Notes under the pieces: generated by a model | What the model saw: the letters and a program-made list of their open reading frames with translations, nothing else | Database searches by the model: none | Told to the model about the DNA's origin: nothing | Virus record (IMG/VR): IMGVR_UViG_3300043788_000060 | Span: 32,001 to 96,000 of that record | Length of the DNA stretch: 64,000 nt | DNA from: a virus | Reading direction: 5' to 3' (one strand) | Shown here: positions 1 to 64,000 of the stretch, piece after piece | Layout of the letters: each line of letters starts with the position of its first letter | Numbering within the stretch: position 1 is the first letter of the stretch | Translations under genes and position numbers: made by a program

Positions 1-14
1 CGAAACGGACTCAG

Positions 15-206
15 ATGAGGGACCCAGTATTCAGGTTTGAGGGAAGATACCACCGAAACAAGCTTATGACCCACTATGTTTGTCCAATGTGCGAGAAACC
101 CGACGGCAAAGAGTACGACGATTTCTTGTCGATTAGCAGCAGAAAAGGAATTTTGAGGTTCTGCGAATTTTGCAAACATACGTGGAGAGAAAAGTTTGCC
201 TCGTAA
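15..206 (+). CDS. small Zn-ribbon hypothetical protein
   Basis: 63-aa ORF with CPMC and CEFC pairs; its stop overlaps the first tRNA. Confidence 0.5.
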   Translation: MRDPVFRFEGRYHRNKLMTHYVCPMCEKPDGKEYDDFLSISSRKGILRFCEFCKHTWREKFAS

Positions 207-272
207 GCATTGGTGCTGATGCACCGGTCCTGTAAACCGGACAACTCAGTTGAACTCTGAGACGGGGCTCCA
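198..272 (+). tRNA. tRNA-Thr(UGU), atypical C33
   Basis: Acceptor GCCTCGT/ACGGGGC, anticodon stem CCGGT/ACCGG with loop CCTGTAA, T-arm CTCAG-TTGAACT-CTGAG, 3' TCCA. Confidence 0.75.
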
Positions 273-359
273 TACAAGCATCTTGTGACACCTACTCCAG
301 ATGCGCCTAACTAGGAAGGCTAAGTGGTGTGACTCCCGGGAGAGTACGGACAAATTTAT

Positions 360-435
360 GGTGGGATTGGCCGAGAGATTTAGGCGCGGGACTGTGACCC
401 CCGATACAGGAGTTTGATTCTCCTATCCTACCCCA
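360..435 (+). tRNA. tRNA-His(GUG)
   Basis: G-1:C73, acceptor GTGGGAT/ATCCTAC, loop CTGTGAC, encoded CCA. Confidence 0.9.
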
Positions 436-520
436 AGGTGCCAGAAAATTCCGGCTCGAATCCGGACCAACGGGTGCAAACGTTGAGTCGTCTAACGGGA
501 GGACATCTGGCTGTATTTTT

Positions 521-592
521 GGGCCGGGCTCCGAAGAGCAGATTTTCCTTGCAAGAAAGTCGCGGTGGGTTTAACTCCCACACGGTCCACCA
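521..592 (+). tRNA. tRNA-Ala(UGC)
   Basis: Loop CTTGCAA, G3:U70 alanine identity pair, 3' ACCA; D-arm is degenerate. Confidence 0.8.
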
Positions 593-646
593 ATGTATGA
601 ATGGGACCAACCGCTGCCGAGGCAAGTTGCCCATTCGCCCGTTTTA

Positions 647-722
647 GCCAACTGAGCAAGAGTGGTCTTTGCACCGGCTTGAAGCACCGAGGAGAGGCGT
701 TCGATTCGCCTAGTTGGCACCA
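647..722 (+). tRNA. tRNA-Phe(GAA)
   Basis: Acceptor GCCAACT/AGTTGGC, loop TTGAAGC, T-loop TTCGATT, 3' ACCA; weak anticodon stem. Confidence 0.8.
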
Positions 723-728
723 TAAAGT

Positions 729-800
729 TTTGCCTTGGTGTAATAGTGAGCACGAAGCCCCATAGGGGTTTATGATCCGGCTAAAATCCGGGAGGCAAAA
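729..800 (+). tRNA. tRNA-like cloverleaf, nominal anticodon AUA, no CCA (pseudo-tRNA?)
   Basis: TTTGCCT/AGGCAAA, D stem GTGT/GCAC, AAGCC-CCATAGG-GGTTT, TCCGG-CTAAAAT-CCGGG. Confidence 0.45.
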
Positions 801-808
801 AGTTTTAT

Positions 809-879
809 CAGTGACTGGGGTAGTGGTCGCCTCCGAGCCTCGGATGCTCGTGGAGAAAGTTCGATTCTTTCGTCGCTGA
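809..879 (+). tRNA. tRNA-Pro(CGG)
   Basis: Acceptor CAGTGAC/GTCGCTG, CGAGC-CTCGGAT-GCTCG, T-loop TTCGATT; CCA not encoded. Confidence 0.85.
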
Positions 880-967
880 CGGGGTGTAAAACCGTAAATA
901 GAAGCGGTCCTGCTTTGGAAGCAGGAGATTAAGATCACTGGACGTGCAAGTCGTCTCACCCCGACCA
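880..967 (+). tRNA. tRNA-Pro(UGG) with enlarged variable region
   Basis: CGGGGTG/CACCCCG, CCTGC-TTTGGAA-GCAGG, 3' ACCA. Confidence 0.85.
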
Positions 968-972
968 GTTAT

Positions 973-1047
973 GCCCGGTTCGTTCAACGTATAGGACCCA
1001 AGATTGCGAATCTTGAGACAGAAGTTAGACTCTTCTATCGGGCACCA
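973..1047 (+). tRNA. tRNA-Arg(GCG)
   Basis: GCCCGGT/ATCGGGC, CAAGA-TTGCGAA-TCTTG, 3' ACCA. Confidence 0.85.
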
Positions 1048-1052
1048 TTTAC

Positions 1053-1129
1053 GGCTCTATCGGCAACTGGAAAGTCGATCTCGCTTCGAACGAGAAACAG
1101 TGTAGGTTCGAGTCCTACTAGGGCTACCA
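1053..1129 (+). tRNA. tRNA-Arg(UCG)
   Basis: GGCTCTA/TAGGGCT, loop CTTCGAA, T-loop TTCGAGT, 3' ACCA. Confidence 0.85.
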
Positions 1130-1130
1130 C

Positions 1131-1204
1131 GCGAGTTTAATTTAGTGCCAGAATGTCGATCTCCAAAATCGAACGCAGGGGTTGAATTCCTCTAACTCGC
1201 GCCA
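1131..1204 (+). tRNA. tRNA-Trp(CCA)
   Basis: GCGAGTT/AACTCGC, TCGAT-CTCCAAA-ATCGA, 3' GCCA. Confidence 0.88.
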
Positions 1205-1209
1205 TTTTC

Positions 1210-1285
1210 GCCAACGAGGACGAAGCGGATAGTCGCCGCCCTCATAAAGCGGTTGTAGCTGATTCGAGTTCAGCCGTTGGCACCA
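1210..1285 (+). tRNA. tRNA-Met or Ile2 (CAU)
   Basis: GCCAACG/CGTTGGC, loop CTCATAA, 3' ACCA. Confidence 0.85.
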
Positions 1286-1430
1286 AGTTCAAAGAACAGG
1301 GGCAGAAATGTCAACTGTTCCTAGGCGGATAGAGCGCCCGGTCTAATAGCTGGCACATGGCGAGAGGAAGGAACAGGGTACCTTACGTCGTGCCGCCCTA
1401 TCCGTGACCCATTAGTCCGAATAATGGACT

Positions 1431-1525
1431 GCCGGAATTCTCAGGCGAGACGCTGGGTTTTATAAGCCCGGTTGTTGTCGGTCGATAGCCGATGCGCGAG
1501 AGATCGTCCCTCTCTTCCGGCCCCA
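1431..1525 (+). tRNA. tRNA with UAU anticodon (Ile) and long variable arm
   Basis: GCCGGAA/TTCCGGC, TGGGT-TTTATAA-GCCCG, variable hairpin GTCGGTCGATAGCCGAT, 3' CCCA. Confidence 0.7.
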
Positions 1526-1526
1526 C

Positions 1527-1601
1527 GGGTTGCAAGCTTTGATGGCGAAGCATCCGGCTCTTACCCGGAAGAACAGATTTCGATTATCTGGCAACCCACC
1601 A
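1527..1601 (+). tRNA. tRNA-Lys(CUU)
   Basis: GGGTTGC/GCAACCC, TCCGG-CTCTTAC-CCGGA, 3' ACCA. Confidence 0.9.
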
Positions 1602-1619
1602 ATTAAAAGTCAACACTGT

Positions 1620-1694
1620 GGGCCTCAAGCTTTAATGGTGAAGCAGTTGGCTTTTAACCTCCAGAACGGGGATCGTTACCCCGGGGGCCCACCA
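1620..1694 (+). tRNA. tRNA-Lys(UUU)
   Basis: GGGCCTC/GGGGCCC, loop CTTTTAA, 3' ACCA; mismatched anticodon stem. Confidence 0.82.
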
Positions 1695-1701
1695 AGTTTA
1701 T

Positions 1702-1779
1702 GCGCCAGTGGCTCGAAATGAACTAGGCCCCGAGCTTCTACCTCGGAGTATGCAGGTTTGAATCCTGTCTGGCGTTCCA
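1702..1779 (+). tRNA. tRNA-Arg(UCU)
   Basis: GCGCCAG/CTGGCGT, CCGAG-CTTCTAC-CTCGG, 3' TCCA. Confidence 0.85.
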
Positions 1780-1997
1780 TTTTGCGCAGGACCTCATCGT
1801 TGGCCCAGCAGAGATTTTGATATCCACGGGGTCTCACAGAAAGTAACCTGCGCAAATTTTTTCGAGGAGTTCAGATGAAAGTTGAATTCGCTTTTATGAA
1901 ACCTTGGTCCGGGATTTGGGTCGGGTTTCTCTGGGACGAACAAGTTAACGGATTATATATTAGTTTGTTACCTCCGTTTGTCATCAAGTTTCTATTT

Positions 1998-2073
1998 GGT
2001 CCCGTAGCTCAAGAGAACAGAGCGGTAGTTTCCTAAACTTCAGACCCGAGTTTAAGTCTCGGCGGGACCCCCA
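1998..2073 (+). tRNA. tRNA-Arg(CCU)
   Basis: GGTCCCG/CGGGACC, D stem GCTC/GAGC, loop TTCCTAA, 3' CCCA. Confidence 0.85.
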
Positions 2074-2163
2074 AGTTTGTGTGGTTAGCGAGGGAAGGGC
2101 AAGCTCCACCTCCCAAAGCGTTTGATGAGCAAAGGTAACAACAAACATCCACACAAAGTTTTT

Positions 2164-2238
2164 GCAGACGTAGTGAAACGGACATAATAAAACCCTCCGA
2201 AGGTTTAGTTGGCAGTTCGAATCTGCCCGTCTGCACCA
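2164..2238 (+). tRNA. tRNA-Arg(CCG)
   Basis: GCAGACG/CGTCTGC, AAACC-CTCCGAA-GGTTT, T-loop TTCGAAT, 3' ACCA. Confidence 0.88.
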
Positions 2239-2395
2239 TGTTTGTAACAGCAGCGAGAAATCGCAGGTAGGAACGCCCTTTCTGAGCGGTCAGCCGTCGT
2301 CCCGAGGCTTCCCATAATGGACCGGTGGGACATCACACAGATGTTAAACGCCCGCTATAATTTCGGGGCACTCAGAATCTGTTACAATTCGTTTT

Positions 2396-2473
2396 GCCGG
2401 GTTAACTCAGTCTGCTCAGAGTGCCTCTCTTACAAAGAGGAAGCCGAAGGTTGGAATCCTTCACCCGGTACCA
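2396..2473 (+). tRNA. tRNA-Val(UAC)
   Basis: GCCGGGT/ACCCGGT, CCTCT-CTTACAA-AGAGG, 3' ACCA. Confidence 0.88.
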
Positions 2474-2478
2474 TATTT

Positions 2479-2556
2479 CCCAGAGTAGCTCAAGTGGCTC
2501 AGAGCACTCGACCGATAATCGAGAGGTTGGGGATTCGATTACCCCCTCTGGGACCA
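2479..2556 (+). tRNA. tRNA-Ile(GAU), atypical C33
   Basis: CCCAGAG/CTCTGGG, CTCGA-CCGATAA-TCGAG, 3' ACCA. Confidence 0.85.
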
Positions 2557-2668
2557 TACAATTTATTTGCAGAATACTTGTGTATTGGCTTTCTGATGTC
2601 AAGAGCCGAATACGACAGCACATGGCAGTGCATAATAAATCGTCCTGCAAATGAGACATCAAATTTTC

Positions 2669-2746
2669 GCGGCCATAGCCAAGTCTGCTAAGGCAATAGT
2701 CTTCCAAACTATCATCACGCGGGTTGGAATCCCGCTGGCCGCTCCA
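2669..2746 (+). tRNA. tRNA-Gly(UCC)
   Basis: GCGGCCA/TGGCCGC, ATAGT-CTTCCAA-ACTAT, 3' TCCA. Confidence 0.9.
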
Positions 2747-2868
2747 TCGTTCCGCTACCATGTGTAGTCCGAATTGGCTCGACGGTTCCCGACGGGCCCC
2801 CAAAATTTTAGTCCGGATAATGGACTAATTCGATCCGAGCCCGAGCGCCGGAATCCCACGAGAACAAT

Positions 2869-3111
2869 ATGTCGAATGAATCCAAAATCACAGCCGAGTT
2901 GCGTGTGAAAAGCTGCGTAGTTAGCCAATTCCCCAAACCAAACAAACGATCATTTGCTCCAAGCAAACAACAGGGAGAAGAAGTTTGGGAAGTTAAAGCT
3001 GAAGGAGACGGAATACCCTACCCCATCTCTCTGCACTTCACGACTCTGCCCGGACACAAAGTTATTGCCCCTATGGGGAAAATCAAGATCACAATCGAGG
3101 CTTCGGCCTAA
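2869..3111 (+). CDS. hypothetical protein
   Basis: 80-aa ORF, first gene after the tRNA array, tightly followed by the next gene. Confidence 0.6.
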   Translation: MSNESKITAELRVKSCVVSQFPKPNKRSFAPSKQQGEEVWEVKAEGDGIPYPISLHFTTLPGHKVIAPMGKIKITIEASA

Positions 3112-3123
3112 AGGAATTTTAAC

Positions 3124-3771
3124 ATGGCACGTCAAGACACGTCAGTTGGCTATTACAATTATCCGGTAGCCACTACTACTTCCACCTCCGCTAATATCAT
3201 TCTTGCACCAACTGCTTCGGGTGTGTACCCCGGGTTCCCTTCCCCCCTATTCCCGTTGTCCACTTCGACCTATCCGGCTGCTCTGATTCTATCGGTTCCG
3301 CCTGATGTCGCTTTGAGCGAGTCGTGGGATGGACATCCATTTGAAATCGTAGTTGCTGGGCGTTTGACTACATCGGCTACTTCGAATTTCTTGCTCAATA
3401 TGTACAACGTGACCAATGCCGCTTCGTATGGGGCAACCCCAAGCGGTTCCGCGTATAAGGCAGCGTCCACTAGCGGTACAGGCGTAACTACTCTTATTAC
3501 CGGTACGGCGACGGCAGTTGGTTCGGGCGGTGCTTCGGTCAACTTTGTAGCTCGTGGCCAGTTTATTTGGGATTCGATTTCGAAAACACTGAACGCCGCA
3601 AACGCTGCTTCCACCTATCAAGCAGGATCGTCCGTTTCCACAGCGAATACTACTGCCTCAGTAACTAGCATCGCAGCCACCGATCTAAACTTCACGTTGG
3701 GGATTACGTATTCGTCCGCCACCGCCGCTCCCGCTCTAGTATTGACCGAGTGGGTAATCAACCGCATCTAA
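3124..3771 (+). CDS. putative virion structural protein, paralog of 24309..24989
   Basis: T/S/A-rich beta-type protein; shares WDGHPF/WSGRPF, WDSISK/WDPTSQ and EWVINRI/EFVIDQI with 24309..24989. Confidence 0.7.
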   Translation: MARQDTSVGYYNYPVATTTSTSANIILAPTASGVYPGFPSPLFPLSTSTYPAALILSVPPDVALSESWDGHPFEIVVAGRLTTSATSNFLLNMYNVTNAASYGATPSGSAYKAASTSGTGVTTLITGTATAVGSGGASVNFVARGQFIWDSISKTLNAANAASTYQAGSSVSTANTTASVTSIAATDLNFTLGITYSSATAAPALVLTEWVINRI

Positions 3772-3778
3772 CCAACAC

Positions 3779-3809
3779 AGGAGGGTCTTCGGGCCCTCCT
3801 AACTTCTTT
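3779..3809 (+). terminator. probable intrinsic terminator
   Basis: AGGAGGGTC-TTCG-GGCCCTCCT hairpin with a T-rich tail just after the stop codon. Confidence 0.6.
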
Positions 3810-3821
3810 AAGGGGTCCAGT

Positions 3822-4028
3822 ATGGAATGGTTAGTTCTTATTGGATTTCTGGTGCTGGCAGGCTGGGGAATCGACCGCCATCTTCGCCTGCGCGATATAG
3901 AAATCGCCCTCAAAGATCATCTAAGCGATCTCGAAACAGCTTCGCCTCTCACCAAAACCTGCGAATGCTGCCTGCAATCCCGGATCATGGAGATTAAACA
4001 CCTGATCAGGGAACATTTCAAGTTGTAA
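3822..4028 (+). CDS. small membrane protein
   Basis: MEWLVLIGFLVLAGWGI transmembrane start. Confidence 0.6.
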   Translation: MEWLVLIGFLVLAGWGIDRHLRLRDIEIALKDHLSDLETASPLTKTCECCLQSRIMEIKHLIREHFKL

Positions 4029-4036
4029 GGAACAAC

Positions 4037-4417
4037 ATGGCAACTACTGTAATCAAAACTCGGGTCGCGGTGAATTTGGGAAGCATCTCGGCGGTCAATA
4101 CTCCTGTGACGTTCGGTCTCGGCGATATGACTTTTAACTATCGCGGATTCCTGACTATAATGGGCGGCTCAGGCGGCGCGGTAACGACACCGACATATAT
4201 TCTGGAAGCCAGCCTCGATCAGGGAGTTAGCTGGTTTGCAATACCGGCCAACACTACCCAACCCGCCGTTGTTACCGGGACTTTCCTTACAGGAGACACC
4301 GCCGCGCTTTTTGTCAACCAGTATAATGTGTCCGGTCTGTCTGGAGCGTTATTTCATTTTGGTTTGACAGCAGGATCGGCTATAACTGCGATTCCGATTT
4401 GGGCGCTGGTAGGATAA
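4037..4417 (+). CDS. putative virion beta-sandwich protein
   Basis: LEASLDQGVSWF motif typical of small phage structural proteins; AAGGA SD. Confidence 0.65.
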   Translation: MATTVIKTRVAVNLGSISAVNTPVTFGLGDMTFNYRGFLTIMGGSGGAVTTPTYILEASLDQGVSWFAIPANTTQPAVVTGTFLTGDTAALFVNQYNVSGLSGALFHFGLTAGSAITAIPIWALVG

Positions 4418-4452
4418 ACTCGTCCGAATAACGGACAGAAAAGACAAATTCA

Positions 4453-4776
4453 ATGGCAGAAAAATCTCACACCGGTTCCCGCGCAAAGTCCGCGCTCTCC
4501 GGCAAGGGCAAGTCGAAATCGAAGTCCAGTGGCAAGAAACCACATCGCCTGACTATTCGCCACGGCAAGTCTGGTGGCCACGTGGTTACCCATCACTTTG
4601 AACCCGACGAAAGCGGAATGGCACAGCCGGACGAAGAACACGTATTACCAGATCAGCAATCCATGCTCCAACACGTAGCCGATAATACGGACAATAATCC
4701 TATTTCCCAACCTCTTCCTCAGCCAACTGTGACCCCTTCTCCCACAGCAGGAACAGCCCCTCCCGCCGGAATGTAA
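4453..4776 (+). CDS. K/H-rich hypothetical protein
   Basis: 107-aa ORF with basic N-terminus and GGHVVTHH. Confidence 0.65.
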   Translation: MAEKSHTGSRAKSALSGKGKSKSKSSGKKPHRLTIRHGKSGGHVVTHHFEPDESGMAQPDEEHVLPDQQSMLQHVADNTDNNPISQPLPQPTVTPSPTAGTAPPAGM

Positions 4777-4815
4777 AAGGACCGTAAACTCTAGTCCTAG
4801 AAGGTAATTTATCTT

Positions 4816-5076
4816 ATGTCTATTGGAAATGTCATCGTGGATCATTGGGGAGCAATTGCTGGAACGGGCGGCGGGTTTCTTGCCTTCAACGCGGCAGTAG
4901 CCGCCCTTCCGCCTAAAGACACCAAGATATCTTCTTTCAAACAATTCCTTGCGGTGTCTTACGGATTTGTCTACGATTTTCTGCATAACTTCGCGTCGTT
5001 CCGGAGTGGTGGTTCTTCCAACCCTTCGACCCTTCAAAACCCTACCCAGCCGGTATCCCCGGCCACGACCAAATAA
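4816..5076 (+). CDS. small membrane protein (holin-like)
   Basis: Two hydrophobic segments in 86 aa. Confidence 0.5.
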   Translation: MSIGNVIVDHWGAIAGTGGGFLAFNAAVAALPPKDTKISSFKQFLAVSYGFVYDFLHNFASFRSGGSSNPSTLQNPTQPVSPATTK

Positions 5077-5090
5077 CCAAGGAGATTCAA

Positions 5091-5522
5091 ATGGCAACAA
5101 CTTTCAAATCATTTCTTAGCGCAGTCGGCCACGACTTCGTGACTGCTCTAAACTGGATTGGCAGCACCAAGGGGCAAGCAGCTATCGCGGGTACAGAAAC
5201 TATTGTCAACTCGGTAGTGACTGCCATTAACCCAGCAGCCGGTCTGGCGTTGGACGGCGTGGAGGCTCTTGTTAATGCTGGCCTAAAGCAAGTCGTTGCA
5301 ATCGAAGCATCCGCCGCCGCGTTGAATGTACAGAGCGGAACAGGCGCTCAGAAGCTGGCCGCTGTGGTAGCTGCTTTGACACCGCAGGCTCAGGCTTTGC
5401 TGGTGAGTGTTGGAGTTTCTGCTCCGACAGCAGCAGAAGTTCAGACTCTGGCAAGCAATATTGCTAACGGTCTCGTGGCCATCCTCAATGCAATTCCGGC
5501 TTCTGCAACCGCAACAGCGTAA
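5091..5522 (+). CDS. Ala-rich hypothetical protein
   Basis: 143-aa ORF, AGGAG SD. Confidence 0.7.
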   Translation: MATTFKSFLSAVGHDFVTALNWIGSTKGQAAIAGTETIVNSVVTAINPAAGLALDGVEALVNAGLKQVVAIEASAAALNVQSGTGAQKLAAVVAALTPQAQALLVSVGVSAPTAAEVQTLASNIANGLVAILNAIPASATATA

Positions 5523-5541
5523 ATCGTCCGAATAGTGGACT

Positions 5542-6264
5542 ATGACCACTTGGTTAAGTAAAATTCGTTTATGGGAAGTAGCACTGACTGTGCTAGTAGC
5601 CTTCAGTTGCTACTTTCTGTGGACGGCTTCACAAACCGATAGACAGATCGCGCAACAGGCAACTGTTGTTCTCAAGCACGCTGACAAGTCTTTGTCTGGG
5701 ATTGACAAATCGGTTGCCCAAGTTGGAACGGCTTTTACTACCGCCGCAACTGCTGTAACTAAAACCCAGAAGTCTGTAGCAGCAGTATCGACGCAGTTGT
5801 CTGGGGTAGCGGTTGGTTTGCAAAAAACGGTAGCTTTGGTTAACGCCCCGTGCGCGCCCGGCCCATGCGGAACGGTCGCGGAGGTCGGAAAGACCCTGAA
5901 TACCGCTAGGCTTACTATGGGTCAAGTCGAGATCGCTACAAACTCCTTCGACAAGAACCAAGACAAGTTTTACCAGCAGGAAGCGCAGTTGTACGCCGAT
6001 TCGGATGGGGCGGCAAAAAATCTGAATTCCATTTTGACTTCACCAGATGTCTACGATTCTCTACACAACATAAATACTGTGACCGCCAATCTAGGACAAT
6101 CGACGACTGATTTCCAGAATAAATTCCACGATTTTTTGTATCCTCCGCCGTGTGCCGGATTCAAATGTTGGGTTAGGAAAACTTACGAGACAATCAAAGT
6201 TGGGTCGGACTTGTTAGAACCTGCGTATTATGGTTGGGCGTTAGTGGGGAACATCAGACCTTGA
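5542..6264 (+). CDS. membrane-anchored coiled-coil protein (spanin-like candidate)
   Basis: N-terminal TM segment followed by long helical region with Cys pairs (PCAPGPC, PCAGFKC). Confidence 0.55.
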   Translation: MTTWLSKIRLWEVALTVLVAFSCYFLWTASQTDRQIAQQATVVLKHADKSLSGIDKSVAQVGTAFTTAATAVTKTQKSVAAVSTQLSGVAVGLQKTVALVNAPCAPGPCGTVAEVGKTLNTARLTMGQVEIATNSFDKNQDKFYQQEAQLYADSDGAAKNLNSILTSPDVYDSLHNINTVTANLGQSTTDFQNKFHDFLYPPPCAGFKCWVRKTYETIKVGSDLLEPAYYGWALVGNIRP

Positions 6265-6438
6265 GCCCCGAATCCATAGAACGGATCAGACAATATGTCT
6301 CTGGTACCAGACGCGAGGATGTAGCTTCCGCTAGAAACAGTCGCGACAACGGGTACAAATCCATCGCTATGGAGCATGAAAACAGGGTCGCGCTAGCCGA
6401 TCAAATCTTGAAGGACCTCGCAGAATTTGGAGGGCAGA

Positions 6439-6576
6439 ATGCCGTATAAATCGAAAGCGCAAGAAGCCTATTTCAACGTCAACCGCAAGAAACTTGAGAA
6501 GCAAGGGGTCGATGTTGGCGAATGGAATAAGGCGTCTAAGGGAAAGAAACTCCCCAAGAAGGTCAAGAAGAAATAG
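6439..6576 (+). CDS. small basic phage protein (MPYKSKAQ type)
   Basis: MPYKSKAQEAYFNVNRKKLEKQGVDVGEWNKASKGKKLPKKVKKK; GGAGG SD; below the ORF-track size cutoff. Confidence 0.75.
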   Translation: MPYKSKAQEAYFNVNRKKLEKQGVDVGEWNKASKGKKLPKKVKKK

Positions 6577-6842
6577 TGCCAGACTCTCGCGCAAAATCCG
6601 TGCTTGGTAAATCTGAACCTCACGGACAGGGAACCCGGGTTGCGGAGTATATTGAAACGCCTCTTCGCATTCACTGCGGAACTTGCGAATATCTTGTTGG
6701 CAAAAAATTTTGTAGACAAGGGAACGTAGCTAAAGACAAACAGGTCCCGACCGACAAATCTACCGGACTGAAAATTGTTGATCCCGTAAAAGGATGCTGT
6801 CGTTTTTGGGAGCCGGAAGACAAGAAAGATTTGTCCAAATAA
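6576..6842 (+). CDS. small 4-Cys protein, HiPIP-like spacing
   Basis: CGTCEY...FC...GCCRFW. Confidence 0.55.
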   Translation: MPDSRAKSVLGKSEPHGQGTRVAEYIETPLRIHCGTCEYLVGKKFCRQGNVAKDKQVPTDKSTGLKIVDPVKGCCRFWEPEDKKDLSK

Positions 6843-6851
6843 TGGACGTTC

Positions 6852-8945
6852 ATGACGAGTAATTTTGACGAGATCGTATCCCAATTTGGAAAACCGTCTG
6901 AAATTCCTCACGATGTTTTGTATGAGTTTCTTGCGGCCAACAAGCAGAACATCGTCAATATGTCCAAATTGGGGGCCGACCATGTTCCCAATTCCTTGTT
7001 AGGTAGGGAAGTTCGGAGAAGAAGTCAGGCCGATCTCAAGTGGCTATCCAAATATTTTTTGTGGGATGCCTTATCCGCCAGCGACGGTGGAACCAAGCCA
7101 ATAAGTGAGAACATCTTCCTCGACCCTGTCTACGACATCTTTTCTGAGTTATTTGTCAAGAAAGACCCCAATGTTGCAATACAGGATTTGAGCCCAGTTA
7201 AGACTCGTCTTTTGCTGTGGCCCAGAGGCGGGGCAAAAAGCACTTACGACTGCATTGATACGGCTCAATGGATTCTCTGCTTTCCGACAATAAGAATCCT
7301 ATTTCTGACAGGCGAAGCCACTCTTTCGAAAGGTTTCATTTCAGAGCTAAAAGGCGTTTTTTCGCTGCGTGAGGAAGAACCCACTCTGATCAATTTGTTC
7401 TTCCCTGAGCACTGTTGCTTGCTGAAGGACATGGGCGCTGGAAATGTCTTTACAACACCAGCCTACAAGAAGAAGAAAACGGGACGCAAAGAACCCACAG
7501 TTGTAGCCTCTTCGGTTGGAAAGACAAAAAGCGGTTGGCATTACGAAGTCATCAAGGCCGACGACGCCGTTTCAGACAAGAATACAGAGACTTTGGAACA
7601 ATGCGTTTCGGTTTCTGAAAAACTATTCCTTGCTGAGAAACTTCTGATCCCCGGTGGATATTACAAAGATTACGTAGGAACTCGCTATGCCGAGGAAGAC
7701 CACTACGGCGTTCTGCTCGAAAAGTATCTAACCGTAGGAAAGATAGAAACTATCTCAGGAGTAGGCTGGGTTTTCACCCACAACGACACCTTCAACATCA
7801 ATATCTTGGTTGGACGGGCCTGTCAGATCAAATCGGAAGTCGAAGACAGACTCCGCAGAGAAGGTAAGATTGTAAATTACATAGAGGCGGGAGAAGATGG
7901 CTGTATCCTGCTCCTGCCTTTGAAGCAGCCCTACTCGTGGTTGATGGGTGAATTTACCAACAACGAGAAAGTTTTTGAAGGCCAGCTAAATCAGAATCCT
8001 AGAATCGCCAGTCAACGCGGCTTCAATCGAATCTCTCTTATCAAAGCCACAATTCCCTACAACATGCTCCCCCGGACCGGTCCTGTTTCGCAATTCTGGG
8101 ATTTGAGTTTTAGCCAAAAGAAGGGCACCGATTACTGCGTGGGTAGTTCGGTCATGTGGGGGGAAGAAGATGTCATCGATCTTCAAGGAAAGAAGACAGG
8201 CGGGAAGAAAACCGTCGGTTACGTCCGCAAGATAATTCGGGATCGGTTTAACCCGTTTACAGCCGCCCAAGCTATTGTCCAATTAGTTGTCGAGGAACGT
8301 CCTTTTGTTCTGGGCATCGAAGACGCGGGCGGCTCGAAGAACCTCGAACCGGCTATTCAGGCCGAGGCGTATAAGACCCAAGATTCGCACGTTATCGCAG
8401 TTTGTACCCACATCAATTGGGTAACCCCAAGTAACCAATTCGACGCCAAGCGAATTCGTATGGGCAGTTTGATTCCGTGGGTTGAAGAAGGCAGACTAAA
8501 ATTCGCCAACTTCTGCATGGAGCCAAAATACCCTACATTAGACATAATGTACGAGGAATTCATCGCTTGTCTGTCGAGTCATCATCACGATGACATTCCG
8601 GACAACTTGGGGTACCAACCGCTGTACGCCCCCCAAGCAACCCAAGCGATTGTCGAAAATAATGTCAGCATGTTTTACCGGGTCGATCAGCAAGGTTGGG
8701 GTCAGATTTACGATCAAGGATTTAATCCAGACGCCGGATCGGTCTACACTTTGGGCAATGACGGCAGTTTGCAACCCCACCAGAGAACTCAGGCCACGAA
8801 ATATATGCTGGATGACAGCGGCAAATTAGTTCCTTTGGATGAACCGTACCAACCAATCAATGATGATTGGTCGCCGGAGCCTGAAGTCAGGGGAGATACC
8901 CCGTATCAGATGCCAAATGTCTTGGGGATTGGAATTTTTGGATGA
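6852..8945 (+). CDS. terL: terminase large subunit
   Basis: Walker A PRGGAKST, Walker B IKADD, coupling motif VGTRY, nuclease residues WDLSF and HDDIPD. Confidence 0.93.
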   Translation: MTSNFDEIVSQFGKPSEIPHDVLYEFLAANKQNIVNMSKLGADHVPNSLLGREVRRRSQADLKWLSKYFLWDALSASDGGTKPISENIFLDPVYDIFSELFVKKDPNVAIQDLSPVKTRLLLWPRGGAKSTYDCIDTAQWILCFPTIRILFLTGEATLSKGFISELKGVFSLREEEPTLINLFFPEHCCLLKDMGAGNVFTTPAYKKKKTGRKEPTVVASSVGKTKSGWHYEVIKADDAVSDKNTETLEQCVSVSEKLFLAEKLLIPGGYYKDYVGTRYAEEDHYGVLLEKYLTVGKIETISGVGWVFTHNDTFNINILVGRACQIKSEVEDRLRREGKIVNYIEAGEDGCILLLPLKQPYSWLMGEFTNNEKVFEGQLNQNPRIASQRGFNRISLIKATIPYNMLPRTGPVSQFWDLSFSQKKGTDYCVGSSVMWGEEDVIDLQGKKTGGKKTVGYVRKIIRDRFNPFTAAQAIVQLVVEERPFVLGIEDAGGSKNLEPAIQAEAYKTQDSHVIAVCTHINWVTPSNQFDAKRIRMGSLIPWVEEGRLKFANFCMEPKYPTLDIMYEEFIACLSSHHHDDIPDNLGYQPLYAPQATQAIVENNVSMFYRVDQQGWGQIYDQGFNPDAGSVYTLGNDGSLQPHQRTQATKYMLDDSGKLVPLDEPYQPINDDWSPEPEVRGDTPYQMPNVLGIGIFG

Positions 8946-9307
8946 GACTAGAAGTCCGAATATACGATGACGCCGAACAAGTAGTAGCTGAATACAAAGG
9001 CGATCCCTGTCAACCGGGACAGTGGAGGGCACAAGTTGGTAAGACGGTGAAAGGCAAGATGCCCAGACAATCGGACCAAGATAACAGCGGAACCTACGAG
9101 TTGCACGGGTTTACTTACCAGCCGCACCTTCAGGTAGAAAGACCTAACGGATACACAGCCCCGCAACCCAATCCGAATAATGGACAGGTTCCGACGAATC
9201 CTTTTGCGGGTCTTCCAAAATATTTTCAACCAAAATCTTCGTGGGGTCCGGTTTCCCCGACAGCATCACCCGCGCCTAGCGCGAACAACTTAAACAGAGG
9301 TTTGTAA
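8942..9307 (+). CDS. hypothetical protein
   Basis: ATGA overlap with terL. Confidence 0.65.
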   Translation: MRLEVRIYDDAEQVVAEYKGDPCQPGQWRAQVGKTVKGKMPRQSDQDNSGTYELHGFTYQPHLQVERPNGYTAPQPNPNNGQVPTNPFAGLPKYFQPKSSWGPVSPTASPAPSANNLNRGL

Positions 9308-9308
9308 A

Positions 9309-9650
9309 ATGAGCACAGATAGCGCAATGGGCGGACTTATAAAACTTGGGGGCAACCTCGAAAATCCGCGTGATTCAAAAGCACAAGACTGGCCCAACGT
9401 TGGAGCCTCGGGTCCAGCCGGTCAAGAATCCGGTCGCAACCAACTCGTCAAGCAGACGACCGAACAAGAAGGTCCGATGCACACGCAGGACTCCGGAGAC
9501 ATGACGCCCAGCGTGTGGGGTAAGGCAGATTTTCCGGTAGGTAAGTCCAAAGGAGAATCCGGGTCGTCTCCGTCTGCGGTTTCGATTAAGGGCAGCATCG
9601 ATTGTTCTACAGGTCAGATGGTTCCGAACGCTGTAGACCAGACATACTAA
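9309..9650 (+). CDS. hypothetical protein
   Basis: 113-aa ORF contiguous with its neighbours. Confidence 0.65.
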   Translation: MSTDSAMGGLIKLGGNLENPRDSKAQDWPNVGASGPAGQESGRNQLVKQTTEQEGPMHTQDSGDMTPSVWGKADFPVGKSKGESGSSPSAVSIKGSIDCSTGQMVPNAVDQTY

Positions 9651-9779
9651 TGACATCAAAATCTACCCCATGTTCGGAGAAAACACCCAAGCAGCCTTGG
9701 TATAAGAAACTTATACAGGCTATTGGAACTGCGATTGGGAACGCGAAGTTTGGTCAATAACTCGAACGTGAAGGCATAA

Positions 9780-11855
9780 ATGGCGATACTTCCGGAACCA
9801 CAATTTAATGTCCATTCGGAGATTACTCCGAAAGAGGCAAAAGGATTTGTCGCTACTGGCGTATGGGCCGATGACCCAGCCGCTAAACTTGTGGTTCAAG
9901 ATGCCGAGAGAGCGGAAAAAGGAGAGCAGAGCCGCGCTTGGATAATGGCGTGGCAATCGGCTTCCACCCTCTATCAGTCACCTTTTTCGCCACGCTACTG
10001 GCCGGGGACGCAATCTGAAGCTGCCTCAATTAGCTTCTTCACGGTTGCCTGCGCGGTAAATGGAATCAATCCACAAGCCCTTGCGGGTTTATTCTATGAA
10101 AATCCGCCCTTTATGATACAAGAGCGCAGCGGAACAACCGCACAAGCTGCCCGCGCTGTATCTGCATTACTTCAGTATCAACTCGAAGATATCAATTTCA
10201 GAGAAGAACTGAGACTGGGTTCGATGAACTGTCTGCTTTTTGGAACAGCGATGTTCCAAGAAGGCTGGGAAAAGTTTACCTGCGAACGGAAGATCATCAA
10301 GAGGAAAAACCCCTCGGTTAAAATCCCGAGTTCGATTCCCGGGGTGCCTTCGTCTACAATCTCGGACGATGAGCTAGAAGAAGAAGTAATTGAAGAGGTC
10401 GTAGACCGGCCCACCTTCGAGCACATCGTAAATCTCAGAGAAGTTCTCGTCGATCCGGGTTTGCAAGTTCCGGATATCCGCAAGGCGAAGTACGTTGTCC
10501 GTCGTCGGTACATGACATGGGATGACCTCGACAAACTTCGCGACCGAGACGGATATACAATTCCTTCCCGGGACAAATTGATCGAACTGTTCCTGCCCCC
10601 GCAGGAACCAGTAGAGCCAGCCCTAAATGAAGAAGGCGGACGCAACCCGCTTTGGGAAGCAAAAGCCGAACCACGTTGGGAACCAACCACCGTCGATCCG
10701 ACTCAGCAACCATTAGAAGTCTTAGAACGGTGGGACAACAAAACCTACATCGTAGTCCTTCAAAAGAAGGTCGTGATTTTCAACGACCGGAATGTCTATG
10801 GTAAGATTCCGTTTCTCTCAATCGGCTGGTGGGATATCCCCGGTGCTTTTTGGTCGATGGGGCTGGGCCGTACTATCGGAACAGAGCAAAGACTCCAGTC
10901 CGGAATTACCAACCTTGTAATTGACAACGCCTCGCTGAACCTGAACATGCCGATGGTTCGCGTCCGTGGAAAATCGATCCCGACCCAGAACATCAGAATC
11001 GGTCCGGGCAAGATCATCGAAGTCGATGCTCAAGGAGACATGGCTCCGCTTATGCGGTCGGCCCCAGTCCCCGAGGCAGGTGAACTTCTGGCTATGTCCC
11101 AAGGCCGCGTGGACATGGTGTCCGGAAACCCGGTTACCTCAAGAGGCGACGTAGGCTCAAGCGGTCACTCCAACATGGCCCGTAGTTCCGCCGGGGCATC
11201 CGGAATTCTGGCAGGAGCGAACACCCCGATTTCGGATTTCATCGACAAACTTGCTAACCAAGTTATCATACCGTTCCTATATGATTGTCAAGAGATGAAC
11301 CGGTCGATGCTGCCGCTAAGTCAGCTTGACTACATCATGTCCGACGAGTTGAAACACGAGTATGTCACAAACGGCGGGGACCTGATTGACATCCTGAACG
11401 CCAAGGTGAAGTTCCAAATTCTGGCGGGCAGCAAAATGACTACTCGCCGGAACATGGCTCAGGGTCTACCACAACTTACAGCTTTTCTCGCCCAACCCGC
11501 TGTCTTAGAACAGCTAGCGGTAGAGGGAAAGAAAGTCGATGTAAACGAAATTGTAAGGATGTGGTTCGAGGCATCCGAGTGGAAGAACATGAACGACGTA
11601 GTCGTCCCGATGACCCCGCAGGACTTGCAGAGACAGCAGCAACAAAGTCAAGGAGGTCAGAATGAGCAGAAGTTCTTGCAGCAGCAGGCATTGATCGCGC
11701 AGAAAGCACAACTTCAATCTCAACAGGCAGATGCGGACAATATTGCAAGGGCCAGCAGGGACGTTTTAAGGGAAGGCTTTAAAAAGGCAGTCGAACCGGA
11801 GGAATTAACAGGAGAGGTAAATACCTCTGGTTCCGGCTTCGGAAGCGTACTATAA
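9780..11855 (+). CDS. portal protein
   Basis: 691 aa between terL and scaffold; GKIPF...PGAFWSMGLG, NLVIDNASL and RSSAGAS motifs of podovirus-type portals; Q-rich C-terminal barrel. Confidence 0.88.
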   Translation: MAILPEPQFNVHSEITPKEAKGFVATGVWADDPAAKLVVQDAERAEKGEQSRAWIMAWQSASTLYQSPFSPRYWPGTQSEAASISFFTVACAVNGINPQALAGLFYENPPFMIQERSGTTAQAARAVSALLQYQLEDINFREELRLGSMNCLLFGTAMFQEGWEKFTCERKIIKRKNPSVKIPSSIPGVPSSTISDDELEEEVIEEVVDRPTFEHIVNLREVLVDPGLQVPDIRKAKYVVRRRYMTWDDLDKLRDRDGYTIPSRDKLIELFLPPQEPVEPALNEEGGRNPLWEAKAEPRWEPTTVDPTQQPLEVLERWDNKTYIVVLQKKVVIFNDRNVYGKIPFLSIGWWDIPGAFWSMGLGRTIGTEQRLQSGITNLVIDNASLNLNMPMVRVRGKSIPTQNIRIGPGKIIEVDAQGDMAPLMRSAPVPEAGELLAMSQGRVDMVSGNPVTSRGDVGSSGHSNMARSSAGASGILAGANTPISDFIDKLANQVIIPFLYDCQEMNRSMLPLSQLDYIMSDELKHEYVTNGGDLIDILNAKVKFQILAGSKMTTRRNMAQGLPQLTAFLAQPAVLEQLAVEGKKVDVNEIVRMWFEASEWKNMNDVVVPMTPQDLQRQQQQSQGGQNEQKFLQQQALIAQKAQLQSQQADADNIARASRDVLREGFKKAVEPEELTGEVNTSGSGFGSVL

Positions 11856-11914
11856 CCGTCCGAATAATGGACCAACAACTTCCCGTAAGTGAGGATTTCA
11901 CTTAGGAGTTCAGA

Positions 11915-12229
11915 ATGTTTAAGTGGATCAGAAGAAAGTTTTTGGAACTAAACGCAGAGGCGCTTCGCACCAATAACGCCGAGCGTCTGGCCCAACGTTT
12001 TCCTTTAGAAGACCAAATAGATGACTACGCAGATCATCAAATAGCATGGTTGCTTCGTGCTTCCTCGGAATATCGAGCCGCTAAAAAAGACCCGAACGCT
12101 TTCGTTGAAAAATATTTCTCCGAAAAGATCAAACCAATCAAACCCTATGTCGATTCGTGGACGCAGGGTTTGTTAGTGGAGTATCCCGACAAATATACCC
12201 GGTATTACGAAGACCCGGAGGACGAGTAA
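11915..12229 (+). CDS. hypothetical protein
   Basis: AGGAG SD, 104 aa. Confidence 0.65.
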   Translation: MFKWIRRKFLELNAEALRTNNAERLAQRFPLEDQIDDYADHQIAWLLRASSEYRAAKKDPNAFVEKYFSEKIKPIKPYVDSWTQGLLVEYPDKYTRYYEDPEDE

Positions 12230-12412
12230 ATGACCGGTTTCGTCCAAGCCAAACCCGACAAATTCAACAGCTTCTCATCCTCGGAATATGACAACCTTAC
12301 CGATGACCAACTTGCCGAACTTCTTCGCCAATGCAAAGTCAACGTTTCCCCGCAGCTAAAACCGCAGTCCCCGAAATACACGGACCTAGACAGGCTGGTG
12401 GGCAGTGAGTGA
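12230..12412 (+). CDS. hypothetical protein
   Basis: Fills the gap between adjacent genes. Confidence 0.5.
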   Translation: MTGFVQAKPDKFNSFSSSEYDNLTDDQLAELLRQCKVNVSPQLKPQSPKYTDLDRLVGSE

Positions 12413-12779
12413 AACTCCTAATGGCCTGCCGATTTTCGCCGATCCAGAGCAGGATTTATCCCAACTCGAAGCCCAGCTAGACCTGTTTGAAAAAGGCCGC
12501 AAATTGCGGAAGTTCGTGCTCGATCCTGACTGGGAAATTGTCGTGCAGGTTCTCAGAGACTACCGGGACAAATATCGGGACGCGCTGATTGCTCTGCCGC
12601 CCGGGACTCCGCATGTTTTGCAGTCCCACGCCGCTGCGTCTGCTTCAAACGATATGTTTACCTTTTTCCAGCAGGACATAGACAACGCGATTGAAATCGC
12701 CAATAACCCCCCACCGGAATTGAAGAACCATATACGGGGAATTCGCAAGGCTGTAGAAGAAGCGCAGGGCGGCATTTAA
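12405..12779 (+). CDS. small helical head-module protein
   Basis: Position after the portal; PDWEIV motif; helical composition. Confidence 0.6.
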   Translation: MSETPNGLPIFADPEQDLSQLEAQLDLFEKGRKLRKFVLDPDWEIVVQVLRDYRDKYRDALIALPPGTPHVLQSHAAASASNDMFTFFQQDIDNAIEIANNPPPELKNHIRGIRKAVEEAQGGI

Positions 12780-12997
12780 TGAGGTCGCATACACATTGCT
12801 GCTTTTGCGGAGCGTACAACGCAAAGGACCCGGTAGGATATGCCGGAGAACGCGCTTGTTACGTATGTGGGCACGGGGGTCAAGGGGAGGGTAGACTCCC
12901 CGTAATGGCCTCGGATTCTTGGGAAAAAGTTGATTTCTACGGATACGTCCCCAACTATCTACCACCTCTCGAAGGCAACGAAAATAAAATCTATTAG
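12779..12997 (+). CDS. Zn-finger hypothetical protein
   Basis: CCFC and CYVC; TAATG overlap with the previous gene. Confidence 0.55.
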   Translation: MRSHTHCCFCGAYNAKDPVGYAGERACYVCGHGGQGEGRLPVMASDSWEKVDFYGYVPNYLPPLEGNENKIY

Positions 12998-13017
12998 TCC
13001 GCTCCTCGGAAGGAAAA

Positions 13018-13239
13018 ATGAAAGCACCATTAGCATATCTTGGACATTGGAGAGACAAAGAAGTATCTCGTTTAACCCTTTTGGCCCAGAAAACCGAGAA
13101 TGGCTATGAGTTCGAATATCATATCGCAGAAGACCTCGGAACAGCCTCTGGCAACCACGAAGTTGCTTCCTTTTTCGGATCAATAGTTCCTGCTATCGAG
13201 AAAGAATTTTCAAAACAATTTAGTAAACCGTCCGAATAA
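13018..13239 (+). CDS. hypothetical protein
   Basis: AAGGA SD; its stop lies within a copy of the 15-bp motif. Confidence 0.55.
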   Translation: MKAPLAYLGHWRDKEVSRLTLLAQKTENGYEFEYHIAEDLGTASGNHEVASFFGSIVPAIEKEFSKQFSKPSE

Positions 13240-13287
13240 TGGACAAACCACACCCCGTGATAGAGGATTTCTATCGAGGAGCAAGTA

Positions 13288-14436
13288 ATGGCAAAACCTG
13301 TAATCGATCCGTGGCTTCTAAACGCCGACGGAACCCCAGACCCCTTTTCACAAGCCGTAGACTACGGCATGACCGCGAAAGACGAAGTCGATCCGGACCT
13401 ACAACCTATTGAACCGCACGGCGGGCTCGATCCACAGATCATCGCCAACCAGCCACCAGCCCCGAGCGAAGAAACACCAGTAGAAACACCGCCCGCTCCC
13501 GTCGTTGAACCGGAGCCAGAAGGTCCCGAAGTTTTCGAACTGCCGAACGGCGGCACGGTAACCCGCACCAAGGAAAAAGGACAATGGAAGGCCGTCCTCG
13601 ACCCGGGCACCGGAGCAAACCCCGAAGTATTCTGGGGCAAGAACAAGGATGAGCTTTTGGTAAGCGTACTCACGGGGAAGCTAGAGGCTACCAAAAAGAT
13701 TAGGGAGTTGAACAAAAAGGTAAAGCTGACCGCTCCCGCTGCTCCGAGACAAGTTCAACAGCCGCCCCAACCGTCTGTCCGCGATCTTACCGCCGACGAA
13801 TCATTTGAGATCAAGGCCCTCTGGGACTCAAACCCCGCCGCCGCCCTCGATCTTCTTGTCAAAAAGCGGACAAACCTCACTCTTGAAGACTTGGTGGCAA
13901 AAGCCAATAGGGGCGACCAAGCCAACATCAGTCTGGAAACCGAGGCAATTACTCGGGAATTCATCGAAAAGAATCCAGACTACTACACTGACCCAAGGAA
14001 CGCCGATGCGTTTCTCAAATGGTTGGCAAAATTCAAACTCGGCAAGAACGTCACGGAAACCAACTCGGGAGAAATACTTACCGAACTTTGGACATCCGGT
14101 AACTTCACTGTCGAAAATCTTGAGGAAGCGTTCCAAGACCTGACCGACGATGGATTATTGGTCAAGCCACGTCTTCCCAAAACACCTCCGCCGGTAGAGG
14201 TTCTACCAGAACCGGTACCTGCGCCAGCGCCCCCGAACACACGGATTGTGAAGACGGAGACGCGCCCGCGAGCGGCACTAGGAATCAGGAACAGCGATGT
14301 ATCAGCTACACCGCCTCCTCAAACTCCGACTGCGCCCACAGACGAGGACCTAGAGAATCTTCCTGACGAACAGATCAGCGCATTGCTGAGAGGCGTTCGC
14401 AAGATGAAAGCTCAACAGGCCCGGCGCTCTAACTAA
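13288..14436 (+). CDS. capsid scaffolding protein (putative)
   Basis: Acidic/Pro-rich protein directly upstream of the major capsid gene; GAGGAG SD. Confidence 0.72.
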   Translation: MAKPVIDPWLLNADGTPDPFSQAVDYGMTAKDEVDPDLQPIEPHGGLDPQIIANQPPAPSEETPVETPPAPVVEPEPEGPEVFELPNGGTVTRTKEKGQWKAVLDPGTGANPEVFWGKNKDELLVSVLTGKLEATKKIRELNKKVKLTAPAAPRQVQQPPQPSVRDLTADESFEIKALWDSNPAAALDLLVKKRTNLTLEDLVAKANRGDQANISLETEAITREFIEKNPDYYTDPRNADAFLKWLAKFKLGKNVTETNSGEILTELWTSGNFTVENLEEAFQDLTDDGLLVKPRLPKTPPPVEVLPEPVPAPAPPNTRIVKTETRPRAALGIRNSDVSATPPPQTPTAPTDEDLENLPDEQISALLRGVRKMKAQQARRSN

Positions 14437-14452
14437 ACAACAAGGAGTAACC

Positions 14453-16933
14453 ATGAGTTACTCTCCTACAAGTATCGTCACGAGCGGGGCGCTTCCGAAC
14501 TTAGTCGCAATTCACTATGAGCGCGAAGCTGTTCCCAACCTCAAGGCGCAAACTCCTTTCCTTTCCATGACCAAGCAGCGTCCGCTGCCGTTGCGGCAAG
14601 GTAACCAGATTCAGTTCTACACCTACGCGATCTTGGCTGCAAACCTGAACCAAGCCGCTGAGGGAACCGTGAATAAACCTGCGGTTCTAAAATTCGCCCA
14701 AATCCGTCAATACCTGTTTGCAGAAGCCGCCTAGTGTGGTATAATGTGAATAGACAAGACGGAGGAAAATTCTTGCGAAGCGACATCCATCCCAAGCGTT
14801 GGGCTTTCATAGCCGGTCTAATTGACGGTGATGGAAGTTTCAGTATCCGATATGACAAAGAGTCCGGATATCAATTAACTGTTAACATATATTCGACATC
14901 GAGAAATCTGATGAACTGGTTGGTCAAGCTGATTGGTGGCCAGTATCGAAAGATGCCTACGAAGGGCAATCGTAAACAGCGGTATGCTTGGTATTCAGGG
15001 AATTCAGAAATTCCCACCAATGTTGCTCCGTATCTCATTCTCAAGAAAAGTCAGGCAGAGTCTTCCGTTCTATTCTTTAATCTTGGCTCAGAGAGAAATC
15101 CTCAAGCTAGAGAAGAATTGATGAGAGACATTCAAAATGCTAATGACTTTTATGTACCAGCCAATAAAAAAGATGTACAGGATAGTCGAAAAAATCCGAT
15201 AGAACCCACCAAACTGGATTGGGCCTATCTCTCCGGATTGTTTGATGCTGAGGGGTCTTTCGGCCTCCAAAGGCGCAGCAAAAAGGGCAACGGTTCCTAT
15301 ACATCTTACGCACGAATTTCAAACACAGATAATCGGGTATTCTTGTGGATCGCGCCCCGCTTCGGCGGTCGGTTTTCGGTTACTACCAAGGAACACGATA
15401 AAGATGAAGGCGCATGGACGTTGTCCGGCTCCATCGGTTTAGAAGGAAGAAAAGATCGAGAGAACAAACTCTTGGCTTTGGTTCCTTATCTGGTTGCTAA
15501 GAAAGAACGTGCGGTGCTCTTTATGGAGTGGATTAGAAATAACCACCTATTGACCAAAGAGCAAAAATTGGATTATTTTCTGAGAATGAAGGCGTTGAAC
15601 AAACGCGGAATCTCTCTAGAGACTAATACGGCGAACTGTCCAGAAAATGGACAGATGATAGAGTCCGATCCTGATAGCGATATCAGGTGCGACCCAGCAG
15701 TGATGTTGGAGTCCTAAAACACAAATAAGGAAGCCCGATCTCCGAATCGAGCACCAAGATCGTTGCTACCATCGGGCAGTATGCCGATTTTATCAACAGT
15801 TCTGACTTGGCTCTCGACGTAGCAATCGACGATCCGGGTTTGCTCCAGAATCTGGCAAACGAACTCAACTACCGGCTTGCTCTTACCCTCAACTCTCTTG
15901 TCCAGATCACAGCGGACTCGGCAGTTGCGGTGGACTCGCTGGTCAACACACAACTGGCCAACGGCTCGTATCTGACGGCGAACAACCTTCGTTCGGCAGT
16001 TCAGTCGCTGGTATCGGTCAACGCACGGCCTCTCGTAAATAACTCCTACGGTGGAATCATTCACCCGAACGTGGTACGAGACATCCTCAACGACACGTCT
16101 TTCAATGGTCTAACCGACATTGTAAAGCGCGATCCTGAGATGGCGAAGATGCTGTACGAACTCCCGAAGAATGATGATGTTATCAAGTTCGCCGGGGTCA
16201 CGTTCAAGCAAACAAGCACTGCGCCGACGGTGACCATCAGTTCGAACACGTATTACAACACTTACATCTTCGGGGACGACGCGATTTTCAGCGTCTTCTT
16301 GGGCAAGAATCCCGAGGATGGATCGAAGAACTATTTGCAAAAAGTAGCTTGAGCGGGCAACTGCTCTCGAACAGACCGTAAATTCGGTGGAACCCTCACA
16401 GAGGCAATACCGAGCCAAGTCGCGAAAGCGGAAGGTGTAGAGACTAGAGACGGTCCTCCCTATGGGATGATAGTATAGTCCGGACTGCACAGCGATGTGC
16501 AGAGGCAAACAGAAATGATTTGCCCGTCCGAATAATGGACAGTAACAAAACGAAACTCTTCATCCAGAGTGCGCCTGAGCAGGGAAGTGTAAGTGATCCA
16601 GCACGTCAACTTTAGGCGTCACTAAGGCGAAATCCTTAGAAGAAAATTCTATCTAATTGACTTGGAAGCTGAGAAGCCAACAAGGCGGAACCCAGAAATC
16701 GGGACCGTGAGAGACTAAACGATAGAACACCCTTTGGGGTGATGCGATAGTCCGGCCTCATACGAAATGAAGTATGAGAGGTGTGCAGAAATGACGCACC
16801 CCGTCCATTTTAGACGAGTAACATTCCGCAAATTGGAGGCTGGGTTTCTTACAATGTACGGTACACAAACACTTTGCGTCCGGGCAGCACAATGACGCTA
16901 AGACGTTTGCAATCAGAGACATCCAGTTCATAG
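14453..16933 (+). CDS. major capsid protein, N4-gp56 family, 4 exons: 14453-14670, 15728 or 15731-16334, 16553-16606, 16829-16933 (326-327 aa)
   Basis: Spliced product reads ...PLRQGNQIQF...EGTV(G)SP...ATIGQYADF...GIIHP...SKNY|KLFIQ...SDPAR|QIGGWVSY...SSS*, matching the N4-gp56-type motifs EG-x-QYG, IHP and DP..Q..GW. Confidence 0.88.
14717..14746 (+). promoter_or_regulatory. sigma70-type extended -10 promoter inside intron 1
   Basis: TTTGCA-17-TATAAT with TGTGG extension, upstream of the LAGLIDADG ORF. Confidence 0.7.
14773..15717 (+). CDS. double-motif LAGLIDADG homing endonuclease (intron encoded)
   Basis: FIAGLIDGDGSF and YLSGLFDAEGSF; GGAGG SD at 14761 before TTG. Confidence 0.93.
   Translation: MRSDIHPKRWAFIAGLIDGDGSFSIRYDKESGYQLTVNIYSTSRNLMNWLVKLIGGQYRKMPTKGNRKQRYAWYSGNSEIPTNVAPYLILKKSQAESSVLFFNLGSERNPQAREELMRDIQNANDFYVPANKKDVQDSRKNPIEPTKLDWAYLSGLFDAEGSFGLQRRSKKGNGSYTSYARISNTDNRVFLWIAPRFGGRFSVTTKEHDKDEGAWTLSGSIGLEGRKDRENKLLALVPYLVAKKERAVLFMEWIRNNHLLTKEQKLDYFLRMKALNKRGISLETNTANCPENGQMIESDPDSDIRCDPAVMLES
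16335..16552 (+). mobile_element. group I intron 2 of the capsid gene (ORF-less, 218 nt)
   Basis: 5' exon ends CTAT pairing with GTAG; core AATTCGGTGGAA..GCAATACCGAGCC, GAGACTA/ATAGTCC; terminal G16552 restores the frame. Confidence 0.9.
16607..16828 (+). mobile_element. group I intron 3 of the capsid gene (ORF-less, 222 nt)
   Basis: P1 ACGT/GCGT, P3 TTCTATC/GATAGAA, GAGACTA/ATAGTCC; terminal G16828 restores the frame. Confidence 0.9.
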
Positions 16934-16962
16934 GAGTCTTTGAAAAAATAGTTTCGAAATTC

Positions 16963-16994
16963 TTTACACAAAGCCATTAAACTGTGGTATAATG
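16963..16994 (+). promoter_or_regulatory. extended -10 promoter for the GIY-YIG gene
   Basis: TTTACA...TGTGGTATAATG. Confidence 0.7.
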
Positions 16995-17073
16995 TATTTG
17001 AGTTTCGAAATTCAAACCGGGAAGGGCGGTACCTCACTACCGCCCAACTCGACTCATGTGAGGATGAGAGAAC

Positions 17074-17853
17074 ATGTATTACATCTATTTGGTAACGAAT
17101 AAAGTCAACGGAAAGATTTATGTTGGTCAGACTGGGTTGACCATAGAGGAACGTTTTAAAAGTCACATCTGGTCTCGGAACAAGGACGATCATTTTCATG
17201 CGGCAATCCGAAAGTATGGAGAAGACGCTTTCGTCATCCAAGAGTTGGGCAAGTTCGAATCTCTCGAAGAAGCCAACAACGCAGAATCTTTGTGGATAAT
17301 CTCCCTTCGATCCTACGACAGCAAAATTGGCTACAACACGAAATTTGGTGGCGAAAACGGAGGAGCCCCCACCGAAGAAACAAGAATCAAAATCGGATTA
17401 GCAAGCAGCCAAAGAGTTCATGCTGCTGAGACTCGGGAAAAGATGCGAAATTCTCATCTCAAACGCCAAGGAAAAACTACTTCCCACGAGGGAGTGGGGG
17501 TTTTTAAAGGACGTTTTCGGGCGAGAATCAAGATTCACGGAAAAGAAATTTCTTTGGGACAACACGATACCATTGAAGAGGCGGTTGAGTTTCGAAAAAA
17601 GAGTTTAGAACGGCTGAGCCAAATCGGACTAGAAGCTTTCACGGGAGAACTAGAAATCTTCCGTAAAGAAGTAAACAAGAAAAGAATCGCAAACCGGCCT
17701 CACAGAGGACCTTTATCTGACGAAGAAAAGGAACAGATTAGTATTCGCACCAAGAAACGATGGGCGAAGAACTTTAATTGGATGGACGCTCAATTCGTTT
17801 CTCCCTTTGTAACGGACGCCCAAACCCAGCAGAACGATCAGGTTGCATCATGA
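17074..17853 (+). CDS. free-standing GIY-YIG homing endonuclease with NUMOD3 and AP2-like domains
   Basis: YIYLVTN..GKIYVGQT..R, GYN; HAAETREKMRNSH; GVGVFKGRFRARIKIHGKEISLG..TIEEA. Confidence 0.9.
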   Translation: MYYIYLVTNKVNGKIYVGQTGLTIEERFKSHIWSRNKDDHFHAAIRKYGEDAFVIQELGKFESLEEANNAESLWIISLRSYDSKIGYNTKFGGENGGAPTEETRIKIGLASSQRVHAAETREKMRNSHLKRQGKTTSHEGVGVFKGRFRARIKIHGKEISLGQHDTIEEAVEFRKKSLERLSQIGLEAFTGELEIFRKEVNKKRIANRPHRGPLSDEEKEQISIRTKKRWAKNFNWMDAQFVSPFVTDAQTQQNDQVAS

Positions 17854-18119
17854 GCTACGAAACTTGGTTTCACGGCACGAACGAGGATTCGGCTCGTCTA
17901 ATTATTCAAACCGGATTTCAACCCGGAACATATTTTGCAAAACACATGGAAGACGCAATCATATTTGGCGGTCCCTGCGTTTTCTGGATTAGAGTAGAAT
18001 GGGAGCGAAAGAGTTTGGACGGATGGCAGCAGATAAGTTCTAACCATATTCCATCCAAGGCAATTGTAGGATTTTTCCTTGGAGAAGGTTGGTTCGAAGA
18101 AGCCAAGGAGGCCGCATGA
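17850..18119 (+). CDS. small ADP-ribosyltransferase-fold protein (putative)
   Basis: WFHGT...IIQTGF..GTYFA; ATGA overlap with the upstream gene. Confidence 0.55.
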   Translation: MSYETWFHGTNEDSARLIIQTGFQPGTYFAKHMEDAIIFGGPCVFWIRVEWERKSLDGWQQISSNHIPSKAIVGFFLGEGWFEEAKEAA

Positions 18120-18364
18120 TCGCCTGTTGCGGGAGCCGGGCTATTGCGGATTATTGCAAACGGTGCGGTCGGAATTTAACGGCTCTTGGGCAATACCGAG
18201 ATTATGTTCACTATGTCCCCGGAACTCAGACCCCATGTTTGACCATCGAAGAAGCCCTCGGAATGACCGAAGAGGAATTTGACGAGATAATAAATCCTCT
18301 TCAAGAAGAACTCGCAAGAAAGCTATCCGAAACCATTGACCTTTTAGTAAAGGATTTCACCTAA
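18116..18364 (+). CDS. hypothetical protein
   Basis: GGAGG SD, ATGA overlap, CKRC. Confidence 0.55.
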   Translation: MIACCGSRAIADYCKRCGRNLTALGQYRDYVHYVPGTQTPCLTIEEALGMTEEEFDEIINPLQEELARKLSETIDLLVKDFT

Positions 18365-18703
18365 TGCCCGTCTCCCCAGCATCCTCCAGTACCGGCCTGA
18401 CAACTACCACAGCGGTTTTCTACGGCGCGAAAAAGAAACCCAAGCCGAGGAAGAAGCCAAAGAAGAAATGACGGCGCTTTGGATAGTCGGGATAAGTTTA
18501 GGATGCCTTCTTGTAGCCACAATTGCAGCGGCGGTCGTCATCGGCATTGCTAAACAAGCTATCAACTATTTCATTGGTCGCTCTCGATGACGACGATCTA
18601 GTAGCCGACGGAACCCTGTCCGAAGAAGAACTGAAAGAAGCGGTCGAGAAATTCAGGCGGCTGCGGTCGGCGCACTCCGAAGTTTGGGAAGAAGAGGAGT
18701 CCG

Positions 18704-18970
18704 ATGTTTAAAAAGGTCCGCCTGAGCCTGCCTGCCTATTATTGCGTTCTTGGACAGTTCCCGCATTGTGACCAAAGAATTCTTCACGCCCGGGGCGAGT
18801 GCCAATATTGTGATAAGCACCCAGACTGGCAAGCTCTTCGGGAGGCGTGGGGAATATCCTTTACTGGATACGAACCGGAAGACAAAGAATTGCCCTGTCC
18901 GGCGGATTATGCACGAGGAGATTCTCATAAGCTCTGGTATGGAAACGTAGCAGCGAAGGAGTCCGAATAA
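18704..18970 (+). CDS. Cys/His-rich hypothetical protein
   Basis: PHCD..ILH..GECQYC; AGGAG SD; stop lies inside the 15-bp motif. Confidence 0.65.
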   Translation: MFKKVRLSLPAYYCVLGQFPHCDQRILHARGECQYCDKHPDWQALREAWGISFTGYEPEDKELPCPADYARGDSHKLWYGNVAAKESE

Positions 18971-19206
18971 TGGACAAATTCAACCCATTTCGCAAGCTGG
19001 TCCCAAAGTCCAACCGAGTTGTCGGCGCAGTCAAAGCAATCCCGCTGTGGTTCCGGCCTAACATCAAACCGTGGGGTTACTACTCCGGAAGATTGGAAAG
19101 TCGTCCGGATTTCCGGAGACCGAACAGGGTACATCGAATCGAGATTTGTGCAGTAGTTTTTTACTGCATTTGCAGTAAAATGCCCGAGAGGGCCAAAACC
19201 AACTGA
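18970..19206 (+). CDS. hypothetical protein
   Basis: Start ATG supplied by the 15-bp motif (TAATG overlap). Confidence 0.45.
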   Translation: MDKFNPFRKLVPKSNRVVGAVKAIPLWFRPNIKPWGYYSGRLESRPDFRRPNRVHRIEICAVVFYCICSKMPERAKTN

Positions 19207-19251
19207 CTTTAATTCTGAGCACCTAGTCAGTGTGCTGTTCAAGGAGAACAC

Positions 19252-20196
19252 ATGATGTACACGCAGGGATACATAGCATCTTTGAAGGTCGGAGGTAAAA
19301 TCCTCCGGGAATCAAACGGAACAGTTTCGCTCCCATTTGGGTCTGAATATTCCGTGCTCCTCAAAAACAAACTCTCCCGTCGGGCTCAAGTCAAAGTCGA
19401 AGTAGACGGCCAAGACGCGACCGAGGGAACCAAGCTGATCCTGCCCGCAAACGGATCGCTGGAGCTAGAACGCTTTATCAAGTCTGGCAACCTAAAAGCG
19501 GGCAACAAGTTCAAGTTTATCGAACGGACTTCGAAGATCGAAGAACACCGGGGAATCAAAGAAGACGACGGCTTGATCCGAATCGAATTCTGGGCTGAGA
19601 AAGAAGTCGTAGATGTACCGGTTGTCCGGCATCATTATTACGATGATTGGGTTCCAGTCCGCAGATATTACTGGGATCGCCCGTGGTATGATCCGTACTA
19701 CCCGACATGGCCTCAACCGACGATTACTTGGAATTCCAATTCCGGTATCCAAACTTCCTGCTATAATACAAGCGGAAGTTTAGGAGAGGCACAAAGCGAT
19801 AATCTGGGCTCGGCGCAAAATTTTTCTGGCAGTTTGCAAAAATCTTCTGCGAGACAGACCAGAAGTCTACACCCGCAAGCGTCTAGCGGCATCACTCGCG
19901 ATTCAGGTCAGCAAGTTCATGCTCAGAACTGCATGATGGCGGAAACCAGTTTCAACGACGCAGGAATCACGGTCCCGGGAAGTCACTCAAACCAAGAGTT
20001 CCAAAGCACTTACGGGTTTGAAACCGAATCGAACAGTCACGTGATTGTACTTCAGTTGCGGGGTGTGGTTGGGGACAAACCAGTCGTAGTTCCGGTTACC
20101 GTAGACCACAAGCCGGTCTGCCCAACCTGCGGAACTACAAACAAGGCGCAAAATAAATTCTGCAAAGAATGCGGAACGGCCTTGCAATTAGTCTAA
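19252..20196 (+). CDS. conserved phage protein with C-terminal zinc ribbon
   Basis: 314 aa; CPTC...KFCKECG; AAGGAG SD. Confidence 0.8.
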   Translation: MMYTQGYIASLKVGGKILRESNGTVSLPFGSEYSVLLKNKLSRRAQVKVEVDGQDATEGTKLILPANGSLELERFIKSGNLKAGNKFKFIERTSKIEEHRGIKEDDGLIRIEFWAEKEVVDVPVVRHHYYDDWVPVRRYYWDRPWYDPYYPTWPQPTITWNSNSGIQTSCYNTSGSLGEAQSDNLGSAQNFSGSLQKSSARQTRSLHPQASSGITRDSGQQVHAQNCMMAETSFNDAGITVPGSHSNQEFQSTYGFETESNSHVIVLQLRGVVGDKPVVVPVTVDHKPVCPTCGTTNKAQNKFCKECGTALQLV

Positions 20197-20210
20197 AGTG
20201 TGGTATAATG
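20182..20210 (+). promoter_or_regulatory. sigma70-type promoter upstream of the large ncRNA
   Basis: TTGCAA-16-TATAAT with TGTGG extension. Confidence 0.72.
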
Positions 20211-20214
20211 TATT

Positions 20215-21005
20215 TGTTAGGTAGCGGGTTTCACCGGCCAAGGCGGAGTCTTTAAGCGAGAACAAAAACGGGAATGACTCTAACCGGTAGAGTGACCTTG
20301 GTTTGCAGATAGCAACATAACCGCCCAGAGCGTGATTATGCTGCCTATAAATTTCGAGTTTGCGTAAATCGAGGGATGCTGGCTACTGAGGAGCGAAGGT
20401 AGCTGGATCGGGAACTTCCCAAACCACCCCGATCTTTGCCCTCCTTGCTCAGAAATGACGATTTACGCAATGAAGGTGAGGGCCACGGTTGGTCATACGT
20501 CCAAACTGTTGGGTAGGTACTGGATGGGACAGCCTCCAACAGCCCGTGGCCTGATTCCCAAAGGACAACATGATTGATTCAGAGTTTGGTTGGTGGCGTA
20601 GTTGGATTAGTGAGCTTCTTTCCTAGATCGATCTGGGAAAGATGAACCAGAGGTAGTTTCAGTTCAGCCCTCTCACCCCCGGAAGTCATGAGCCGGACTC
20701 GGGTGCTTATTAGAACTGAAGCGGGGATGGGGCTCGGGTTTGGCCTCAACGCATACCCACGGGGTTCATTACCCAACAGGCCCAACATTTTAGGTTTGAC
20801 CCTCTTCGGAGGAGAACAGCAACAAGCGGAACTTTAGTTCACACAAACTTGAGTTTTGACGCATCCCCCTCGCCCGGTACCTGCTTGTTTGGGGTGGCCC
20901 CTGAATTCCTAGGAATTCAGTAATCCGGTGGTCAAATGGTGGTGACACCTACCAGCCTGTGTGGGCAAAGTGGTGTGACTCTAGCATTCTCAGAGTAGAA
21001 GCTTA
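20215..21005 (+). ncRNA. large structured ncRNA candidate (~800 nt; GOLLD/ROOL size class)
   Basis: No credible ORF; nested helices TAGGTAGC/GCTGCCTA, TTGCGTAAATCG/CGATTTACGCAA, GATCGGG/CCCGATC, GGCCACGG/CCGTGGCC, TTCAGTTC/GAACTGAA, CTGAATTCCTAGGAATTCAG. Confidence 0.75.
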
Positions 21006-21038
21006 ATTTCGTCCAGATAATGGACTAGGGAGAAAACG

Positions 21039-21194
21039 ATGGCACCAAAGCATCCGGGGTTCAAAGCAGTTCAATCGAAGATCGCAGGAGAAGGCTATAG
21101 CAAGAAAGCAGCCGGAGCGATCCTCGCAAACGCGACACGAAATGCCAGCAAGTCTGCGAAGGCAAAGAACCCCAAACTCCGCAAAGTCAAGTAG
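21039..21194 (+). CDS. small basic phage protein
   Basis: MAPKHPGFKAVQSKIAGEGYSKKAAGAILANATRNASKSAKAKNPKLRKVK; GGGAG SD. Confidence 0.75.
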   Translation: MAPKHPGFKAVQSKIAGEGYSKKAAGAILANATRNASKSAKAKNPKLRKVK

Positions 21195-21422
21195 ATGGAA
21201 GAATCTCTTCAAATCCACCACAGCGAGCAGATTCACTGGGCTTCCTACGATCCGGACACCCAGCAATTGAACCTGACGCTCAACGACCGGAGAAAGCACG
21301 GGTATTCGCCGGTCCCCCAAAAGGTGGTTAACGGATTTGTCCGCGCTAAATCCCACGGGGATTTTTTCCACAAGAACATCAGAAACAACCCGAATTACCG
21401 ATACCACGGAAAGGTAGAATGA
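21195..21422 (+). CDS. KTSC domain protein
   Basis: SEQIHWASYDPDTQQL...Y..VP...A.S.G.FF..NIR. Confidence 0.82.
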   Translation: MEESLQIHHSEQIHWASYDPDTQQLNLTLNDRRKHGYSPVPQKVVNGFVRAKSHGDFFHKNIRNNPNYRYHGKVE

Positions 21423-21748
21423 ACATGAAACTGGCTTTACTTTCAGTGTTCCTAGCGTTACCACTTTTGCTTCCGGCGCAAGTCGTGGTTTCTCCCGCCC
21501 CGGAAACGACCGTGACCTTGTCTGGAGCGGGCACAATTTCCTCCTACAGTATTTTGGTTTCAACGGGGGACCCATGTGCGCTATACGGGGGAAAACAACT
21601 CAAGGATGGAACCTGTCAAACGACCTTTGATTTTCATATGGGTCCGGACAATTCCGTTTGTCTCTTGCATTTTTCTCTAAAACTCTGGCACGATCCGAAG
21701 GTAATTTGCACTTGGACTCCCAACACCTCGAAAGGAAACACCAAATGA
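21419..21748 (+). CDS. secreted hypothetical protein
   Basis: Signal peptide MKLALLSVFLALPLLLPA-Q; 4 Cys. Confidence 0.65.
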   Translation: MNMKLALLSVFLALPLLLPAQVVVSPAPETTVTLSGAGTISSYSILVSTGDPCALYGGKQLKDGTCQTTFDFHMGPDNSVCLLHFSLKLWHDPKVICTWTPNTSKGNTK

Positions 21749-22056
21749 AGAAAGTATCCGGCCTACTGGCGGTACTGTTCGCCGCAACACTCGTAGCACA
21801 AACACCGCTTCCGCCTAAGATTCCGGTGGAAGTTCTCAAACAGTTTTATGCGGCAGACGCCGCCCAGCAAAGGGCCCAGCGCGAATTGGATTCAGCGCAG
21901 AGAGATATCCAATCAGCAAACGACGGCTGGAAGCAGGCTGTTAGTTCTCTACAAAAGATTTGTGGAGATAAATTTGCTCTGAAACAGGATACAGTCAACA
22001 CCGACCCGTATTGTGTGGCCAAACCTGAACCAGAGAAACCATCTGAAAAGAAATAA
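21745..22056 (+). CDS. secreted coiled-coil protein
   Basis: Signal peptide MKKVSGLLAVLFAATLVA-Q; 2 Cys. Confidence 0.7.
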   Translation: MKKVSGLLAVLFAATLVAQTPLPPKIPVEVLKQFYAADAAQQRAQRELDSAQRDIQSANDGWKQAVSSLQKICGDKFALKQDTVNTDPYCVAKPEPEKPSEKK

Positions 22057-22060
22057 GCTC

Positions 22061-22132
22061 GGCTCGGCGCTTTATCCTCCTTTCTCGCCGAGTCACCGGG
22101 GACGGAATAATTCCTCCTTCCTCCGTCCCCGG
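22061..22132 (+). ncRNA. twin hairpins with anti-Shine-Dalgarno (UCCUCCU) loops
   Basis: GGCTCGGCG/CGCCGAGTC with loop CTTTATCCTCCTTTCT; CCGGGGACGGA/TCCGTCCCCGG with loop ATAATTCCTCCTTCC. Confidence 0.55.
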
Positions 22133-22155
22133 AGTTCTTCAATCGAAAGGCTTTT

Positions 22156-22521
22156 ATGACAAACTGGCGCACTTTCCAACCGGTGTCGAAAGAAGAACAC
22201 CTGATTCTCATTAACGAAATTCAACTTCTCCGAAAGGAAATTAAAGAACTCATGAGCACCGTACCTACTGGACTAGCAGCACTTACCCAAGCCGATGCCG
22301 ATCTCGCGGCAGCAATCACAGCTAACACCACCGAAACCACCGCAGTTGTTGCGGCAATTGCAGCACTTAGCGCACAGCTTACTGCGCTGAATAGCGAGGA
22401 CCCGCAGGTAGCGACTATCGCCGCCGATCTCGAAACCAAAGTTGCTGCCCTGACAGCGAATACAACCGCGTTGACAGCCGCTATTGCTCCGCCCGCATCG
22501 ACAACCCCAGCAGCTTCCTAA
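22156..22521 (+). CDS. Ala/Thr-rich coiled-coil protein
   Basis: 121-aa ORF; alternative start at 22252. Confidence 0.7.
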   Translation: MTNWRTFQPVSKEEHLILINEIQLLRKEIKELMSTVPTGLAALTQADADLAAAITANTTETTAVVAAIAALSAQLTALNSEDPQVATIAADLETKVAALTANTTALTAAIAPPASTTPAAS

Positions 22522-23179
22522 CCATGCGCCGTCTACTGTTTGACCTTTCGCTTCCGTTCGTTATCTGTTGGGGATTACTTATCTGGTTTATCGCCAACTG
22601 CGGAAATGGGGGCGATTGGCAAACATGGATGGAAGACCATCTTTCGTAGTTTGCGCGGGGAGCCTAAATACACCGGCCAAGACTCTGAGAGGGCCGGACG
22701 CGCAAAGTTTTAATGTCCGAATAATGGACAGCAGGTTGCCTTTCACAGAGGAGTCGAACCGCTGGTTTACTAGCCCTAATCTGGCGGCAAGGTTACTTTA
22801 ACAGGTTGTTCCAAGGAGCAGGACTCGCCGCAGACGATCTCTACGGAGGAGCAGTTTCTGAAGCGCAACCGGGCAACGTCATCGTAATATCCGAAACGAA
22901 TCGCGACCTGCCCTTTTTACTTCCATGCCAAATCATATCAAAAATCTCGGTATATGTGCTCTTTGCAGACAAGAGGTATTGTCAGTAATGGACCTAAAGG
23001 AGCATGTCATGGGAGATGTTAATAAAAATGGTTTGATTGGCTGGTCCGAAGGGAAAGATTTATCTCCTCTTTGAAAGCAACTTTGGTGCAGCAAATGTAT
23101 TGCTCGCATCCACCCACGGATATGTATCTGTCCACATTGCAAAGCCGCCAAACTATCCGAATAATGGACTAAGGAACTC

Positions 23180-23650
23180 ATGCCAATCGATCCGCTCGAT
23201 AGTATCCACATCACCAAAAACTTCCCAGACCACGTCCTCTTAGATATTGCTCGCAACGGTTCCGCCCAGCAAGATTACCGGTTACTCGCTGTTGAAATCC
23301 TGAACGCCCGCAAGTCTCCCAAACTACAGCATCCGGACATACAATTTCTGGTTCGTGATTTGGAAATCGAGTTGGAAGGAATTGTGTTTGAGCACCCGGC
23401 CCCCTCGGGACCGGGGCCGCTGACTGCTGGTGTGACGACCGCGACTATGTTTGCGGACGTGCCGATTCAAAACGAGTTTACGGGGTTTGAGTCCATCGAT
23501 ATGGACTCCTTGCGTGAGGATGGAATTCTTGTAGATGCTGTAACAACGGAGGTCATCTCTGACATTCCGCCGACAGAGCCCGAAGCCGTTTCGACCAAGC
23601 CGAAGAGAAATCCAAAGCCACCAAAGGATAAACCCGATGCCGCCGAATGA
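23180..23650 (+). CDS. hypothetical protein
   Basis: AAGGA SD immediately after a 15-bp motif copy. Confidence 0.7.
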   Translation: MPIDPLDSIHITKNFPDHVLLDIARNGSAQQDYRLLAVEILNARKSPKLQHPDIQFLVRDLEIELEGIVFEHPAPSGPGPLTAGVTTATMFADVPIQNEFTGFESIDMDSLREDGILVDAVTTEVISDIPPTEPEAVSTKPKRNPKPPKDKPDAAE

Positions 23651-24263
23651 TCCCGCAGTATATGTCGTCCGGCACGGGCGAACTGAACTCAACGCAACCC
23701 AAAAATTTAGAGGAAACGCCAATCCCCCTCTTGATAGTGTCGGAATAAAGCAAGCCCATAAATTAGCCAGCCTGTTCTCAAACATTCCAATCTCCCACAT
23801 CTTCTGCTCCGATAAACAGCGAGCAACTAAAACAGCCGAAATCATAGCGCAAGCCAAGGGTGGTCAGATTCACCAGTCCGAAGCCTTACGGGCTCTTAAT
23901 GTAGGAGAATTCTCCGGCAAACCCCGCAACAAAGAATCCGAAGCAGAACTTCAGCAGTATCTCGATGACCCTGATTGCTGCATACCCGGTGGAGAGTCGT
24001 TAAACGACTTTAGAGCCCGCATCAGACCCTGTCTACTAGAAGCGATAGATATTTATCTTGAGTGCGGAGTGCCTCCCATGTTGGTCGCGCATTCCTCGGT
24101 GGTTCATGAGGTTTCGAATATCGCAACAGGTAATCATAAAAAGATTCTAGTAGAGCCCGGCGGAGCAATCGCTGTGTACTGCGATGGCGGAAAAATTACC
24201 GCCGAACCAATTTTCAAACCAGTCAAGATTGAGCACGGAACACCCGCTCAGATTATCACATAA
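23637..24263 (+). CDS. histidine phosphatase (phosphoglycerate mutase family)
   Basis: VRHGRT..N, SDKQRATKTA, PGGES, LVAHS. Confidence 0.9.
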   Translation: MPPNDPAVYVVRHGRTELNATQKFRGNANPPLDSVGIKQAHKLASLFSNIPISHIFCSDKQRATKTAEIIAQAKGGQIHQSEALRALNVGEFSGKPRNKESEAELQQYLDDPDCCIPGGESLNDFRARIRPCLLEAIDIYLECGVPPMLVAHSSVVHEVSNIATGNHKKILVEPGGAIAVYCDGGKITAEPIFKPVKIEHGTPAQIIT

Positions 24264-24308
24264 TTCACAAACCCGCTCTGCGGGCATAATCAAACAAAGG
24301 AAACAATC

Positions 24309-24989
24309 ATGTCCAATCCAGCATCAATAGCGGGTTTCACGGGTTCCGGTACTGTACGCAATACGTGGCCCACGCAAACTGTGGCTACCGTCACGGAAAC
24401 AATTTTACAGATCAACACCGACGGATCGGCGGTAGGAGCCTACATAACGGTGCCTACTGGCGGTCAGTATTTGGGTGCCCAAACCAACCTTAACGTAAAC
24501 GCTAACGCCTCCATTACGGGACGTTCAGGCCGTCATTACGGCCTAGCCGCAGGCGTATCAAACGATCAATTCTCTTCTGAATCTTGGAGCGGTCGCCCGT
24601 TCTTTGTCCGGGTATCCGGAATAGGTAATGCAGGCGCTAACGCTGCTCAGTCAATTCAGGTTAACCTATATCAGGGTTCATCGGCAACCGTAGCTTCGAA
24701 CAAGAAGGTTGGAACGACCGGAACGGGCCTTGCAGCAGTGGCTGGCGGCGCGTTCAACTTCTATGTGGAAGCGGAGATGCTGTGGGACCCAACATCGCAG
24801 ATTTTGTCCGGTTCGTACACAGCAAACATTGCCTTCGGAACTACGTCACAGTTCACAACTACGACTGTTTCTCCAAGCGTTGTGGCTTCGGTAACCGCAG
24901 CAAACTTGGTGTTCAACGCAACGTTGGTTCTTGGTAACGGTGCGTCGAGCACTATCACGGTCAAGGAATTTGTGATCGACCAAATCTAA
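24309..24989 (+). CDS. putative virion structural protein, paralog of 3124..3771
   Basis: Motifs shared with 3124..3771; T/G/A-rich. Confidence 0.72.
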   Translation: MSNPASIAGFTGSGTVRNTWPTQTVATVTETILQINTDGSAVGAYITVPTGGQYLGAQTNLNVNANASITGRSGRHYGLAAGVSNDQFSSESWSGRPFFVRVSGIGNAGANAAQSIQVNLYQGSSATVASNKKVGTTGTGLAAVAGGAFNFYVEAEMLWDPTSQILSGSYTANIAFGTTSQFTTTTVSPSVVASVTAANLVFNATLVLGNGASSTITVKEFVIDQI

Positions 24990-25051
24990 AGTAACCGAGT
25001 TTCCGGCCTCGACAAAACCGGATTGTCCGAATAATGGACTACGGAGTCAAA

Positions 25052-25372
25052 ATGTCAGTTGTTATTAAGATTCTCCATGAACGGGACTGGAACGGAAGAG
25101 AGTACGCGGAAGCGGCTATCAGGGACCCCAGACTTACGTCTGACGCGATTTCCGGAGTCATCGGTTACGTTGTCGCGGCCCTTGTCAAACATCCTTCGGA
25201 TGGGGCAGTTACCCTTGAAAGGGCTATCGCTGTAACCGCCGATAACTCCGAAGACAATGAACTCGCCGAGTCAGTCGTCAAAACCATCGAACGCAAACTG
25301 AACGAGGCTTTTCCTGACCCAAATCAACAGGAAGTTCCCGAAGTCTCGCTCTGGGTACCCGATGGCAATTGA
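25052..25372 (+). CDS. hypothetical protein
   Basis: GGAG SD after a motif copy; alternative start at 25034 lies within the motif. Confidence 0.65.
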   Translation: MSVVIKILHERDWNGREYAEAAIRDPRLTSDAISGVIGYVVAALVKHPSDGAVTLERAIAVTADNSEDNELAESVVKTIERKLNEAFPDPNQQEVPEVSLWVPDGN

Positions 25373-26078
25373 GTCTGATTACGACGTACTTGACTACGAA
25401 GCTGGAGCGGACAACGAAGTTCGTGGACAAGAATGTTGTAGCTGCTTTCGACTACTCCGGTGGGAGTTCTTCGATAGAAATTCTGCCTATAAAAACGGCT
25501 ACTCTCCGCAATGTAGCTGGTGCAAGCAACAGCCCGTTCTTAGCGTAGCCGAGCACACCGCTCGTTTACGGCAGATGAACTACAACTCCGATGGAACCAA
25601 ACGTCAGAGGCACATAGATCAAGACGAGTTCCATAAAGAGCGCAAGGGCGAAGTCGTGGACTTTTCCTTGTTCCTTCAGAAACTCCACCACATCTATCCA
25701 AATCTCTATATCACCCCCGGAGCAGTAACCGTAAACGGTAAAATCGCCGATATCTCACTGTTCGCCACCAGCGGCGTAGCCAAATCCGAATGGAGAGGCC
25801 AAACCGCAAAATACATGGGATACATTACCATAGGCCCCATGCCCGAGTACAACGAGTACGAGTTCGATTCGAGAGATATTATGCTACGAGCAACTCGGAT
25901 TGGATGGAGAGATGTCCTTCTTCGGTTTATCAAGAACGGAATTTTGACCGAAGAACAATGTAACAGAGAATTTGGACCCCCGTCTGGGTTCGCAGATTCG
26001 ACCTACTGGTACAAGAAATTGCATCAGTTTAGAAATTCCAAGAAACTCGTAAACACACCTTCCGTTAGTTCGGATTGA
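25362..26078 (+). CDS. hypothetical protein with N-terminal Zn finger
   Basis: CCSC..F....GY.PQCSWC. Confidence 0.75.
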   Translation: MAIESDYDVLDYEAGADNEVRGQECCSCFRLLRWEFFDRNSAYKNGYSPQCSWCKQQPVLSVAEHTARLRQMNYNSDGTKRQRHIDQDEFHKERKGEVVDFSLFLQKLHHIYPNLYITPGAVTVNGKIADISLFATSGVAKSEWRGQTAKYMGYITIGPMPEYNEYEFDSRDIMLRATRIGWRDVLLRFIKNGILTEEQCNREFGPPSGFADSTYWYKKLHQFRNSKKLVNTPSVSSD

Positions 26079-26092
26079 ACTAGGAGCCCGAA

Positions 26093-26695
26093 ATGTCCAT
26101 AAAACCCATCAAGCCCAAATCAGATTCACCCGAAGAGCCAGTTTCAGCAAACGTTGAAATTCCCCCAGTCGTTGAAACTGCTGTAGATACTAGCGCGAAG
26201 CCCTTGTCTACCGAGCAGTTGCTTCAGATCATCGTTTCCCTGCAACAGGACAACGCCAAAGCGAACGCCGCTCTGGCCAACGCTATCTTGGAAACCACCA
26301 AGCCCCGCGAAGTTCTCAAGACTAAAGAGCAACTCGCTCGGGAAGCCAACGACAAGATTTTCGAAGAGCAAGCCAAAGAAACCAGACGGCGTCAGAGGCA
26401 AACCAAGCAAACCGAGCAAGAACAGTGCGACCACATCGCCGGTAGTCTTGGAGAGACCCGAGACGTTCACCAACGTACCTCGATTGTCTGGCACCGCACA
26501 GACGCTCAAGTGGACATCGGAATTTGCTCAACCTGCCAGCGATTGTTCCACCCCGAAGACCCGGTCGATGCCCAAGGCCACAACTATTCGTATTGGCGTC
26601 GTAAGGGCTCGTTCAACCGCATCTCCGCAGCCGGTGTCCGCCAGTTTATGGACCCGCTCCGAGCCCAACACGATTCGTTTTTGCGCGACAGCTAA
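26093..26695 (+). CDS. hypothetical protein (coiled coil plus Zn-binding)
   Basis: CDH...CSTC; AGGAG SD. Confidence 0.75.
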   Translation: MSIKPIKPKSDSPEEPVSANVEIPPVVETAVDTSAKPLSTEQLLQIIVSLQQDNAKANAALANAILETTKPREVLKTKEQLAREANDKIFEEQAKETRRRQRQTKQTEQEQCDHIAGSLGETRDVHQRTSIVWHRTDAQVDIGICSTCQRLFHPEDPVDAQGHNYSYWRRKGSFNRISAAGVRQFMDPLRAQHDSFLRDS

Positions 26696-26705
26696 CTGAG
26701 GATAT

Positions 26706-27119
26706 ATGGAAGAACTTCTTGATTATGAAAGCTGGGTACGCCAGTTCATAGAGAACCTGTTCTCCTATTTTGATATTGTTGGATGGGAACTCCGCATTGA
26801 ATTTGCTAACGCTCCATCGGAAAAACACGGGGGAAATGCCTACGCAAGTATCGATGTGGAGCCCACCTATCAAATGGCCACCATTACCTGCTTTCCAATC
26901 GTAAAAGAAGATTTTGACGAGAAGAAGATAGATGACATGGTCCAACGCCTGACTCACGAAGTCGTGCATGTTTTCCTCTCTCCGTTTCAAGAATTTGTAG
27001 AACCCCACCTCTCGACAACCACTTCTCCTTATTTCAATAAAATCCTAGAACAGCAGACGCAAAAGCTGACGATGGTTTTCTTGAAAACCCTTCCTAAAAA
27101 TCTAATCCCACCAAGGTAG
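26706..27119 (+). CDS. zincin-like metallopeptidase (HEXXH)
   Basis: LTHEVVH. Confidence 0.65.
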   Translation: MEELLDYESWVRQFIENLFSYFDIVGWELRIEFANAPSEKHGGNAYASIDVEPTYQMATITCFPIVKEDFDEKKIDDMVQRLTHEVVHVFLSPFQEFVEPHLSTTTSPYFNKILEQQTQKLTMVFLKTLPKNLIPPR

Positions 27120-27120
27120 C

Positions 27121-27837
27121 ATGGCTTCCTCCACGATCCAACTTCAGCGGACGATCAACCGCTCCTCGCAATACGCCCGCTTGGAGCCACTGACGTTTGT
27201 CTCAAATACCGCTAATGACCCGGCGTTTTCAAACGCCGATTGGGTGATGCAGACTATTTTGGCTCCCCCGTTTGCGTGGAGATGGAACAGGACCTCGGAA
27301 GGAACTCCGTCGGCCCCTGCGTTTGTCACTGAAATCGGCGTAACGGACTATCAAGTTAATCTCCCAACTTTTGGTTGGCTCGAAAAGGCTACTTTGTACG
27401 ATCCAACTTCTGGATACGCGGCTCTGGAATTGCAAGTAGAACTGATCAAGGCTATCGAAACCAACCCTATCCAACCCCAGCGTATCGCAACACAACTTGA
27501 CGACGGACAAGGAAACATAACGTTCCGATTATTCGGGTCCCCGGATCAGGTCTATAATGTTTGTCTGGAATTTCAAAACGCGGCCCAATTATTCACCGAT
27601 CCAACAAATACGTGGGCTCCTATTCCGGACTACTTATCATACATCTACAACGAAGGCATGGATTATAAGACGTTTGAATATTTGTCGGACCCCCGTATGC
27701 AGACATCTGGACAGTTGTTCTTTCAATCCCTCGCTGCGGCTTCTGAAGGGCTGACGGAATCTCAGAAAAATCTTTGGCTAAGTGACAAAATGAATACGCT
27801 CCGTCAGACTGCATCCGTTCAATCGGGGAGGGCCTAA
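27121..27837 (+). CDS. head-tail adaptor-like protein
   Basis: PFAWRWNR, PDQVY and APIPDY motifs; paralog of 40352..41443. Confidence 0.7.
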   Translation: MASSTIQLQRTINRSSQYARLEPLTFVSNTANDPAFSNADWVMQTILAPPFAWRWNRTSEGTPSAPAFVTEIGVTDYQVNLPTFGWLEKATLYDPTSGYAALELQVELIKAIETNPIQPQRIATQLDDGQGNITFRLFGSPDQVYNVCLEFQNAAQLFTDPTNTWAPIPDYLSYIYNEGMDYKTFEYLSDPRMQTSGQLFFQSLAAASEGLTESQKNLWLSDKMNTLRQTASVQSGRA

Positions 27838-28136
27838 TGGGAACAGCAACTACCGGGTTTCATCGCTTTAGTAACGTCACTGCTCGGGCTCCATACTCAA
27901 CTACCCAAGAGGTGGTTCCCGGGGCTACTATTTATGTAACTTTGACGACGACCGGAGCCGGGGCTGTTATTTATTCGGACCCGGGACTGTCTGTAGTTAT
28001 ACCGGGGTCGTTGATTACTGCCGACCCCTCGGGGTGGTACGAATATTATATTCCCCTGAATTACAACGTGACAGAAACCATTACCTCGGTTTCCGGATTG
28101 AATTTTACGATCACGAACATCGTGTCTAACACATAG
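27837..28136 (+). CDS. stand-alone fiber-attachment domain, paralog of the N-terminus of 28144..35031
   Basis: ATTGFHR..VVPGATI..IYSDP..TAD..G.Y.YYIPLNY.VTETIT aligns with the mature N-terminus of the next gene. Confidence 0.8.
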   Translation: MGTATTGFHRFSNVTARAPYSTTQEVVPGATIYVTLTTTGAGAVIYSDPGLSVVIPGSLITADPSGWYEYYIPLNYNVTETITSVSGLNFTITNIVSNT

Positions 28137-28143
28137 GATTGGA

Positions 28144-31100
28144 ATGAAGAAATTTCTTCTCATCGTCGCTTTGTTCCTCGCAATCTGTCCATTATCCGGA
28201 CTGAATGCTCAAGCCACGACCGGCTATCATCGGGTAAATCAGGTGCTGTCCCGAGCCTCTACCGGGATCAACGCTCAGGTGGTCCCCAACGCCAGAATCA
28301 CGGTTACCCAAACGGCTACCGGAACTGCGGCAACTATCTATTCCGACCCCCTGTTGTCCAACCTTATAACTCCGTCTGTAGTCACTGCCGATAACGCAGG
28401 GAACTATTCATATTATGTCCCTCTGAACTATTGTGTAACAGAAACAATCACTGCCCCCGGTCAGGGGACTCAGATAATCCCTAACATCTGTTCAAACAGC
28501 GCCAGCAGCAGTACCTTTCCTTCCCCTCCGTCATTTTCTGTACAATTCGCAAACAGCGGGTCATCGGCTTTTGATAGTGATTCGACTATTAACGTCACTC
28601 CCTCTACTCATACCCTTACTTCTCCAACGGTACAACCGGGTCAGGATGTTACCCAGAGTTCTCCTGTTATAGACATTCGCAACACTGCCTTTGCGGGCGG
28701 TGCGGTGATCGACGGCCACACCGATATTAGCCCCGCAGTGTGCGCCGCCCGTGAAAGTTGGAGCGCCTCACATCCGGGTCAAAGTCAGACAATTTTATTG
28801 GCCTGCGGCGGCGGTGGTTCATCCGCTTCTTGCTGGTGGGCTAACCCTTTGGCGAGTTGTTCTGGAAGCATAGGCAGTGATTTTAAGTACGTCCTGCAAG
28901 GCACTCTCAATGTAGGTACCACGTTGTCCGTTGGTGCGGGTGGGGCTTCTATAGGCGCGTCAGAGTTCGATGGGGAATCGGGAGAGTTTGGAACTCAATT
29001 CCAAGGCACTTTGGCGACAGCAGTAGTCAACGGTCCTCTATGTTTTGGTACGCTCGGCACCGCAATCACAACGATCAACACCCCGGTCACGGTGACGCCG
29101 ACATTTTCCGGAACGACTATCGGCGGTGCATGTTCGATTGCAAATCTTCCGGTAAATTCCGCGCTGACTATGCGCGGCATGGAAACGTCAGCGGCTACGG
29201 GTACGCGGTCTTCAACTTCACTCAGCGGAAGCGGTGGGTACGCGGTACTGACCTTATCTTCTGCCGTGCGTATTTCGGCGGGGTCGAACATTCAGGTAAC
29301 TGGCTGCTCAGACACAGCGTTCAATACCGGTACTCTGGGAACGCTGTCACAAAGCGTAGTCGCCACTCCGGATTATCCCAATCAGCAACTCGGCTATTAC
29401 ATCTCGACATCTGGTACCGGGTCATCAACAGGATGCACGGTGAAGGGGGCCAGTGACGACCGTTTTGAGACAGAGCTAGTGCAGTGCTCAAACGGCACGG
29501 CTAATCCCGGATACTCCTGCGGCGCGGGACAGATCACTTTCGTAAACGCCCATACATACGCATCGACTGACCAGTGGGGCGAAGTGGCGATGGAAAGCCC
29601 GTTCAACGACGGGGCCGGTGGAACTGGGTTGGTAATGAAGCGGATTCTAGTCCAAGGTTCCGCAGGAGCAGAATTCTTCTCCGATGAGTCCATCCATGAG
29701 ACGTTCGAGGATGATGGGTTTATTGCCTTTGGGACGCCCACTTCGATTCCTTTCGAGGCAGATTACCCGCAGAACCTCACAGTCCATTCATCGGCTTTTA
29801 ATTCGGTCAACAATGGGTATAGCACTTGCCAATCCGGTAACTGTGGGAACGTGAGTTACCCGTTCGGATTTCGCTGTACCATGATCCCGCCCAGTATCAG
29901 TTCTTATCAGGCGGGAACGTGTAACAACTCGAAAATTGATACTTACTCTCAGGTTCGCGGTGGAATCAAAGTCGATACCAACGGATTCTCTCTGAACTTC
30001 GGTATTGAGGCAGCAGCCCCGGAACTTGACCGTGTTTTAATCGAGGAGCCTGTATGGGGTGGAATTACTTTCGATACCCGAGATGGAGTCACAGGCCCGG
30101 TTTACATCAAGGATAGCTACTTACAGGATTTCGTTTCTGGGAGCACCGATCAGGCTTTTATTGCTGCGGAAAATCCGGGGGGCACTGGATATATTTTTGA
30201 GAACAATACCTACTCAGAAAATCCTTTTCTCGTCAATAAATATTGGTATAGTCCAGCAATCAGTGTGCGCGGAAACATCTCTGATCAGCTTTATACTCCG
30301 TGGCCTTATCAAGGGATAGGGGCTGTAGGGCTATTTGAGGACAATGGATTTCTCAAGGGTGAAGTTGAAGCTCCCGCATTTACTGGTTTCGAGAGTTTGC
30401 CCTTCGGTTCGCTCGCTGTAAATCAGTCGCCTGCATCTTGGACTTCGGCTTGCAGCACGAACTGTACGGTAACAACGGTTCAAGACCCCACAGGCGGTCA
30501 GAACGGCGCTAATATCGCCTCAAACTCAACCACTCATCAAACGATCCTGATTAGCATACAATCCGTATCCACCTACCCCGGCGATCAGTTTATCTTTATG
30601 GATTGGTTGCGTCCCGGTACCGGACAACTCATACCTAATGACTGGCGAGGTAACTATCCATTCCAACTCCAAACTTTGGGCACGGATACCTTTCAGAACA
30701 ACGGATGCGAAAGCGGCATTGGGTCAAATACAGCCTGCGCTACTAATTACGGACTTCCTATGTTGAACGACGACTGGGCACCTTACGTGGCTACCGCCAC
30801 TATCGGGACAGGCGAGTCAGCAGCGCACTTCATGGAGTTTAATCTCGAAAGCGGCCAATGCACGAATGGTTCGATCCTCAACTGCGGAACACAGCATTTC
30901 TGCCCGCAGTGGGCTTTTGTACCGGGGCCTAATAACCCCTCCTACACAGGTGTTTCTACGTTCGACGTGCAAATCGCCCGCATGTACAACTATCACGGTT
31001 GTGCGCCGGGCGGGTTACTTGCCGGACAGGTGGCGACTAATCAAACTGTTGTAGCCGCCCAGATTATCGATTCAGGAACCCCATCCAGCACAGCCCCGCT

Positions 31101-34100
31101 ATGTCCAAACGGTCCTAACGGTCAATTCACTACTTCTGGTTGCGTAGCTGGTGCGGTAACCTCCGTCTCCAACTCCGATGGAACTTTAACTATCTTCCCA
31201 ACAACGAGTGCGGTAGTAGCCTCTCTAAACACAAGCCACGCGAATTCATGGACCGGGTTACAGACGTTTGGAACAGATATCTCTATAGGCGGTGTAACAG
31301 CTACAGGGGCCACAGGAACTGGTAACGTCGTATTCTCGGCTGCTCCGACCTTTACCGGAACAATCACGGGGGTAAATCTTACGTTGACCGGTATTGAGTC
31401 GGGCAGCGGAAGTTCTTGCTTGCAGATCAGCACTGCCGGAGTCATCAGCAATACAGGAGCCCCCTGCGGATCGGGAAGCGGCGCGGTTAATTCTATCACC
31501 GGAGACGGCGGTATAATCACCAACAGCCTATCTACCGGTGCCGTTACTCTGACTTTAGGAGCTACAGAAGCAGGCCAGTTTATAGTGGCTTCTGGGTCGG
31601 GAACCGCCGTATGGGGAAAGCAAGTCACGCTTGGTCACCAAAATGATAGCGGCGCTTTAGCTAACGGCTCTCTTACGATTGCCGGTAGCACAACTGCGTC
31701 TGGAAATTTAACTCTTAACGGAACAGGGTCTTCTCCCGGACAGATGTCGTTATTCCTTAATTCTGCCGGAACTATTATGGATTTGGGAAGCACCAACGCC
31801 ACGGTATCGGCAGCCGGGGCCTATGTTGGAACGAATGTAACTGATTCAGCACTAAACGTGGCTGGATTGGTAACTAACTCGTCTGCTGGACTTCTAGGAA
31901 CAGAAGCTAATTGTACTATCGCACAAGGATGTACGAACGCAACTAGTGCGACGGCGGGTACAGTTCCTAACGCTACTAGCGGGACTGCGTCTAGCTGGAC
32001 CCCAACTCCTGCGTTGGGAACAGACAACAGTGTGTCCGGAACTCTACAACTTTCGAATAACACCGCAAACGCCCACTCAATTCTCGGAAGCGCGGCTACG
32101 ACAAGCAACACGGTCAAGTTATTTGCTACCACTCCTACAAATCTGGATTTGATCTATTGTGCCAGTTCTGGAGGAGTATGCACGCTAACCGACGCCGGTT
32201 ATGCCTACAACTCAATTCCATTAGCTGATATTGCTTCACAATCAGCCAATATCATAGTTGGAACCACAACCAGCGGTAGTCCCGTAGCTCTGTCCGCTCC
32301 TTCTTGTTCAGGGGCAACTAACGCTCTAATTTGGACAACTGGAACGGGTTTTGGTTGCAACACAATCACCACAAGCAGTGTTGCTTTCTCTGGGCTCACC
32401 TCCTCGACCAATACCACAGCAGCTATGGTCGTTGGAACCGGAGCAAGTCTGTCTACCTCCGGATCGGGAACTATCGTAGCCACAAGCAGTCCATTTTCCG
32501 GACTAACTACCTCTACAAATACTACGGCTACCATGACTGTCGGAACTGGGGCAACTATTACCTATTCCGGGTCGGCGGTGATAAACTCCACCGCAGTAGA
32601 ATCGGCTGGAGCTATTACAACTAACGCAACTTATTATTTCCCGATTATATCTTCAAGTTCGTCCGGAAACTACGAGTTGAATGCTGTAGCTGGTCTAACA
32701 ATTAACCCGTCAACCGGGTCTATGGATGTTCCTTCGGGCATCGCAACTGGCGGACTATCCAACACAATCTCCGGGGGAACAGCAGGATTCTATGGTCCAA
32801 TAGAAGGAACCGCTCCCACTGCTATAACGGGCTCTGGCAATTTTGATATCATCTATGCGGATTCGACTCTGCACGCCGACATGGAGTGCCCGGAGTCTAA
32901 TTCAACCGCCGTGACTACATGCCTGCCCGTTGCCTTGATGCCAGCTACGAGCACGGCTGGGGATGTGGTGTATAGCACTAACTCAAACGGGTATAACCTA
33001 TCGGATGCTGGATACCCATACAACGCAATCCCCAACGCCGATCTTGCTCATTCTGCAATAACCATCGCAGGCACCTCAGTATCTTTGGGTGGATCAACTA
33101 CTTCGCTCCCGAGTCCCGGCGTAATCGGCGGAACAACCCCGGCGGCGGCTACCTTCACGGCTCTGACCGCCAACACGAGTCTCGTAATCAACGGCGGAAC
33201 GGCTCAAACTGGAACACAAGGCACTGATACAAAGCTACTGACAGCCGGAACTATAAGCGGTACCAGTATACTTCTTTGCACGGATGCAAACGGCGGAGCA
33301 ACCACCACAAGCTGCCCGAGCGGTGGTTCTGGGGTTGTGTCAGCCGCTGCACAATACGATATCGCATACTACACTCAGTCGGGGACTACAGCACAAGTCG
33401 GCGGAGCGGCAATTAGTGGTTTCCAATTCGATTCAACTTCCGGAGCACCAGCCGCGGCTACCGCAGCGCAACTTGGAACTCTGGCTGCTATTGCAACTGG
33501 AGATTTGGTCTACAGCGGAGGAACGTCATCGGCGCTCCAAGGAAGCGCAGACTTCACGATTTCATCGCATACTCTGACTGGAGGATCAAACGCTATCTTC
33601 GATATGAGTGCTGGCGTGAACGTGAAACTGCCGGTCACCGCTTCTTACACTAGCGCAGCCAATGGCGAACAGGGTTACGACTCAACAAATAAGAATTGGC
33701 ATATATGGGGAAACGCTGTTGATAATTTCAATGTGATCGTACCGGTATCAACATCGATCACGAACGGCCACTGTTCTCAATGGTCTCTATCAGGCGGTGT
33801 GCTGACGCTCATCGATGCTGGTTCAACGTGTGGCTCGGACTCCGGTGGAGGAATATCGGGGTGGTCTGGAACACCGTTAACCTTTATTTCAAGCACTACA
33901 CAATATGCTCCCCCAGTGGGCGGAGGCTTGACCGCCACTTCCGAATCGACGGCAGACGTAGCTGCGCCTGCTGCCGAAACTATCTCCAGCCTTGCTGTAA
34001 GTCTTAGTGCGGCCTTGGGCGCTGGTGCAACACTCCAAGTCACCTTCCGAGATAACGGCGCGTCAACGGCGCTTACTTGCACTACAGCATCGGGTGGAAC

Positions 34101-35031
34101 GTCCTGTACCGACACGACGCACAGCGTGAACATCGCTAAGGGCGATTTGATCGATCTATTGTTGGTCTCTTCCGGCACGGTAACCGCTGGTGTTCCTCAA
34201 ATTATCGCAAACTATGCAGTCGGCACGAGTGGTGTCGGTGTGACTAGTATTGCCACTACAGGCCCCATCACTGGCGGGACAATCACTTCGACGGGTACCA
34301 TCGCCTGCGCGACGTGCGTTACCAGCGCCGCGTCACTGACGGCCAACGGCATCGTAATTGGCGCAGGGAGTCAAGGGGCACAAACCTTGGCTTTAGTGGC
34401 GAACGCGGTCCTCAGCACAAACAGTATCGGCGTGCCATCGGAAAGCACAACGTTGCCTATCGCGCTGACGATTCCCGACGCTGCATCGATTCAGGCGCAG
34501 ACGGTTCTTCCGCTCACGCAAGTTGGCATCTACAATACAGCGGCTCTGCCGGTAACGACTACCAATCCGGCATTGACTTCTTACACTGTCTCAAAGAATC
34601 GTCGCGCCTGCGTGATCGATAACGATACGCAGTCAGCGACCGCACTGACAGCGGCGCAGTTCTCAGGGAAATGCGTCATTCCGTTTGCGGCGACCATCGT
34701 CGAAGTAGACGTTTCGGGCGGAACGCAGACCTTGAACGGAACCGCGACGGCTCCGACTTACACAGGTACAAGTTCGATCCAGATCGGCAAATCTGGAGCG
34801 CAAAACGTAACCGGAATTCTTTCGGGAGTTCTTGCTACGGCTTCGGGCAGGGCCTGTGCGGTTGCGGGAACTTCGGGAACCTGCATTTTCGATAACGGTA
34901 TGACCAGCAGCACGACAGTACAACTGTCTGATACCTCGGTCGCAGCCGGAGATCAACTTTACATTTCTGCCGCAACGGCGGACGCAACACAGACGTGGTA
35001 CGACGTAACCATTGTCTACACGGTAAATTAA
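28144..35031 (+). CDS. giant tail fiber/tailspike-like protein with Sec-type signal peptide
   Basis: MKKFLLIVALFLAICPLSGLNA-Q; attachment domain; beta-helix entry motif VIDIRNTAFAGGAVIDGHTD; many GxVTSV and PCGSG fiber repeats; Cys-rich. Confidence 0.8.
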   Translation: MKKFLLIVALFLAICPLSGLNAQATTGYHRVNQVLSRASTGINAQVVPNARITVTQTATGTAATIYSDPLLSNLITPSVVTADNAGNYSYYVPLNYCVTETITAPGQGTQIIPNICSNSASSSTFPSPPSFSVQFANSGSSAFDSDSTINVTPSTHTLTSPTVQPGQDVTQSSPVIDIRNTAFAGGAVIDGHTDISPAVCAARESWSASHPGQSQTILLACGGGGSSASCWWANPLASCSGSIGSDFKYVLQGTLNVGTTLSVGAGGASIGASEFDGESGEFGTQFQGTLATAVVNGPLCFGTLGTAITTINTPVTVTPTFSGTTIGGACSIANLPVNSALTMRGMETSAATGTRSSTSLSGSGGYAVLTLSSAVRISAGSNIQVTGCSDTAFNTGTLGTLSQSVVATPDYPNQQLGYYISTSGTGSSTGCTVKGASDDRFETELVQCSNGTANPGYSCGAGQITFVNAHTYASTDQWGEVAMESPFNDGAGGTGLVMKRILVQGSAGAEFFSDESIHETFEDDGFIAFGTPTSIPFEADYPQNLTVHSSAFNSVNNGYSTCQSGNCGNVSYPFGFRCTMIPPSISSYQAGTCNNSKIDTYSQVRGGIKVDTNGFSLNFGIEAAAPELDRVLIEEPVWGGITFDTRDGVTGPVYIKDSYLQDFVSGSTDQAFIAAENPGGTGYIFENNTYSENPFLVNKYWYSPAISVRGNISDQLYTPWPYQGIGAVGLFEDNGFLKGEVEAPAFTGFESLPFGSLAVNQSPASWTSACSTNCTVTTVQDPTGGQNGANIASNSTTHQTILISIQSVSTYPGDQFIFMDWLRPGTGQLIPNDWRGNYPFQLQTLGTDTFQNNGCESGIGSNTACATNYGLPMLNDDWAPYVATATIGTGESAAHFMEFNLESGQCTNGSILNCGTQHFCPQWAFVPGPNNPSYTGVSTFDVQIARMYNYHGCAPGGLLAGQVATNQTVVAAQIIDSGTPSSTAPLCPNGPNGQFTTSGCVAGAVTSVSNSDGTLTIFPTTSAVVASLNTSHANSWTGLQTFGTDISIGGVTATGATGTGNVVFSAAPTFTGTITGVNLTLTGIESGSGSSCLQISTAGVISNTGAPCGSGSGAVNSITGDGGIITNSLSTGAVTLTLGATEAGQFIVASGSGTAVWGKQVTLGHQNDSGALANGSLTIAGSTTASGNLTLNGTGSSPGQMSLFLNSAGTIMDLGSTNATVSAAGAYVGTNVTDSALNVAGLVTNSSAGLLGTEANCTIAQGCTNATSATAGTVPNATSGTASSWTPTPALGTDNSVSGTLQLSNNTANAHSILGSAATTSNTVKLFATTPTNLDLIYCASSGGVCTLTDAGYAYNSIPLADIASQSANIIVGTTTSGSPVALSAPSCSGATNALIWTTGTGFGCNTITTSSVAFSGLTSSTNTTAAMVVGTGASLSTSGSGTIVATSSPFSGLTTSTNTTATMTVGTGATITYSGSAVINSTAVESAGAITTNATYYFPIISSSSSGNYELNAVAGLTINPSTGSMDVPSGIATGGLSNTISGGTAGFYGPIEGTAPTAITGSGNFDIIYADSTLHADMECPESNSTAVTTCLPVALMPATSTAGDVVYSTNSNGYNLSDAGYPYNAIPNADLAHSAITIAGTSVSLGGSTTSLPSPGVIGGTTPAAATFTALTANTSLVINGGTAQTGTQGTDTKLLTAGTISGTSILLCTDANGGATTTSCPSGGSGVVSAAAQYDIAYYTQSGTTAQVGGAAISGFQFDSTSGAPAAATAAQLGTLAAIATGDLVYSGGTSSALQGSADFTISSHTLTGGSNAIFDMSAGVNVKLPVTASYTSAANGEQGYDSTNKNWHIWGNAVDNFNVIVPVSTSITNGHCSQWSLSGGVLTLIDAGSTCGSDSGGGISGWSGTPLTFISSTTQYAPPVGGGLTATSESTADVAAPAAETISSLAVSLSAALGAGATLQVTFRDNGASTALTCTTASGGTSCTDTTHSVNIAKGDLIDLLLVSSGTVTAGVPQIIANYAVGTSGVGVTSIATTGPITGGTITSTGTIACATCVTSAASLTANGIVIGAGSQGAQTLALVANAVLSTNSIGVPSESTTLPIALTIPDAASIQAQTVLPLTQVGIYNTAALPVTTTNPALTSYTVSKNRRACVIDNDTQSATALTAAQFSGKCVIPFAATIVEVDVSGGTQTLNGTATAPTYTGTSSIQIGKSGAQNVTGILSGVLATASGRACAVAGTSGTCIFDNGMTSSTTVQLSDTSVAAGDQLYISAATADATQTWYDVTIVYTVN

Positions 35032-35044
35032 CCAAGGAGAATCT

Positions 35045-35836
35045 ATGAAGAAGTTTATTTTTGTGATCGCGATGCTGGTAATTGCCGCCGTGATTGGGGG
35101 TGCCCAGAACCAAGCTCCTGTTACAGGTCCAATTGCTCCTAACGGGTTTGCCATACCAAACGTCAATTTGATAGACGATTTTCTCGGCAATACTCCAGCG
35201 ACTTCGACGACAATCGGGCAATTGGGGTGGGATTCTACCGTTGTTTCTGGTGGAACCAACCCAGTTGCTGCTACGGCTTCTGTAGCCAATCATCCGGGGC
35301 TGATTACCCTCACTACTGCTGCAACAACTGGTGACGGTGTATATGTGTCGTTGGGTCACGCGGTGGGAGTTCTATTTCCCGGTAACACAACCAACTGGCA
35401 AGCGGAATGGATTCAGGAGTACAACCAGATATCCACAGGTTCAACTAGAATCGGTTTTGGTACTGTCGATTCGTCTTCTGCTATTCCGACAAACGGCATC
35501 TATATCCGATATCTTCAAGGCACGGACTCTTTCTTGAATGTCTGCTCGGATACTTCTTCAACAGAGACCTGCGGGGCGACGACCATTCTTCCAACCGCAG
35601 CGGACTACGTTGACATCATTATGAGTTCGTCTGCTACCGGGACGATCAGCGTCACGGTAAACGACATCACGACTCCGGCGACTTCTACGATAAGGGTATG
35701 CTCAAGCGGCTGCAACGTTACAGCGACTCCTCCAACAGGAGTCCTATCACCTATGTTCTCAATCGTTTCAACCAGCAACACGGCGGATGTCCTGACTGTG
35801 GATTATTGGAACTATCAACAAATCGCCGCCAGATAA
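35045..35836 (+). CDS. secreted beta-sandwich fiber-tip-like protein
   Basis: Signal peptide MKKFIFVIAMLVIAAVIGGA; DDFLG..GQLGW..HPG..LTVDY motif pattern. Confidence 0.7.
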   Translation: MKKFIFVIAMLVIAAVIGGAQNQAPVTGPIAPNGFAIPNVNLIDDFLGNTPATSTTIGQLGWDSTVVSGGTNPVAATASVANHPGLITLTTAATTGDGVYVSLGHAVGVLFPGNTTNWQAEWIQEYNQISTGSTRIGFGTVDSSSAIPTNGIYIRYLQGTDSFLNVCSDTSSTETCGATTILPTAADYVDIIMSSSATGTISVTVNDITTPATSTIRVCSSGCNVTATPPTGVLSPMFSIVSTSNTADVLTVDYWNYQQIAAR

Positions 35837-35840
35837 TATA

Positions 35841-37373
35841 ATGAAACGACTTATCCTATTTTTGTTCTTTCTGTTCTCGGTACCTACGTGGGCGGTTACC
35901 CCAGTTGTTCTTCAGTATTTCGGCGGTCCGAATGAGTCAAACGAGTTTGCGCTTACGACCAGTTTGACAAAGAATGTTCCGTTGGCTAGAGCCGCGACTG
36001 CTGGGGATACGCTCGTCTGGTGCATGTACTACAACACCGGAAGCGGCTGGGCTGTCAAGACAGATGCAGGCGCTGAGACTTTTACCGAAGGCGTTCATGG
36101 AACCGATTCGGGTGTCGGAACATTGGACTGCTACTACTTCATCAACTTGGCAGGCGGTGAAACTAGTATCCAGATCACGCACACGTCAGGGAGTCCTACC
36201 TATGTGGGCGGAGTGGGATACGAAGTGAACAACATCACCGCTCATCACGTCGCCGGAACCTGTACGTCGGGGTCAGGGGCACTAGGACAGGCAGCTTCTA
36301 CGACAGTTACTTCCGGCACTACAGGGACAGTCGCATCGGGAGATTGGCTTTCTGTCTACACCTTTCAATTCTCGACGCCGCAATTGACGGTTGCCTACGC
36401 TCCTGTGACCCACGCGAACATCACTTGGCAGATGATTCATTCGGAACTGATGGTCGCGCAAGCCATGATGGTAGGTCAATATAGCACTACCACAGCCTTC
36501 CAGCCTTCAATGACTCAAGCCAACGTGCAGACCTCGAATATGTGTACGGATGCTTTCACGACGGGCACCAGTGGAGCGGCGGGATTCCCGACAGGCGAAG
36601 TTGTGGCTGGAGTGCAGGCCGAGACGTTCTTGAACGGTGGCACGAATCCGATGGATATAGAAATAACGCCTATCGGAAACACGCTCGTGGTAATGGGACC
36701 AACGGGGTTTGGTGGATATTTCACGTCGGTCACGAGCAGTCCAAGTGCAACGTGGAAGTGGAATGACGGGTCGGGCAGCGACCCGGCTAGGTGTTTCGAT
36801 TCAGGCGATGTTACCGAGACGCCTTACTTCTACGCTACGGGTCTGACTCCGGGCACGACCTACACCATCACGGTAACTTCTAATACGGCGGCAGTCGATA
36901 CAGCCTTCGCTGAGTTCGATATTGCTAAAGGGTCAACCCCGAACATCGGTAGCGCCGGTTCATGTAATACCGGTGTTTTTTCTGCGACCAGTGGAAATCT
37001 GAATATCAGCCTTACCACAGGAGGCGGTGCGGCGACCAATGCGGCCTTTGTACCAACGAGCGCCAATGGGATCGTTATTTCCAGCGACAGCGTATCGTTC
37101 GATACAAACTCTGGCACTACAACCTCCGGCGCATTTGTCAATATGGGCTACAACAGCGGAGCGACCCAGATTGGAAACAGCCCGTGGTACGAGAATGACG
37201 GAGATTTAAGCTATCCGCATAGTTCAACGTCGAGTGTGGCCTTCATCTACACAATCACCAGTTCTCCCCCCAACACATCAAGTGATGTAAGTGATTGGTC
37301 CGCTTCTACCATCGATGTTCCCGCAGCGTCATCACCGAGCACTTCCATACACCATAAGGTTACATCGGAATGA
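35841..37373 (+). CDS. secreted T/S/G-rich repeat protein
   Basis: Signal peptide MKRLILFLFFLFSVPTWA; repeated beta-sandwich modules. Confidence 0.7.
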   Translation: MKRLILFLFFLFSVPTWAVTPVVLQYFGGPNESNEFALTTSLTKNVPLARAATAGDTLVWCMYYNTGSGWAVKTDAGAETFTEGVHGTDSGVGTLDCYYFINLAGGETSIQITHTSGSPTYVGGVGYEVNNITAHHVAGTCTSGSGALGQAASTTVTSGTTGTVASGDWLSVYTFQFSTPQLTVAYAPVTHANITWQMIHSELMVAQAMMVGQYSTTTAFQPSMTQANVQTSNMCTDAFTTGTSGAAGFPTGEVVAGVQAETFLNGGTNPMDIEITPIGNTLVVMGPTGFGGYFTSVTSSPSATWKWNDGSGSDPARCFDSGDVTETPYFYATGLTPGTTYTITVTSNTAAVDTAFAEFDIAKGSTPNIGSAGSCNTGVFSATSGNLNISLTTGGGAATNAAFVPTSANGIVISSDSVSFDTNSGTTTSGAFVNMGYNSGATQIGNSPWYENDGDLSYPHSSTSSVAFIYTITSSPPNTSSDVSDWSASTIDVPAASSPSTSIHHKVTSE

Positions 37374-39793
37374 AGAAACTCTTTCTTCTTGCATTTGCTA
37401 TCGTGCTGACGGCACCGTTATGCGCCCAATCGTGGTCGAACGTACTATCTTCTTCGCGGGCCATAAACTGGACCAACGCCGGATTACCTGCCACGTTGCC
37501 TGATGGGGAAACGACTCCCAATCCGTGGACCCCTCCGACTCGTCCCGCATGTACCACGGGGCAGGCCGGAACAACCGTTCCCATTCCCTCGGGTGCTTCG
37601 GTTACGACGATCAACTCGGCCATTGCTTCCTGTGCAGCAGCCAACCCAAACGGATCATACCTGCTGCTTGGTGGGTCTACAGCCAGTCCTGCGACGTTCA
37701 CTGTCGCGTCCACGCAGTTAAGACTCGTTGATACCTCGGGCGGCATTTCGCACAACGCTGTCACCCTGCGAGGTGGCGGAGCAATGGCAACGAAGATTGT
37801 AGTGACAGGTACAGGTGTAGTTGTCTTTGGAAATGCTTGGAGTTCTGGATCGGCTCCGTGGACCGCCGGGTTTAGTCAAGGCACAACATCAATCACCGTT
37901 GGAACTCCTACATCAGGAACTATTCCTGTGGCAGGCAATTTGGTTCTATTACAGATGTGCAACACCGGGTTTTCTGGAGCGGGCTGCTCTACCGGATCAG
38001 TTGCAGATAACGGCAATGTGTTTCTGTGTGGTGGATCAACTTTCTGCGCAAATCAGGCAGGCAACGATACTCTTCAGGGTCAGATGGTAAGAGTCACCAG
38101 CGTAACCGGCTCAGGCCCATACACAGTTAATTTCACACCCGGTCTTTACATGCAAAATTGGACTTCTACCGGAGGGGGTTCGACGATGAGTTGGACCGGG
38201 GCTGGGTCGATTAACTCTCCTTATGGTATAGGTCTGGAAGATTTGACGGTTGATGAGACGGGAATATGGAACACAGAAAACTTTGGCATTCAATTTGATT
38301 ATGTCTACGCATCGTGGATGAAAGGCGTCCGCGTAGTGGGGTCAGGAGAAGCGGATTCGGTCGAGTTCGAGGATTGCAAAAATAGTCTGATATTCAACTC
38401 TATGTTTGATGACTATTCCTACAATCGTGGAGATTTATCTCTTTCTATTCAGGAAACCAACGATTCCGATAATCTAATCCTAAATACTCAGATGCTCCAC
38501 GGACTGTCTTGGGAAGGTCATGGACCCAACGAGGGGGATATTCTGGCGTACAACTTCATTGGCCAGACTCATACCCTTTATTATGAAGCAAATCCGTTTC
38601 AGCACACCCCGGGCACGGCGTTTACTCTTTATGAAGGAAATGAAACCGGCCATATCACAGACGATGACACTTGGGGAACCGCAAACCTGAATACGTTTTT
38701 CCGGAACTATATGTCGGGATGGGACCCGCCGTATCTTCTCTCAAGCCAGTGCGCTTCTTTATCATGTGTGGCAATGAAAGTGGATGGGGGGCACCGATTC
38801 GCTAATGTCATTGGTAATGCTATTGGAAGCCCGTTCCTGACGAACTATCAGGCTACATTGTCAACCCCAACTAACGGGATCACCAATAACGCTGTCTATC
38901 GATGGTCAGCAGACATGAACGACCCCCTCGTTTTGCTCACAGTCATGAGATGGGGAAATGTTTCTTCAGTAACGCAATCGTCAGACACTCCTGCTAATTC
39001 AGGTATCCGGTTTGTATCGTCAGAAGTTCCCTCTTCGATCAACGTCAATGGGCAGTGTTCTGCTAGCGCCAGTCCATATTCCTGTTGCACAGGATCGGGA
39101 ACAGGAACATGCTCTGCTTCGACGTGGGCGAATTCAGTACCTTCCAATGACAATCTGCCGTGTTCGTTTTTCCTTGCCGGATATACTGGAACCAGTTGTA
39201 CTCCTACCCACACAGGTGGTACTGGGCTAAGCTGGTGGAAAGTATGCAAAACATGGGCGACTTTTCCCACTTCCTGCTCCGCCACCCAAACCCAAGCCTT
39301 TCCGATTGCCGGTCCAGACATCACGAGCGGTCCATACGTTGGGGGAACGGCTTATGATGTTCCGGCCTACGTTGCGTTTACCACTCTGCCGGTTGATACG
39401 ACCTACGAGAATTCCTACTCGATCACCGGCTCCAGCTGGTCGGGGACTTGCGCAAACCAACCATCGGGAACCTATGCTTGTGAAACCCTGACTGTCACCG
39501 GATTACCTTCCGGCAGCGCCCACATTATGGGCGATATCCAGATATCAGGGACTTCCGGATGCAACACGTCTACGAACGGTGTATTTACCATGACAGCGTC
39601 AAGTCTTAGCGGCACTACAGGAACCATAGTGTATCCTTTGGCTTCTAACCCCGGTTCATGTTCTGGCGGAACCATGCTATTTCCGGTGGTACGTCAGTTC
39701 GATGAAGCAGTCTATCAAAACGATCCTGCGGGAAACCCAATCGGATCAGTCCTATCCCCCTCAAACATATTTGGAAAATCAGTAATTCAATAA
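37370..39793 (+). CDS. secreted pectin-lyase-like beta-helix protein (depolymerase candidate)
   Basis: Signal peptide MKKLFLLAFAIVLTAPLCA-Q; TINSAIASC, VTLRGGG, GIGLEDL and LYEGN beta-helix motifs. Confidence 0.72.
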   Translation: MKKLFLLAFAIVLTAPLCAQSWSNVLSSSRAINWTNAGLPATLPDGETTPNPWTPPTRPACTTGQAGTTVPIPSGASVTTINSAIASCAAANPNGSYLLLGGSTASPATFTVASTQLRLVDTSGGISHNAVTLRGGGAMATKIVVTGTGVVVFGNAWSSGSAPWTAGFSQGTTSITVGTPTSGTIPVAGNLVLLQMCNTGFSGAGCSTGSVADNGNVFLCGGSTFCANQAGNDTLQGQMVRVTSVTGSGPYTVNFTPGLYMQNWTSTGGGSTMSWTGAGSINSPYGIGLEDLTVDETGIWNTENFGIQFDYVYASWMKGVRVVGSGEADSVEFEDCKNSLIFNSMFDDYSYNRGDLSLSIQETNDSDNLILNTQMLHGLSWEGHGPNEGDILAYNFIGQTHTLYYEANPFQHTPGTAFTLYEGNETGHITDDDTWGTANLNTFFRNYMSGWDPPYLLSSQCASLSCVAMKVDGGHRFANVIGNAIGSPFLTNYQATLSTPTNGITNNAVYRWSADMNDPLVLLTVMRWGNVSSVTQSSDTPANSGIRFVSSEVPSSINVNGQCSASASPYSCCTGSGTGTCSASTWANSVPSNDNLPCSFFLAGYTGTSCTPTHTGGTGLSWWKVCKTWATFPTSCSATQTQAFPIAGPDITSGPYVGGTAYDVPAYVAFTTLPVDTTYENSYSITGSSWSGTCANQPSGTYACETLTVTGLPSGSAHIMGDIQISGTSGCNTSTNGVFTMTASSLSGTTGTIVYPLASNPGSCSGGTMLFPVVRQFDEAVYQNDPAGNPIGSVLSPSNIFGKSVIQ

Positions 39794-39801
39794 GGAAAAC
39801 A

Positions 39802-40317
39802 ATGAAAAAGTTTGTTCTTTCGCTTATCTTTTCGGCATCGGCGTTATTAGCTGGAGTCGGTTGCGCACACGCAGGTCAGCTTCCTCCAACGCCCGGATAC
39901 AACACCGTGTGGACATGGACGGCCCCTAGCCCGTGTAGCGGGTGTACCTATGTTGTGTCCACGCTCGTTCTGTCCAGTGGGACGACTTGCCCCGCGTCAA
40001 CAGGATCGAATTACATCCCTCAACAAACTGTGACCACAGGAGTAACTGGGACGACTTGGACCCAGACAAACACAACTGGGTTGACGTTGTGTGCTGTTGC
40101 CCAGACAATTCAGGGGGGAAATACTTCCACTGCTTCAGCACAAAGCGCAGCGGTAATTAACCCGACCCTGCCATCAGCCCCCGGAGTACCAAGCGGAAAT
40201 TCGGCGGTATCTGCGTTGGCTCCCCCTGTCTCCCCAAACTCCCTGCCAGTGCCTAGCTCCCAGATGGCAATGAATATTCCTATGCAGATTGTAGGACATT
40301 CGGTTCCGAGACAATAA
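39802..40317 (+). CDS. secreted FN3-like protein
   Basis: Signal peptide ending AHA (or lipobox-like VGC); WTWTAP..Y.V..S..S pattern. Confidence 0.62.
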   Translation: MKKFVLSLIFSASALLAGVGCAHAGQLPPTPGYNTVWTWTAPSPCSGCTYVVSTLVLSSGTTCPASTGSNYIPQQTVTTGVTGTTWTQTNTTGLTLCAVAQTIQGGNTSTASAQSAAVINPTLPSAPGVPSGNSAVSALAPPVSPNSLPVPSSQMAMNIPMQIVGHSVPRQ

Positions 40318-40351
40318 TTAGCAATTAGTCCATTATTCGGACGGAGAAACG

Positions 40352-41443
40352 ATGCCTGTATTACCCGGGAACCAAGCTAATTCGCCGACAGTTCAGCAGA
40401 TAGCTCAACAACTAAAAGCGGACCCCTCTTTCTATAACATATTAGGAGGGGCTGCTGGTTGGGCTACCGAACCAATCCTGACTATCGCCAACGAAGTTCT
40501 GTCGCGAATTCTCGCCGAGAACATGCCTTGGATTTGGAATCGGGCAATCGTTCCTCCGTTCTTAACTGTCAGCCTTCAGCAGGATTATTGCACTCAGCTT
40601 ACGGATATTGGGTGGTTGGAAGATGGCTGGCGTATAGACATCAACAACTCGACATCGAATAACAACGGGGCCCCGAAACCTATCTTTAGCCTCGAAACGG
40701 TCAGGTACACCCCGCAGGCGTCCGCCCAATCCGTACCATTCAACATTAGCTTCGTCCCTAACTCACAGGCGTTTCTAGGATCGTGGCAGGCTAATACTGC
40801 TTATGGTTGTGGGTATGGAGTTCCTATGACTCCTCGAACCCCCATCCAGCAGTTCATGGATGTAAATGGCAACATCCTATACATCGACTCGACCCAACTA
40901 GGATTGACCATTTCTTCTCCGGGGTACACTGGAACTACCATCCTTCCCCCCGGAACAGTGTTTCCTTACGGCACATCTGGGGCTACTCAACCCGCCGCTC
41001 CTCCTAACGCTACTCCCGGAACTTTAGTTCAGGATGGTTCGGTCATTTGGGCAGTCGCTGATCCAAATGGTTATGCGATACGGCTATTTCCTCTTCCGGC
41101 GTTGAACGGTCTCTGTTGGTGGATCGTAACTCAGTATCAGGTAGCTCCCCCGGTTATCGCAAGATTGCAAGATTCGATTGCTCCTATTCCTAACTACATG
41201 GCGTACCTCTTCCGTCAAGGGTGCCGGGCGATGCTCTATCAGTTTCAAGGAAACCAGCAAGGTACTCAAATGTATCAGGAGTGGGAAGAGCAACTTTTTA
41301 AGGCTTTGAGAGCGGGGGACCGCCAGCAATCAGACGAGCGTCTATACCCTGATCATTCAATTATGGGAAGCTACAACCCGTGGATGGACCCTGCTGGCAT
41401 TGGCGCAGCTTGGCCTTATGGCCCCGGCCCGTATGCCTATTGA
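40352..41443 (+). CDS. head-tail adaptor-like protein 2
   Basis: PWIWNR, IRLFPLP and APIPNY motifs; paralog of 27121..27837 with a W-repeat insert. Confidence 0.7.
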   Translation: MPVLPGNQANSPTVQQIAQQLKADPSFYNILGGAAGWATEPILTIANEVLSRILAENMPWIWNRAIVPPFLTVSLQQDYCTQLTDIGWLEDGWRIDINNSTSNNNGAPKPIFSLETVRYTPQASAQSVPFNISFVPNSQAFLGSWQANTAYGCGYGVPMTPRTPIQQFMDVNGNILYIDSTQLGLTISSPGYTGTTILPPGTVFPYGTSGATQPAAPPNATPGTLVQDGSVIWAVADPNGYAIRLFPLPALNGLCWWIVTQYQVAPPVIARLQDSIAPIPNYMAYLFRQGCRAMLYQFQGNQQGTQMYQEWEEQLFKALRAGDRQQSDERLYPDHSIMGSYNPWMDPAGIGAAWPYGPGPYAY

Positions 41444-42165
41444 TATTGGTCTGTGATTGATGGTCTCATTTTGATTCCGGCCTTTTTGAGCCTGTGCCGC
41501 ACCCCAGCTTCCGTTAAAGGAAATAGTTTGGAAATTTGTGGGCAACTTTTTCCTTCCAAATAAAGCTTAATCAGGTCTTCCGTTTTTACTTCTTGGTTGA
41601 AGGAAGTACTCTTATCTCCAGAAAATCTTTCCCTAAGTTTCTGTCGAGTTTCTTCGGATAAAGAAGGACGATTCTTTTGGGCTTCCCCGATCTTTTTCCT
41701 TGTTATTTCTGATACGGGCGGTCGAGGATTGATGAGCAAAGATTTTTTAATGGCTTCGCTCATCTTCTTTCGAGATTCTAAGCTGTGTTTGAATCCTTTT
41801 GGAAGACCGCCGCTTTCCCTCACTTCTTCCGATGGTTTTCCATTAGCTCCCCCTCTTTTTAGGTTATAACCTTTGGATTTATTCATCGAATCATAAGCCG
41901 CTATGTAGAGGTCTTCCATCAAGTCTAATTCCTCTTTTGATTGGCAAGAACAAAGAAGTTCGATTTTGAATGATTCTTTTCCATACCGACGAATTGCCCG
42001 GAAAAGAGGCGTATCCTGCCCCTTGTATTTTCCCGACAGATATGCCACGGCGTGGGATACGTGATTGCGAAACCGCAGTTTTAGGGACGACACTGTCTGG
42101 CCAACATAAATCTTTTTGTTGACTAAGCATGTAATCAAGTAAATTCTACCGTAAACCAAAATCAT
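41437..42165 (-). CDS. free-standing GIY-YIG homing endonuclease with NUMOD3 repeats and terminal HTH
   Basis: GRIYLITC..KIYVGQT..RF..H, GYNL, HSLESRKKMSEA repeats. Confidence 0.9.
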   Translation of the reverse strand: MILVYGRIYLITCLVNKKIYVGQTVSSLKLRFRNHVSHAVAYLSGKYKGQDTPLFRAIRRYGKESFKIELLCSCQSKEELDLMEDLYIAAYDSMNKSKGYNLKRGGANGKPSEEVRESGGLPKGFKHSLESRKKMSEAIKKSLLINPRPPVSEITRKKIGEAQKNRPSLSEETRQKLRERFSGDKSTSFNQEVKTEDLIKLYLEGKSCPQISKLFPLTEAGVRHRLKKAGIKMRPSITDQYQ

Positions 42166-42171
42166 AGTTTT

Positions 42172-42199
42172 ATTATACCACACTTCCCCAGTTTGTCAA
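42172..42199 (-). promoter_or_regulatory. consensus sigma70 promoter for the GIY-YIG gene
   Basis: TTGACA-16-TATAAT with TGTGG extension on the minus strand. Confidence 0.85.
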
Positions 42200-42229
42200 C
42201 ACCCAACGTAAAAATTTCTTTAGAGGACC

Positions 42230-45200
42230 ATGCCCAATAACCTTCAAAAAGTCGGAGCACAGCCCAGCAGGCCCGCACGGTTTGGCGTTCTCTGGCACAA
42301 CAATTTCTATCTCGGCATGGTTACTCAGCGGAATCCGCTGCACAGCTACCTGCAACACATCGAAGAGGAGTTTTACGGAAACCAACCGGCGCTGATTGGC
42401 GGGTCTAATACCGAGGTCTCTACCAAGCTGACGTTAATCCGCAGACCGGGACACTCTGTCTACAACTCAAGTACCTTTCCGACAATAAACCGGTTCTACG
42501 AAAACCGGTTGTCGATTTTCAATGCCACCCAAACGACGACCACCGAGTCAATTCAGATCGTCGCAGATTGCGCACCTGTCACACAAGGACCGTTTACCTT
42601 CAATATTTCCAGTGTACAGGTTCTGAAAATTCAAACGAATTTCAGCATCATCCATCCTACATATACCTACTACGCTCTGGTAACTTTCTCGACGACTCTA
42701 CCAAGCGTTGTCTATGGACAAACTTTTACCTTTTCCGGTCTTACTGGATATACCGCCTTAAACGGACATGCGTTAATCGGCGTATCGTCCGTAATTAGAT
42801 ATCATTTGTCTGCTGGACCCAATCAGGCGCTTTTCTCGTTTGGGTCTGCTGCTTATCCAAATACCCCGGATACCGGAATAGCGACGGTTCCTGCTGTAAC
42901 CGGAGTAGGAACCGTAAGAGATGTTACCGGCCCTTCGACTAACAAAGTTCTGTTTTCTAAAACAGCGGGGGCCGGAACCGCGAGTTTTCAATCGGTCGGA
43001 AACACTCTATATTTTTCGGACGGCCCCGATCAGGAAAAACTGATTACCCCTAATCTAATCTGGTCGGCTAATCAGACTTTCAATACCGGAAACCAAGTTT
43101 TAGACACCAACGGAAATCTTCAGATCGTCCAAGGAACCGGAACAGCCACGATAACGGAAATCGCAGTTATCAGTTCTACTCTAGGAGTAGTCGGCGGTCC
43201 TACCCAATATTTCTTACAGATAACTTTCTCTTCCGAAGTGTTCTGGACTCAAGGAACACTCGTTACTTTCTCCGGGGTTACAACTTATACGTCTATAAAC
43301 GGTCAGACCCAGACCGTTGTGGTGAATCCTACCTATCTTCCTCCGGGAGTTAACACAGCTTATTTCACGACAGCAGCAATCACTACCTACGGTCCGGCGG
43401 TGGATACAGGCACAGCCACTTCTACGAATTCTACCGGCAGTGGAACCAGCGGAGGCACAACTCCTTCTTGGAGTCCAACAATAGGCGGATTTACTACCGA
43501 CGGAGATTTGACGTGGCAAAACTTCGGAATCCCTCTTTATAACTGGGCAGTACCCCCTCCGACTCTCCCCCCCACTTTAAGCATACCGTCTGGAAACAGA
43601 TACTGGCAGCCAAATTTTTCGGTTCCTCAGTGGTACTCCGTTTTAGACCAGAACAATCATATTCAGTTTGTATCCTCCCCGGGAATCACAGGAACCCAAC
43701 AACCTGTTTGGAGTAGCTTATACGATACCGGGTCTTCGTCCAACGGAGTTGTAGCGGGGTCTACTACAGACGGGACTGTAACTTGGCTAAACGCCGGTCC
43801 ATTAGGCACGTGGCAGGCCGACACGACGTATTATGTTTTCCAGTGTATCTTGGATTCAAACGGGAATATTCAAATCGCAGAAAGCGGAGGAACCAGCGGA
43901 GGCTCCGCGCCTGTCTGGAACACAACTATTGGAGTAACTACCACAGACAACACTATTACTTGGGTTTGTGCAGGTCCCGGTCACGTTATCATAACCGGAA
44001 ATGTATATTACGGGTATAGTTGGGTCTCTACGGACGGAAGTGTAACCACCTCCTCGCCAGTAGTTTCTCTAAATATCAACAGTGCGGTTTTAGGCCCCGC
44101 AGGAAACCCGATAGCGACAGTGTCCGGAAGTTTCCCGGCTGATCAACAGGTAACGCAGGCATGGGTATGGAGATCGGTTCAAGGTGGGTCAGCAGCAGAG
44201 TTATTCTTCGACTCTGCCCAGTACAACCCCACTCCCGGTGCCGGGTCTAACTGGTCGTTCAACGATGTAATCCCAGATGTTTATCTGAACGAACTAATTC
44301 AGGCACCTCTGGATGACCAAAACGATCCTCCTCCTGTAGGACTAACGGCTCTTGCCTATCACCTCAACCGCGTGTGGGGCTCCGTCGGAAATATTGTTTT
44401 CAGTTCTCAGACCTCCGGTATCGTCGGAAACCCCTACACAGCTTGGGACCCGGGAGTGTTCTTCACTTTCCCGGACACCGTGGTACGATTGTGGCCTACC
44501 TCAAACGGTCTGCTCGTATTTACGGTCGCCGATATTTTTGTCATTCAAGGATTGGGAGATGCTTCTAGTTCCTTCTTTTCGACACCGTTCTTACAAGGAA
44601 CGGGGCTTGCGAATTACGATGCTTTTACAGTAAAAGGCGCGATTCCGTATTTTTATACCACAGACAATCAGGTACTTACAATCGACCCAAGCACTGGACT
44701 ATCAGAAGTAGGGGCCCCGGTCGGAGATCAATTTGGTCCGAATAATGGAACAAACACCTTTCTTCCTTCTACGGCTCGGTTGACTTGGAATTTCTCCGGG
44801 TCGCAGGAAAAGGCGTTGTACGTTTCGGATTTCTCTCAGAACTGGTGGAGGATGTTACCCACCCCGTCTCCAGAAACCGGAACAACGTGGTGCCCAATGG
44901 CAACTATTGTCGGCGGGTTCTCCGCTGTTCAGTCGGTAGAAACTTCCCCGGGAATTCATAACTTGTTGCTGGGTCCACAGACGACCGGTCCGATTCTTAT
45001 GAGAGACCCGTCTGTCTATTCCGACAACGGTTCGTCGTACAGCGCCTATACCATAATCGGCAGCATAGTTCTGGCCCAGCCGGGACAATTGGCGTACATC
45101 AAATTGTTAACAACAGACTGTCAGGCAGTAGGAACTCCGATAACCCTTGAAGTTCAATTGGATGAGATAGCTCCGTTGTCTTCCGGGTATTTCGAACCCT

Positions 45201-45394
45201 TAACTTTGTATGTTCCTGATCCGACCCAGTTAACCGCCCCTAACAGCTTATATGCACAACGATTCTATATGTCGCAGACGCAACAACCGGCGGTATGCAG
45301 GCACTTCCAAGTTCTAGTTTCTTTTGGAACCGATGTTGTTAAGAACGAATTACTTAGCCTGTCTATTTTCGGTGCCTACGATCAAGAGGACTAA
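42230..45394 (+). CDS. tail nozzle / stabilization protein (P22 gp10 or T7 gp12-like) with inserted W-rich repeats
   Basis: LTLIRRPG N-terminus, propeller-like C-half (YHLNRVW, LLVFT), position before the ejection genes. Confidence 0.68.
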   Translation: MPNNLQKVGAQPSRPARFGVLWHNNFYLGMVTQRNPLHSYLQHIEEEFYGNQPALIGGSNTEVSTKLTLIRRPGHSVYNSSTFPTINRFYENRLSIFNATQTTTTESIQIVADCAPVTQGPFTFNISSVQVLKIQTNFSIIHPTYTYYALVTFSTTLPSVVYGQTFTFSGLTGYTALNGHALIGVSSVIRYHLSAGPNQALFSFGSAAYPNTPDTGIATVPAVTGVGTVRDVTGPSTNKVLFSKTAGAGTASFQSVGNTLYFSDGPDQEKLITPNLIWSANQTFNTGNQVLDTNGNLQIVQGTGTATITEIAVISSTLGVVGGPTQYFLQITFSSEVFWTQGTLVTFSGVTTYTSINGQTQTVVVNPTYLPPGVNTAYFTTAAITTYGPAVDTGTATSTNSTGSGTSGGTTPSWSPTIGGFTTDGDLTWQNFGIPLYNWAVPPPTLPPTLSIPSGNRYWQPNFSVPQWYSVLDQNNHIQFVSSPGITGTQQPVWSSLYDTGSSSNGVVAGSTTDGTVTWLNAGPLGTWQADTTYYVFQCILDSNGNIQIAESGGTSGGSAPVWNTTIGVTTTDNTITWVCAGPGHVIITGNVYYGYSWVSTDGSVTTSSPVVSLNINSAVLGPAGNPIATVSGSFPADQQVTQAWVWRSVQGGSAAELFFDSAQYNPTPGAGSNWSFNDVIPDVYLNELIQAPLDDQNDPPPVGLTALAYHLNRVWGSVGNIVFSSQTSGIVGNPYTAWDPGVFFTFPDTVVRLWPTSNGLLVFTVADIFVIQGLGDASSSFFSTPFLQGTGLANYDAFTVKGAIPYFYTTDNQVLTIDPSTGLSEVGAPVGDQFGPNNGTNTFLPSTARLTWNFSGSQEKALYVSDFSQNWWRMLPTPSPETGTTWCPMATIVGGFSAVQSVETSPGIHNLLLGPQTTGPILMRDPSVYSDNGSSYSAYTIIGSIVLAQPGQLAYIKLLTTDCQAVGTPITLEVQLDEIAPLSSGYFEPLTLYVPDPTQLTAPNSLYAQRFYMSQTQQPAVCRHFQVLVSFGTDVVKNELLSLSIFGAYDQED

Positions 45395-45624
45395 TGCCGT
45401 CAATCGCCTCCAGACTTCGTCCTAGTCTTCCCCGCATATCGGCAGTTCCCCCGGTTGCTCTTCAGCCGAAGCCCCCGATTCCTCCCCCGTCTCCGGGAAT
45501 TAGCTCCACTCTCCGGTCGCCACTTCCAAATATTGTTGTTACTCAACCAGACTCTCTTCGCCAGTATTACGCCGGAGGTAAAGTCCCTCAATACCGTTTT
45601 CCGCCTCTCAAACCAATTTCATAG
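45394..45624 (+). CDS. Pro-rich hypothetical protein
   Basis: TAATG overlap with the previous gene. Confidence 0.6.
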   Translation: MPSIASRLRPSLPRISAVPPVALQPKPPIPPPSPGISSTLRSPLPNIVVTQPDSLRQYYAGGKVPQYRFPPLKPIS

Positions 45625-45631
45625 GATATTT

Positions 45632-45934
45632 ATGCAATTCTTTCAGTGGATAGTTTCAAACTGGCAGGTAGTGTGCGGGTGGGTGACGGGAATTTTCGTT
45701 CTCAGTAAATTACTCAGAGGTTTTACTCGTCTTATTTCTTCCGTTCTGGCTGTAGTGACACGGTTCGAAAAAGCCGAAGGGACTTTAACTTCTTTGGCCA
45801 TCAATCATATCCCTCACTTACAAATGGAACTTGAGCGAGTTAACAAAGCATTAGATTCTCAAAGCTCACTACTTGAAAGTATGGACGAGATTCTGAAGAA
45901 AAGCTACGAGAAGCAGTTCGGAGATTATGTCTAA
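45632..45934 (+). CDS. membrane protein (holin-like)
   Basis: N-terminal TM segment plus coiled coil. Confidence 0.55.
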   Translation: MQFFQWIVSNWQVVCGWVTGIFVLSKLLRGFTRLISSVLAVVTRFEKAEGTLTSLAINHIPHLQMELERVNKALDSQSSLLESMDEILKKSYEKQFGDYV

Positions 45935-46331
45935 ACCTGTTTTTGTCAGATCGGTGAAACCGGACGAAGGTAAAATTTTTCTGGATTGGGTTCGAGAAAA
46001 TCCGGTCAATGAGTTCGATCCGGATGTTGCTTTGTTTCCGTCCAGCATTACGTGGTGCGCCTACGACAAAGATGGGCCCCTTGCGTACCAAACGGTACAG
46101 CGCCCTCTAATGTTGGAGTCTCTCGCCCCAAGACCCGGCGCAACAAAACAGCAGGTAGCTTCGGCCCTAAAAGAGCTAACTCAAAATGCTGTTACTCAAG
46201 CCGGATTGTCTGGGGCTGGTGAGATTTATTTCTTGGGCAGCGATTCGGCCACGAGCGAGTTTGCAACCAATCATATCTTCGAAGAAGTCAAGATGAAGGT
46301 ATATCGCGTTAAGATCAAGGATTTGGAATGA
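45927..46331 (+). CDS. GNAT-like virion assembly protein (putative)
   Basis: 134 aa in the position where podoviruses usually carry an acetyltransferase-like gene, before the ejection genes. Confidence 0.5.
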   Translation: MSKPVFVRSVKPDEGKIFLDWVRENPVNEFDPDVALFPSSITWCAYDKDGPLAYQTVQRPLMLESLAPRPGATKQQVASALKELTQNAVTQAGLSGAGEIYFLGSDSATSEFATNHIFEEVKMKVYRVKIKDLE

Positions 46332-47131
46332 GAATAACCACGTCAGCACAGTTTGTCTGGAGCGAGAAGCAGAATAAATATCTGCTCGTTAAAAAGTCGT
46401 CCATTATCTGGACTGGCGATATTTTGTATTGCAAGGGCGCGTCTGCCGCACAGGAGAATTTGGCGAATCAGCAGGCGCAATTCTACCAAACACTGACTTC
46501 GGATTACGGACAGCAATTCGCAAATCAATCAGCAATTCTTAATACTCTTCAGAATTCTTTGAACCCTATCGTCCAAGCCGGACCAAACCAGTTCGGCTTC
46601 AGCCAAGCAGAGACCAACAACCTCAACGCGCAGGCTATCCAAGGAACCGGGGCGCAATACGCCAACGCCTCGAAAGCTTTGGGTGCCCAGCAGGCCGCAC
46701 AGGGCGGGGGAAATTCATATCTTCCAACCGGGGCGCAAGCCGCACAGCAAGGAGCGTTAGCTTCGTCTGCTGCAAATCAAGCTTCGAATCAACTTATGGG
46801 GGTTCAGCAGGCGGGTTACCAGCAAGGCTATAACCAATATCAATCTGCTATCGGCCAACTCGGCGGAGTAGCTTCTCAATACAATCCAACCGGATACGCC
46901 GGACAGGCAACTGGTGCCGGATCGTCTGCCTTCAATTCTGCAACTCAAGTTCAGCAAATGAACAACGCAGCAAGTCCGTGGAATGTAGTCGGCGGAATCC
47001 TCGGAGGAGCCGTAGGCGCAGGACTCGATGCGTTTACTGGCGGTCTTGGCGGGGCTGGGGCCAGCGCGTTAGGTGGCATGTTCAGTGGAGGTAATGGGGG
47101 ACCATCGACCGGCGGCGGACTAGATGACTAA
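46328..47131 (+). CDS. DNA ejection (pilot) protein
   Basis: Q/A/G/N-rich with a Gly-rich hydrophobic C-terminus. Confidence 0.7.
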   Translation: MRITTSAQFVWSEKQNKYLLVKKSSIIWTGDILYCKGASAAQENLANQQAQFYQTLTSDYGQQFANQSAILNTLQNSLNPIVQAGPNQFGFSQAETNNLNAQAIQGTGAQYANASKALGAQQAAQGGGNSYLPTGAQAAQQGALASSAANQASNQLMGVQQAGYQQGYNQYQSAIGQLGGVASQYNPTGYAGQATGAGSSAFNSATQVQQMNNAASPWNVVGGILGGAVGAGLDAFTGGLGGAGASALGGMFSGGNGGPSTGGGLDD

Positions 47132-47143
47132 CAGGAAAAAACA

Positions 47144-47539
47144 ATGAATGAAAAACGGATTGAGGCGTTAGTAGATGCAATCGCGAATTTGAAGGGGTCC
47201 ACGACCAACCCAGACGGCGTTTTGTATCAGATAAAGAACCCGACAGGAATACTCAGTTTTTCCCGTCCGGGTAAAAATGAAATAGACTCTGAAGGCCGAC
47301 GGATTTTCAAAAGCTGGCTTGCCGGATACAGGGCTGCGTGTTTTGACGCCGGTATTAAAATCGAGGGAAGGTCTCGTGCCGGAATCAAAGAAGAAGATCG
47401 CTTAGAAAACTTCCTTCGTGTAATGGGAATCGACCAACGACTTGGGCAACAGCAGGTTGTGAAGTTCCTACGCAGAGCCCTCAAGGATCAAAATATTACA
47501 CCAGAAACCCCGCTTTCGTATTTTCGTGAGGAGAACTAA
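47144..47539 (+). CDS. lysozyme-fold virion protein (divergent)
   Basis: KNPTGI...RIFKSWLAGYRA resembles the NNPGNI...F.S...G.RA motif family. Confidence 0.5.
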   Translation: MNEKRIEALVDAIANLKGSTTNPDGVLYQIKNPTGILSFSRPGKNEIDSEGRRIFKSWLAGYRAACFDAGIKIEGRSRAGIKEEDRLENFLRVMGIDQRLGQQQVVKFLRRALKDQNITPETPLSYFREEN

Positions 47540-49113
47540 TGCCTGATCCAGTTCCAAATCCCGTAGCCTCCGCAATAGTCACTCCTCCTCCGTCTCCTGT
47601 TCCTCCACAGGTTCAGAATCCTCCTGCGCCCGACCAACTACAACAGGGACCCGGTCCACAGAACGTTACACCTCCAACTCAAAATCAGCCGGTAAAACCC
47701 CCAAGCCCGTGGCAAAGAGCGGTTCACGCTTTACTGGGAAGTCAAACCGAATATCAGCAAACGCCTAACGGCCCGGTTCCTGTCCAAGTTCAGAACAAAC
47801 CCGGACAGCTATTTCGCAGCATTTTAGCCGGAGCTATTTTGGGTGCTGGAGCCGGGTCGGCAAACGCCGAACATGATGCAGGCAGCGGTTGGTCTGCTGC
47901 TGGTCGCGGTGCGGCTGCTGCGGCACAAAACCAGCAACAGCAGCAACAGCAACGTGCGGCGCAGGCCCAGAAACAGTGGGAGAACCAGAGGCAGGCACAA
48001 CAGGATAATCAGGAAGAAATGGTGCGTAAGGCACAAATTGCCGAGGCCAACGCCAACACCCTCCGGATTAACAAAGAGAGTAACGGTCTCGATTATACCC
48101 AACACAAAGAAATAGCCGATGCCGGAAAGGCCGCAGTTCAGGCTTACGATGACGCGGGAATACACCCGGTAGCTGAATCCATACCTGAGTCTCAAATGCA
48201 GCAGTATATCCAAGACCACCCCGGGTCGTCTTCCTTAGATTGGGAACACACCGGAGTAAAAACGGTTATTGGTGCTGACGGAACTCCCACCTACGAATAC
48301 ACTTTGTCCGCATACGATCCGAAAGGAAAAGTATCGGTTCCTCCGGTACTTTATGATCAATGGAAGAAAGACGGGGTTTTTGACAGATATCCGGAGTATG
48401 GTCAGATTCTAAAGGACGGTAAAACTCTGACCGCTAGTCAATATATTCAGGTCAAAAGGGATGCCGAAAAGGTTCAGGCAGATAATTTAGCCAAAACCAA
48501 TCAAGGACTCGAAACCACTCTGAAGCAGACTCAAATAGACGCAGCTAAGGCGGAGATCACGGAACGCAGAGCAGCGGCTTGGAACGATAGTTTGTCCGCA
48601 AAGGAAAAACAGGATCAGGAAAAAGAGAAGAACGAACTTAATACCGCTTGGGATCATTTGGCTAAAGCGGATAACGATCCTTCTAAATCTCCTATGACTG
48701 CCGAAGATCGGGTGGCTATTGCCAGAAACGCACAGCCCCTCATCCAAGATTCTTTGAATGCGATTAAAGTCGCAGCGGCGGACCCGTCTCAGGCCGATCA
48801 GCTTCCACAGCTTTGGGAAACCTACCACTCTCTGTCTAGGTTGGCTAATCTGGGCGGAGGAGGGTCCGCAGCCGATCCTATCCAAAAAACCGTGGATACC
48901 CTGAAAGGTAAAACTCCGCAGGAAATCCAAGCAGCACTCGACGACCCTAAGAACGGAGTTCCCGATGCAGCTAAAACGGAAATCTGGAAAAGGCTGGGAA
49001 TGGCTCCTCCGGCTTCTAAATCAGCCATTGCTCTTAACCCAGCAGGAAAAGCGGTATCTAATTTTGTTCAAACAGCCGCACCTGTCGTTGCCAATATCCC
49101 AGTAATACCATAA
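47539..49113 (+). CDS. DNA ejection protein
   Basis: P/Q-rich N-terminus, glycine-zipper segment, coiled coils. Confidence 0.68.
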   Translation: MPDPVPNPVASAIVTPPPSPVPPQVQNPPAPDQLQQGPGPQNVTPPTQNQPVKPPSPWQRAVHALLGSQTEYQQTPNGPVPVQVQNKPGQLFRSILAGAILGAGAGSANAEHDAGSGWSAAGRGAAAAAQNQQQQQQQRAAQAQKQWENQRQAQQDNQEEMVRKAQIAEANANTLRINKESNGLDYTQHKEIADAGKAAVQAYDDAGIHPVAESIPESQMQQYIQDHPGSSSLDWEHTGVKTVIGADGTPTYEYTLSAYDPKGKVSVPPVLYDQWKKDGVFDRYPEYGQILKDGKTLTASQYIQVKRDAEKVQADNLAKTNQGLETTLKQTQIDAAKAEITERRAAAWNDSLSAKEKQDQEKEKNELNTAWDHLAKADNDPSKSPMTAEDRVAIARNAQPLIQDSLNAIKVAAADPSQADQLPQLWETYHSLSRLANLGGGGSAADPIQKTVDTLKGKTPQEIQAALDDPKNGVPDAAKTEIWKRLGMAPPASKSAIALNPAGKAVSNFVQTAAPVVANIPVIP

Positions 49114-49125
49114 CCATAGGAAAGC

Positions 49126-52100
49126 ATGGCTACCGACTCAGTAGACCTAAGCAGCATCTGGGGGAATACCTCCGCTTCGGCTCCTCAATCTAGCTCGACC
49201 GACTTGAGCAAAATTTGGGGTTCGGGAGGGGGTGTTCCTCCTGTTGTGTCTCGGGCGCAAGAAACCCCTTCGTCCAGCATAGACCTCAGTTCAATCTGGG
49301 GCGGAGGAGAAGCTCGTCCGAATAATGGACAAACCGCCCCGTTACCGGTTCAGCACCTCTACCAAGACTCTTCGCAGCCGTGGTATAAACGGGCATGGGA
49401 TTTCGCGAATACACCACTGACCGAGAGCCTGTTCGGCCTACCCGAAGAACGCCAAGGCGCGGGTGGTTTTGAACGCGGGGTCGAACACATTGTTTCCGGA
49501 TTGACAAGTCCGCTTTCCGTGGCTCTAACCGCTGCTACGTTTGGGACCGGTGGAATCATTGAATCAGCCGGAGCTTCTGCACTCAAGGAAGCCGGTTTGA
49601 CGGCTGCTGAGATTGCGGACGCTACCAAGGCTTCCCAAGTCGCGGTGGACGCGGCTAAAGCCGTCCCAGAGGGCGCTACAGCTATTACTGACGCTGTCAA
49701 GGACGCTGGACTCGATCCGGCTCTCTGGAAGCGGGCACAGGGCATTTTGTATGACAACGGCCTGACCGAGCATGACCTGCTGGGGGGCAATGCTGTCGAG
49801 CGCGGGGCGTTCCAAGTTCTACGCAATACCGTACCCGATCTACCAATTGCCGTAACTGCGAGGGCCGCTAAAACCGCCAATACCCTGTTGAACGCAGGAT
49901 TCACCCTCCAACAATTGGAATCAGCATCCGCGATGTCCCCCCGGTTTTTGGATGCTCTTAAAGAGGGGGACTACGACCACGCCCTAGAATACGGCACAGA
50001 GATGTTTGCTTCGGGGGCCCTCGGAGTTCTGGGAGCAAGTCATGCCCTGCACTCCGCTGGCGAATTATTCAAACCCCTAGTTGAAAACAACGCCGTTCGT
50101 CCTTCCGACGAATGGAACGCGATTACCCGGGCCAACCAAGAGCGCGAAGCCCAGCACGCCGAAGCCGAACAACACGCCATCAATTTGTCCAAGCAAGCCA
50201 AGGATTTGCTAGGGCACGCGGAACCACGTCCGATTTTGGGTGATACCGCCGAAGTGAAATCCCAGAAGAATCTGGAACTGGCTACGGTTCTACATCAGAT
50301 TGTAACCGGCGGAGACCAGACGAAAGCTGCAACTTGGCATGACGCATTGGCCGAAGCCGCTGGCCGCACCGAAGAACCAACGCTGGTTCATCCGAATAAT
50401 GGACCGGTCGGCAACCCCGACGTTCAATCGCTGGCCGAAAGCTATACCAAATCCGCAGGCATCGACAAAACTCCACACGAAGGTCTGGTCACCGTAGACC
50501 CGGAAGCCGCGAAACGGGTTGCTGACGCCTACGAGGAGATGCAACATAACCCGAACGACCCGAAGGTCAAGGCGTCCTACGACGCTTTAATCCGGGAAAC
50601 CAAGGCCCAGTGGGATGCCGCTAAAGCCGCCGGATACAAACTAGAGCCGTGGCCGGAAGCTGGACAGCCCTACGCCAATTCCGCAGAAATGGCTGCGGAT
50701 GTTCGGGACAACAAGCACCTCTACTACTTCCAAGGCGGAGAAGTCCCAGAAGGGCACCCGCTCGCGCAGATAGACCCAGAAACCGGAGAAACCTACAACA
50801 ACATTTTCAGAGCGGTCCACGATTTATTGGGACACGCCAAAAACGGCTACGAGTTCGGCCCTCGTGGTGAAGAGAATGCTTTCTTAGCTCACAGCCGGAT
50901 GTACTCGGACGAAGCCATCCCCGCGCTGCTATCCGAAACCAAAGGCCAGAATTCATGGGTAAACTTCGGTAAGCACCTCCGCGACGAGAACGGAAATCTG
51001 CCCGCCAAAGGTGAGAAGGGTTTTATCCCACCGCCGGAAAGGCCCTACGCCGATCAGAAAGCTGGCATCCTACCTCCCGAGATCGTCAACCCGCATCTCG
51101 GCAAAGAACCTCAAGTAGGAACCCCGATTGAAACACCGAGTCGTGCCAACACCCAAGTCGTTCACTCGAACGCTGCGGGTGAAGTGCGTGTCGGCGCAGA
51201 CGGCAGACCGATTGTCTGGTTGAGCCCGGAGGCGTGGGAAGCGTATAATAGAATCGCGCACCCGGGTGCCATAATTCTAGGGGTCAGCTACTCTCCGGAC
51301 GAAGCTGCTGACATTGCCAAGAAACTGCTCAAAGCAAACGAACCGGGAGACGCCCAACAAGTTCTCGATTTGTTCTGGAAAGCCCAGAATGTTTCAAAAC
51401 AAGGATTGCTCACAGCGGCTAAAACCGGAACGGATGTCACGGTTGCTGCCGAGGAACTCCACCATACATGGGCCCGAGAATTGTCTAAGGACGGAGAAAT
51501 TGCAAACCATCTAAAACCCAAGCAGTGGATCAAACTAAATGATATAATACCCCCAGCTTGGACTGCGGACATGGATCGGCTGGGGTACGAAAAAGACCCG
51601 ATCTCCCGTGTCATAGAAACCGCACACCAGTTTAGGGCTGGAAAAGCAAAGGGTATAGTTCCAGATACCGATATTGTTCGGTTTTTGGACTCCTACTATT
51701 CCGAAGTTGAAGCAACCCACGGGAAGAATGTTCTTGAAGAAGCAAACAAAATCAATGACATTGCTGCCCAACACATAAAGGACATTTATGAAAACAGAAG
51801 AACGAGACAAACTACTCCAGAAGGTGGGCTGGCCGACCGACAAACAGACAACGGACAGCTACCTAGCGTGGAAGCAGGGCGGGAAACTGGGCCTCCTAAA
51901 GTGGGTTCAGGAGAACCACCAGAAGGCTTAACCGCCCGCGAAGACAAAGAATTCAGCAAACTTTCCGGTCTAAAACTCCGTGTAGGAATGGGAGACGCGG
52001 GGAGTGCCGGTTTAGTAACTGGGGACAACGATGTATTGATTGGTAGAGACCACGCCGAACTCGCAAGAGAAGCTGGGTACAAAGCTACGCCTGCTGTCGG

Positions 52101-55100
52101 AAACAAACCCGGAGAAGACCTCTACTCCAAGTTCTTCAGAGATGGTGGTGTCAGAATCCGGTCGTTTGGCGGAACTGTCAATATCGACTTCATGGAACCG
52201 AACGCCGATACTTGGGACAGAGTCTATCGCTCGATAGCCTCGGTTCCGGACGCAAATTATTATCGGGTAGAATTCCGTCCACTAAAAGGTGGAACCGGTT
52301 TCAATATCGATGCCTACGACAAAGACAACCTGTTATTCAAACTCAAGGATTTGGAAAACGGCGGAACTCGCCCGGCTCCTGCGGGAAGTGTGCAATATTT
52401 CAGGCAAGGATTGTTATCTCGCGAAGGGGAATACAGGAATAAAGAACCCAGATTTCCCGGGTTGGCCGCTCGGGGCTCCGTAGACTTCGAAGACATCAAG
52501 CCATATCTAACGGATGAAGAGCTTACCAAACATGACTCTCCCGAAAAGAAAGCTCTGCTTACCGCCGCATTTAACGCGATGCCCGACGCCGACGAATGGA
52601 AAGAAGCAATTAAAGCTGGACGTGCCGGACAGATGTGGTATGAAAGATCGTCCCGCGCCTTCGATGCCCTGCTCGATTCCGGTGCTGACTTCATCTCGAA
52701 GAAAGATAAATCGAAATTCCTGAATTTCGTCGCCGCTCTTTCTCCGGTTCAGCCGGTCCGTCAAAACCTGCTCATGGCTTTGAACCTTTGGTCAAAGTGG
52801 GACAAAGCCGGTCGTCCGACAGACGTTGAATGGAAAGACGGAGCCCCGAATAAGAACGCTTCGCTCTGGAGAATTCTCAAGGGACGAGGAAACACACAGG
52901 GAGTAGACCTGCCAGCAAGAATGAACAACGCAATTCGTGCGTTGCAGGGCGAGCCCCTGTCCGGACCCAAAGTATCGGCGTTTACCACCAACTTGGGTAA
53001 GGATGTCAACCGGGTCACCAACGACACATGGATGGCCGTGTTCGGCGGTCACGATCCGAACCGGATCAACAAGCCCGCCGTTTACGACGCCATGTCCGCC
53101 AAGGTCCGCGAAGCGGCTAAATCGGAAGGCATCGCCCCGCGTCAAGCCCAAGCTGCGATCTGGAGCTTCATCAAGTCCCTAGCCGAACTATCAGGCTGGG
53201 GCAATGACCGCTGGATTCCGCCCCAAGAAATCATCAAGCAAGGTCTGCTCACGCCAGAGTTAGTTGGTATGCACTCGGCGGATTTCGCAGACATGCTTCA
53301 GAACGATCCCGAAATCCGGGAAGCTATCCGGAAAATAGGAGGAGACCTAAATGCCCTCGACTCAAAACTCAAATCTTACGTCCCCGGAAAGCCTGCCGAG
53401 GGAGAAGCTGCGGTCGCTAGTCCTCAACTTCTTAACGCGGCTCAAAGACTCGAAGCCGCCCGCACCGACTCAAGAATAGCAGCGCACCTCGCACGCAAAC
53501 AAGAACCCGGTTTGTTCGATACGGAATTCCGTCCGAATAATGGACTATTTGCGCGAAACCCAGAACTCACCCAGCAGATCGATTCGAACGTCTTCAAAAA
53601 CCAGCCCAAGGAATATCAGGACCTTGTCCTCAACTCGTTACGTAGAGTAGCGAACGGAGAACTGTCTGACCGCGAGCAAGCGGCAGCGAAATTCCTGCGC
53701 GACGAACAGGATAAGAACTTTGAAATCGGCTCGTCGAACGACCTGCTCCATCACTACCTCGAAGACTATATGACCCGCGTGTACAAGGACACCAACCCAC
53801 AGGGCAAGGTGATTTTGTCGGACGCCAAGGGCGGCAGATTCGCGACCAATGTTTCGATGGCCAAGCAGCGGGTGTACGACTCGAACCTGACTGCGTTGCT
53901 CAAATCTCCGAAGCAGATGCTGCTGGACCCGGTAGACATCACGGCCAGAGGTCGGGCTATGCTCATTAAAGCAGCGGCGAACCGGCAGTTGATTGATACG
54001 CTTCGGGATAAGTTTACTCGTGCGTCAGACGGTCGGCCTGCGGTTGTATTGTCTGGGGCCGGACAGGTTGTCTCTGGCGCAAACGGCGAGGACCCGAAGA
54101 CGTTCATCGATCCGAACCGCGTTCGTAAAATCAACATCTCACCGAATGTCGTAGAGCAGTTATCAAAATCCGGCGACTTACAGAGATTTTTGGACGAGGG
54201 TACGATCCGGGATATCACACCGTATGTCCGCCCAAACAATATTTCTGCTGCAATCGAAAAGTTGGAAGCGCAATACGATGAAGTGGGTAACAACAAACTT
54301 CGCACAGATATCATGTATCTGAAGTCGGTGTTGAACAACAAAGATTTCTCGGGACTCAAAGATTTCAACGACAAACAGCCGAAGCAATACGCTTGGGACC
54401 CGCAGGACTATATCAGCTTGGCGAACGGCGCGATGAAGGGCTGGAATTTTGTTACAAACGACTCCGCCGGGAACGGTGTGTATGTCCGTAGCGATATCAA
54501 GGTACATCCTGAATTTGCCGAGTATCTCCAGAATCGTTTGGGTCTAGCTCCGTCCGACATTGCAAAGCACCCTGTGGGTAAAGCGTTACTCGGAGCAGGA
54601 ACTAAGTTGAAGGAAACCCTGCTATCGCTGTCACCATTCCACATGGTGCAGGAAGCTCTGCGTGGAATTATGGTGGGAGTGAATCCGTTCCATATCACCG
54701 GTCCAGACATTCTGACCGGCGAGAAAGTAGACCCCACCGATCCGAATTCGCCGACGATCATCCGCAAGGCCGTCGAGCATGGGTTTACGACCGGCACGGA
54801 TTACAATGCCTTACAAGCACACAGCGAGGGCGTGGCGTCTGGTGGCGGTGGATTGCTTTCGAAAATTCCGGGAGTAGGCAAAGTCCTGTCTAATTCTCTA
54901 GATTGGTACCAGAACTTCCTCTTCAAGCGGTACATACCGGCGCTCAAGGCCCGCTCTGTTGAATTGATGTACCACGAATATCAGAATGCTCACCCTGATT
55001 GGTCGGTAGATAAGATCGCCAAAGCTGCTGCTATGCACACAAACGATACGTTCGGCGGAATCAACTGGAAGGCAATGGGCCGGTCTGCTACTACTCAGGA

Positions 55101-56094
55101 TTGGGGCCGGTTAATGTTACTCGCGCCCGACTGGCTCGAATCCGAAATGCGGTCTGGTGCAAGACTATTTAACAAGGACGAAGGCGGACTGGGCCGGGCA
55201 CAAGTAGCTAAGATGGCTTTGGGACTTTGGGGAATTGCCAGAGTTCTCAACTTAGTAACTACAGGTAAGCCGCACTTAGAAGCACCATTCGGGCTGGCTG
55301 TGAAAAATAAGGAAGGCAAGGAAACGGTATTTTCTATCCGGACTTTGCCAACCGATTTGTTACATGCCGCGAGCGATCCTGTCGGATTCGTTCAAGGTCG
55401 TCTATCTCCTGTTGTTCGCTCCGGAACCGAGTTAGTAACTCAGCGCGATCAATTTGGCCGCAAGTTACAGCCACAGGATTTATGGGCTGACGTGTTCAGA
55501 AATATGGCACCCATCCCGCTACAGGCCGTAAACCAAGCTATATCTGGGACTGGCCCGCAAGTCGGAAACGTCGGACAAGCCGTAAAGGCCGTAGGCGGAA
55601 CTGCGCAAACTTACCAGACCCCTGCACAGAAATTAGCCGCCGATCTGGCTAGTTCTCATACCGAATCGGGACCGGTAGACCCGGCCCAGATGGCAAGGCA
55701 CTCCCGGATAATTCAACTCGAAGATCAGGCAAGGGCCGGAGAAATTTCTTGGCCGGACCTCTACAAGCTGGCCTACCAGACGGATCAGATTTCTGAGTCC
55801 GAGTTGAAAACCATAGAGGCAAATGTCAAGTCCACCCAAGGTATGGACCCGAGCATGGCCGCGCTTTACACCAGAGCTTCGCGCCTACCTGCCAAGGAGT
55901 ATCTGGACCTCTTGGATATCGCTAATCCCTCGGAGAAAGCCGCACTGGTTCCTCTAACTATCAAAGTTCAGAAGCGGTACCTGACCAAAGCGAAAAAGGA
56001 AGAAACCCCGGAAGAGCGGGCCCATGATCCTGTGTTTATGCGGCTATTAAACATGATCCCCCAATCGCTCCAACAGAAACAAACCCAGAAATAA
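49126..56094 (+). CDS. large internal virion / polyvalent protein (2322 aa)
   Basis: FRAVHDLLGH..GEENA and EELHH zincin-like motifs; WYERS..AALSP..GPKVSAF..VTNDTWM glycosylase-like domain; helical C-terminal third. Confidence 0.75.
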   Translation: MATDSVDLSSIWGNTSASAPQSSSTDLSKIWGSGGGVPPVVSRAQETPSSSIDLSSIWGGGEARPNNGQTAPLPVQHLYQDSSQPWYKRAWDFANTPLTESLFGLPEERQGAGGFERGVEHIVSGLTSPLSVALTAATFGTGGIIESAGASALKEAGLTAAEIADATKASQVAVDAAKAVPEGATAITDAVKDAGLDPALWKRAQGILYDNGLTEHDLLGGNAVERGAFQVLRNTVPDLPIAVTARAAKTANTLLNAGFTLQQLESASAMSPRFLDALKEGDYDHALEYGTEMFASGALGVLGASHALHSAGELFKPLVENNAVRPSDEWNAITRANQEREAQHAEAEQHAINLSKQAKDLLGHAEPRPILGDTAEVKSQKNLELATVLHQIVTGGDQTKAATWHDALAEAAGRTEEPTLVHPNNGPVGNPDVQSLAESYTKSAGIDKTPHEGLVTVDPEAAKRVADAYEEMQHNPNDPKVKASYDALIRETKAQWDAAKAAGYKLEPWPEAGQPYANSAEMAADVRDNKHLYYFQGGEVPEGHPLAQIDPETGETYNNIFRAVHDLLGHAKNGYEFGPRGEENAFLAHSRMYSDEAIPALLSETKGQNSWVNFGKHLRDENGNLPAKGEKGFIPPPERPYADQKAGILPPEIVNPHLGKEPQVGTPIETPSRANTQVVHSNAAGEVRVGADGRPIVWLSPEAWEAYNRIAHPGAIILGVSYSPDEAADIAKKLLKANEPGDAQQVLDLFWKAQNVSKQGLLTAAKTGTDVTVAAEELHHTWARELSKDGEIANHLKPKQWIKLNDIIPPAWTADMDRLGYEKDPISRVIETAHQFRAGKAKGIVPDTDIVRFLDSYYSEVEATHGKNVLEEANKINDIAAQHIKDIYENRRTRQTTPEGGLADRQTDNGQLPSVEAGRETGPPKVGSGEPPEGLTAREDKEFSKLSGLKLRVGMGDAGSAGLVTGDNDVLIGRDHAELAREAGYKATPAVGNKPGEDLYSKFFRDGGVRIRSFGGTVNIDFMEPNADTWDRVYRSIASVPDANYYRVEFRPLKGGTGFNIDAYDKDNLLFKLKDLENGGTRPAPAGSVQYFRQGLLSREGEYRNKEPRFPGLAARGSVDFEDIKPYLTDEELTKHDSPEKKALLTAAFNAMPDADEWKEAIKAGRAGQMWYERSSRAFDALLDSGADFISKKDKSKFLNFVAALSPVQPVRQNLLMALNLWSKWDKAGRPTDVEWKDGAPNKNASLWRILKGRGNTQGVDLPARMNNAIRALQGEPLSGPKVSAFTTNLGKDVNRVTNDTWMAVFGGHDPNRINKPAVYDAMSAKVREAAKSEGIAPRQAQAAIWSFIKSLAELSGWGNDRWIPPQEIIKQGLLTPELVGMHSADFADMLQNDPEIREAIRKIGGDLNALDSKLKSYVPGKPAEGEAAVASPQLLNAAQRLEAARTDSRIAAHLARKQEPGLFDTEFRPNNGLFARNPELTQQIDSNVFKNQPKEYQDLVLNSLRRVANGELSDREQAAAKFLRDEQDKNFEIGSSNDLLHHYLEDYMTRVYKDTNPQGKVILSDAKGGRFATNVSMAKQRVYDSNLTALLKSPKQMLLDPVDITARGRAMLIKAAANRQLIDTLRDKFTRASDGRPAVVLSGAGQVVSGANGEDPKTFIDPNRVRKINISPNVVEQLSKSGDLQRFLDEGTIRDITPYVRPNNISAAIEKLEAQYDEVGNNKLRTDIMYLKSVLNNKDFSGLKDFNDKQPKQYAWDPQDYISLANGAMKGWNFVTNDSAGNGVYVRSDIKVHPEFAEYLQNRLGLAPSDIAKHPVGKALLGAGTKLKETLLSLSPFHMVQEALRGIMVGVNPFHITGPDILTGEKVDPTDPNSPTIIRKAVEHGFTTGTDYNALQAHSEGVASGGGGLLSKIPGVGKVLSNSLDWYQNFLFKRYIPALKARSVELMYHEYQNAHPDWSVDKIAKAAAMHTNDTFGGINWKAMGRSATTQDWGRLMLLAPDWLESEMRSGARLFNKDEGGLGRAQVAKMALGLWGIARVLNLVTTGKPHLEAPFGLAVKNKEGKETVFSIRTLPTDLLHAASDPVGFVQGRLSPVVRSGTELVTQRDQFGRKLQPQDLWADVFRNMAPIPLQAVNQAISGTGPQVGNVGQAVKAVGGTAQTYQTPAQKLAADLASSHTESGPVDPAQMARHSRIIQLEDQARAGEISWPDLYKLAYQTDQISESELKTIEANVKSTQGMDPSMAALYTRASRLPAKEYLDLLDIANPSEKAALVPLTIKVQKRYLTKAKKEETPEERAHDPVFMRLLNMIPQSLQQKQTQK

Positions 56095-56111
56095 ACATCC
56101 CCACAAACACG

Positions 56112-56142
56112 AAGGCCCTCCTGATTTCTCGGGAGGGCTTTT
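56112..56142. terminator. bidirectional terminator between the convergent gene blocks
   Basis: AAGGCCCTCC-loop-GGAGGGCTTTT between stops at 56094 (+) and 56161 (-). Confidence 0.75.
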
Positions 56143-56160
56143 CTGTGTCCATTATTCGGA

Positions 56161-56529
56161 TTAAATTTGATCTGTTGGGTCTCGCAGGATGTTTGCTTCT
56201 CGTTGCGCGGCTCCTTGGGCCTTGGCTTGGTTACTGCGCTCCTCCAAAATCTTCTCTGCGACCGCGCAAGCTCTCCACGCCATAGCCCCGGCATGGCTCA
56301 CCCCGTTTTCGTCTGGGTCGTTTCGCTGTATGGCGTGTCTAATCATGGCATCGAAGTCGTCTTTACTTTTTGATCTGTCCCAGTGAAGCGGGGTTCCCGG
56401 AACGTGCTGTTTGTTTCCGGCTACACTCGCTTTCGCTATCTCAGTCATTGTCAGAGGAAAGTAATCCAGCACTCCGGTTCCGATAGGAATCTCCTTTCGT
56501 TCTTTTGCGTCAGTCGGCAACAACGGCAT
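56161..56529 (-). CDS. dATP/dGTP diphosphohydrolase-like protein (DUF5664)
   Basis: GVLDYFP..GNKQH..LHWDRSKS..DAMIRH..AWRA. Confidence 0.8.
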   Translation of the reverse strand: MPLLPTDAKERKEIPIGTGVLDYFPLTMTEIAKASVAGNKQHVPGTPLHWDRSKSKDDFDAMIRHAIQRNDPDENGVSHAGAMAWRACAVAEKILEERSNQAKAQGAAQREANILRDPTDQI

Positions 56530-56923
56530 TTTGAATCCCTCCAGTTATAAATTCCGCGATCTCGCTCCAATTTTCTTGATACCGAATCGCTTTGTCGTCG
56601 ATATAGTAGGCGGCGTAGACTTTGCCCATTGTGCCGTCGTCCACGTCATCGTAAGGCACTTGGTTCTCGTCCAGATAGGCAATCATCTGCTTAACTGTTG
56701 GGCGGCTCATATCCAAAATCTCCCCGGTCGGGTTGAATATTTCCGGATAGAATTTGCAAGTTCGACAGGACCAAACGATGATCCAATATCCAGATTCCTT
56801 TATTTTGGACAAAGCCTCTCGAACTCCGGGTTTCAATGACCCCAAAGTTGGGTAAGTAGAATCGCAGATCGTCTTGTCAAAATCGACGGCGACAATCCTT
56901 TCGATATTTGGAGGTTGGATCAT
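56510..56923 (-). CDS. HAD-superfamily hydrolase
   Basis: VAVDFDKTI, IVWSCR, K..A.YYIDDKA. Confidence 0.85.
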   Translation of the reverse strand: MIQPPNIERIVAVDFDKTICDSTYPTLGSLKPGVREALSKIKESGYWIIVWSCRTCKFYPEIFNPTGEILDMSRPTVKQMIAYLDENQVPYDDVDDGTMGKVYAAYYIDDKAIRYQENWSEIAEFITGGIQNAVVAD

Positions 56924-56961
56924 ATTATCCGTCCATTATTCGGACAAATCGTGTGAAAAGG

Positions 56962-57471
56962 CTAAACTTGATTGAATTCCACTAAAGGTCCGTACCCCAA
57001 CATCACGGGATGGCTGGGGTGCCCTTGCTTCGTTTTATTCAAGCACCAAAGTTTTCGGTTCAGTAGCTCTATGGTTTTCCGTACCCGATCCTCCACCCAA
57101 GGCTTGTTGGCAAAAGTTGCACCCCACGCTACGCATACGGTTTCTTCCGGCGGCAAGTCTCGAACATAGGCATCGTTATCCGGACCCACGATGTCTGCCC
57201 GGTAGTTCACATATTCTCGTTGCAACACCTTCGGGTCGGTCGAGCGAAAAGCGAAGAGATTGACGATCCGGATCGCGTTGAAATCGTTCAACTTGGCAAA
57301 TCCTATACACTTACGCACAGTTGCATCGTCCTGCAATCCGTCTGCCGTGCTGGGATTCAACATACAAAAATTTAGAACACGGACTCCGACAAAGATGGGG
57401 TTTTCGGCCCATTCCCGGTACAACGTGTATCGGTATTTCCGGTCATCACTGATTACGGCTTCCCGAATCAC
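56962..57471 (-). CDS. DUF1643 family protein
   Basis: YRYTL.R.W, MLNPSTAD, NLFAFRSTDP, AWG, GHPSHP. Confidence 0.9.
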   Translation of the reverse strand: MIREAVISDDRKYRYTLYREWAENPIFVGVRVLNFCMLNPSTADGLQDDATVRKCIGFAKLNDFNAIRIVNLFAFRSTDPKVLQREYVNYRADIVGPDNDAYVRDLPPEETVCVAWGATFANKPWVEDRVRKTIELLNRKLWCLNKTKQGHPSHPVMLGYGPLVEFNQV

Positions 57472-57722
57472 AACCTAATTACCTGCCCATTCGATTTAAC
57501 TCCGTACTTCTCCCCGAGTTCGTACTGCCTTGGTTGCCGGTCTTTATCCCTACGCCCTGTAAGGGGTTTCGTCTCGTCCAGATTTCGGACGGGTTCGTAG
57601 GTGCCGTCGAGGTCTTTCAACCATTGACGCCATACGGCAAAGAGCCCGGGATCACGTTGTCTGAATAATGGACTTCCTCCGGAGGCGTGGCCATAGATTG
57701 AGGTTCCGATGTTTTGGTTCAT
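57468..57722 (-). CDS. hypothetical protein
   Basis: 4-nt overlaps with both neighbours. Confidence 0.6.
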   Translation of the reverse strand: MNQNIGTSIYGHASGGSPLFRQRDPGLFAVWRQWLKDLDGTYEPVRNLDETKPLTGRRDKDRQPRQYELGEKYGVKSNGQVIRL

Positions 57723-58555
57723 ATTGGTCTCACTGGAAAACCGGTTTTGAATCCGGCGGCGTGTTTATGGCCCCCGCCCCCGTACTGTTTTGCGATTTCG
57801 GACACATCAATCCCGTCATCAGTCGATCTCAAACTGAAGTGGGCGTAGTTTCCGTCGAGATAAAACGTCGATCCAAATGGTTGTCCTTGTGCCAGAATAT
57901 GTCCGGCGTCCGACGAAAACGTGTATGGTAAGTTACAGGTCCAAGTCTCGTATCCGCCAATTGTAATCCGGAATTTGTTTTGTAGAAGTTCCTTGGTGTC
58001 CTTCTCCTGTTTCCGAATAATGGATTTTCCAGCTAACAAGAGTTCGTTGGGTAATTCGCCTCGCTCTGCATCATACTCAACTTCTGTGTGGGTTACTTCC
58101 CAGAGGCTGAAATCGTACTCAAGACTGAAAAGGTAAGCAGAGAACGCTTTAGTTTCCGGGTACACAAATCTCCACAAATCCCGATCTTCTACATATCTCA
58201 CAAGATTCGGAACATCGACGTAAGAGTGAAAATGCTCCCAAGCCAGACGTGCTCCGGACTTTCCCAGATCGAAATGCACGAAAACATTATCGGGCAAATT
58301 GACTAGATCAGCCTCGGCGGTTTTGTGGTGGTCCAAGATTGTGATGTCTTGGGCCTGTTTTGCTAATTCCAAAATCACCGGTCGCTTGTAAGAGAAGTCC
58401 ACCATGTAGACGATTCTATCTGTCACATCAGGCGGCGGGTCTCCGTGTTTAGCGGGATAGAAATCCCATCCCGGATGCGCCCGCCATACGGCCCAAGCTG
58501 CGGTAAATCCGTCCTGACAGTTGCCGTGATATATGACGATAGGTTTGTCAGTCAT
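57719..58555 (-). CDS. DHH/DHHA1 phosphoesterase
   Basis: IYHGNCQDG, VDFS, LDHH, DRDLW, SLRS, GGGHKHAAGF. Confidence 0.92.
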   Translation of the reverse strand: MTDKPIVIYHGNCQDGFTAAWAVWRAHPGWDFYPAKHGDPPPDVTDRIVYMVDFSYKRPVILELAKQAQDITILDHHKTAEADLVNLPDNVFVHFDLGKSGARLAWEHFHSYVDVPNLVRYVEDRDLWRFVYPETKAFSAYLFSLEYDFSLWEVTHTEVEYDAERGELPNELLLAGKSIIRKQEKDTKELLQNKFRITIGGYETWTCNLPYTFSSDAGHILAQGQPFGSTFYLDGNYAHFSLRSTDDGIDVSEIAKQYGGGGHKHAAGFKTGFPVRPI

Positions 58556-59112
58556 GCCGCCCTCATTTCTCGAAAATCTCGTATTGCTTTTCCAATATGC
58601 TTCCATTCTTCATAAGAAAAAGAATCTCCTTTTCCCATGTTACATCGGCTACAACATACCACACAGTTGGCTGGGGTATATCCAACATTGTTATCTATCC
58701 GGTCTAGATAGTACGCTTCTCTTTCTGGTCCCTTGCTACGGCTGTATTCGGGCCACTCTATCGGAAACGAACAATAGTGACACGAATTGATTTTTGTAAA
58801 AATTAGGAAATCTTCATACGTTAGAGAATGGGGGATATCTCTTCTGTCAGACGCAGAAGTAAAGATATTAAACAACCATTCAAAAGGTCTTAACCTGTTT
58901 CTGTCTCGAAGAGATTCAAAACGCAAACACCCACAAGACAAGCACGCCCCAGCAGTAAGCCTGCTTCCCTCTGTTGTTATTTTATTCCCGCACTCACACT
59001 GGCAAAGGTACCTCGATCTTCTTCTTTTGGGGCCACCCTCGGAAGGAATTATTCTTTCTATGGCGGTTAAACGACCAAACACTTGTCCAGTAAGATTCTT
59101 CCTTTTCCCCAA
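58552..59112 (-). CDS. HNH homing endonuclease
   Basis: LTGQVFGRLT, CQCECG, CHYC, LDRIDNNVGYTPANCVVCC..CN. Confidence 0.88.
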   Translation of the reverse strand: MGKRKNLTGQVFGRLTAIERIIPSEGGPKRRRSRYLCQCECGNKITTEGSRLTAGACLSCGCLRFESLRDRNRLRPFEWLFNIFTSASDRRDIPHSLTYEDFLIFTKINSCHYCSFPIEWPEYSRSKGPEREAYYLDRIDNNVGYTPANCVVCCSRCNMGKGDSFSYEEWKHIGKAIRDFREMRAA

Positions 59113-59114
59113 GA

Positions 59115-60251
59115 TTAAGAAAACCTCTTTTCATAGAATTTTCTGTCGAAGAAAGGACACCACTGAACCTGAAACCCGGCTATTGCCCCAGATTCTTCTT
59201 GTTTTATCCTGACAATCGAGTACCCGACGTGGGCTTGTAATCTTTTCTTGCGCATAAACAAACTCTGGTCGGTCGTACAGCCACCCTGCAATGTGTGGAC
59301 CTCTCGTGGGTATCCGTAGTTGAATTTGTGATAATGTCCGACGAGTTCGATCTGAGGTTTCTCTCCGCCCTGATAACTTTCCACGCGCTTCTGATCGGTG
59401 TATGAAATTGCGTAGGCAGAACCTCCGCCCGGATGGACAACGCGCATCACCGAGGAACCCCGTCCGAACGAAAGTTGGACATCTGCTTCCCCGTATCCCA
59501 AATACTTGAGATCAGTCCTACCCGCGTCTTCTGCCCGGTTCTGGAGGTATCTTCCAACTTCCAAACCTTCGCGCTGCTGGTACCAGCCCTCGTGATCGTC
59601 TCCAGCAATGTAGTGCGTCTCGATACCTTCGCGGATCGGGAAATTGTCAATCATGTAGTCCAATTGGTTGTCAAGCCCCGGAGCCACGATCAGTTCGGTC
59701 TTGTTAAATCGGGCTTCTCCGTCGATCCAGTTGCCCGCGTTATAAACGATGTTTATACCCTCCCGCTCGAAGTGGTCGTAGGCCGCGTTCAAAACGTCGA
59801 GTCTGGAGTGTCGGTTGCACAAATGGTTGTCGGTCGTAAACCCGAATATATGTGTCCAGTCTCCCTTCTCGCCCCGGACCTCGCTCTTGCCGGGCTCCAA
59901 TAATACTGAGTCGCCAAGATCGTGCTTGCCATCCACGGTTGTGAGCAGGAGCACGCCCTTGGACTTCATCTCCTTAATGGCGTCTCGCACTAGCTTGACA
60001 GGGGCATCCAAAGATTTGGCCAGTTGCTCAGTTGAAGCCGGGCCCTTCTTGAGCAGCTTGCGAATATCGTCGTGCCCAATTGATTTTACCCCAGCGATTT
60101 CGATCTCGGGCTCTCGAAGAATCTTGTTAACCGTCTTTTGATGGTATCCGACGAACCCCGCTATCTCGCGTCCGGACTTCTCCGGGTGGAGTTGCTTGAT
60201 CCTGCGTATCGCTTTCTTGTCTACTTCAGGTACCTGTGTGGTTTTAGGCAT
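59115..60251 (-). CDS. calcineurin-like metallophosphoesterase with N-terminal HTH domains
   Basis: TDNH, AGNWIDG, AGDDHE, HPGGG, GHYH. Confidence 0.85.
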   Translation of the reverse strand: MPKTTQVPEVDKKAIRRIKQLHPEKSGREIAGFVGYHQKTVNKILREPEIEIAGVKSIGHDDIRKLLKKGPASTEQLAKSLDAPVKLVRDAIKEMKSKGVLLLTTVDGKHDLGDSVLLEPGKSEVRGEKGDWTHIFGFTTDNHLCNRHSRLDVLNAAYDHFEREGINIVYNAGNWIDGEARFNKTELIVAPGLDNQLDYMIDNFPIREGIETHYIAGDDHEGWYQQREGLEVGRYLQNRAEDAGRTDLKYLGYGEADVQLSFGRGSSVMRVVHPGGGSAYAISYTDQKRVESYQGGEKPQIELVGHYHKFNYGYPREVHTLQGGCTTDQSLFMRKKRLQAHVGYSIVRIKQEESGAIAGFQVQWCPFFDRKFYEKRFS

Positions 60252-60445
60252 TAGTCTGGTTGTCCTTCCCACGGATTTTCGCCCGTGACTGCTACGAATC
60301 CTTGTTTCAGTTCTCGAACCACTTCGGGCAGAATAGATTTCAATTGCACGATGTGAAAAGTATCTGACATCGGGAGTTGCAGTCCGTGTGTCAAATTATC
60401 AAGTCGATCTATAGCCTGCCCCAGAATCTCTTTCGCGTCGTCCAT
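60251..60445 (-). CDS. hypothetical protein
   Basis: Start supplied by the TAATG of the 15-bp motif. Confidence 0.6.
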   Translation of the reverse strand: MDDAKEILGQAIDRLDNLTHGLQLPMSDTFHIVQLKSILPEVVRELKQGFVAVTGENPWEGQPD

Positions 60446-60636
60446 TATTCGGACTCCAATTCCGCCGGAACTTCCACATCCGGCTTCAACTCTCCCAGAA
60501 TGTCTTGGGCCAGCAAAGTCTGCCCGTCCTCAAGACCCTTGGCATAAATCCACTGGTCTTCCGAATCGATTTTCCTTGCCAAGGCTCGGGTTGCGTATTT
60601 GTTCAACAAACCCACGGCGGCGTCTGAAATTTTCAC
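60445..60636 (-). CDS. hypothetical protein
   Basis: Ends ESE* inside the motif. Confidence 0.6.
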   Translation of the reverse strand: MKISDAAVGLLNKYATRALARKIDSEDQWIYAKGLEDGQTLLAQDILGELKPDVEVPAELESE

Positions 60637-60932
60637 TTGACCTCCTTGAGGCAGACAATGTCGTAACTGAGTTTTGATCCAACGGTCGATGTCATGATTT
60701 TTCCGGGCGCAACGTAATATAAATCTCTGTCCTCCGGAATTTTACCCCGGACAGCCACGTACACGTCAAACCCTTCCGGACATCCGCGCAGCTTCTTGTC
60801 CGGTCCTATCACAAACGCTTTCGAGGACAGTTCCCCGGAATCGACATACGCCGGTTTGGTTTCGAGACGTAGTTCCTGCGGTAAAGCCAAAGCGGTCCCG
60901 AGCAGGAATAGAACGACTAAAGCAAATCGCAT
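60633..60932 (-). CDS. secreted hypothetical protein
   Basis: Signal peptide MRFALVVLFLLGTALA; GGAGG SD. Confidence 0.65.
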   Translation of the reverse strand: MRFALVVLFLLGTALALPQELRLETKPAYVDSGELSSKAFVIGPDKKLRGCPEGFDVYVAVRGKIPEDRDLYYVAPGKIMTSTVGSKLSYDIVCLKEVK

Positions 60933-61262
60933 TGAGCCTCCGGGTCATGGGCCGCGCACCGGGGTTGCACAGACGATTTGTCCGGGCTCCCGAAAATATC
61001 TTTGGATGCCAGTACCCAGACAGTCGCCGGTTGTTGGCAAACCGTGCATTTTCTCGGCGTTGAATATTGGGAAATCGGTCGGCTCATTTTGTTCCTTCAC
61101 TAAGACAATAGAGTAGGAAAAGAAATTCTATTGCACATATTACGGAGTGAAAAATAGACTCAGAAAACTCTCCTGTAAATATTGGGTGGGGTACAGGAAC
61201 AATCAGATCGCGGAATCCAATAAAGAACATGATAGCCCACGCAAAACGCATTACTAGCTTTT

Positions 61263-61445
61263 TCATTGCTCCTCCTCCTCTTCGATATCTGCCCGCTCCT
61301 GAATAAACAAAGCGGCTCCGGCAGCTATCACTAATACCCCCGCGATCCAAGATTTCTGGACAACAGAGACCACCAACGCACCACCTAAAATCGAGGCGAG
61401 AATATCTCGTAATACGTGGCGCTCAACTCGGATGGTGTGTTTCAT
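61263..61445 (-). CDS. small two-TM membrane protein
   Basis: Two hydrophobic segments; AAGGAG SD. Confidence 0.6.
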   Translation of the reverse strand: MKHTIRVERHVLRDILASILGGALVVSVVQKSWIAGVLVIAAGAALFIQERADIEEEEEQ

Positions 61446-61879
61446 ATTTTTACTCCTTGGTGCTTTTCCAGATAATCAGCAGCAGACCGCAGAATTTTGG
61501 GGTCATCCTGAAATTTTTGAAGACCCGCGTTGTGTGTATAGCACAAAAGGCCCCGGACACTGGCTCGTTTGAGCCTGCTCTTCACTTCTTTCAATGCCGC
61601 TGACTTCGTCCGTTCAGTAGCGTAGAACTCCGTTCCGTTATATACAGCTACCGCTTGCCAGCAATCCGGATAGTTGGTCGATTCAATCTTAACTTTCTTC
61701 CAGCCATGGTCGTGATCCACGTGCAATCTCTTTGCTCCGGGAGGCCGGTGACAGATGTAACACCCCCCTCGTCCCTCGCGCAACAAAACTTCGTATTCAG
61801 CCAGTGTGATGCCGTATTTGTTCCTGAGCCTCCGGTCGGTTTCTCTATCGAGTTGTTCCTGTGTCTTGGGTGTGGTCAT
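61442..61879 (-). CDS. endonuclease VII-like protein
   Basis: YGITLAEY, CYIC, LHVDHDH, VRGLLC..HN.GL. Confidence 0.88.
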   Translation of the reverse strand: MTTPKTQEQLDRETDRRLRNKYGITLAEYEVLLREGRGGCYICHRPPGAKRLHVDHDHGWKKVKIESTNYPDCWQAVAVYNGTEFYATERTKSAALKEVKSRLKRASVRGLLCYTHNAGLQKFQDDPKILRSAADYLEKHQGVKI

Positions 61880-62040
61880 AAAGAACCTTTACTGCATTTC
61901 CAAACCGCTGGACTCGGCGTACTCCAGACCTGCACGGTCTTTTTCCCGCACCCCGGACACTCAGGCGGTTCGTCCATTTTTCGGACTAACCGGTCGAACT
62001 TGGTGTTGCAGTGGGCACATGAATACGAATAGACGGGCAT
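61876..62040 (-). CDS. FmdB-family zinc ribbon protein
   Basis: MPVYSYSCAHCNTKFDRL...CPGCG; 54 aa, not in the ORF track. Confidence 0.8.
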   Translation of the reverse strand: MPVYSYSCAHCNTKFDRLVRKMDEPPECPGCGKKTVQVWSTPSPAVWKCSKGSL

Positions 62041-62042
62041 GG

Positions 62043-62264
62043 TTACTCGTTGATGAAAATCGTCCGGATTTCCGGGTCTTGACTGTCGTAATGATCGCCT
62101 TGGATATCGATGAAGTCGTCAATTTTTAGTTCTTGAGCCTTGGACACAGCCTCCTCCCAAGAGGACGCAGAGATATCTATTCCAATGTCGGCTCGGATTC
62201 GCCCAGTTACATTATAAGACTTTGTGCCTGTCGTTGCTTTCTTCGTCGCCATGTTTCTCCTCAT
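62043..62264 (-). CDS. hypothetical protein
   Basis: ISASSWEEAV motif; contiguous with neighbours. Confidence 0.6.
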   Translation of the reverse strand: MRRNMATKKATTGTKSYNVTGRIRADIGIDISASSWEEAVSKAQELKIDDFIDIQGDHYDSQDPEIRTIFINE

Positions 62265-62626
62265 TTGCAGAAAATCATTTGTCCGATTTCCGCAGTTCTT
62301 GTGAATGGTTTAAGCAAGTCCGGGGTCAGCTTGTCTTTCGATACAAACCATAGTGCCCCGTCAGTTTTGTCCGGCACTCTACCATCGAGCACCGATTCGA
62401 TTTTTGAAATCAAGTTCTGAAATTGCGGGTCCCGGATATCAGGAAAATCGCCGTCTGGATTTTCATCAATGTAAGAGGCGGCTACTCGGTAGATATCTTG
62501 TTGTATAGCCCGAGCCCTGTTCATGAACGTCTGGCAGACCGCCAGCATCACCGAATGAAGTTCGGTTCTGGCCGCCCTCCAGCAGGCCAAAGCGATGATC
62601 GAAGTGGTAAAGTCGTTAGGCGTCAT
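62261..62626 (-). CDS. SleB/Hydrolase_2-like cell wall hydrolase, catalytic Glu apparently lost
   Basis: LACWRAARTE..MLAV...MNR..DKTDGALWF..IGQMIF. Confidence 0.68.
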   Translation of the reverse strand: MTPNDFTTSIIALACWRAARTELHSVMLAVCQTFMNRARAIQQDIYRVAASYIDENPDGDFPDIRDPQFQNLISKIESVLDGRVPDKTDGALWFVSKDKLTPDLLKPFTRTAEIGQMIFCK

Positions 62627-63017
62627 GCGGCTCGCCCCCCGGGTCGTCAGAACTATACCCGTCCGGTTGGGGAATTGGATCGTTCTCCGATCTCATTTGC
62701 ATCGGTTGATCCAATTTATGTGCCAGCCACGGAGGTAATGTAGATTTTTCCTCGGCATCTTTGGGAAATTCGATTACCTTCTTCTGTACTGCTTCGTATC
62801 CGGGCGGTAGGAAGTATTGAGCGGCGTGCAACTGGCAGCAGAAGGCCATCTGGTTCCCGTTGATGTTGAGCAGTACCAAGTATTTTGATTCATCTGGGGC
62901 CTGCTGCCTGCCCGCCTCGACTTCGGTCATGTTCCACGAAACAACTGCCGGAACCCCTTGTGGGGTCTTACATCCGGAGTAATCGCAAGTAACCATTACT
63001 GATTTCGAAACGCCCAT
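62616..63017 (-). CDS. Zn-binding hypothetical protein
   Basis: TCDYSGC...FCCQLH. Confidence 0.65.
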   Translation of the reverse strand: MGVSKSVMVTCDYSGCKTPQGVPAVVSWNMTEVEAGRQQAPDESKYLVLLNINGNQMAFCCQLHAAQYFLPPGYEAVQKKVIEFPKDAEEKSTLPPWLAHKLDQPMQMRSENDPIPQPDGYSSDDPGGEPHDA

Positions 63018-63518
63018 TTACACCTCAAACTTTTGACGCAATTTCATTATACCACACTTTTGTCTCCAGCGCACAGCATCAACCGAAATTCCTAATTTTT
63101 CTGCGGTTTTTGCTTGGGTGAGACCTTCGATGAATAAGCTCCGGATCACGGATTGTTCCTCCCCGGGCAACGAATCGATAGCCTGATATAATTCCGATTC
63201 CGAAACTTCGCCTTCGATTTCTGCTGCGATTCTTTCTAGATGCCGGGCCATCGACGGATCATCTGCTGACACCAGTTTGGGGGGTTTGCTGTACCCTGTC
63301 CACGGTCTCAGAATATTTCGAACCTGCTTTTGACAAATCTCCAGTGCTATGTCTTCGTGGTCGGGCCCAGTAAGTTTGTCCTGATTCTCAAGTAACGCCA
63401 CATAACAATCTTGAGTCAGGTCTTCTTTCTGAGTTTTGTTGAGCCTGATTTTGCCCAGCCCTATTCTCGATGTGAGAGCGATTTTGATTACCGGTGCGTA
63501 TTGAGTAACGTCTGCCAT
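63018..63518 (-). CDS. sigma70-family (ECF-like) sigma factor
   Basis: Region 2-like EDLTQDCYVALL; region 4 AIDSLPGEEQSVI..EGLTQAKTAEKLGIS. Confidence 0.8.
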   Translation of the reverse strand: MADVTQYAPVIKIALTSRIGLGKIRLNKTQKEDLTQDCYVALLENQDKLTGPDHEDIALEICQKQVRNILRPWTGYSKPPKLVSADDPSMARHLERIAAEIEGEVSESELYQAIDSLPGEEQSVIRSLFIEGLTQAKTAEKLGISVDAVRWRQKCGIMKLRQKFEV

Positions 63519-63526
63519 TTTGTCCT

Positions 63527-63901
63527 TTAGGACTTGATTTTTGCTGTGTGCCAACGCCGATTCCCATGAGCAGAATCCGGACTTCCTGTGTGGCATTGGT
63601 GGCACAACGCCTCACAATTTTTCATCGAAACTTCGCCTCCACTGCCTTTGGGAATTGTTTCGTGCATCTCGAACGTTTCCCACCGAATATTTCTACCGCA
63701 TCTCTCGCATTCACTGGTTTCTCCGCCTGCGGGGGAATCTCCGGTTGCCCTAGCGAAAACCTGAGCCCGGATTGCCCCTACCGCGTGTGCTCTGTCCATT
63801 ATTCGGACTTCGTCTACGGGCAGGTCTCGCCAACTGCGGTCTCGGAAAATCCGGATTGGCAGGCCATTCAATCCGATTTGGACGTGGACTTGCTTAGACA
63901 T
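63527..63901 (-). CDS. HNH endonuclease domain protein
   Basis: CERCG..EMHE.IPKGSGG...NCEALCHQCH. Confidence 0.78.
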   Translation of the reverse strand: MSKQVHVQIGLNGLPIRIFRDRSWRDLPVDEVRIMDRAHAVGAIRAQVFARATGDSPAGGETSECERCGRNIRWETFEMHETIPKGSGGEVSMKNCEALCHQCHTGSPDSAHGNRRWHTAKIKS

Positions 63902-64000
63902 TAGAGAGAAACCACCCTAGATAGCATAATAAGGGATTCCAAAGCCGAGTTATGATGAATGAATACTCCTCCCATTTCTTCCCACAGATGTTTATACTTA

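Follow-up and report, generated by a model that had tools for sequence, protein, structure and literature searches.

A 15-bp near-palindrome dispersed through uncultured ~100-kb phages, most likely a recognition site for a protein

In phage T4, MotA boxes lie at about -30 of middle promoters. In the kuravirus phiEco32 the sigma factor gp36 serves only six promoters, and the element it recognises, AATGTA/tAATGTATAtA, precedes the start site by 6-8 nt (PMC12276001, PMC4281155). Cluster O mycobacteriophages carry a 17-bp dyad repeat, TGTTCGGNNNCCGAACA, in >30 dispersed copies in each roughly 70-kb genome; its authors predict a dimeric DNA-binding protein, and its function is not known (PMC4351075). 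This repeat is the closest known case to the motif described here.

The motif has the skeleton GTCC-N4-AATGGAC, a 15-base near-palindrome that is invariant across the phage family. The window (the whole stretch of DNA analysed, 64,000 nt) contains 13 exact copies, at the positions where the first-pass annotation had placed them, against none in 100 shuffled sequences. With up to two mismatches there are 29 copies where 0.15 are expected; the near-exact ones thus number 16, not about 12 as first counted. One additional copy (15638-15652) matches the family pattern. The full 110-kb phage has 26 exact and 63 near-exact motif copies, and the load across this large family of uncultured ~100-kb phages is about 50-60 copies per genome. 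An artefact is argued against by the reversed pattern (read backwards), which has no match in six related genomes, and by the motif's recurrence in contigs of related phages out of numerous separate metagenomes. The copies in the window are as follows:

1415..1429, plus strand: exact copy; tRNA array, next tRNA 1 nt downstream
2811..2825, plus strand: one mismatch, centre GGAT; past the last tRNA, gene 2869 follows at 43 nt
4422..4436, plus strand: one mismatch (AAC); intergenic, downstream of 4037-4417
5526..5540, plus strand: one mismatch (AGT); intergenic, downstream of 5091-5522
6833..6847, plus strand: one mismatch; TAA is the stop of 6576-6842, terminase ATG 4 nt on
9171..9185, plus strand: one mismatch; within gene 8942-9307, read PNNG
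11858..11872, plus strand: exact copy; portal stop 2 nt upstream
13230..13244, plus strand: exact copy; TAA is the stop of 13018-13239
15638..15652, plus strand: family-pattern copy, centre AGAA; within a weak group I intron match
16526..16540, plus strand: exact copy; capsid gene region, between two intron-like matches
18961..18975, plus strand: exact copy; TAA closes ORF 18704-18970, ATG opens ORF 18970-19206
21011..21025, plus strand: two mismatches, centre AGAT; directly 5' of SD and ATG of 21039
22715..22729, plus strand: exact copy; intergenic
23155..23169, plus strand: one mismatch; directly 5' of SD and ATG of 23180
25025..25039, plus strand: exact copy; ATG opens 25034-25372, head of a 15-kb tail operon
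28187..28201, minus strand: one mismatch, anti-oriented; within a 2295-aa gene
32489..32503, minus strand: two mismatches, anti-oriented; within the 2295-aa gene
40328..40342, minus strand: exact copy, anti-oriented; intergenic, ATG of 40352 9 nt downstream
44736..44750, plus strand: one mismatch; within gene 42230-45394, read PNNG
46399..46413, minus strand: two mismatches, anti-oriented; within gene 46328-47131
49316..49330, plus strand: exact copy; within a 2322-aa gene, read PNNG, kept in orthologues
50390..50404, plus strand: one mismatch; within the 2322-aa gene
53531..53545, plus strand: exact copy; within the 2322-aa gene, kept in orthologues
56147..56161, minus strand: one mismatch; between the convergent terminator and the last minus-arm stop
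56931..56945, minus strand: exact copy; 7 nt 5' of the ATG of 56510-56923
57659..57673, plus strand: one mismatch, anti-oriented; near-exact match
58011..58025, plus strand: two mismatches, anti-oriented; within 57719-58555
60440..60454, minus strand: exact copy; TAA closes 60445-60636, ATG opens 60251-60445
61972..61986, minus strand: one mismatch, centre GAAA; near-exact match
63794..63808, minus strand: exact copy; upstream of the sigma-factor gene region

The contexts first reported were confirmed for gene junctions 5' of a Shine-Dalgarno (SD) sequence, for tRNA-array spacers (1415, 1 nt before a tRNA) and for copies within genes, which translate as PNNG or VRIMD. Placement inside introns was supported in part: 15638 falls within a weak group I intron match and 16526 between two such matches, and all three score under the Rfam gathering score. 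The 15-kb tail operon headed by 25025..25039 has no further co-oriented copy, and the 2322-aa gene with three copies is the final gene of the plus arm.

The motif is common to >100 related IMG/VR contigs, with terminase identity as low as 39%. These relatives span 40-56% GC with a constant skeleton; the only large relative that lacks the motif has a genome that is 66% complete. Family sets hold 332-730 distinct copies, with information content confined sharply to the 15 bp. The dominant centre differs by genome or lineage (GAAT, AGAA, GGAT, AGAT or GGAA), a pattern that co-evolution of the sites with a reader would produce. One lineage (G002) has perfect palindromes, GTCCATTWAATGGAC, and in another (G007) both arms are altered jointly, to TTCC..GGAA.

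Copies within genes are under selection as DNA. They occupy the same position in orthologues and are retained as nucleotides (the copy at 9171..9185 in ~12 orthologues). Across orthologues AAT is used and not AAC, and GGA is retained, while adjacent residues vary. In orthologues at 40-80% amino-acid identity the codon preceding the motif tends to have GT as its last two bases, and the codon 3' of it begins with C.

The motif is organised as a dyad: around an exact GAATAAT centre, GTCC/GGAC makes up 142 of 239 arm pairs. Flanking preferences are mirror images: T146/C105 at position -1 against A174/G107 at +17, and 'not G' at position 0 against 'not C' at +16. No covariation of left with right flanks was seen, and base pairing is depleted at the first flanking pair (z = -3.1). 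Mirrored preferences without covariation indicate two independent, identical protein half-sites, not a stem.

We therefore take the motif to be a selected genome-wide recognition site whose reader is most likely a protein; to that extent the earlier interpretation is supported. More specifically, and with about even confidence, the copies would be double-stranded DNA sites for one sequence-specific, most likely phage-encoded protein acting as a symmetric dimer. Each half-site is Y-H-G-T-C-C, and the two flank an A/T-rich centre, one side being lengthened to AATGGAC; the half-site centres are 11 bp apart, which puts both on one helix face. A point against this reading is the consistent asymmetry of the centre in most lineages (RRNW-AAT), which a simple homodimer does not explain. 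The putative protein would act at about 45-70 fixed places in the genome, in either site direction, most of them in tiny intergenic gaps or embedded in coding sequence, and the genome would save space by having the TAA and ATG of the motif serve also as stop or start codons. The first-pass annotation saw no obvious cognate repressor in the window; two proteins encoded there are:

59115-60251, minus strand: gene for an HTH-phosphoesterase protein
63018..63596, minus strand: phage sigma-70-family (ECF-like) gene (Pfam Sigma70_r4, E = 8e-11; PDB sigma factors)

The sigma-like protein has 192 aa; of 10 related genomes searched, 7 have an orthologue, and these orthologues evolve fast. Neither it nor the HTH-phosphoesterase protein could be linked to the motif.

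We infer that such a dimeric phage protein would affect transcription or chromosome organisation. In five genomes, a total of six copies have their end exactly 5-7 nt 5' of TGTGGTAYAAT (local expectation 0.4); in either orientation, they span ~-37 to -22, the -35 region of promoters with an extended -10. Downstream of them lie the genes for RecT and a primase-helicase, and an RNA-ligase operon. At these few promoters the protein might act by occupying the -35 region. About 95% of copies adjoin no recognisable promoter, so the consequence of binding is there a guess: a non-polar roadblock, an insulator or an architectural site.

The first-pass annotation had described the sites as oriented with transcription. 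The copies are real, and in the window 23 of 29 do follow the local genes, with the switch at about 56.1 kb, but the exceptions number six (28187, 32489, 40328, 46399, 57659 and 58011), not three. As a property of the site itself, orientation did not stand. Purely intergenic copies in nine genomes lie 69 with and 58 against transcription (p = 0.37). Relatives have the site inverted at the terminase junction (6833..6847; L125, L134 and L139) and at the portal junction (11858..11872; L125, L134 and L119). Anti-oriented copies can be conserved as such: that at 28187..28201 retains its orientation in G001 and G005, and that at 40328..40342 is kept in G005 and G007 and inverted in G002. The excess of co-oriented copies follows from TAA or ATG serving as stop or start codon (47 copies are co-oriented solely through such use) and from ordinary coding-strand bias: in-ORF copies are co- versus anti-oriented 165:84, where the coding-strand background ratio of the asymmetric core is 1.3-1.7. 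The apparent match to transcription is thus mostly a side effect of fitting into genes. Some residual directional preference may exist in the genome under study, where co-orientation of family-pattern copies is high (42:10).

Host-type promoters (TTGACA-N17-TATAAT; 17 copies of TGTGGTATAATG) are nearly missing from the structural arm, which leaves the late genes without an obvious promoter, and at two late junctions the motif lies ~10 nt 5' of a conserved 5' hairpin. The copies might then be -10-type promoter elements for the phage's own small ECF-like sigma, as in phiEco32: the portal is SU10-type, i.e. kuravirus-like, and a single base separates the invariant core AATGGA from AATGTA (PMC12276001, PMC4281155). 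We consider this unlikely. Intergenic copies show no orientation preference, and orthologous junctions with an inverted site retain the downstream leader. Many copies have an SD or ATG inside the motif or within 4-14 nt, too close for transcription to start 6-8 nt downstream; others lie 1-4 nt ahead of tRNAs, or are conserved within and beyond each arm's last gene. The early/replication arms carry copies as densely as the late arm does, the promoters of this kind in phiEco32 number only six, and the dyad arms are left unexplained.

Somewhat less likely still is recognition as RNA, the other possibility raised at first. A phage protein would then bind the transcribed motif, folded into a short hairpin with an A-rich loop on a stem of 4-5 bp, either for antitermination in the manner of boxB or for Csy4-like processing or insulation where one cistron gives way to the next. 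The 15-nt shape is the size of lambda and P22 boxB, copies occupy tRNA spacers and the gap from a stop codon to the SD, and predicted folding energies are -3.4 to -5.5 kcal/mol (z-scores -2.1 to -3.8). Position 5 is a purine (G262, A69, C0, T1) able to pair with U11, there is a single compensatory change at positions 1/15, and the outer pair covaries modestly in one relative (G008). Inversion, however, alters the loop completely, and yet inverted copies occur often, are conserved, and can take the place of the other orientation at orthologous junctions. The stems are fixed in sequence without covariation (GTCC/GGAC in 142 of 239 arm pairs around an exact GAATAAT centre), and pairing of the flanks is depleted, not enriched. 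No boxA-like partner or promoter-proximal placement was found, and cleavage within conserved coding copies would destroy messages.

The first-pass annotation likened the sites to the stoperators of L5, asymmetric and oriented, through which a lysogenic repressor would block elongation in one direction and silence the prophage. This is improbable: the present site is near-palindromic, with symmetric half-sites in place of an asymmetric monomer site, and its orientation is not retained. Nor do copies overlap the early promoters. No relatives turned up when 185,579 species, each represented by a single genome, were searched with terminase and with portal patterns, hence no sign of lysogeny, and the gene content looks lytic, with the phage's own replisome, a sigma factor, about 40 tRNAs and homing endonucleases. 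Acidobacteriota are suggested as the likely host clade. What does fit is the density of about 1 per 2 kb with a Cluster A-like mix of intergenic and in-gene copies, the lineage-specific centres, which recall immunity-group divergence, and a tyrosine recombinase of the integrase family that is conserved across the phages.

That recombinase, or a phage nuclease, could instead cut, nick or exchange DNA at the copies, for recombination-dependent replication or module exchange among co-infecting relatives. The analogous Cluster O repeats were not linked to rearrangement by their authors (PMC4351075). With two short inverted arms and an asymmetric 7-bp spacer between them, the motif looks like a minimal core site, in which lineage-specific centres could set compatibility; copies occur where genes meet and, in frame, at conserved points of large multi-domain genes, several blastn similarity blocks start or stop at them, and RecT, endonuclease VII, a PD-(D/E)XK nuclease and a UvrD-like helicase are encoded as well. 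We regard this as very improbable: known recombinases use arms far longer than 4-6 bp, a genome with fifty active sites would suffer deletion or inversion of essential DNA, and the differing orientation of relatives at one junction would block productive exchange.

The loose Fis-type pattern is G-N2-Y-R-N2-W-N2-Y-R-N2-C. Least probable of all is that the reader is a host protein of this kind, nucleoid or regulatory, which the phage would titrate or turn to its own use: G1, Y4, R5, W8, Y11, R12 and C15 with the A/T-rich centre fit the pattern, and the skeleton is unchanged over phages of 40-56% GC, but an A/T-centred palindrome fits by chance ~1 time in 32, the information content is far above that of known nucleoid-protein sites, and lineage-specific centres and the TTCC/GGAA arm change suggest a fast-evolving, phage-borne reader.

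Set against known systems, the proposed site for a symmetric dimer resembles T4 MotA boxes in a small subset of copies, which stand in for the -35 element at constant spacing to a good -10 and precede replication and recombination genes; unlike in T4, only about 1-5% of copies are so arranged, in either orientation. The gp36-sigma promoters of phiEco32/SU10 share the phage ECF-like sigma, the AATG core and the SU10-type portal, but are six, all gene-oriented, without dyad arms and at a defined start-site distance, whereas the present motif has 50-60 copies in either orientation, many in genes (PMC12276001, PMC4281155). Cluster A stoperators (L5 gp71) are alike in numbering dozens per genome, in short intergenic gaps and genes, with a consensus varying by lineage; they are asymmetric, monomer-read, near-uniformly co-oriented and found in temperate phages, none of which holds here (PMC4351075). 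The Cluster O repeat is alike in its inverted arms flanking a short A/T-biased centre, in having ~1/3 of copies in genes and the remainder between, in lacking meaningful orientation to transcription, in lying mostly distant from promoters and in its phages not being evidently temperate (PMC4351075). Sequence, phages and hosts are unrelated, and the present motif has shorter arms (4-6 bp) and a longer, consistently asymmetric centre (7 bp), serves also as stop and start codons, has been followed over a much deeper family (39% terminase identity) and has in-gene copies positionally conserved as nucleotides.

The window contains 13 exact copies of the 15-mer GTCCGAATAATGGAC and 29 copies with at most two mismatches, where shuffled sequences predict 0 and 0.15 copies, respectively. 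The first-pass annotation had reported the 13 exact copies at these positions and had held that an exact 15-mer is not expected by chance, and both statements are borne out. The parent virus record (110,256 bp, rated complete), from which the window takes bases 32001–96000, carries 26 exact copies, 54 with at most one mismatch and 63 with at most two; the pattern read backwards has no match anywhere in that record. The exact 15-mer is present in more than 106 IMG/VR stretches, of which about 75 are relatives at 65–78% nucleotide identity, most with several copies. An artefact would be equally common in unrelated contigs, as the first-pass annotation pointed out; the single matches in contigs of odd GC content occur at the frequency that chance predicts. 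Among 332 distinct copies the information content is restricted to the 15 positions (consensus GTCC-R-R-N-W-AAT-GGAC), with weak flanking preferences at two positions per side, and no -35 partner or other conserved flank was found within 25 nt on either side.

Related whole genomes contain 27–70 copies apiece, and the dominant centre between the GTCC and GGAC arms differs per genome: GAAT here and elsewhere AGAA or GAAA, GGAT/GGGT/GGTT, AGAT, or ATTW. About 50 copies, with GGAA as their centre, persist in a relative whose terminase shares 39% identity and whose GC content is 40%. In one lineage both arms have changed together, to TTCC..GGAA. The more distant phage L298 (IMGVR_UViG_3300021401_000004) bears a sister motif, RTAC-GGAAAAC-GKAN (RTACGGAAAACGKAN), in 16 dispersed copies in 21 kb, and the motif family therefore reaches past GTCC..GGAC. 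A 70-kb motif-free relative has 0 copies, and a search for analogous repeats in the motif-free terminase relatives found none. The motif is a real, selected element.

In orthologues that share 40–80% amino-acid identity around them, copies within genes agree in both position and nucleotide sequence. AAT is chosen over AAC and GGA is retained; the codon before the motif tends towards a GT ending irrespective of its amino acid, and the codon after it has C as its first base (encoding Q, L, P or R). Synonymous positions of in-gene copies, whose conservation the first-pass annotation had proposed as a check, are thus kept, and selection on the motif acts at the DNA level. Both placements described earlier, inside coding sequences and at gene junctions upstream of Shine–Dalgarno (SD) sequences, were seen, the junction copies being wedged between the upstream stop codon and the downstream SD or overlapping them. 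The TAA of the motif is the stop codon in 28 copies and its ATG the start codon in 15, and in about 40 copies a start codon follows 4–14 nt after the motif.

A crude gene call divides the genome into two arms, with genes on the plus strand at 23.2–88.1 kb (genome coordinates) and on the minus strand in the remainder. In the window, 23 of the 29 copies point with the genes, which upholds the co-orientation first noticed there; the exceptions number six rather than three, with 28187, 32489 and 46399 joining 40328, 57659 and 58011. The likening of this pattern to oriented L5 stoperators is not supported by comparison among relatives. At the junction ahead of the terminase gene, five lineages carry the motif in plus orientation and three in minus; ahead of the portal gene the counts are two plus and four minus, and behind the portal gene most lineages have it in plus and three in minus. 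The leader sequences flanking these sites are kept throughout. Copies touching no long open frame, counted over nine genomes, divide into 69 co-oriented and 58 anti-oriented (p = 0.37), and the anti-oriented copies at 28187, 40328 and genome 100298 are conserved in relatives. Elsewhere the coding sequence itself imposes a direction: in 47 copies the TAA or ATG serves as a codon, which makes co-orientation unavoidable. In-frame copies are co-oriented in 165 cases and anti-oriented in 84, and most of this excess is accounted for by AATGGA, the conserved asymmetric core, which outnumbers its complement 1.3–1.7-fold on the sense strand of long ORFs. A-richness alone was rejected as the cause for the common centres, since the sense strand has fewer copies of GAATAAT than of its complement (17 versus 39). 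Together the flipped junctions, the 69:58 split, the codon use and the AATGGA bias explain the strong bias of the window without a directional mechanism; the motif appears to function whichever way it points.

The architecture of the sites suggests what recognizes them. GTCC/GGAC makes up 142 of the 239 arm pairs with an exact centre, and no alternative complementary pair was found among the 239. Flank preferences are mirror images (Y at -1 versus R at +17; 'not G' at 0 versus 'not C' at +16), and the left and right flanks of individual sites pair no more than shuffled controls, with pairing depleted at the first flanking pair (z = -3.1). The arm centres are 11 bp apart across an A/T-rich centre, and one lineage has fully palindromic sites, the perfect-palindrome form being GTCCATTTAATGGAC. 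The mirrored but unpaired flanks, the spacing and the palindromes argue for a double-stranded DNA site that would be recognized by a symmetric reader, probably dimeric. We infer the mechanism as far as a site for a symmetric DNA-binding protein and no further; the asymmetry of the centre is persistent, and a symmetric reader leaves it unexplained.

Host-type TTGACA-N16-17-TATAAT promoters are clustered in the early region. A second repeat family comprises 17 extended -10 promoters, TGTGGTATAATG (TG-TGGTATAATG), all aligned with their genes, and precedes Ro60, tRNA/ncRNA stretches, homing-endonuclease genes and several replication genes; its members probably serve the phage as promoters for the host polymerase.

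Window 14737, 16985, 20201, 42180 (minus) and 63054 (minus): second repeat family
Genome 7591, 11512, 15202, 20138, 104535, 108625 and 110078 (all minus): second repeat family
Genome 26600, 26780, 27357, 30250 and 31890: second repeat family, further copies
Window 41437–41919, minus strand: NUMOD3-containing endonuclease-like gene, antisense within the late arm, with a perfect TTGACA-N16-TATAAT promoter at about 42199–42171
Window 11883–11912 and 13255–13284: conserved leader before two late genes

The leader runs in the order CCCGT, hairpin, AGGAG, ATG and recurs at the same junctions in seven related loci (L077, L123, L016, L125, L136, L139 and L143). Its loop GGATT is constant and its stem varies between relatives with apparent covariation, so that it looks like a structured 5′ UTR element.

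Six motif copies in five genomes end 5–7 nt before TGTGGTAYAAT, in either orientation, where 0.4 are expected locally; these arrangements precede RecT, an RNA-ligase operon and a primase-helicase, and no common downstream gene was found among them. TANNNT shows a mild twofold excess at the matching distance, and about 95% of motif copies lie away from such promoters. The fixed spacing suggests that the reader probably encounters RNA polymerase at some promoters. A phage-encoded RNA polymerase was considered and rejected, since no called gene has a DxDGD-type motif and two giant proteins drew no identifying Pfam, PHROG or PDB sequence match, nor anything from a protein atlas.

The phage does encode a small ECF-like protein of the sigma-70 family, as does phiEco32, whose sigma factor gp36 recognizes AATGTA, with transcription beginning 6–8 nt further downstream (PMC12276001, PMC4281155). 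A promoter element for such a factor is an attractive reading of the motif because the gp36 target resembles the motif core and the late arm lacks other promoters. Geometry and orientation both disagree with it, and copies lie inside and after the last genes; unlike gp36-type promoters, they are neither all aligned with genes nor all at operon heads. We consider this reading unlikely.

Window 63018–63596, minus strand: 192-aa sigma-70-family protein, true start probably an internal Met (about 166 aa)
Window 59115–60251, minus strand: 378-aa protein with two N-terminal HTH units and a C-terminal Mre11/PolD-DP1-like metallophosphoesterase

Proteins of genome G000 were profiled phylogenetically against the motif-bearing genomes and one motif-free genome. 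Most motif-bearing genomes encode the sigma-like protein, which is fast-evolving (orthologues at 27–47% identity); it was not found in motif-bearing G008 (72% complete), in motif-free G006 (66% complete) or in the 25-kb fragment G010 (23% complete). The 378-aa protein (predicted fold, pLDDT 82.5) has 1863 homologues, and its N-terminal module is swapped between phage families. It was rejected as the reader: the gene occurs widely in unrelated phages without the motif, the N-terminus shows no correspondence with the motif (that of the sister-motif phage L298 is different), and no link was found.

The first-pass annotation had offered an RNA hairpin processing signal as an alternative; action as a boxB-like RNA hairpin is distinctly unlikely. 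The hairpin would be weak (-3.4 to -5.5 kcal/mol), the inversions seen at junctions would replace its loop, and its stems are fixed in sequence. A hairpin extended into the flanks, where pairing is depleted, was rejected for want of covariation, save a modest signal in G008.

The genome encodes a terminase and an SU10-type portal, its own replisome (PolA, clamp and clamp loader, primase-helicase, SSB), recombination proteins (RecT, endonuclease VII, a PD-(D/E)XK nuclease and a split UvrD-like helicase), a Ro60-like protein and homing endonucleases. Further features are as follows.

Genome 647–1456, minus strand: N-terminal gene of the split UvrD-like helicase (locus L009)
Genome 2166–3188, minus strand: C-terminal gene of the same helicase (also locus L009), beginning at a motif ATG; the intervening ~700 bp hold a small ORF and two motif copies
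Genome 15181–16161, minus strand: integrase-family tyrosine recombinase
Genome 28.7–34.8 kb (locus L010 10751–15779; window 198–2746): array of about 40 tRNA genes after the Ro60 (TROVE) gene
Window 15511–15687, 16324–16502 and 16585–16771: three matches resembling group I introns, in the region of the capsid gene (best E = 6e-10; all just or well below the Rfam gathering score)
Window 17074–17853: GIY-YIG homing-endonuclease gene adjoining these matches
Window 56161–56529, 56962–57471 and 57719–58555, all minus strand: MazZ-type, DUF1643 and DHH-phosphoesterase genes

The MazZ-type gene matches the N-terminal domain of dATP/dGTP diphosphohydrolases (E = 6e-7), and with its DUF1643 and DHH neighbours it may serve nucleotide-pool manipulation or a modified base. 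A homologue of the 378-aa protein at 61% identity on a 5.36-Mb chromosomal contig of Silvibacterium acidisoli hints at Acidobacteriota as hosts.

Megablast against 50,697 deposited phage records gave no match. There is no sign of lysogeny, because no relative turned up in two scans of 185,579 species (one genome each), which used conserved peptides of the terminase and the portal. The recombinase is kept at 33–40% identity in six of nine related genomes (five of the eight motif-bearing ones); the phage family otherwise looks lytic. Of the marks of a temperate phage, the genome has a conserved integrase-family gene; terminase and portal relatives were not found in those 185,579 species genomes, and no repressor was identified. 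The symmetric half-site preferences of the near-palindrome and the lack of uniform orientation disagree with an oriented L5-type stoperator, as would a lytic lifestyle, and we hold that reading to be very unlikely. A recombination or nicking site is highly improbable, and a binding site for a host protein is slightly more so. In a very improbable variant, copies would be joints for the conserved tyrosine recombinase or a site-directed nickase, position-conserved in-frame exchange points at which co-infecting relatives would trade genes and domains of proteins across fixed borders, the lineage-specific 7-bp centre deciding the exchange partners.

The motif is thus best read as a DNA site for a symmetric, probably dimeric protein, and identification of that reader would expose a poorly understood mode of whole-genome control or organization in lytic phages. 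The comparative evidence is unusually strong, with a skeleton constant over deep divergence, synonymous positions kept and centres specific to lineages. Apparent alignment with transcription can stem purely from coding economy, which calls for caution with similar motifs.

Genome-wide short repeats are known from a few cultured phages, among them stoperators and the Cluster O dyad repeats. Like L5-type stoperators, the motif has tens of copies both between and within genes; those stoperators, however, are asymmetric, read one way and near-uniformly oriented with transcription, whereas this motif is near-palindromic, with perfect palindromes in one lineage, intergenic copies split 69:58 and some junctions flipped. 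The closest described system, by analogy, is the 17-bp dyad repeat of Cluster O mycobacteriophages, with more than 30 copies, a third of which lie within genes, with no orientation, mostly away from promoters, in phages not evidently temperate, and with a dimeric binder predicted and function unknown (PMC4351075). Our motif shares the short inverted arms and short centre, the more than 30 dispersed copies, the lack of functional orientation relative to transcription, and the placement mostly off promoters with about one third in genes. Its sequence is different, so common descent is not indicated, and with no match in the 50,697 phage records the likeness is one of analogy, not of shared family. 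We would regard the motif as an independent, more deeply conserved example of a Cluster O-type element, now seen in a large, uncultured, probably lytic phage family, and one that goes beyond the Cluster O repeats in its dual use as stop and start codon, its nucleotide-level conservation within genes and its lineage-specific centres.

Follow-up and report, generated by a model that had tools for sequence, protein, structure and literature searches.

A soil phage major capsid gene divided by three probably self-splicing group I introns

The single major capsid gene of a soil phage was found to consist of four exons and three group I introns, extending from an ATG at 14453 to a TAG at 16931-16933 of the window, which is the whole 64,000-nucleotide stretch analysed (positions 32,001 to 96,000 of IMG/VR record IMGVR_UViG_3300043788_000060). 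It is highly probable, judging from the sequence, that the three introns splitting this one gene splice themselves out to give a protein of 327 amino acids. The 110-kb phage record is rated complete and is known as soil metagenome sequence only; it holds three group I intron cores, all inside the capsid gene, and no second copy of the capsid gene was found in it. In the proposed mechanism, the gene would be transcribed as one pre-mRNA of ~2.5 kb, from which the three ribozymes would excise themselves by the usual two transesterifications, the guide of each intron pairing with the end of its upstream exon with a U.G at the cleavage site, to leave 981 nt of coding sequence, which would specify an HK97-type capsid protein of 327 aa. 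We infer from sequence that splicing takes place, how the intron endonuclease would be regulated, which elements would home and which 3′ acceptor intron 1 would use.

All features described lie on the plus strand unless stated. Exon 1 (14453-14670, 218 nt) carries codons 1-72 and the GU of Val73; its 3′ end reads ...GGAACCGU, and the final 8 nt are paired with GCGGUUCU at 14681-14688. Exon 2 (15728-16334) has 607 nt, or 604 nt with a start at 15731, and encodes (V)GSPISESS...GSKNY; like exon 1, it was placed by collinearity with homologs. Exon 3 is a micro-exon of 54 nt (16553-16606) that encodes KLFIQSAPEQGSVSDPAR, corresponding to homolog residues 276-293 with 17 of 18 identical, and exon 4 (16829-16933, 102 nt plus the TAG) encodes QIGGWVSYNV...SETSSS, in which all 34 residues match the uninterrupted metagenomic homolog P0004. 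These junctions were set by close uninterrupted homologs of 326-330 aa, so that the four exons claimed by the earlier note, the 54-nt one included, have fixed boundaries. The rejoined frame of 984 nt has one stop, the terminal one, and the resulting 327 aa align with P0004 without gaps (299/327 identical, 91%); the rejoined product is thus collinear with homologs that lack introns. The earlier length of 326-327 aa also stood, since the protein has 327 aa with the intron 1 acceptor after A15727, or 326 aa and a one-residue gap against P0004 with the acceptor after G15730. In addition, the head protein of phage Tunturi_3 (343 aa) matches three of the reading-frame segments in collinear order.

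Exon 2 matches the major head protein family PHROG 1357 (E 3e-9), and the annotated Tunturi_3 head protein is 40% identical; these two results identify the product as a capsid protein. The earlier note had called the protein N4-gp56-type; the capsid part of that assignment was borne out, but the type was not, since the N4-gp56 model TIGR04387 gave 39.9 bits with a full-length homolog and 27 bits with exon 2 alone, both below the NCBIfam cut-off of 60. A Pfam search of the exons showed no capsid domain, and a PDB sequence search with a homolog returned zero matches. The protein is a relative of N4 gp56 at a distance only.

The inserts are, all three of them, group I introns. Rfam model RF00028 matched each one, with 47.6 bits (E 3e-10) for intron 2, 20.8 bits for intron 1 and 20.5 bits for intron 3, but none of the three reaches the gathering threshold of 50 bits. 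The scores are lowered by the ORF inside intron 1 and by compact peripheries. The U.G wobble reported earlier was located at each 5′ splice site (U14670.G14681, U16334.G16344 and U16606.G16616), within a P1 of 8 bp in intron 1 and short P1 helices of 4-6 bp in introns 2 and 3 (counted around these wobbles, 6 bp and 5 bp, respectively). The predicted P7, GAGACUA paired with (G/U)AGUCC, was likewise found in all three, at 15619-15625/15660-15666, 16440-16446/16476-16481 and 16711-16717/16748-16753. Each insert has a P3-P9 core with a P3/P7 pseudoknot that shows compensatory change in relatives, and 96-97% of cells are paired compared to 30-41% when the partners are slid. P7 covaries by C-G/G-C and U-A/C-G pairs, and its guanosine-binding pair is G-C in 23 of 23 sequences (columns 155/198) and in 18 of 18 (columns 28/74, A-ending copies included). 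Over 85 introns at roughly 20+ distinct sites, the guide forms a mean contiguous P1 of 5.3 bp with its own exon; as a control, guides and exon ends swapped between sites gave 3.07 ± 0.11 bp. The inserts are not chance, since other contigs carry homologous copies of each of them in the capsid gene, whether at the corresponding site or elsewhere in it.

Intron 1 spans 14671-15727 (1057 nt, or 1060 nt with G15730 as the acceptor), and its Rfam match covers 15511-15687. Its helices are P1 (14663-14670/14681-14688), P3 (14693-14698/15630-15635), P4 (14703-14708/14758-14763), P6 (14769-14777/15604-15611), P7 (given above), P8 (15636-15654), P9 (15670-15687) and P9.1 (15691-15713). In the 3′ domain of this family, compensatory change was seen at 21 of 26 pairs, with 96% of cells paired; the long-range P3 covaries in relatives (UUCGCC/GGCGAA, UCUACC/GGUAGA and UUUGCC/GGCAAA), as does P4 (UCCGUC/GACGGA versus UCUGUC/GACAGA). 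Intron 2 (16335-16552, 218 nt, no ORF) folds into P1 (16331-16336/16342-16347), P2 (16351-16366), P3 (16374-16379/16450-16455), P7, P9 (16485-16502), P9.1 (16504-16524) and P9.2 (16526-16540). Among 23 members of its family, compensatory change was seen at 44 of 57 pairs, and pairing holds in 97.2% of cells versus 35-41% with slid partners. Intron 3 (16607-16828, 222 nt, no ORF) has P1 at 16603-16607/16615-16619, P2 at 16622-16639, P7 and P9 at 16756-16781; in its family (n = 14), 28 of 44 pairs are compensatory and the U.G of P1 is invariant (14/14). Taken over the three families, covariation supports P2-P9.2 and the P7 pseudoknot. Introns 2 and 3 come from separate sequence families, and their guide sequences differ as well. 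For intron 3, a P1 of AGUGAU/GUCACU with a junction at 16597/16817 was rejected because it breaks collinearity, and the junction 16606/16829 was used instead.

Each intron introduces a stop codon in the exon frame after 7-62 nt, and all three reading frames of every insert contain stops. These stops, the absence of intein motifs and the folding of the inserts as group I cores speak against a protein-level or translational solution, such as inteins, ribosomal bypass or assembly of the capsid from separate polypeptides; nothing specific favours such a solution apart from the length of intron 3 (222 nt), a multiple of 3, and we regard it as scarcely credible. Database proteins of relatives terminate in intron read-through (e.g. 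...KNYLQKVA), which confirms that ORF callers fragment this gene. Because callers split the gene, capsid-based classification or host-linking of this abundant soil phage group would miss it or assign it a wrong size. It could also be argued that the phage is defective and its capsid gene a decayed pseudogene, or that the contig is mis-assembled, and that the inserts are never removed, given a sequence known from metagenomes only, Rfam scores below threshold and the odd 3′ end of intron 1. However, the exons are open and as close to intact homologs as stated above, the gene is the sole capsid gene of a record rated complete, independent assemblies carry the same introns at matching sites and with compensatory changes, and the endonuclease ORF is intact, which makes decay or mis-assembly very improbable.

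The spliced exon 1/exon 2 junction was absent from the scanned viral contigs. The junction scan of metagenome contigs gave seven 29-nt matches, the length expected of intron-less alleles; a further match in L089 was set aside as an unrelated chance hit. Nucleotide identity between intron-less and intron-bearing loci never exceeded 86%, which indicates that no intron-less locus is a spliced transcript.

Intron 1 most likely ends at A15727, with exon 2 beginning at A15728, so that A would be its terminal base. A terminal G is close to universal in group I introns, and introns 2 and 3 end in G16552 and G16828. At the collinear end of intron 1, the base is A in four diverged phages (A15727 here and in three relatives) and G in L017/L022, L023, L063 and the contig behind P0005; a scan for further copies at this site (site 218) returned no contig beyond the six of the site-218 set. 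With the junction after A15727, P10 (AGG/CCU) directly adjoins P1. The Gly codon that follows is retained in all four A-type copies with a varying third base. By standard chemistry, poor exon ligation would be expected at A15727, because the terminal G is absent yet the guanosine-binding G-C pair of P7 is unaltered in the A-type copies. The near-universal terminal G and this unaltered pair favour an acceptor after G15730, which would leave three introns and a 326-aa capsid protein without Gly74 (EGTV-SPIS); moreover, GG is kept in all copies, and removal of A-G-G preserves the reading frame. On the other hand, this acceptor would reduce P10 to one base pair, extend the tail past P9.1 by 3 nt relative to the family members examined for comparison, and face competition from the adjacent G15729, which would break the frame; no homolog without Gly74 was found among >100. 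We therefore give the G15730 acceptor a substantial but minority weight. The two acceptors predict different junction peptides, EGTVGSPISESSTK with Gly74 kept (A15727) and EGTVSPISESSTK with G15730. Raghavan et al. in 2007 reportedly described, in the 23S rRNA of Coxiella burnetii, two group I introns flanking a 34-nt micro-exon, one of these self-splicing introns being said to lack the canonical terminal G; the gene there is a bacterial rRNA gene, whereas here it is a phage protein gene. A natural self-splicing intron of Coxiella without terminal G is on record as a title cited in PMC3428280, and this precedent also weighs against the G15730 acceptor. Two other candidates were rejected. An in-frame U/G alternative with the donor after CCU 14680 and the acceptor after G15737 would give VNKP for VGSP, but all copies preserve GSP, with synonymous changes in its codons, and the NKP stretch is not conserved. 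Proteins beginning MGSPIS... were considered as a third intron-tail type; callers starting at the GTG of Val73 explain them better, and the tail pattern was unmatched.

In sister phages, core-less mini-inserts of 46-59 nt were observed at capsid codon 297/298. They retain only the guide sequence (P1 and a 5-6-bp P10) and the terminal G, and a full-size ribozyme lies 16-39 nt downstream. It is conceivable, and we suggest it tentatively, that intron 1 ligates after a terminal A with an ordinary G-C pair and that the mini-inserts are non-autonomous group I introns spliced by the neighbouring ribozyme. If so, at least four diverged phages would have preserved the terminal-A state, and in their most highly expressed gene.

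Intron 1 contains a LAGLIDADG homing endonuclease ORF (14773-15717, 314 aa, TTG start, GGAGG Shine-Dalgarno at 14761-14765) that spans P6′, P7, P3′, P8, P9 and P9.1. It carries the motifs LIDGDGSF and LFDAEGSF and matches PF00961 LAGLIDADG_1 (47 bits, cut-off 23.1) and PF14528 (38.6 bits), and the ORF is intact in six relatives (66-83% identical). This suggests that intron 1 is a mobile intron with a two-motif endonuclease that would act in homing. Upstream of the gene, within the intron, lies an extended -10-like site, TGTGGTATAAT (14735-14745), conserved in five of the six site-218 copies, while L023 has TGTGATATAAT. As a 12-mer, it is also present before the GIY-YIG genes at 17074 and 42183 (minus strand) (one mismatch), and before an ORF-free stretch at 20199. 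The endonuclease is probably expressed from its own promoter-like site in the P5 region of intron 1, and in the full-length pre-mRNA its ribosome-binding site and start codon would be hidden in P4 and P6.

A free-standing GIY-YIG homing endonuclease gene (17074-17853; Pfam GIY-YIG 41 bits) lies 141 nt past the capsid stop, preceded by TGTGGTATAATG at 16983-16994; both endonuclease types scored above their Pfam cut-offs. Copies 66-90% identical occupy the same position in L026, L039 and L081, all with an intron at site 879, the site of intron 3. The gene (within ~160 nt of the capsid stop) and the site-879 intron occur together in four of four assessable loci, on contigs that are related and hence non-independent. 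Among the ~35-40 intron-less loci, a GIY-YIG gene is found at that position in L075 and ~1.4 kb downstream in L051. Taken together, these results suggest that at least intron 3 is probably mobilised by the downstream GIY-YIG endonuclease through collaborative homing. In the T4 td intron, I-TevI is expressed from a promoter of its own, and RNA structure masks the ribosome-binding site of its gene; intron 1 would resemble it, as read from sequence, in the promoter-like site and the RNA-hidden ribosome-binding site, but I-TevI is a GIY-YIG enzyme, whereas the one here is LAGLIDADG. In cyanophage S-PM2 psbA, a free-standing F-CphI gene adjoins an ORF-less intron in collaborative homing (PMC3984707, PMC6083498); the position of such a gene next to an ORF-less intron is shared here, with presumptive target sites.

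Related soil phages carry from 0 to about 8 introns in the capsid gene; about 35-40 of 80 related loci have none, and close relatives (97-98% aa identity) have different intron sets, a pattern that points to mobility. With some twenty sites and guides re-tuned per site, this family documents unusually well, within one 1-kb gene, how introns spread, decay and team up with endonucleases. Capsid output would depend on three ribozyme reactions per transcript, one maybe with a non-canonical 3′ end, and the gene could thus serve as a natural test bed for group I splicing efficiency under strong expression demand.

The earlier note called three introns in a capsid gene unusual; the layout is indeed rare, but capsid introns are not new, and there is precedent in crAss-like phages. 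The LittleE capsid intron was proven by RT-PCR (Pope et al. 2013, PMC3706429), in a paper that also cites Tuc2009. The LittleE intron has a U before the 5′ splice site, as all three introns here do, a terminal G, as in introns 2 and 3, and a LAGLIDADG-like ORF, as in intron 1, and splicing there gives a product that aligns collinearly with an intron-less relative; in contrast, LittleE has a single intron whose ORF lies on the opposite strand, and its splicing was established by RT-PCR and N-terminal sequencing (PMC3706429). In the crAss-like Zeta-group cMAG OLRF01000054 (Yutin et al. 2021, PMC7886860), a phage capsid gene found by metagenomics is split into five fragments with similarly confused annotation, and three of the four spacers have group I signatures, detected via protein domains. 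That phage belongs to another order and has a gut Bacteroidetes host, whereas the present one is from soil with a probable Acidobacteriota host, and neither a terminal-A intron, likely here, nor a 54-nt exon is described for it (PMC7886860). Twort orf142 of a Staphylococcus phage also has three group I introns in one gene, two of them on either side of a micro-exon, which has 23 nt as against 54 nt here; its flanking introns are related to each other, whereas introns 2 and 3 here are of different families, and its splicing and exon skipping are experimentally proven (Landthaler and Shub 1999, via PMC10136302), whereas the present case is known from sequence alone. Skipping of the 54-nt exon would leave the capsid frame intact.

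The reading frame that runs from an ATG at 14453 to a TAG at 16931-16933, in a 110,256-nt IMG/VR virus record that is rated complete and whose bases 32001-96000 form the window, is interrupted three times. The uninterrupted 343-aa head protein of the Tunturiibacter phage Tunturi_3 matched three plus-strand segments in collinear order (residues 1-72 at 14453-14671, 73-277 at 15729-16304 and 311-343 at 16832-16930). Among 5.8 billion proteins searched, 258 relatives came up. Many of these are uninterrupted (326-330 aa, 70-88% identity), and many of the rest are short fragments that run into insert sequence at their ends, just as the earlier note had expected of ORF callers faced with this gene. 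With junctions set by P0004, an uninterrupted 327-aa metagenomic homolog (...AAEGTV/GSPIS..., ...GSKNY/KLFIQ... and ...SDPAR/QIGGW...), exons 14453-14670, 15728-16334, 16553-16606 and 16829-16933 join into 327 aa, identical to P0004 at 299 of 327 positions. This collinear, gap-free alignment upholds the proposal that four exons rejoin into one capsid protein. Its description as N4-gp56-type is correct as distant kinship but too strong as a family assignment, with the full-length homolog scoring 39.9 bits and the cut-off set at 60. A second capsid gene was not found in the whole genome. An AAGGAG ribosome-binding site stands ahead of the capsid ATG, and a scaffold-like ORF (13288-14436) lies upstream.

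Across the window and the entire genome, Rfam RF00028 matched the three inserts alone, with scores of 47.6, 20.8 and 20.5 bits. Since all three are below the gathering score of 50, Rfam alone is insufficient to settle group I identity, and the covariance-model check suggested for three group I introns found each insert but stayed under the threshold. Comparative sequence evidence settles that the inserts are group I introns. In the family of intron 2 (16335-16552; 23 distinct copies aligned), 97.2% of cells were paired with the P7 pseudoknot added, compared with 35-41% for slid partners, and 44 of 57 pairs showed compensatory change. The family of intron 3 (16607-16828; 14 copies aligned) had 28 of 44 pairs compensatory and an invariant U.G in P1, while the 3' domain of the intron 1 family (18 copies) had 96.1% of cells paired and 21 of 26 pairs compensatory. 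The guides vary with their targets (CUAU/GUAG, CUGU/GCAG, GGUAU/GUACC, ACGU/GCGU, UCCU/GGGA and ACAACGU/GCGUUGU), and across 85 introns the contiguous P1 averaged 5.3 bp with the own exon and 3.07 ± 0.11 bp when the exon ends of other sites were used. Each intron places a stop in the upstream exon frame shortly past the splice site (14732, 16350 and 16613); a review takes such in-frame stops as a sign that ribosome stalling aids intron folding (PMC3984707). Scans of viral and metagenome contigs yielded no spliced contig.

Two acceptors were weighed for intron 1, which begins at 14671. Homologs demand ...GU/N GGN... at this junction, in which case the intron ends ...ACACAAAUA at 15727 and exon 2 begins AGGAAGC. 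When the terminal position was aligned with family members ending ...AAAUG or ...CAGUG, the last base of the intron at this site (218 in the joined gene) was A in the window and in three related loci (L021, L027 and L082), and G in L017/L022, L023, L063 and, by read-through, the contig behind the database protein P0005. Alternatively, an acceptor after G15730 would agree with ordinary chemistry and maintain the frame, giving a 326-aa protein that lacks Gly74; a capsid homolog without this residue was found in 0 of more than 100. The A junction retains the Gly codon, with a varying third base (A, C, C, U), and its P10 (AGG with CCU 14678-14680) abuts P1 exactly as expected. From these sequences we favour the A junction with moderate confidence and consider the acceptor after G15730 possible but somewhat doubtful. 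The guanosine-binding G-C pair is identical in the A-type copies, and thus they give no sign of a switched nucleotide specificity. Also in favour of the A junction, a title cited in PMC3428280 points to a natural self-splicing intron of Coxiella that lacks the terminal G.

Intron 1 has a P1 of GGAACCGU/GCGGUUCU and a P3 (14693-14698 with 15630-15635) spanning about 930 nt, which covaries among relatives (UCUACC/GGUAGA, UUUGCC/GGCAAA). P4 pairs UCCGUC (14703-14708) with GACGGA (14758-14763) and covaries as well (UCUGUC/GACAGA in L017); the GGAGG ribosome-binding site of a LAGLIDADG ORF lies partly within the 3' strand of P4. Because P6 (AUUCUUGCG/CGCGGAAU) contains the TTG start of this ORF at 14773, the ORF sits in the P6 loop, and it extends across P7, P3', P8, P9 and P9.1 before stopping at 15717. 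Between the P4 strands lies an extended -10-like TGTGGTATAAT (14735-14745), kept in five of six copies of the site-218 intron and changed to TGTGATATAAT in L023. In the capsid pre-mRNA the ribosome-binding site would be concealed, and transcripts starting at TGTGGTATAAT, which would lack the P4 5' strand, would free it. The T4 td intron and I-TevI are arranged likewise, with an own start site and a hidden ribosome-binding site.

Each of the six site-218 intron copies has an intact LAGLIDADG gene; introns 2 and 3 are without an ORF. A GIY-YIG gene begins 141 nt past the capsid stop. In L026, L039 and L081, all with an intron at site 879, a copy 66-90% identical to it is found at that position, and more distant GIY-YIG genes trail capsid genes bearing other 3'-proximal introns. 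Of the intron-less loci (roughly 35-40), L075 is the only one with a GIY-YIG gene in the same position as in the window; L051 has one about 1.4 kb downstream. As a correlation only, this pairing of a GIY-YIG gene with an ORF-less intron would fit collaborative homing (PMC3984707, PMC6083498). A second free-standing, 248-aa endonuclease gene (41437-42183, minus strand), with a GIY-YIG-like N-terminus as judged by eye, is flanked by two large structural-looking genes.

An IMG/VR scan gave 80 related loci, of which about 35-40 were uninterrupted in spliced alignment to P0004; the inserts of the remainder occupy some twenty or more different positions, and in nearly all cases the exon ends in U and the insert in G. 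In four of these loci (L004-L007), the exon 2 protein sequence matches that of the window at 97-98% identity and the intron sets are quite different (for example an intron at site 915 alone, at site 825 alone, or at site 905 together with a mini-insert), which indicates that introns are gained and lost fast. By profile searches, the capsid gene is an intron hot-spot in these relatives (L004-L083), with 0 to about 8 cores per gene (8 in L063); the introns form three sequence families, each established at several sites. The retrieved flanks, up to 4 kb long, had no ribozyme core beyond the capsid gene.

The earlier note's view that three introns in a capsid gene are unusual stands in part: the layout is rare, but capsid introns are already documented in LittleE, with RT-PCR proof, and Tuc2009, cited in the same paper (PMC3706429), and a crAss-like Zeta-group capsid gene is in five fragments (PMC7886860). 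In Jug phages, the mean number of group I introns in a genome is 18.5 (PMC12363816). Twort orf142 is likewise a single phage gene that has three introns and a micro-exon (PMC10136302), and the 23S rRNA gene of Coxiella reportedly has a micro-exon between two introns, one without terminal G (title cited in PMC3428280). Since such introns and layouts are documented elsewhere, the arrangement is of a known kind, here in a different phage group. These are probably phages of Acidobacteriota, with Tunturi_3 as the nearest isolate and one homolog in a Candidatus Sulfotelmatobacter MAG. The micro-exon at 16553-16606 is 54 nt, a multiple of 3, so exon skipping of the Twort/Coxiella type would give an in-frame 309-aa capsid variant; the flanking introns have different guides (GUAG vs GCGU), and thus skipping should be disfavoured.

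Sister phages carry mini-inserts of 46-59 nt between Gly297 and Trp298 of the capsid gene (L011:4897-4942, L045:4895-4940, L022:4894-4952, L005:3681-3732, L017 ~4889-4936 and L063 ~5318-5367). Their lengths are not multiples of 3, they contain stops, all end in G, and they are too short to house a catalytic core. Exon GGUGGU pairs with GCCUCCGA in a perfect group-I-style P1 with U.G at the junction (compensatory GGUGGAU/GUCCACC in L017), and 3' exon UGGGUC pairs with GACCCA immediately beside the guide in a P10 of 5-6 bp. A full-size intron follows 16-39 nt downstream in 6 of 6 alleles. They may be core-less mini-introns spliced by the neighbouring ribozyme; a literature search found no precedent for these.

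A 15-nt hairpin motif, GTCC(G/A)(G/A)ATAATGGAC, has 31 sites in the window at up to 3 mismatches, compared with 1.5 expected (for example 11858-11872, 13230-13244, 15638-15652, 16526-16540 and 21011-21025), mostly on the plus strand through about 25 kb and mixed beyond. In two places a copy precedes a start codon by about 43 nt; copies also make up P8 in intron 1 and P9.2 in intron 2, helices in which the intron families of other phages conserve the hairpin. The motif might act as a promoter, or as an RNA element to which a phage protein binds. The extended -10-like 12-mer TGTGGTATAATG recurs at 14735-14746, 16983-16994 and 20199-20210 (plus) and at 63045-63056 and 42171-42182 (minus). Exact copies stand ahead of the LAGLIDADG ORF, the GIY-YIG gene at 17074, a minus-strand 133-aa ORF and a stretch after 20199 without a plus-strand ORF of at least 80 aa; a one-mismatch copy lies ahead of the second GIY-YIG gene. 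At the left end of the window, a plus-strand cluster of at least 12 tRNA genes occupies 361-2743.

Follow-up and report, generated by a model that had tools for sequence, protein, structure and literature searches.

What does a phage carry in some 840 nt of DNA that hold no gene? The question is raised by a stretch at 20197–21038 of a complete 110-kb IMG/VR virus record (coordinates are those of the window, the 64,000 nt of that record analyzed here), which lies between an ORF of 314 aa that stops at 20196 and an ORF of 51 aa whose ATG is at 21039. A preliminary description had read this stretch as a single ornate noncoding RNA of ~800 nt, transcribed from its own promoter, held together by many long-range pairings, and placed in the size class of the GOLLD and ROOL RNAs.

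The noncoding stretch and its promoter

The absence of genes from this stretch is real, as no genetic code makes it coding. All six frames are interrupted by 9–18 stops each, and because all three kinds of stop codon are present in every frame, stop-codon recoding opens none of them. The recoding of a single stop was rejected for this reason, and a suppressor tRNA was rejected too, as none of the 13 tRNAs of the window is one. ORFs internal to the stretch reach at most 69 aa, and the longest of these have no match in Pfam and a single, marginal match in PHROG (E = 0.036). A conserved protein-coding frame, the finding that the preliminary description had set against its own RNA, was looked for in the stop codons, in protein families, and in the substitutions; no open frame, family match, or codon-position bias of a protein-coding gene or pseudogene was found.

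Known RNA families do not account for the stretch. When the whole window is scanned with Rfam 15 at the gathering score, only tRNAs are returned, and when the region is searched at E ≤ 10, the sole match is to a spurious miRNA model at 16 bits. The covariance models of GOLLD, ROOL, OLE, HEARO, and tmRNA, which the preliminary description had singled out for checking, were run, and none of these families matches the stretch. A group I or group II intron was considered and rejected, in that no Rfam intron model matches and relatives without the insert have the flanking genes as complete, separate units. A blastn search with the region found no DNA relatives among GenBank phages. Elsewhere in the window, three group I introns have been claimed for a capsid gene (14453–16933); as the gathering scan returned no intron model, such introns, if they exist, have diverged too far for Rfam. 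The tRNA cluster at 198–2746 comprises 13 tRNAs according to ARAGORN and 11 according to Rfam, with disagreements that include Thr-tgt at 198, Pro-cgg at 809, a 95-nt Ile-tat at 1431, and Lys-ctt at 1527.

The stretch begins behind a host-type promoter (Table 1). The TTGCAA-16-TATAAT element of the preliminary description is confirmed, and it carries an extended −10 TG with which it scores 10/12. It is the sole sigma-70-like site within 3.5 kb and is kept in four relatives (L003, L252, L255, and L256). We infer a transcript start near 20216, 1 nt ahead of the closing stem of the first RNA module (module A, see below), and the spacing between the −10 element and this stem is identical in L252, L263, L267, and L219. 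The extended −10 string TGGTATAAT is present in 11 copies in the 110-kb genome, where ~0.8 would be expected; a copy at 14737 falls inside the capsid gene region. A near-identical copy of the promoter at 16978–16996 (CTGTGGTATAATGTATTTG) drives, through a leader of ~80 nt, a free-standing GIY-YIG homing endonuclease of 259 aa (ATG 17074; region 16978–17853) located just after the capsid gene region. From this twin, promoters of this type can be seen to head accessory cargo in the genome. When viral contigs were scanned with the promoter string, 43 matches were obtained, nearly all of them unrelated generic promoters.

On its downstream side the stretch is bounded by a motif, a Shine-Dalgarno sequence, and the start codon of the 51-aa gene, and the motif copy that the preliminary description had placed beside the stretch is indeed found there. 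The same arrangement of motif, Shine-Dalgarno sequence, and gene is seen in L003, L255, L256, and L263. In its genome-wide form, (TTC)GTCCGAATAATGGAC, the motif has 26 copies in the window versus 0.55 expected, at sites that include 1412, 2808, 18958, 21008, 22712, 40328(−), and 56931(−). It is oriented like the gene that it precedes, whose Shine-Dalgarno sequence and start codon lie just 3′ of it, and looks like a phage-specific promoter, a processing site, or a translation signal. No terminator is predicted within the stretch, and none follows module A in minimal relatives, such that read-through into the 51-aa gene and the KTSC-domain gene behind it is expected. In the region 21039–21419, the lysine-rich 51-aa protein, for which viral contigs contain at least 140 relatives, matches no Pfam or PHROG family; the next gene encodes the KTSC-domain protein (PF13619, E = 9e-14). 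For the 314-aa protein upstream, which has 120 relatives, only a C-terminal zinc ribbon is recognizable.

Table 1. Features of the stretch between the 314-aa and 51-aa ORFs, in window coordinates
Feature	Position	Strand	Description
Host-type promoter	20182..20209	+	−35 TTGCAA 20182-20187, 16-nt spacer, extended −10 TGGTATAAT 20201-20209
Module A	20217..20348	+	Structured RNA, ~132 nt; P1, P2, P3 and conserved blocks; 14 members
A P1	20217-20226 with 20339-20348	+	Closing stem, 10 pairs
A P2	20231-20234 with 20332-20335	+	UCAC/GUGA, invariant
A P3	within 20217-20348	+	CCAAGG/CCUUGG in window; 13 distinct helices among members
H1	20351..20465	+	Long irregular hairpin with GCGUAAAUCG/CGAUUUACGC base; fold z = −1.0
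Module B	20472..20561	+	Structured RNA, ~90 nt, three-way junction; 4 distinct members
B P1	20481-20488 with 20544-20551	+	GGCCACGG/CCGUGGCC, invariant 8-bp stem
B P2	20490-20503	+	Variable hairpin; GAAA loop in 3/4 members
B P3 and apical extension	20506-20522 with 20530-20542	+	Long arm, conserved apical loop
B candidate loop-tail pseudoknot	20525-20529 with 20556-20560	+	UGGGA/UCCCA, possible; invariant in members
H2	20568..20652	+	18-codon stub ORF 20570-20626 after AAGGA Shine-Dalgarno; fold z = −2.0
H2 hairpin	20617-20626 with 20631-20640		10 bp
C	20653..20798	+	Candidate structured RNA; 10-bp stem GUUUCAGUUC/GAACUGAAGC and small covarying hairpin
D	20794..20901	+	Conserved segment; in relatives' contigs after B (X4 record 15, X2 record 5)
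E	20902..21004	+	Begins with perfect palindrome CTGAATTCCTAGGAATTCAG; fold z = −0.3
Downstream boundary	21008..21041	+	Motif TTCGTCCAGATAATGGAC 21008-21025, Shine-Dalgarno GGGAG, ATG 21039 (51-aa gene)

Two autonomous structured RNA modules

Module A is an autonomous structured RNA: it is closed by a terminal helix, its helices change in a compensatory manner, and it is found alone in other phages. String scans of viral, metagenome, and genome sequences yielded 14 distinct full-length members and one that is truncated at a contig end. P1 differs in every one of the 14, with seven of its ten pairs changed on both sides (35 cells), and P1 and P2 together pair in 99% of cells. Covariation amounts to 0.578 compared with 0.167 in shuffles, a value that none of 500 shuffles reaches, and controls with slid strands stay at or below 0.11; sliding the partner strand of P1 lowers pairing to 22–50%. 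P3 is exchanged as freely, with variants such as GGCGGGG/CCCCGCC, GUCGUUC/GAACGAT, CUUUGAC/GUCAAAG, and ACUGG/CCAGU. The P1 helices include ten G-U pairs and no A-C mismatches, which identifies the plus strand, that of the promoter, as the functional strand.

The conserved part of module A consists of three blocks, GCGGGUUUCACCGG, a central (GAAGC..)AGAACA, and ACCGCCYAGAGCGUGAUUAUGC. Because the metagenome and genome scans demanded the string of the third block, its invariance is partly built in; the first block, which these scans did not demand, is near-invariant all the same. In six members, the −10 element of a TGGTAnnAT promoter lies 6–7 nt 5′ of P1, and in these the RNA therefore begins with module A. 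The covariance model scores the window copy at 82 bits and finds no second copy in the genome. A match to the third block in one prokaryotic MAG (among 185,579 species genomes) lies inside an ORF, is not accompanied by block 1, and was set aside as chance, as was a match of the same kind in L269. Readings of the invariant loops as a k-turn, a tetraloop-receptor, or a ykkC-like motif were rejected, the strand arrangement being unfit by eye and Rfam giving no match.

Module B is a second autonomous structured RNA, likewise with its own terminal helix, with compensatory changes, and with occurrences on its own in other phages. Its four distinct members come from the window, L252, L267 (identical to L281 and L284), and L282, and their folds agree. 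Across these four sequences 7 of 30 pairs are changed on both sides and 99.2% of cells pair, and the covariation of 0.289 (0.114 in shuffles) is again attained by none of 500 shuffles. The variable hairpin illustrates the pattern, as it reads UUGG../..CCAA, CCAC-GAAA-GUGG, CCUA-GAAA-UAGG, or CUAC-GAAA-GUAG. A covariance model gives 109 bits to a single copy in the window, and the module is absent from ~180 other loci searched. Modules A and B, each on its own, show the covariation for which the preliminary description had proposed to look.

Segment C is a candidate structured RNA, supported at a moderate level by two sequences. It is 86.5% identical to L252:1413–1567, which is placed before module B there, and it also appears in contigs from public sequencing runs. 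Between the window and L252, its small hairpin changes from GGGU/ACCC to GGAG/CUCC, that is, by two compensatory pairs. A 49-aa ORF in C is open in L252, but coding is unlikely given that substitutions are distributed 13/15/17 by codon position and that a pair of indels scrambles 8 codons. The single match to C in viral contigs lies inside a gene and was rejected as chance.

For the other segments, H1, H2, D, and E, structural support is absent, and they may represent filler or the remains of genes. The fold of D is no better than that of shuffles (z = +0.6), and a scan of viral contigs with D gave no match. No homologues of H1, H2, or E were found, with H1 being absent from all relatives and all loci examined. 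In an alignment, the start of the H2 stub resembles the start of the 50-aa ORF that follows module B in L267, and H2 may perhaps be a remnant of that small ORF; part of the filler may, on the strength of this resemblance, be gene debris. The 20-nt palindrome CTGAATTCCTAGGAATTCAG (20901–20920) is composed of two EcoRI sites around an AvrII site and matches itself on both strands; from its sequence, it could form a hairpin or be bound by a dimeric protein.

Separable cassettes among relatives

Related soil and peat phages vary the number and the order of these segments. The simplest arrangements are those of L255 and L256, in which the promoter is followed by module A (the first ~135 nt), ~90 nt, and then the gene, and of L263, in which ~120 nt separate A from the gene. 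In L267, module A is followed by B (window 20472–20562), the 50-aa ORF, and then the gene. L252 has A, then window 20645–20798 (segment C), and then 20466–20567 (module B), the reverse of the window order. Contigs from public sequencing runs show the order A-C-B-D with the promoter, and they also contain joints at which segments are missing: one leads from A straight to the gene (20345>21005) and another from A to 20656 (20345>20656), both skipping H1, and a third leaves out E in one relative (20901>21005). In yet another arrangement, a copy of the genome-wide motif, GTCCGGAAAATGGAC, directly precedes segment D in a run contig of one relative (loose end at 20794). These runs contain at most 0.11 of the sampled words in any one run and were used as contigs only, in which parts without cover are uninformative. 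Contigs from an RNA library carry the A, B, C, and D of relatives, which weakly suggests transcription, as these are contigs and DNA may have been carried over.

The same slot can hold other material. L003 is the closest relative in viral contigs, with 68–86% protein identity in the flanking genes, and it shares the gene end, the promoter, the terminal motif, and the small gene; its 470-nt spacer is unalignable with the window. This different noncoding filler (L003:4938–5408) ends in ~30 nt (CUGACAGCCGGGAAAGACCGGCACAA) common to L255 and L256, and it may hold further RNA cassettes. Whole-record searches in five relatives, one of them 97% complete, matched only positions 1–135 of the stretch. 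Among 74 relatives, the small gene is preceded by an ORF-free gap of 35 nt at the median and of at most 369 nt, and by this measure the ~840 nt of the window represent an accumulation. Together with the differences in cassette number and order among close relatives, these gaps describe a slot behind the promoter that accumulates and exchanges RNA cargo.

Neither module is tied to the flanking genes. In 160 loci around homologues of the two flanking genes, module A was found only in L128 and module B in none, and both occur sporadically in unrelated phage contexts. A 15-kb metagenome contig, L260, contains two different copies of A 2.3 kb apart (L260:1–129 and L260:2317–2451). In a contig that overlaps L260, a tRNA gene (L261:535–608(−)) follows A on the same strand at a distance of ~500 nt.

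Taken as a whole, the stretch is not a single ornate RNA, ~800 nt long, in the size class of GOLLD and ROOL. In no homologue is it kept as a unit; its homologues have one, two, four, or none of the segments, in varying order. The three pairs of complementary strings listed in the preliminary description are present where it had placed them, with all three 3′ partners in segment D, but the many long-range pairings and likely pseudoknot built on them do not exceed what dinucleotide shuffles produce. In 791 nt there are 16 Watson-Crick helices of at least 7 bp, compared with 12.5 ± 3.6 in shuffles, and 4 long-range helices of at least 12 bp with G-U allowed, compared with a shuffle mean of 2.15; 90% of shuffles have at least one of the latter. 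The fold of the whole region is unremarkable, with z about −1.7 on either strand. The pairing proposed between 20512 and 20874 is contradicted: the string at 20512, GGUAGGUACUGG, has a local partner inside module B, this local pair shows a compensatory change in L267 (AGG/CCU to AAG/CUU), and module B occurs in L267 and L282 without segment D.

We consider the stretch to be, with good probability, a tandem array of portable RNA modules behind a conserved promoter, transcribed rightward into the 51-aa/KTSC cluster, in other words, a promoter-driven series of separable RNA cassettes. Phage transcripts with several small RNAs are not without parallel. The species 1 and 2 RNAs of T4 are stable small RNAs co-transcribed with the phage tRNA array, and the array of the window resembles them in that several small structured RNAs would come from one phage transcript. 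It differs in that it lies 18 kb from the tRNA cluster, in a structural-gene region, and in that its units shuffle between relatives.

Possible roles of the modules

The positions of modules A and B suggest 5′-leader domains. Module A ends 16–30 nt 5′ of a start codon in six members (L254, L268, L232, L258, L262, and L235), and module B ends 12–15 nt 5′ of one in two (L282 and L267). Both resemble riboswitches and protein-binding leader aptamers in having a closing P1 and covarying helices around near-invariant loops, and in often lying 12–30 nt 5′ of a Shine-Dalgarno sequence and start codon that share their strand. They are unlike such aptamers in that the genes downstream, which encode a homing endonuclease, small membrane proteins, a secreted protein, and what is probably a large terminase, are unrelated to one another, in that some copies are distant or antisense, and in the expression platform: no general alternative pairing was found, with L268 alone having a plausible hairpin, judged by eye, that sequesters the Shine-Dalgarno sequence after A. 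For riboswitches, downstream genes without a common theme are unusual. Although the architecture of the modules is shown, their biochemical role as leader domains is a proposal that we prefer to its rivals and consider possible, if short of probable.

Host RNA polymerase would transcribe the array rightward from the conserved extended −10 promoter. If the modules do act as leaders, A and B would fold on transcription, with A at about +1 of the transcript. Their near-invariant internal loops would bind a common partner, which could be a small ligand or else a protein (a phage regulator, for example, or the ribosome or RNA polymerase), and this binding would tune the expression of whatever gene lies downstream. 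In the phage of the window, several leader modules would have piled up in one leader. A and B might then be two new classes of ligand-binding or polymerase/ribosome-binding regulatory RNA (riboswitch-like or ribozymes), plug-in 5′ cassettes that soil and peat phages would swap and stack ahead of arbitrary genes; we advance this more specific version tentatively.

A purely cis-acting role is disfavored by several copies of A. In L219, A lies on the opposite strand to both neighboring genes, has its own promoter, and is followed by no ORF, and it looks like a stand-alone small RNA rather than a leader. In L128, L259, L260, and the window, A lies 110–690 nt from the next gene. The cassettes could accordingly be trans-acting stand-alone small RNAs, cut at the intervening hairpins from the primary transcript, whose targets would be factors of the host or the phage; they might, for example, be anti-defense or host-takeover cargo of a hyperplastic slot. 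The L219 copy, which is antisense to its neighbors and followed by a hairpin, would fit such a role, as would the two different copies in L260, the variable presence of cassettes among close relatives, the terminal helix that closes each module, and the promoter type that the slot has in common with the homing endonuclease. However, no terminator is predicted in the array and the processing sites are hypothetical, no partner protein gene co-occurs, and the many members located 12–30 nt 5′ of a same-strand start codon fit a cis role better. We regard trans-acting small RNAs as unlikely, while still deserving of attention.

Could A or B, or both, instead be new self-cleaving ribozymes that process the leader? 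Small self-cleaving ribozymes of different classes (hammerhead, twister, pistol, and hatchet) tend to cluster in phage-like DNA. Pistol ribozymes, in particular, lie near phage genes (PMC6154101). The array is similar in that several different compact structured RNAs adjoin one another in tandem in phage DNA, 5′ of unrelated genes, and the modules themselves are compact junctions of 90–135 nt in which the loop nucleotides are near-invariant and the helices vary. In contrast to these clusters, A and B match none of the known classes and are described here from sequence, in which no cleavage site can be inferred. Moreover, A is located at the 5′ end of the transcript, where cleavage on the 5′ side achieves nothing. 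Self-cleavage is thus an improbable function for these modules.

A role in antitermination appears to be a similarly poor prospect. The put RNA of phage HK022 is ~70 nt long, has two stem-loops, and suppresses downstream terminators, with putL located just downstream of PL (PMC9378689). Like putL and putR, module A is structured, stands where a host-polymerase transcript begins (in six members at about +1 to +2 of a host-type promoter, much like putL), and might need no dedicated protein to act in cis, in this case by binding polymerase and making it resistant to pausing or termination. Its place 5′ of a long gene cluster and a −10-like GATTAT within its invariant block would suit such an activity. 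At 96–139 nt, however, with three stacked helices and a variable core, A differs from put in size and architecture and has no sequence similarity to it (PMC9378689). It is promoter-proximal in only 6 of 14 members, the other 8 having no recognizable adjacent promoter, no terminators are predicted downstream, and the L219 copy faces away from any gene.

Explanations that do not involve RNA at all, such as a replication origin, a single-stranded-DNA structure, or decayed protein-coding genes, are very improbable. The cumulative GC skew does have a local maximum near 21000, but the genome-wide profile is noisy and contains several similar extrema, and an origin assigned by skew was rejected for this reason. 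Decay would be consistent with the H2 stub, which resembles the beginning of a real ORF in L267, and with the 49-aa ORF of segment C that is open in L252 and has the marginal PHROG match (E = 0.036). Against it stand the lack of protein family matches, the lack of third-position bias in the substitutions of C, and the variable hairpin of B, which shifts in length by 2 nt and would break reading frames. The G-U pairs without A-C mismatches indicate a fold specific to one strand, and the start of module A is at a fixed distance from the promoter, which likewise speak against a reading without RNA.

That leaves the single large RNA with which we began. GOLLD and ROOL are large ornate RNAs, associated with phages and tRNAs, that form RNA-only multimers (bioRxiv 10.1101/2024.12.08.627333). 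The stretch resembles them in being noncoding, phage-borne, ~800 nt in total, and part of a tRNA-rich genome, and it differs in having no Rfam match, no conservation as a unit, and no supported long-range architecture, its segments being independent. One GOLLD/ROOL-like RNA that folds as a unit through long-range helices, for which the long ORF-free stretch, the one promoter with no internal terminator, the complementary strings, and the tRNA-rich phage could be cited, is scarcely credible in light of the empty Rfam search even at E ≤ 10, the chance-level helices, the subsets and reordering of segments in relatives, and the local pairing of the 20512 string in a module that occurs without D.

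Returning to a tandem array of portable modules, the families of A and B appear to be new. In ten contigs that carry A, B, or C, Rfam shows nothing on the modules at E ≤ 1, and a search of the searchable literature with the invariant strings of A and B produced only a chance primer match, the candidate lists of PMC10690425 lying outside this comparison. Orphan structured phage RNAs are in themselves an already known kind, with >10,000 candidates catalogued in 2023 (PMC10690425). As no known RNA family matches A or B, the novelty that the preliminary description claimed for the whole survives for these parts of the stretch. What is unusual is the arrangement, in which cassettes are stacked and shuffled behind one promoter.

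Overall, modules A and B combine unusually clean support, namely near-invariant loop blocks and helices that are different in almost every member, with absence from Rfam, from the searchable literature, and, one chance match aside, from 185,579 prokaryotic species genomes. They are two compact RNAs, of ~90 and ~100–135 nt, that are ready for binding, cleavage, and reporter assays. The shuffled, interchangeable cassettes of these phages amount to a natural experiment on modular RNA regulation. If the proposal is true, these phages would possess a portable RNA toolkit for gene control, of which the window would represent the largest stack so far.
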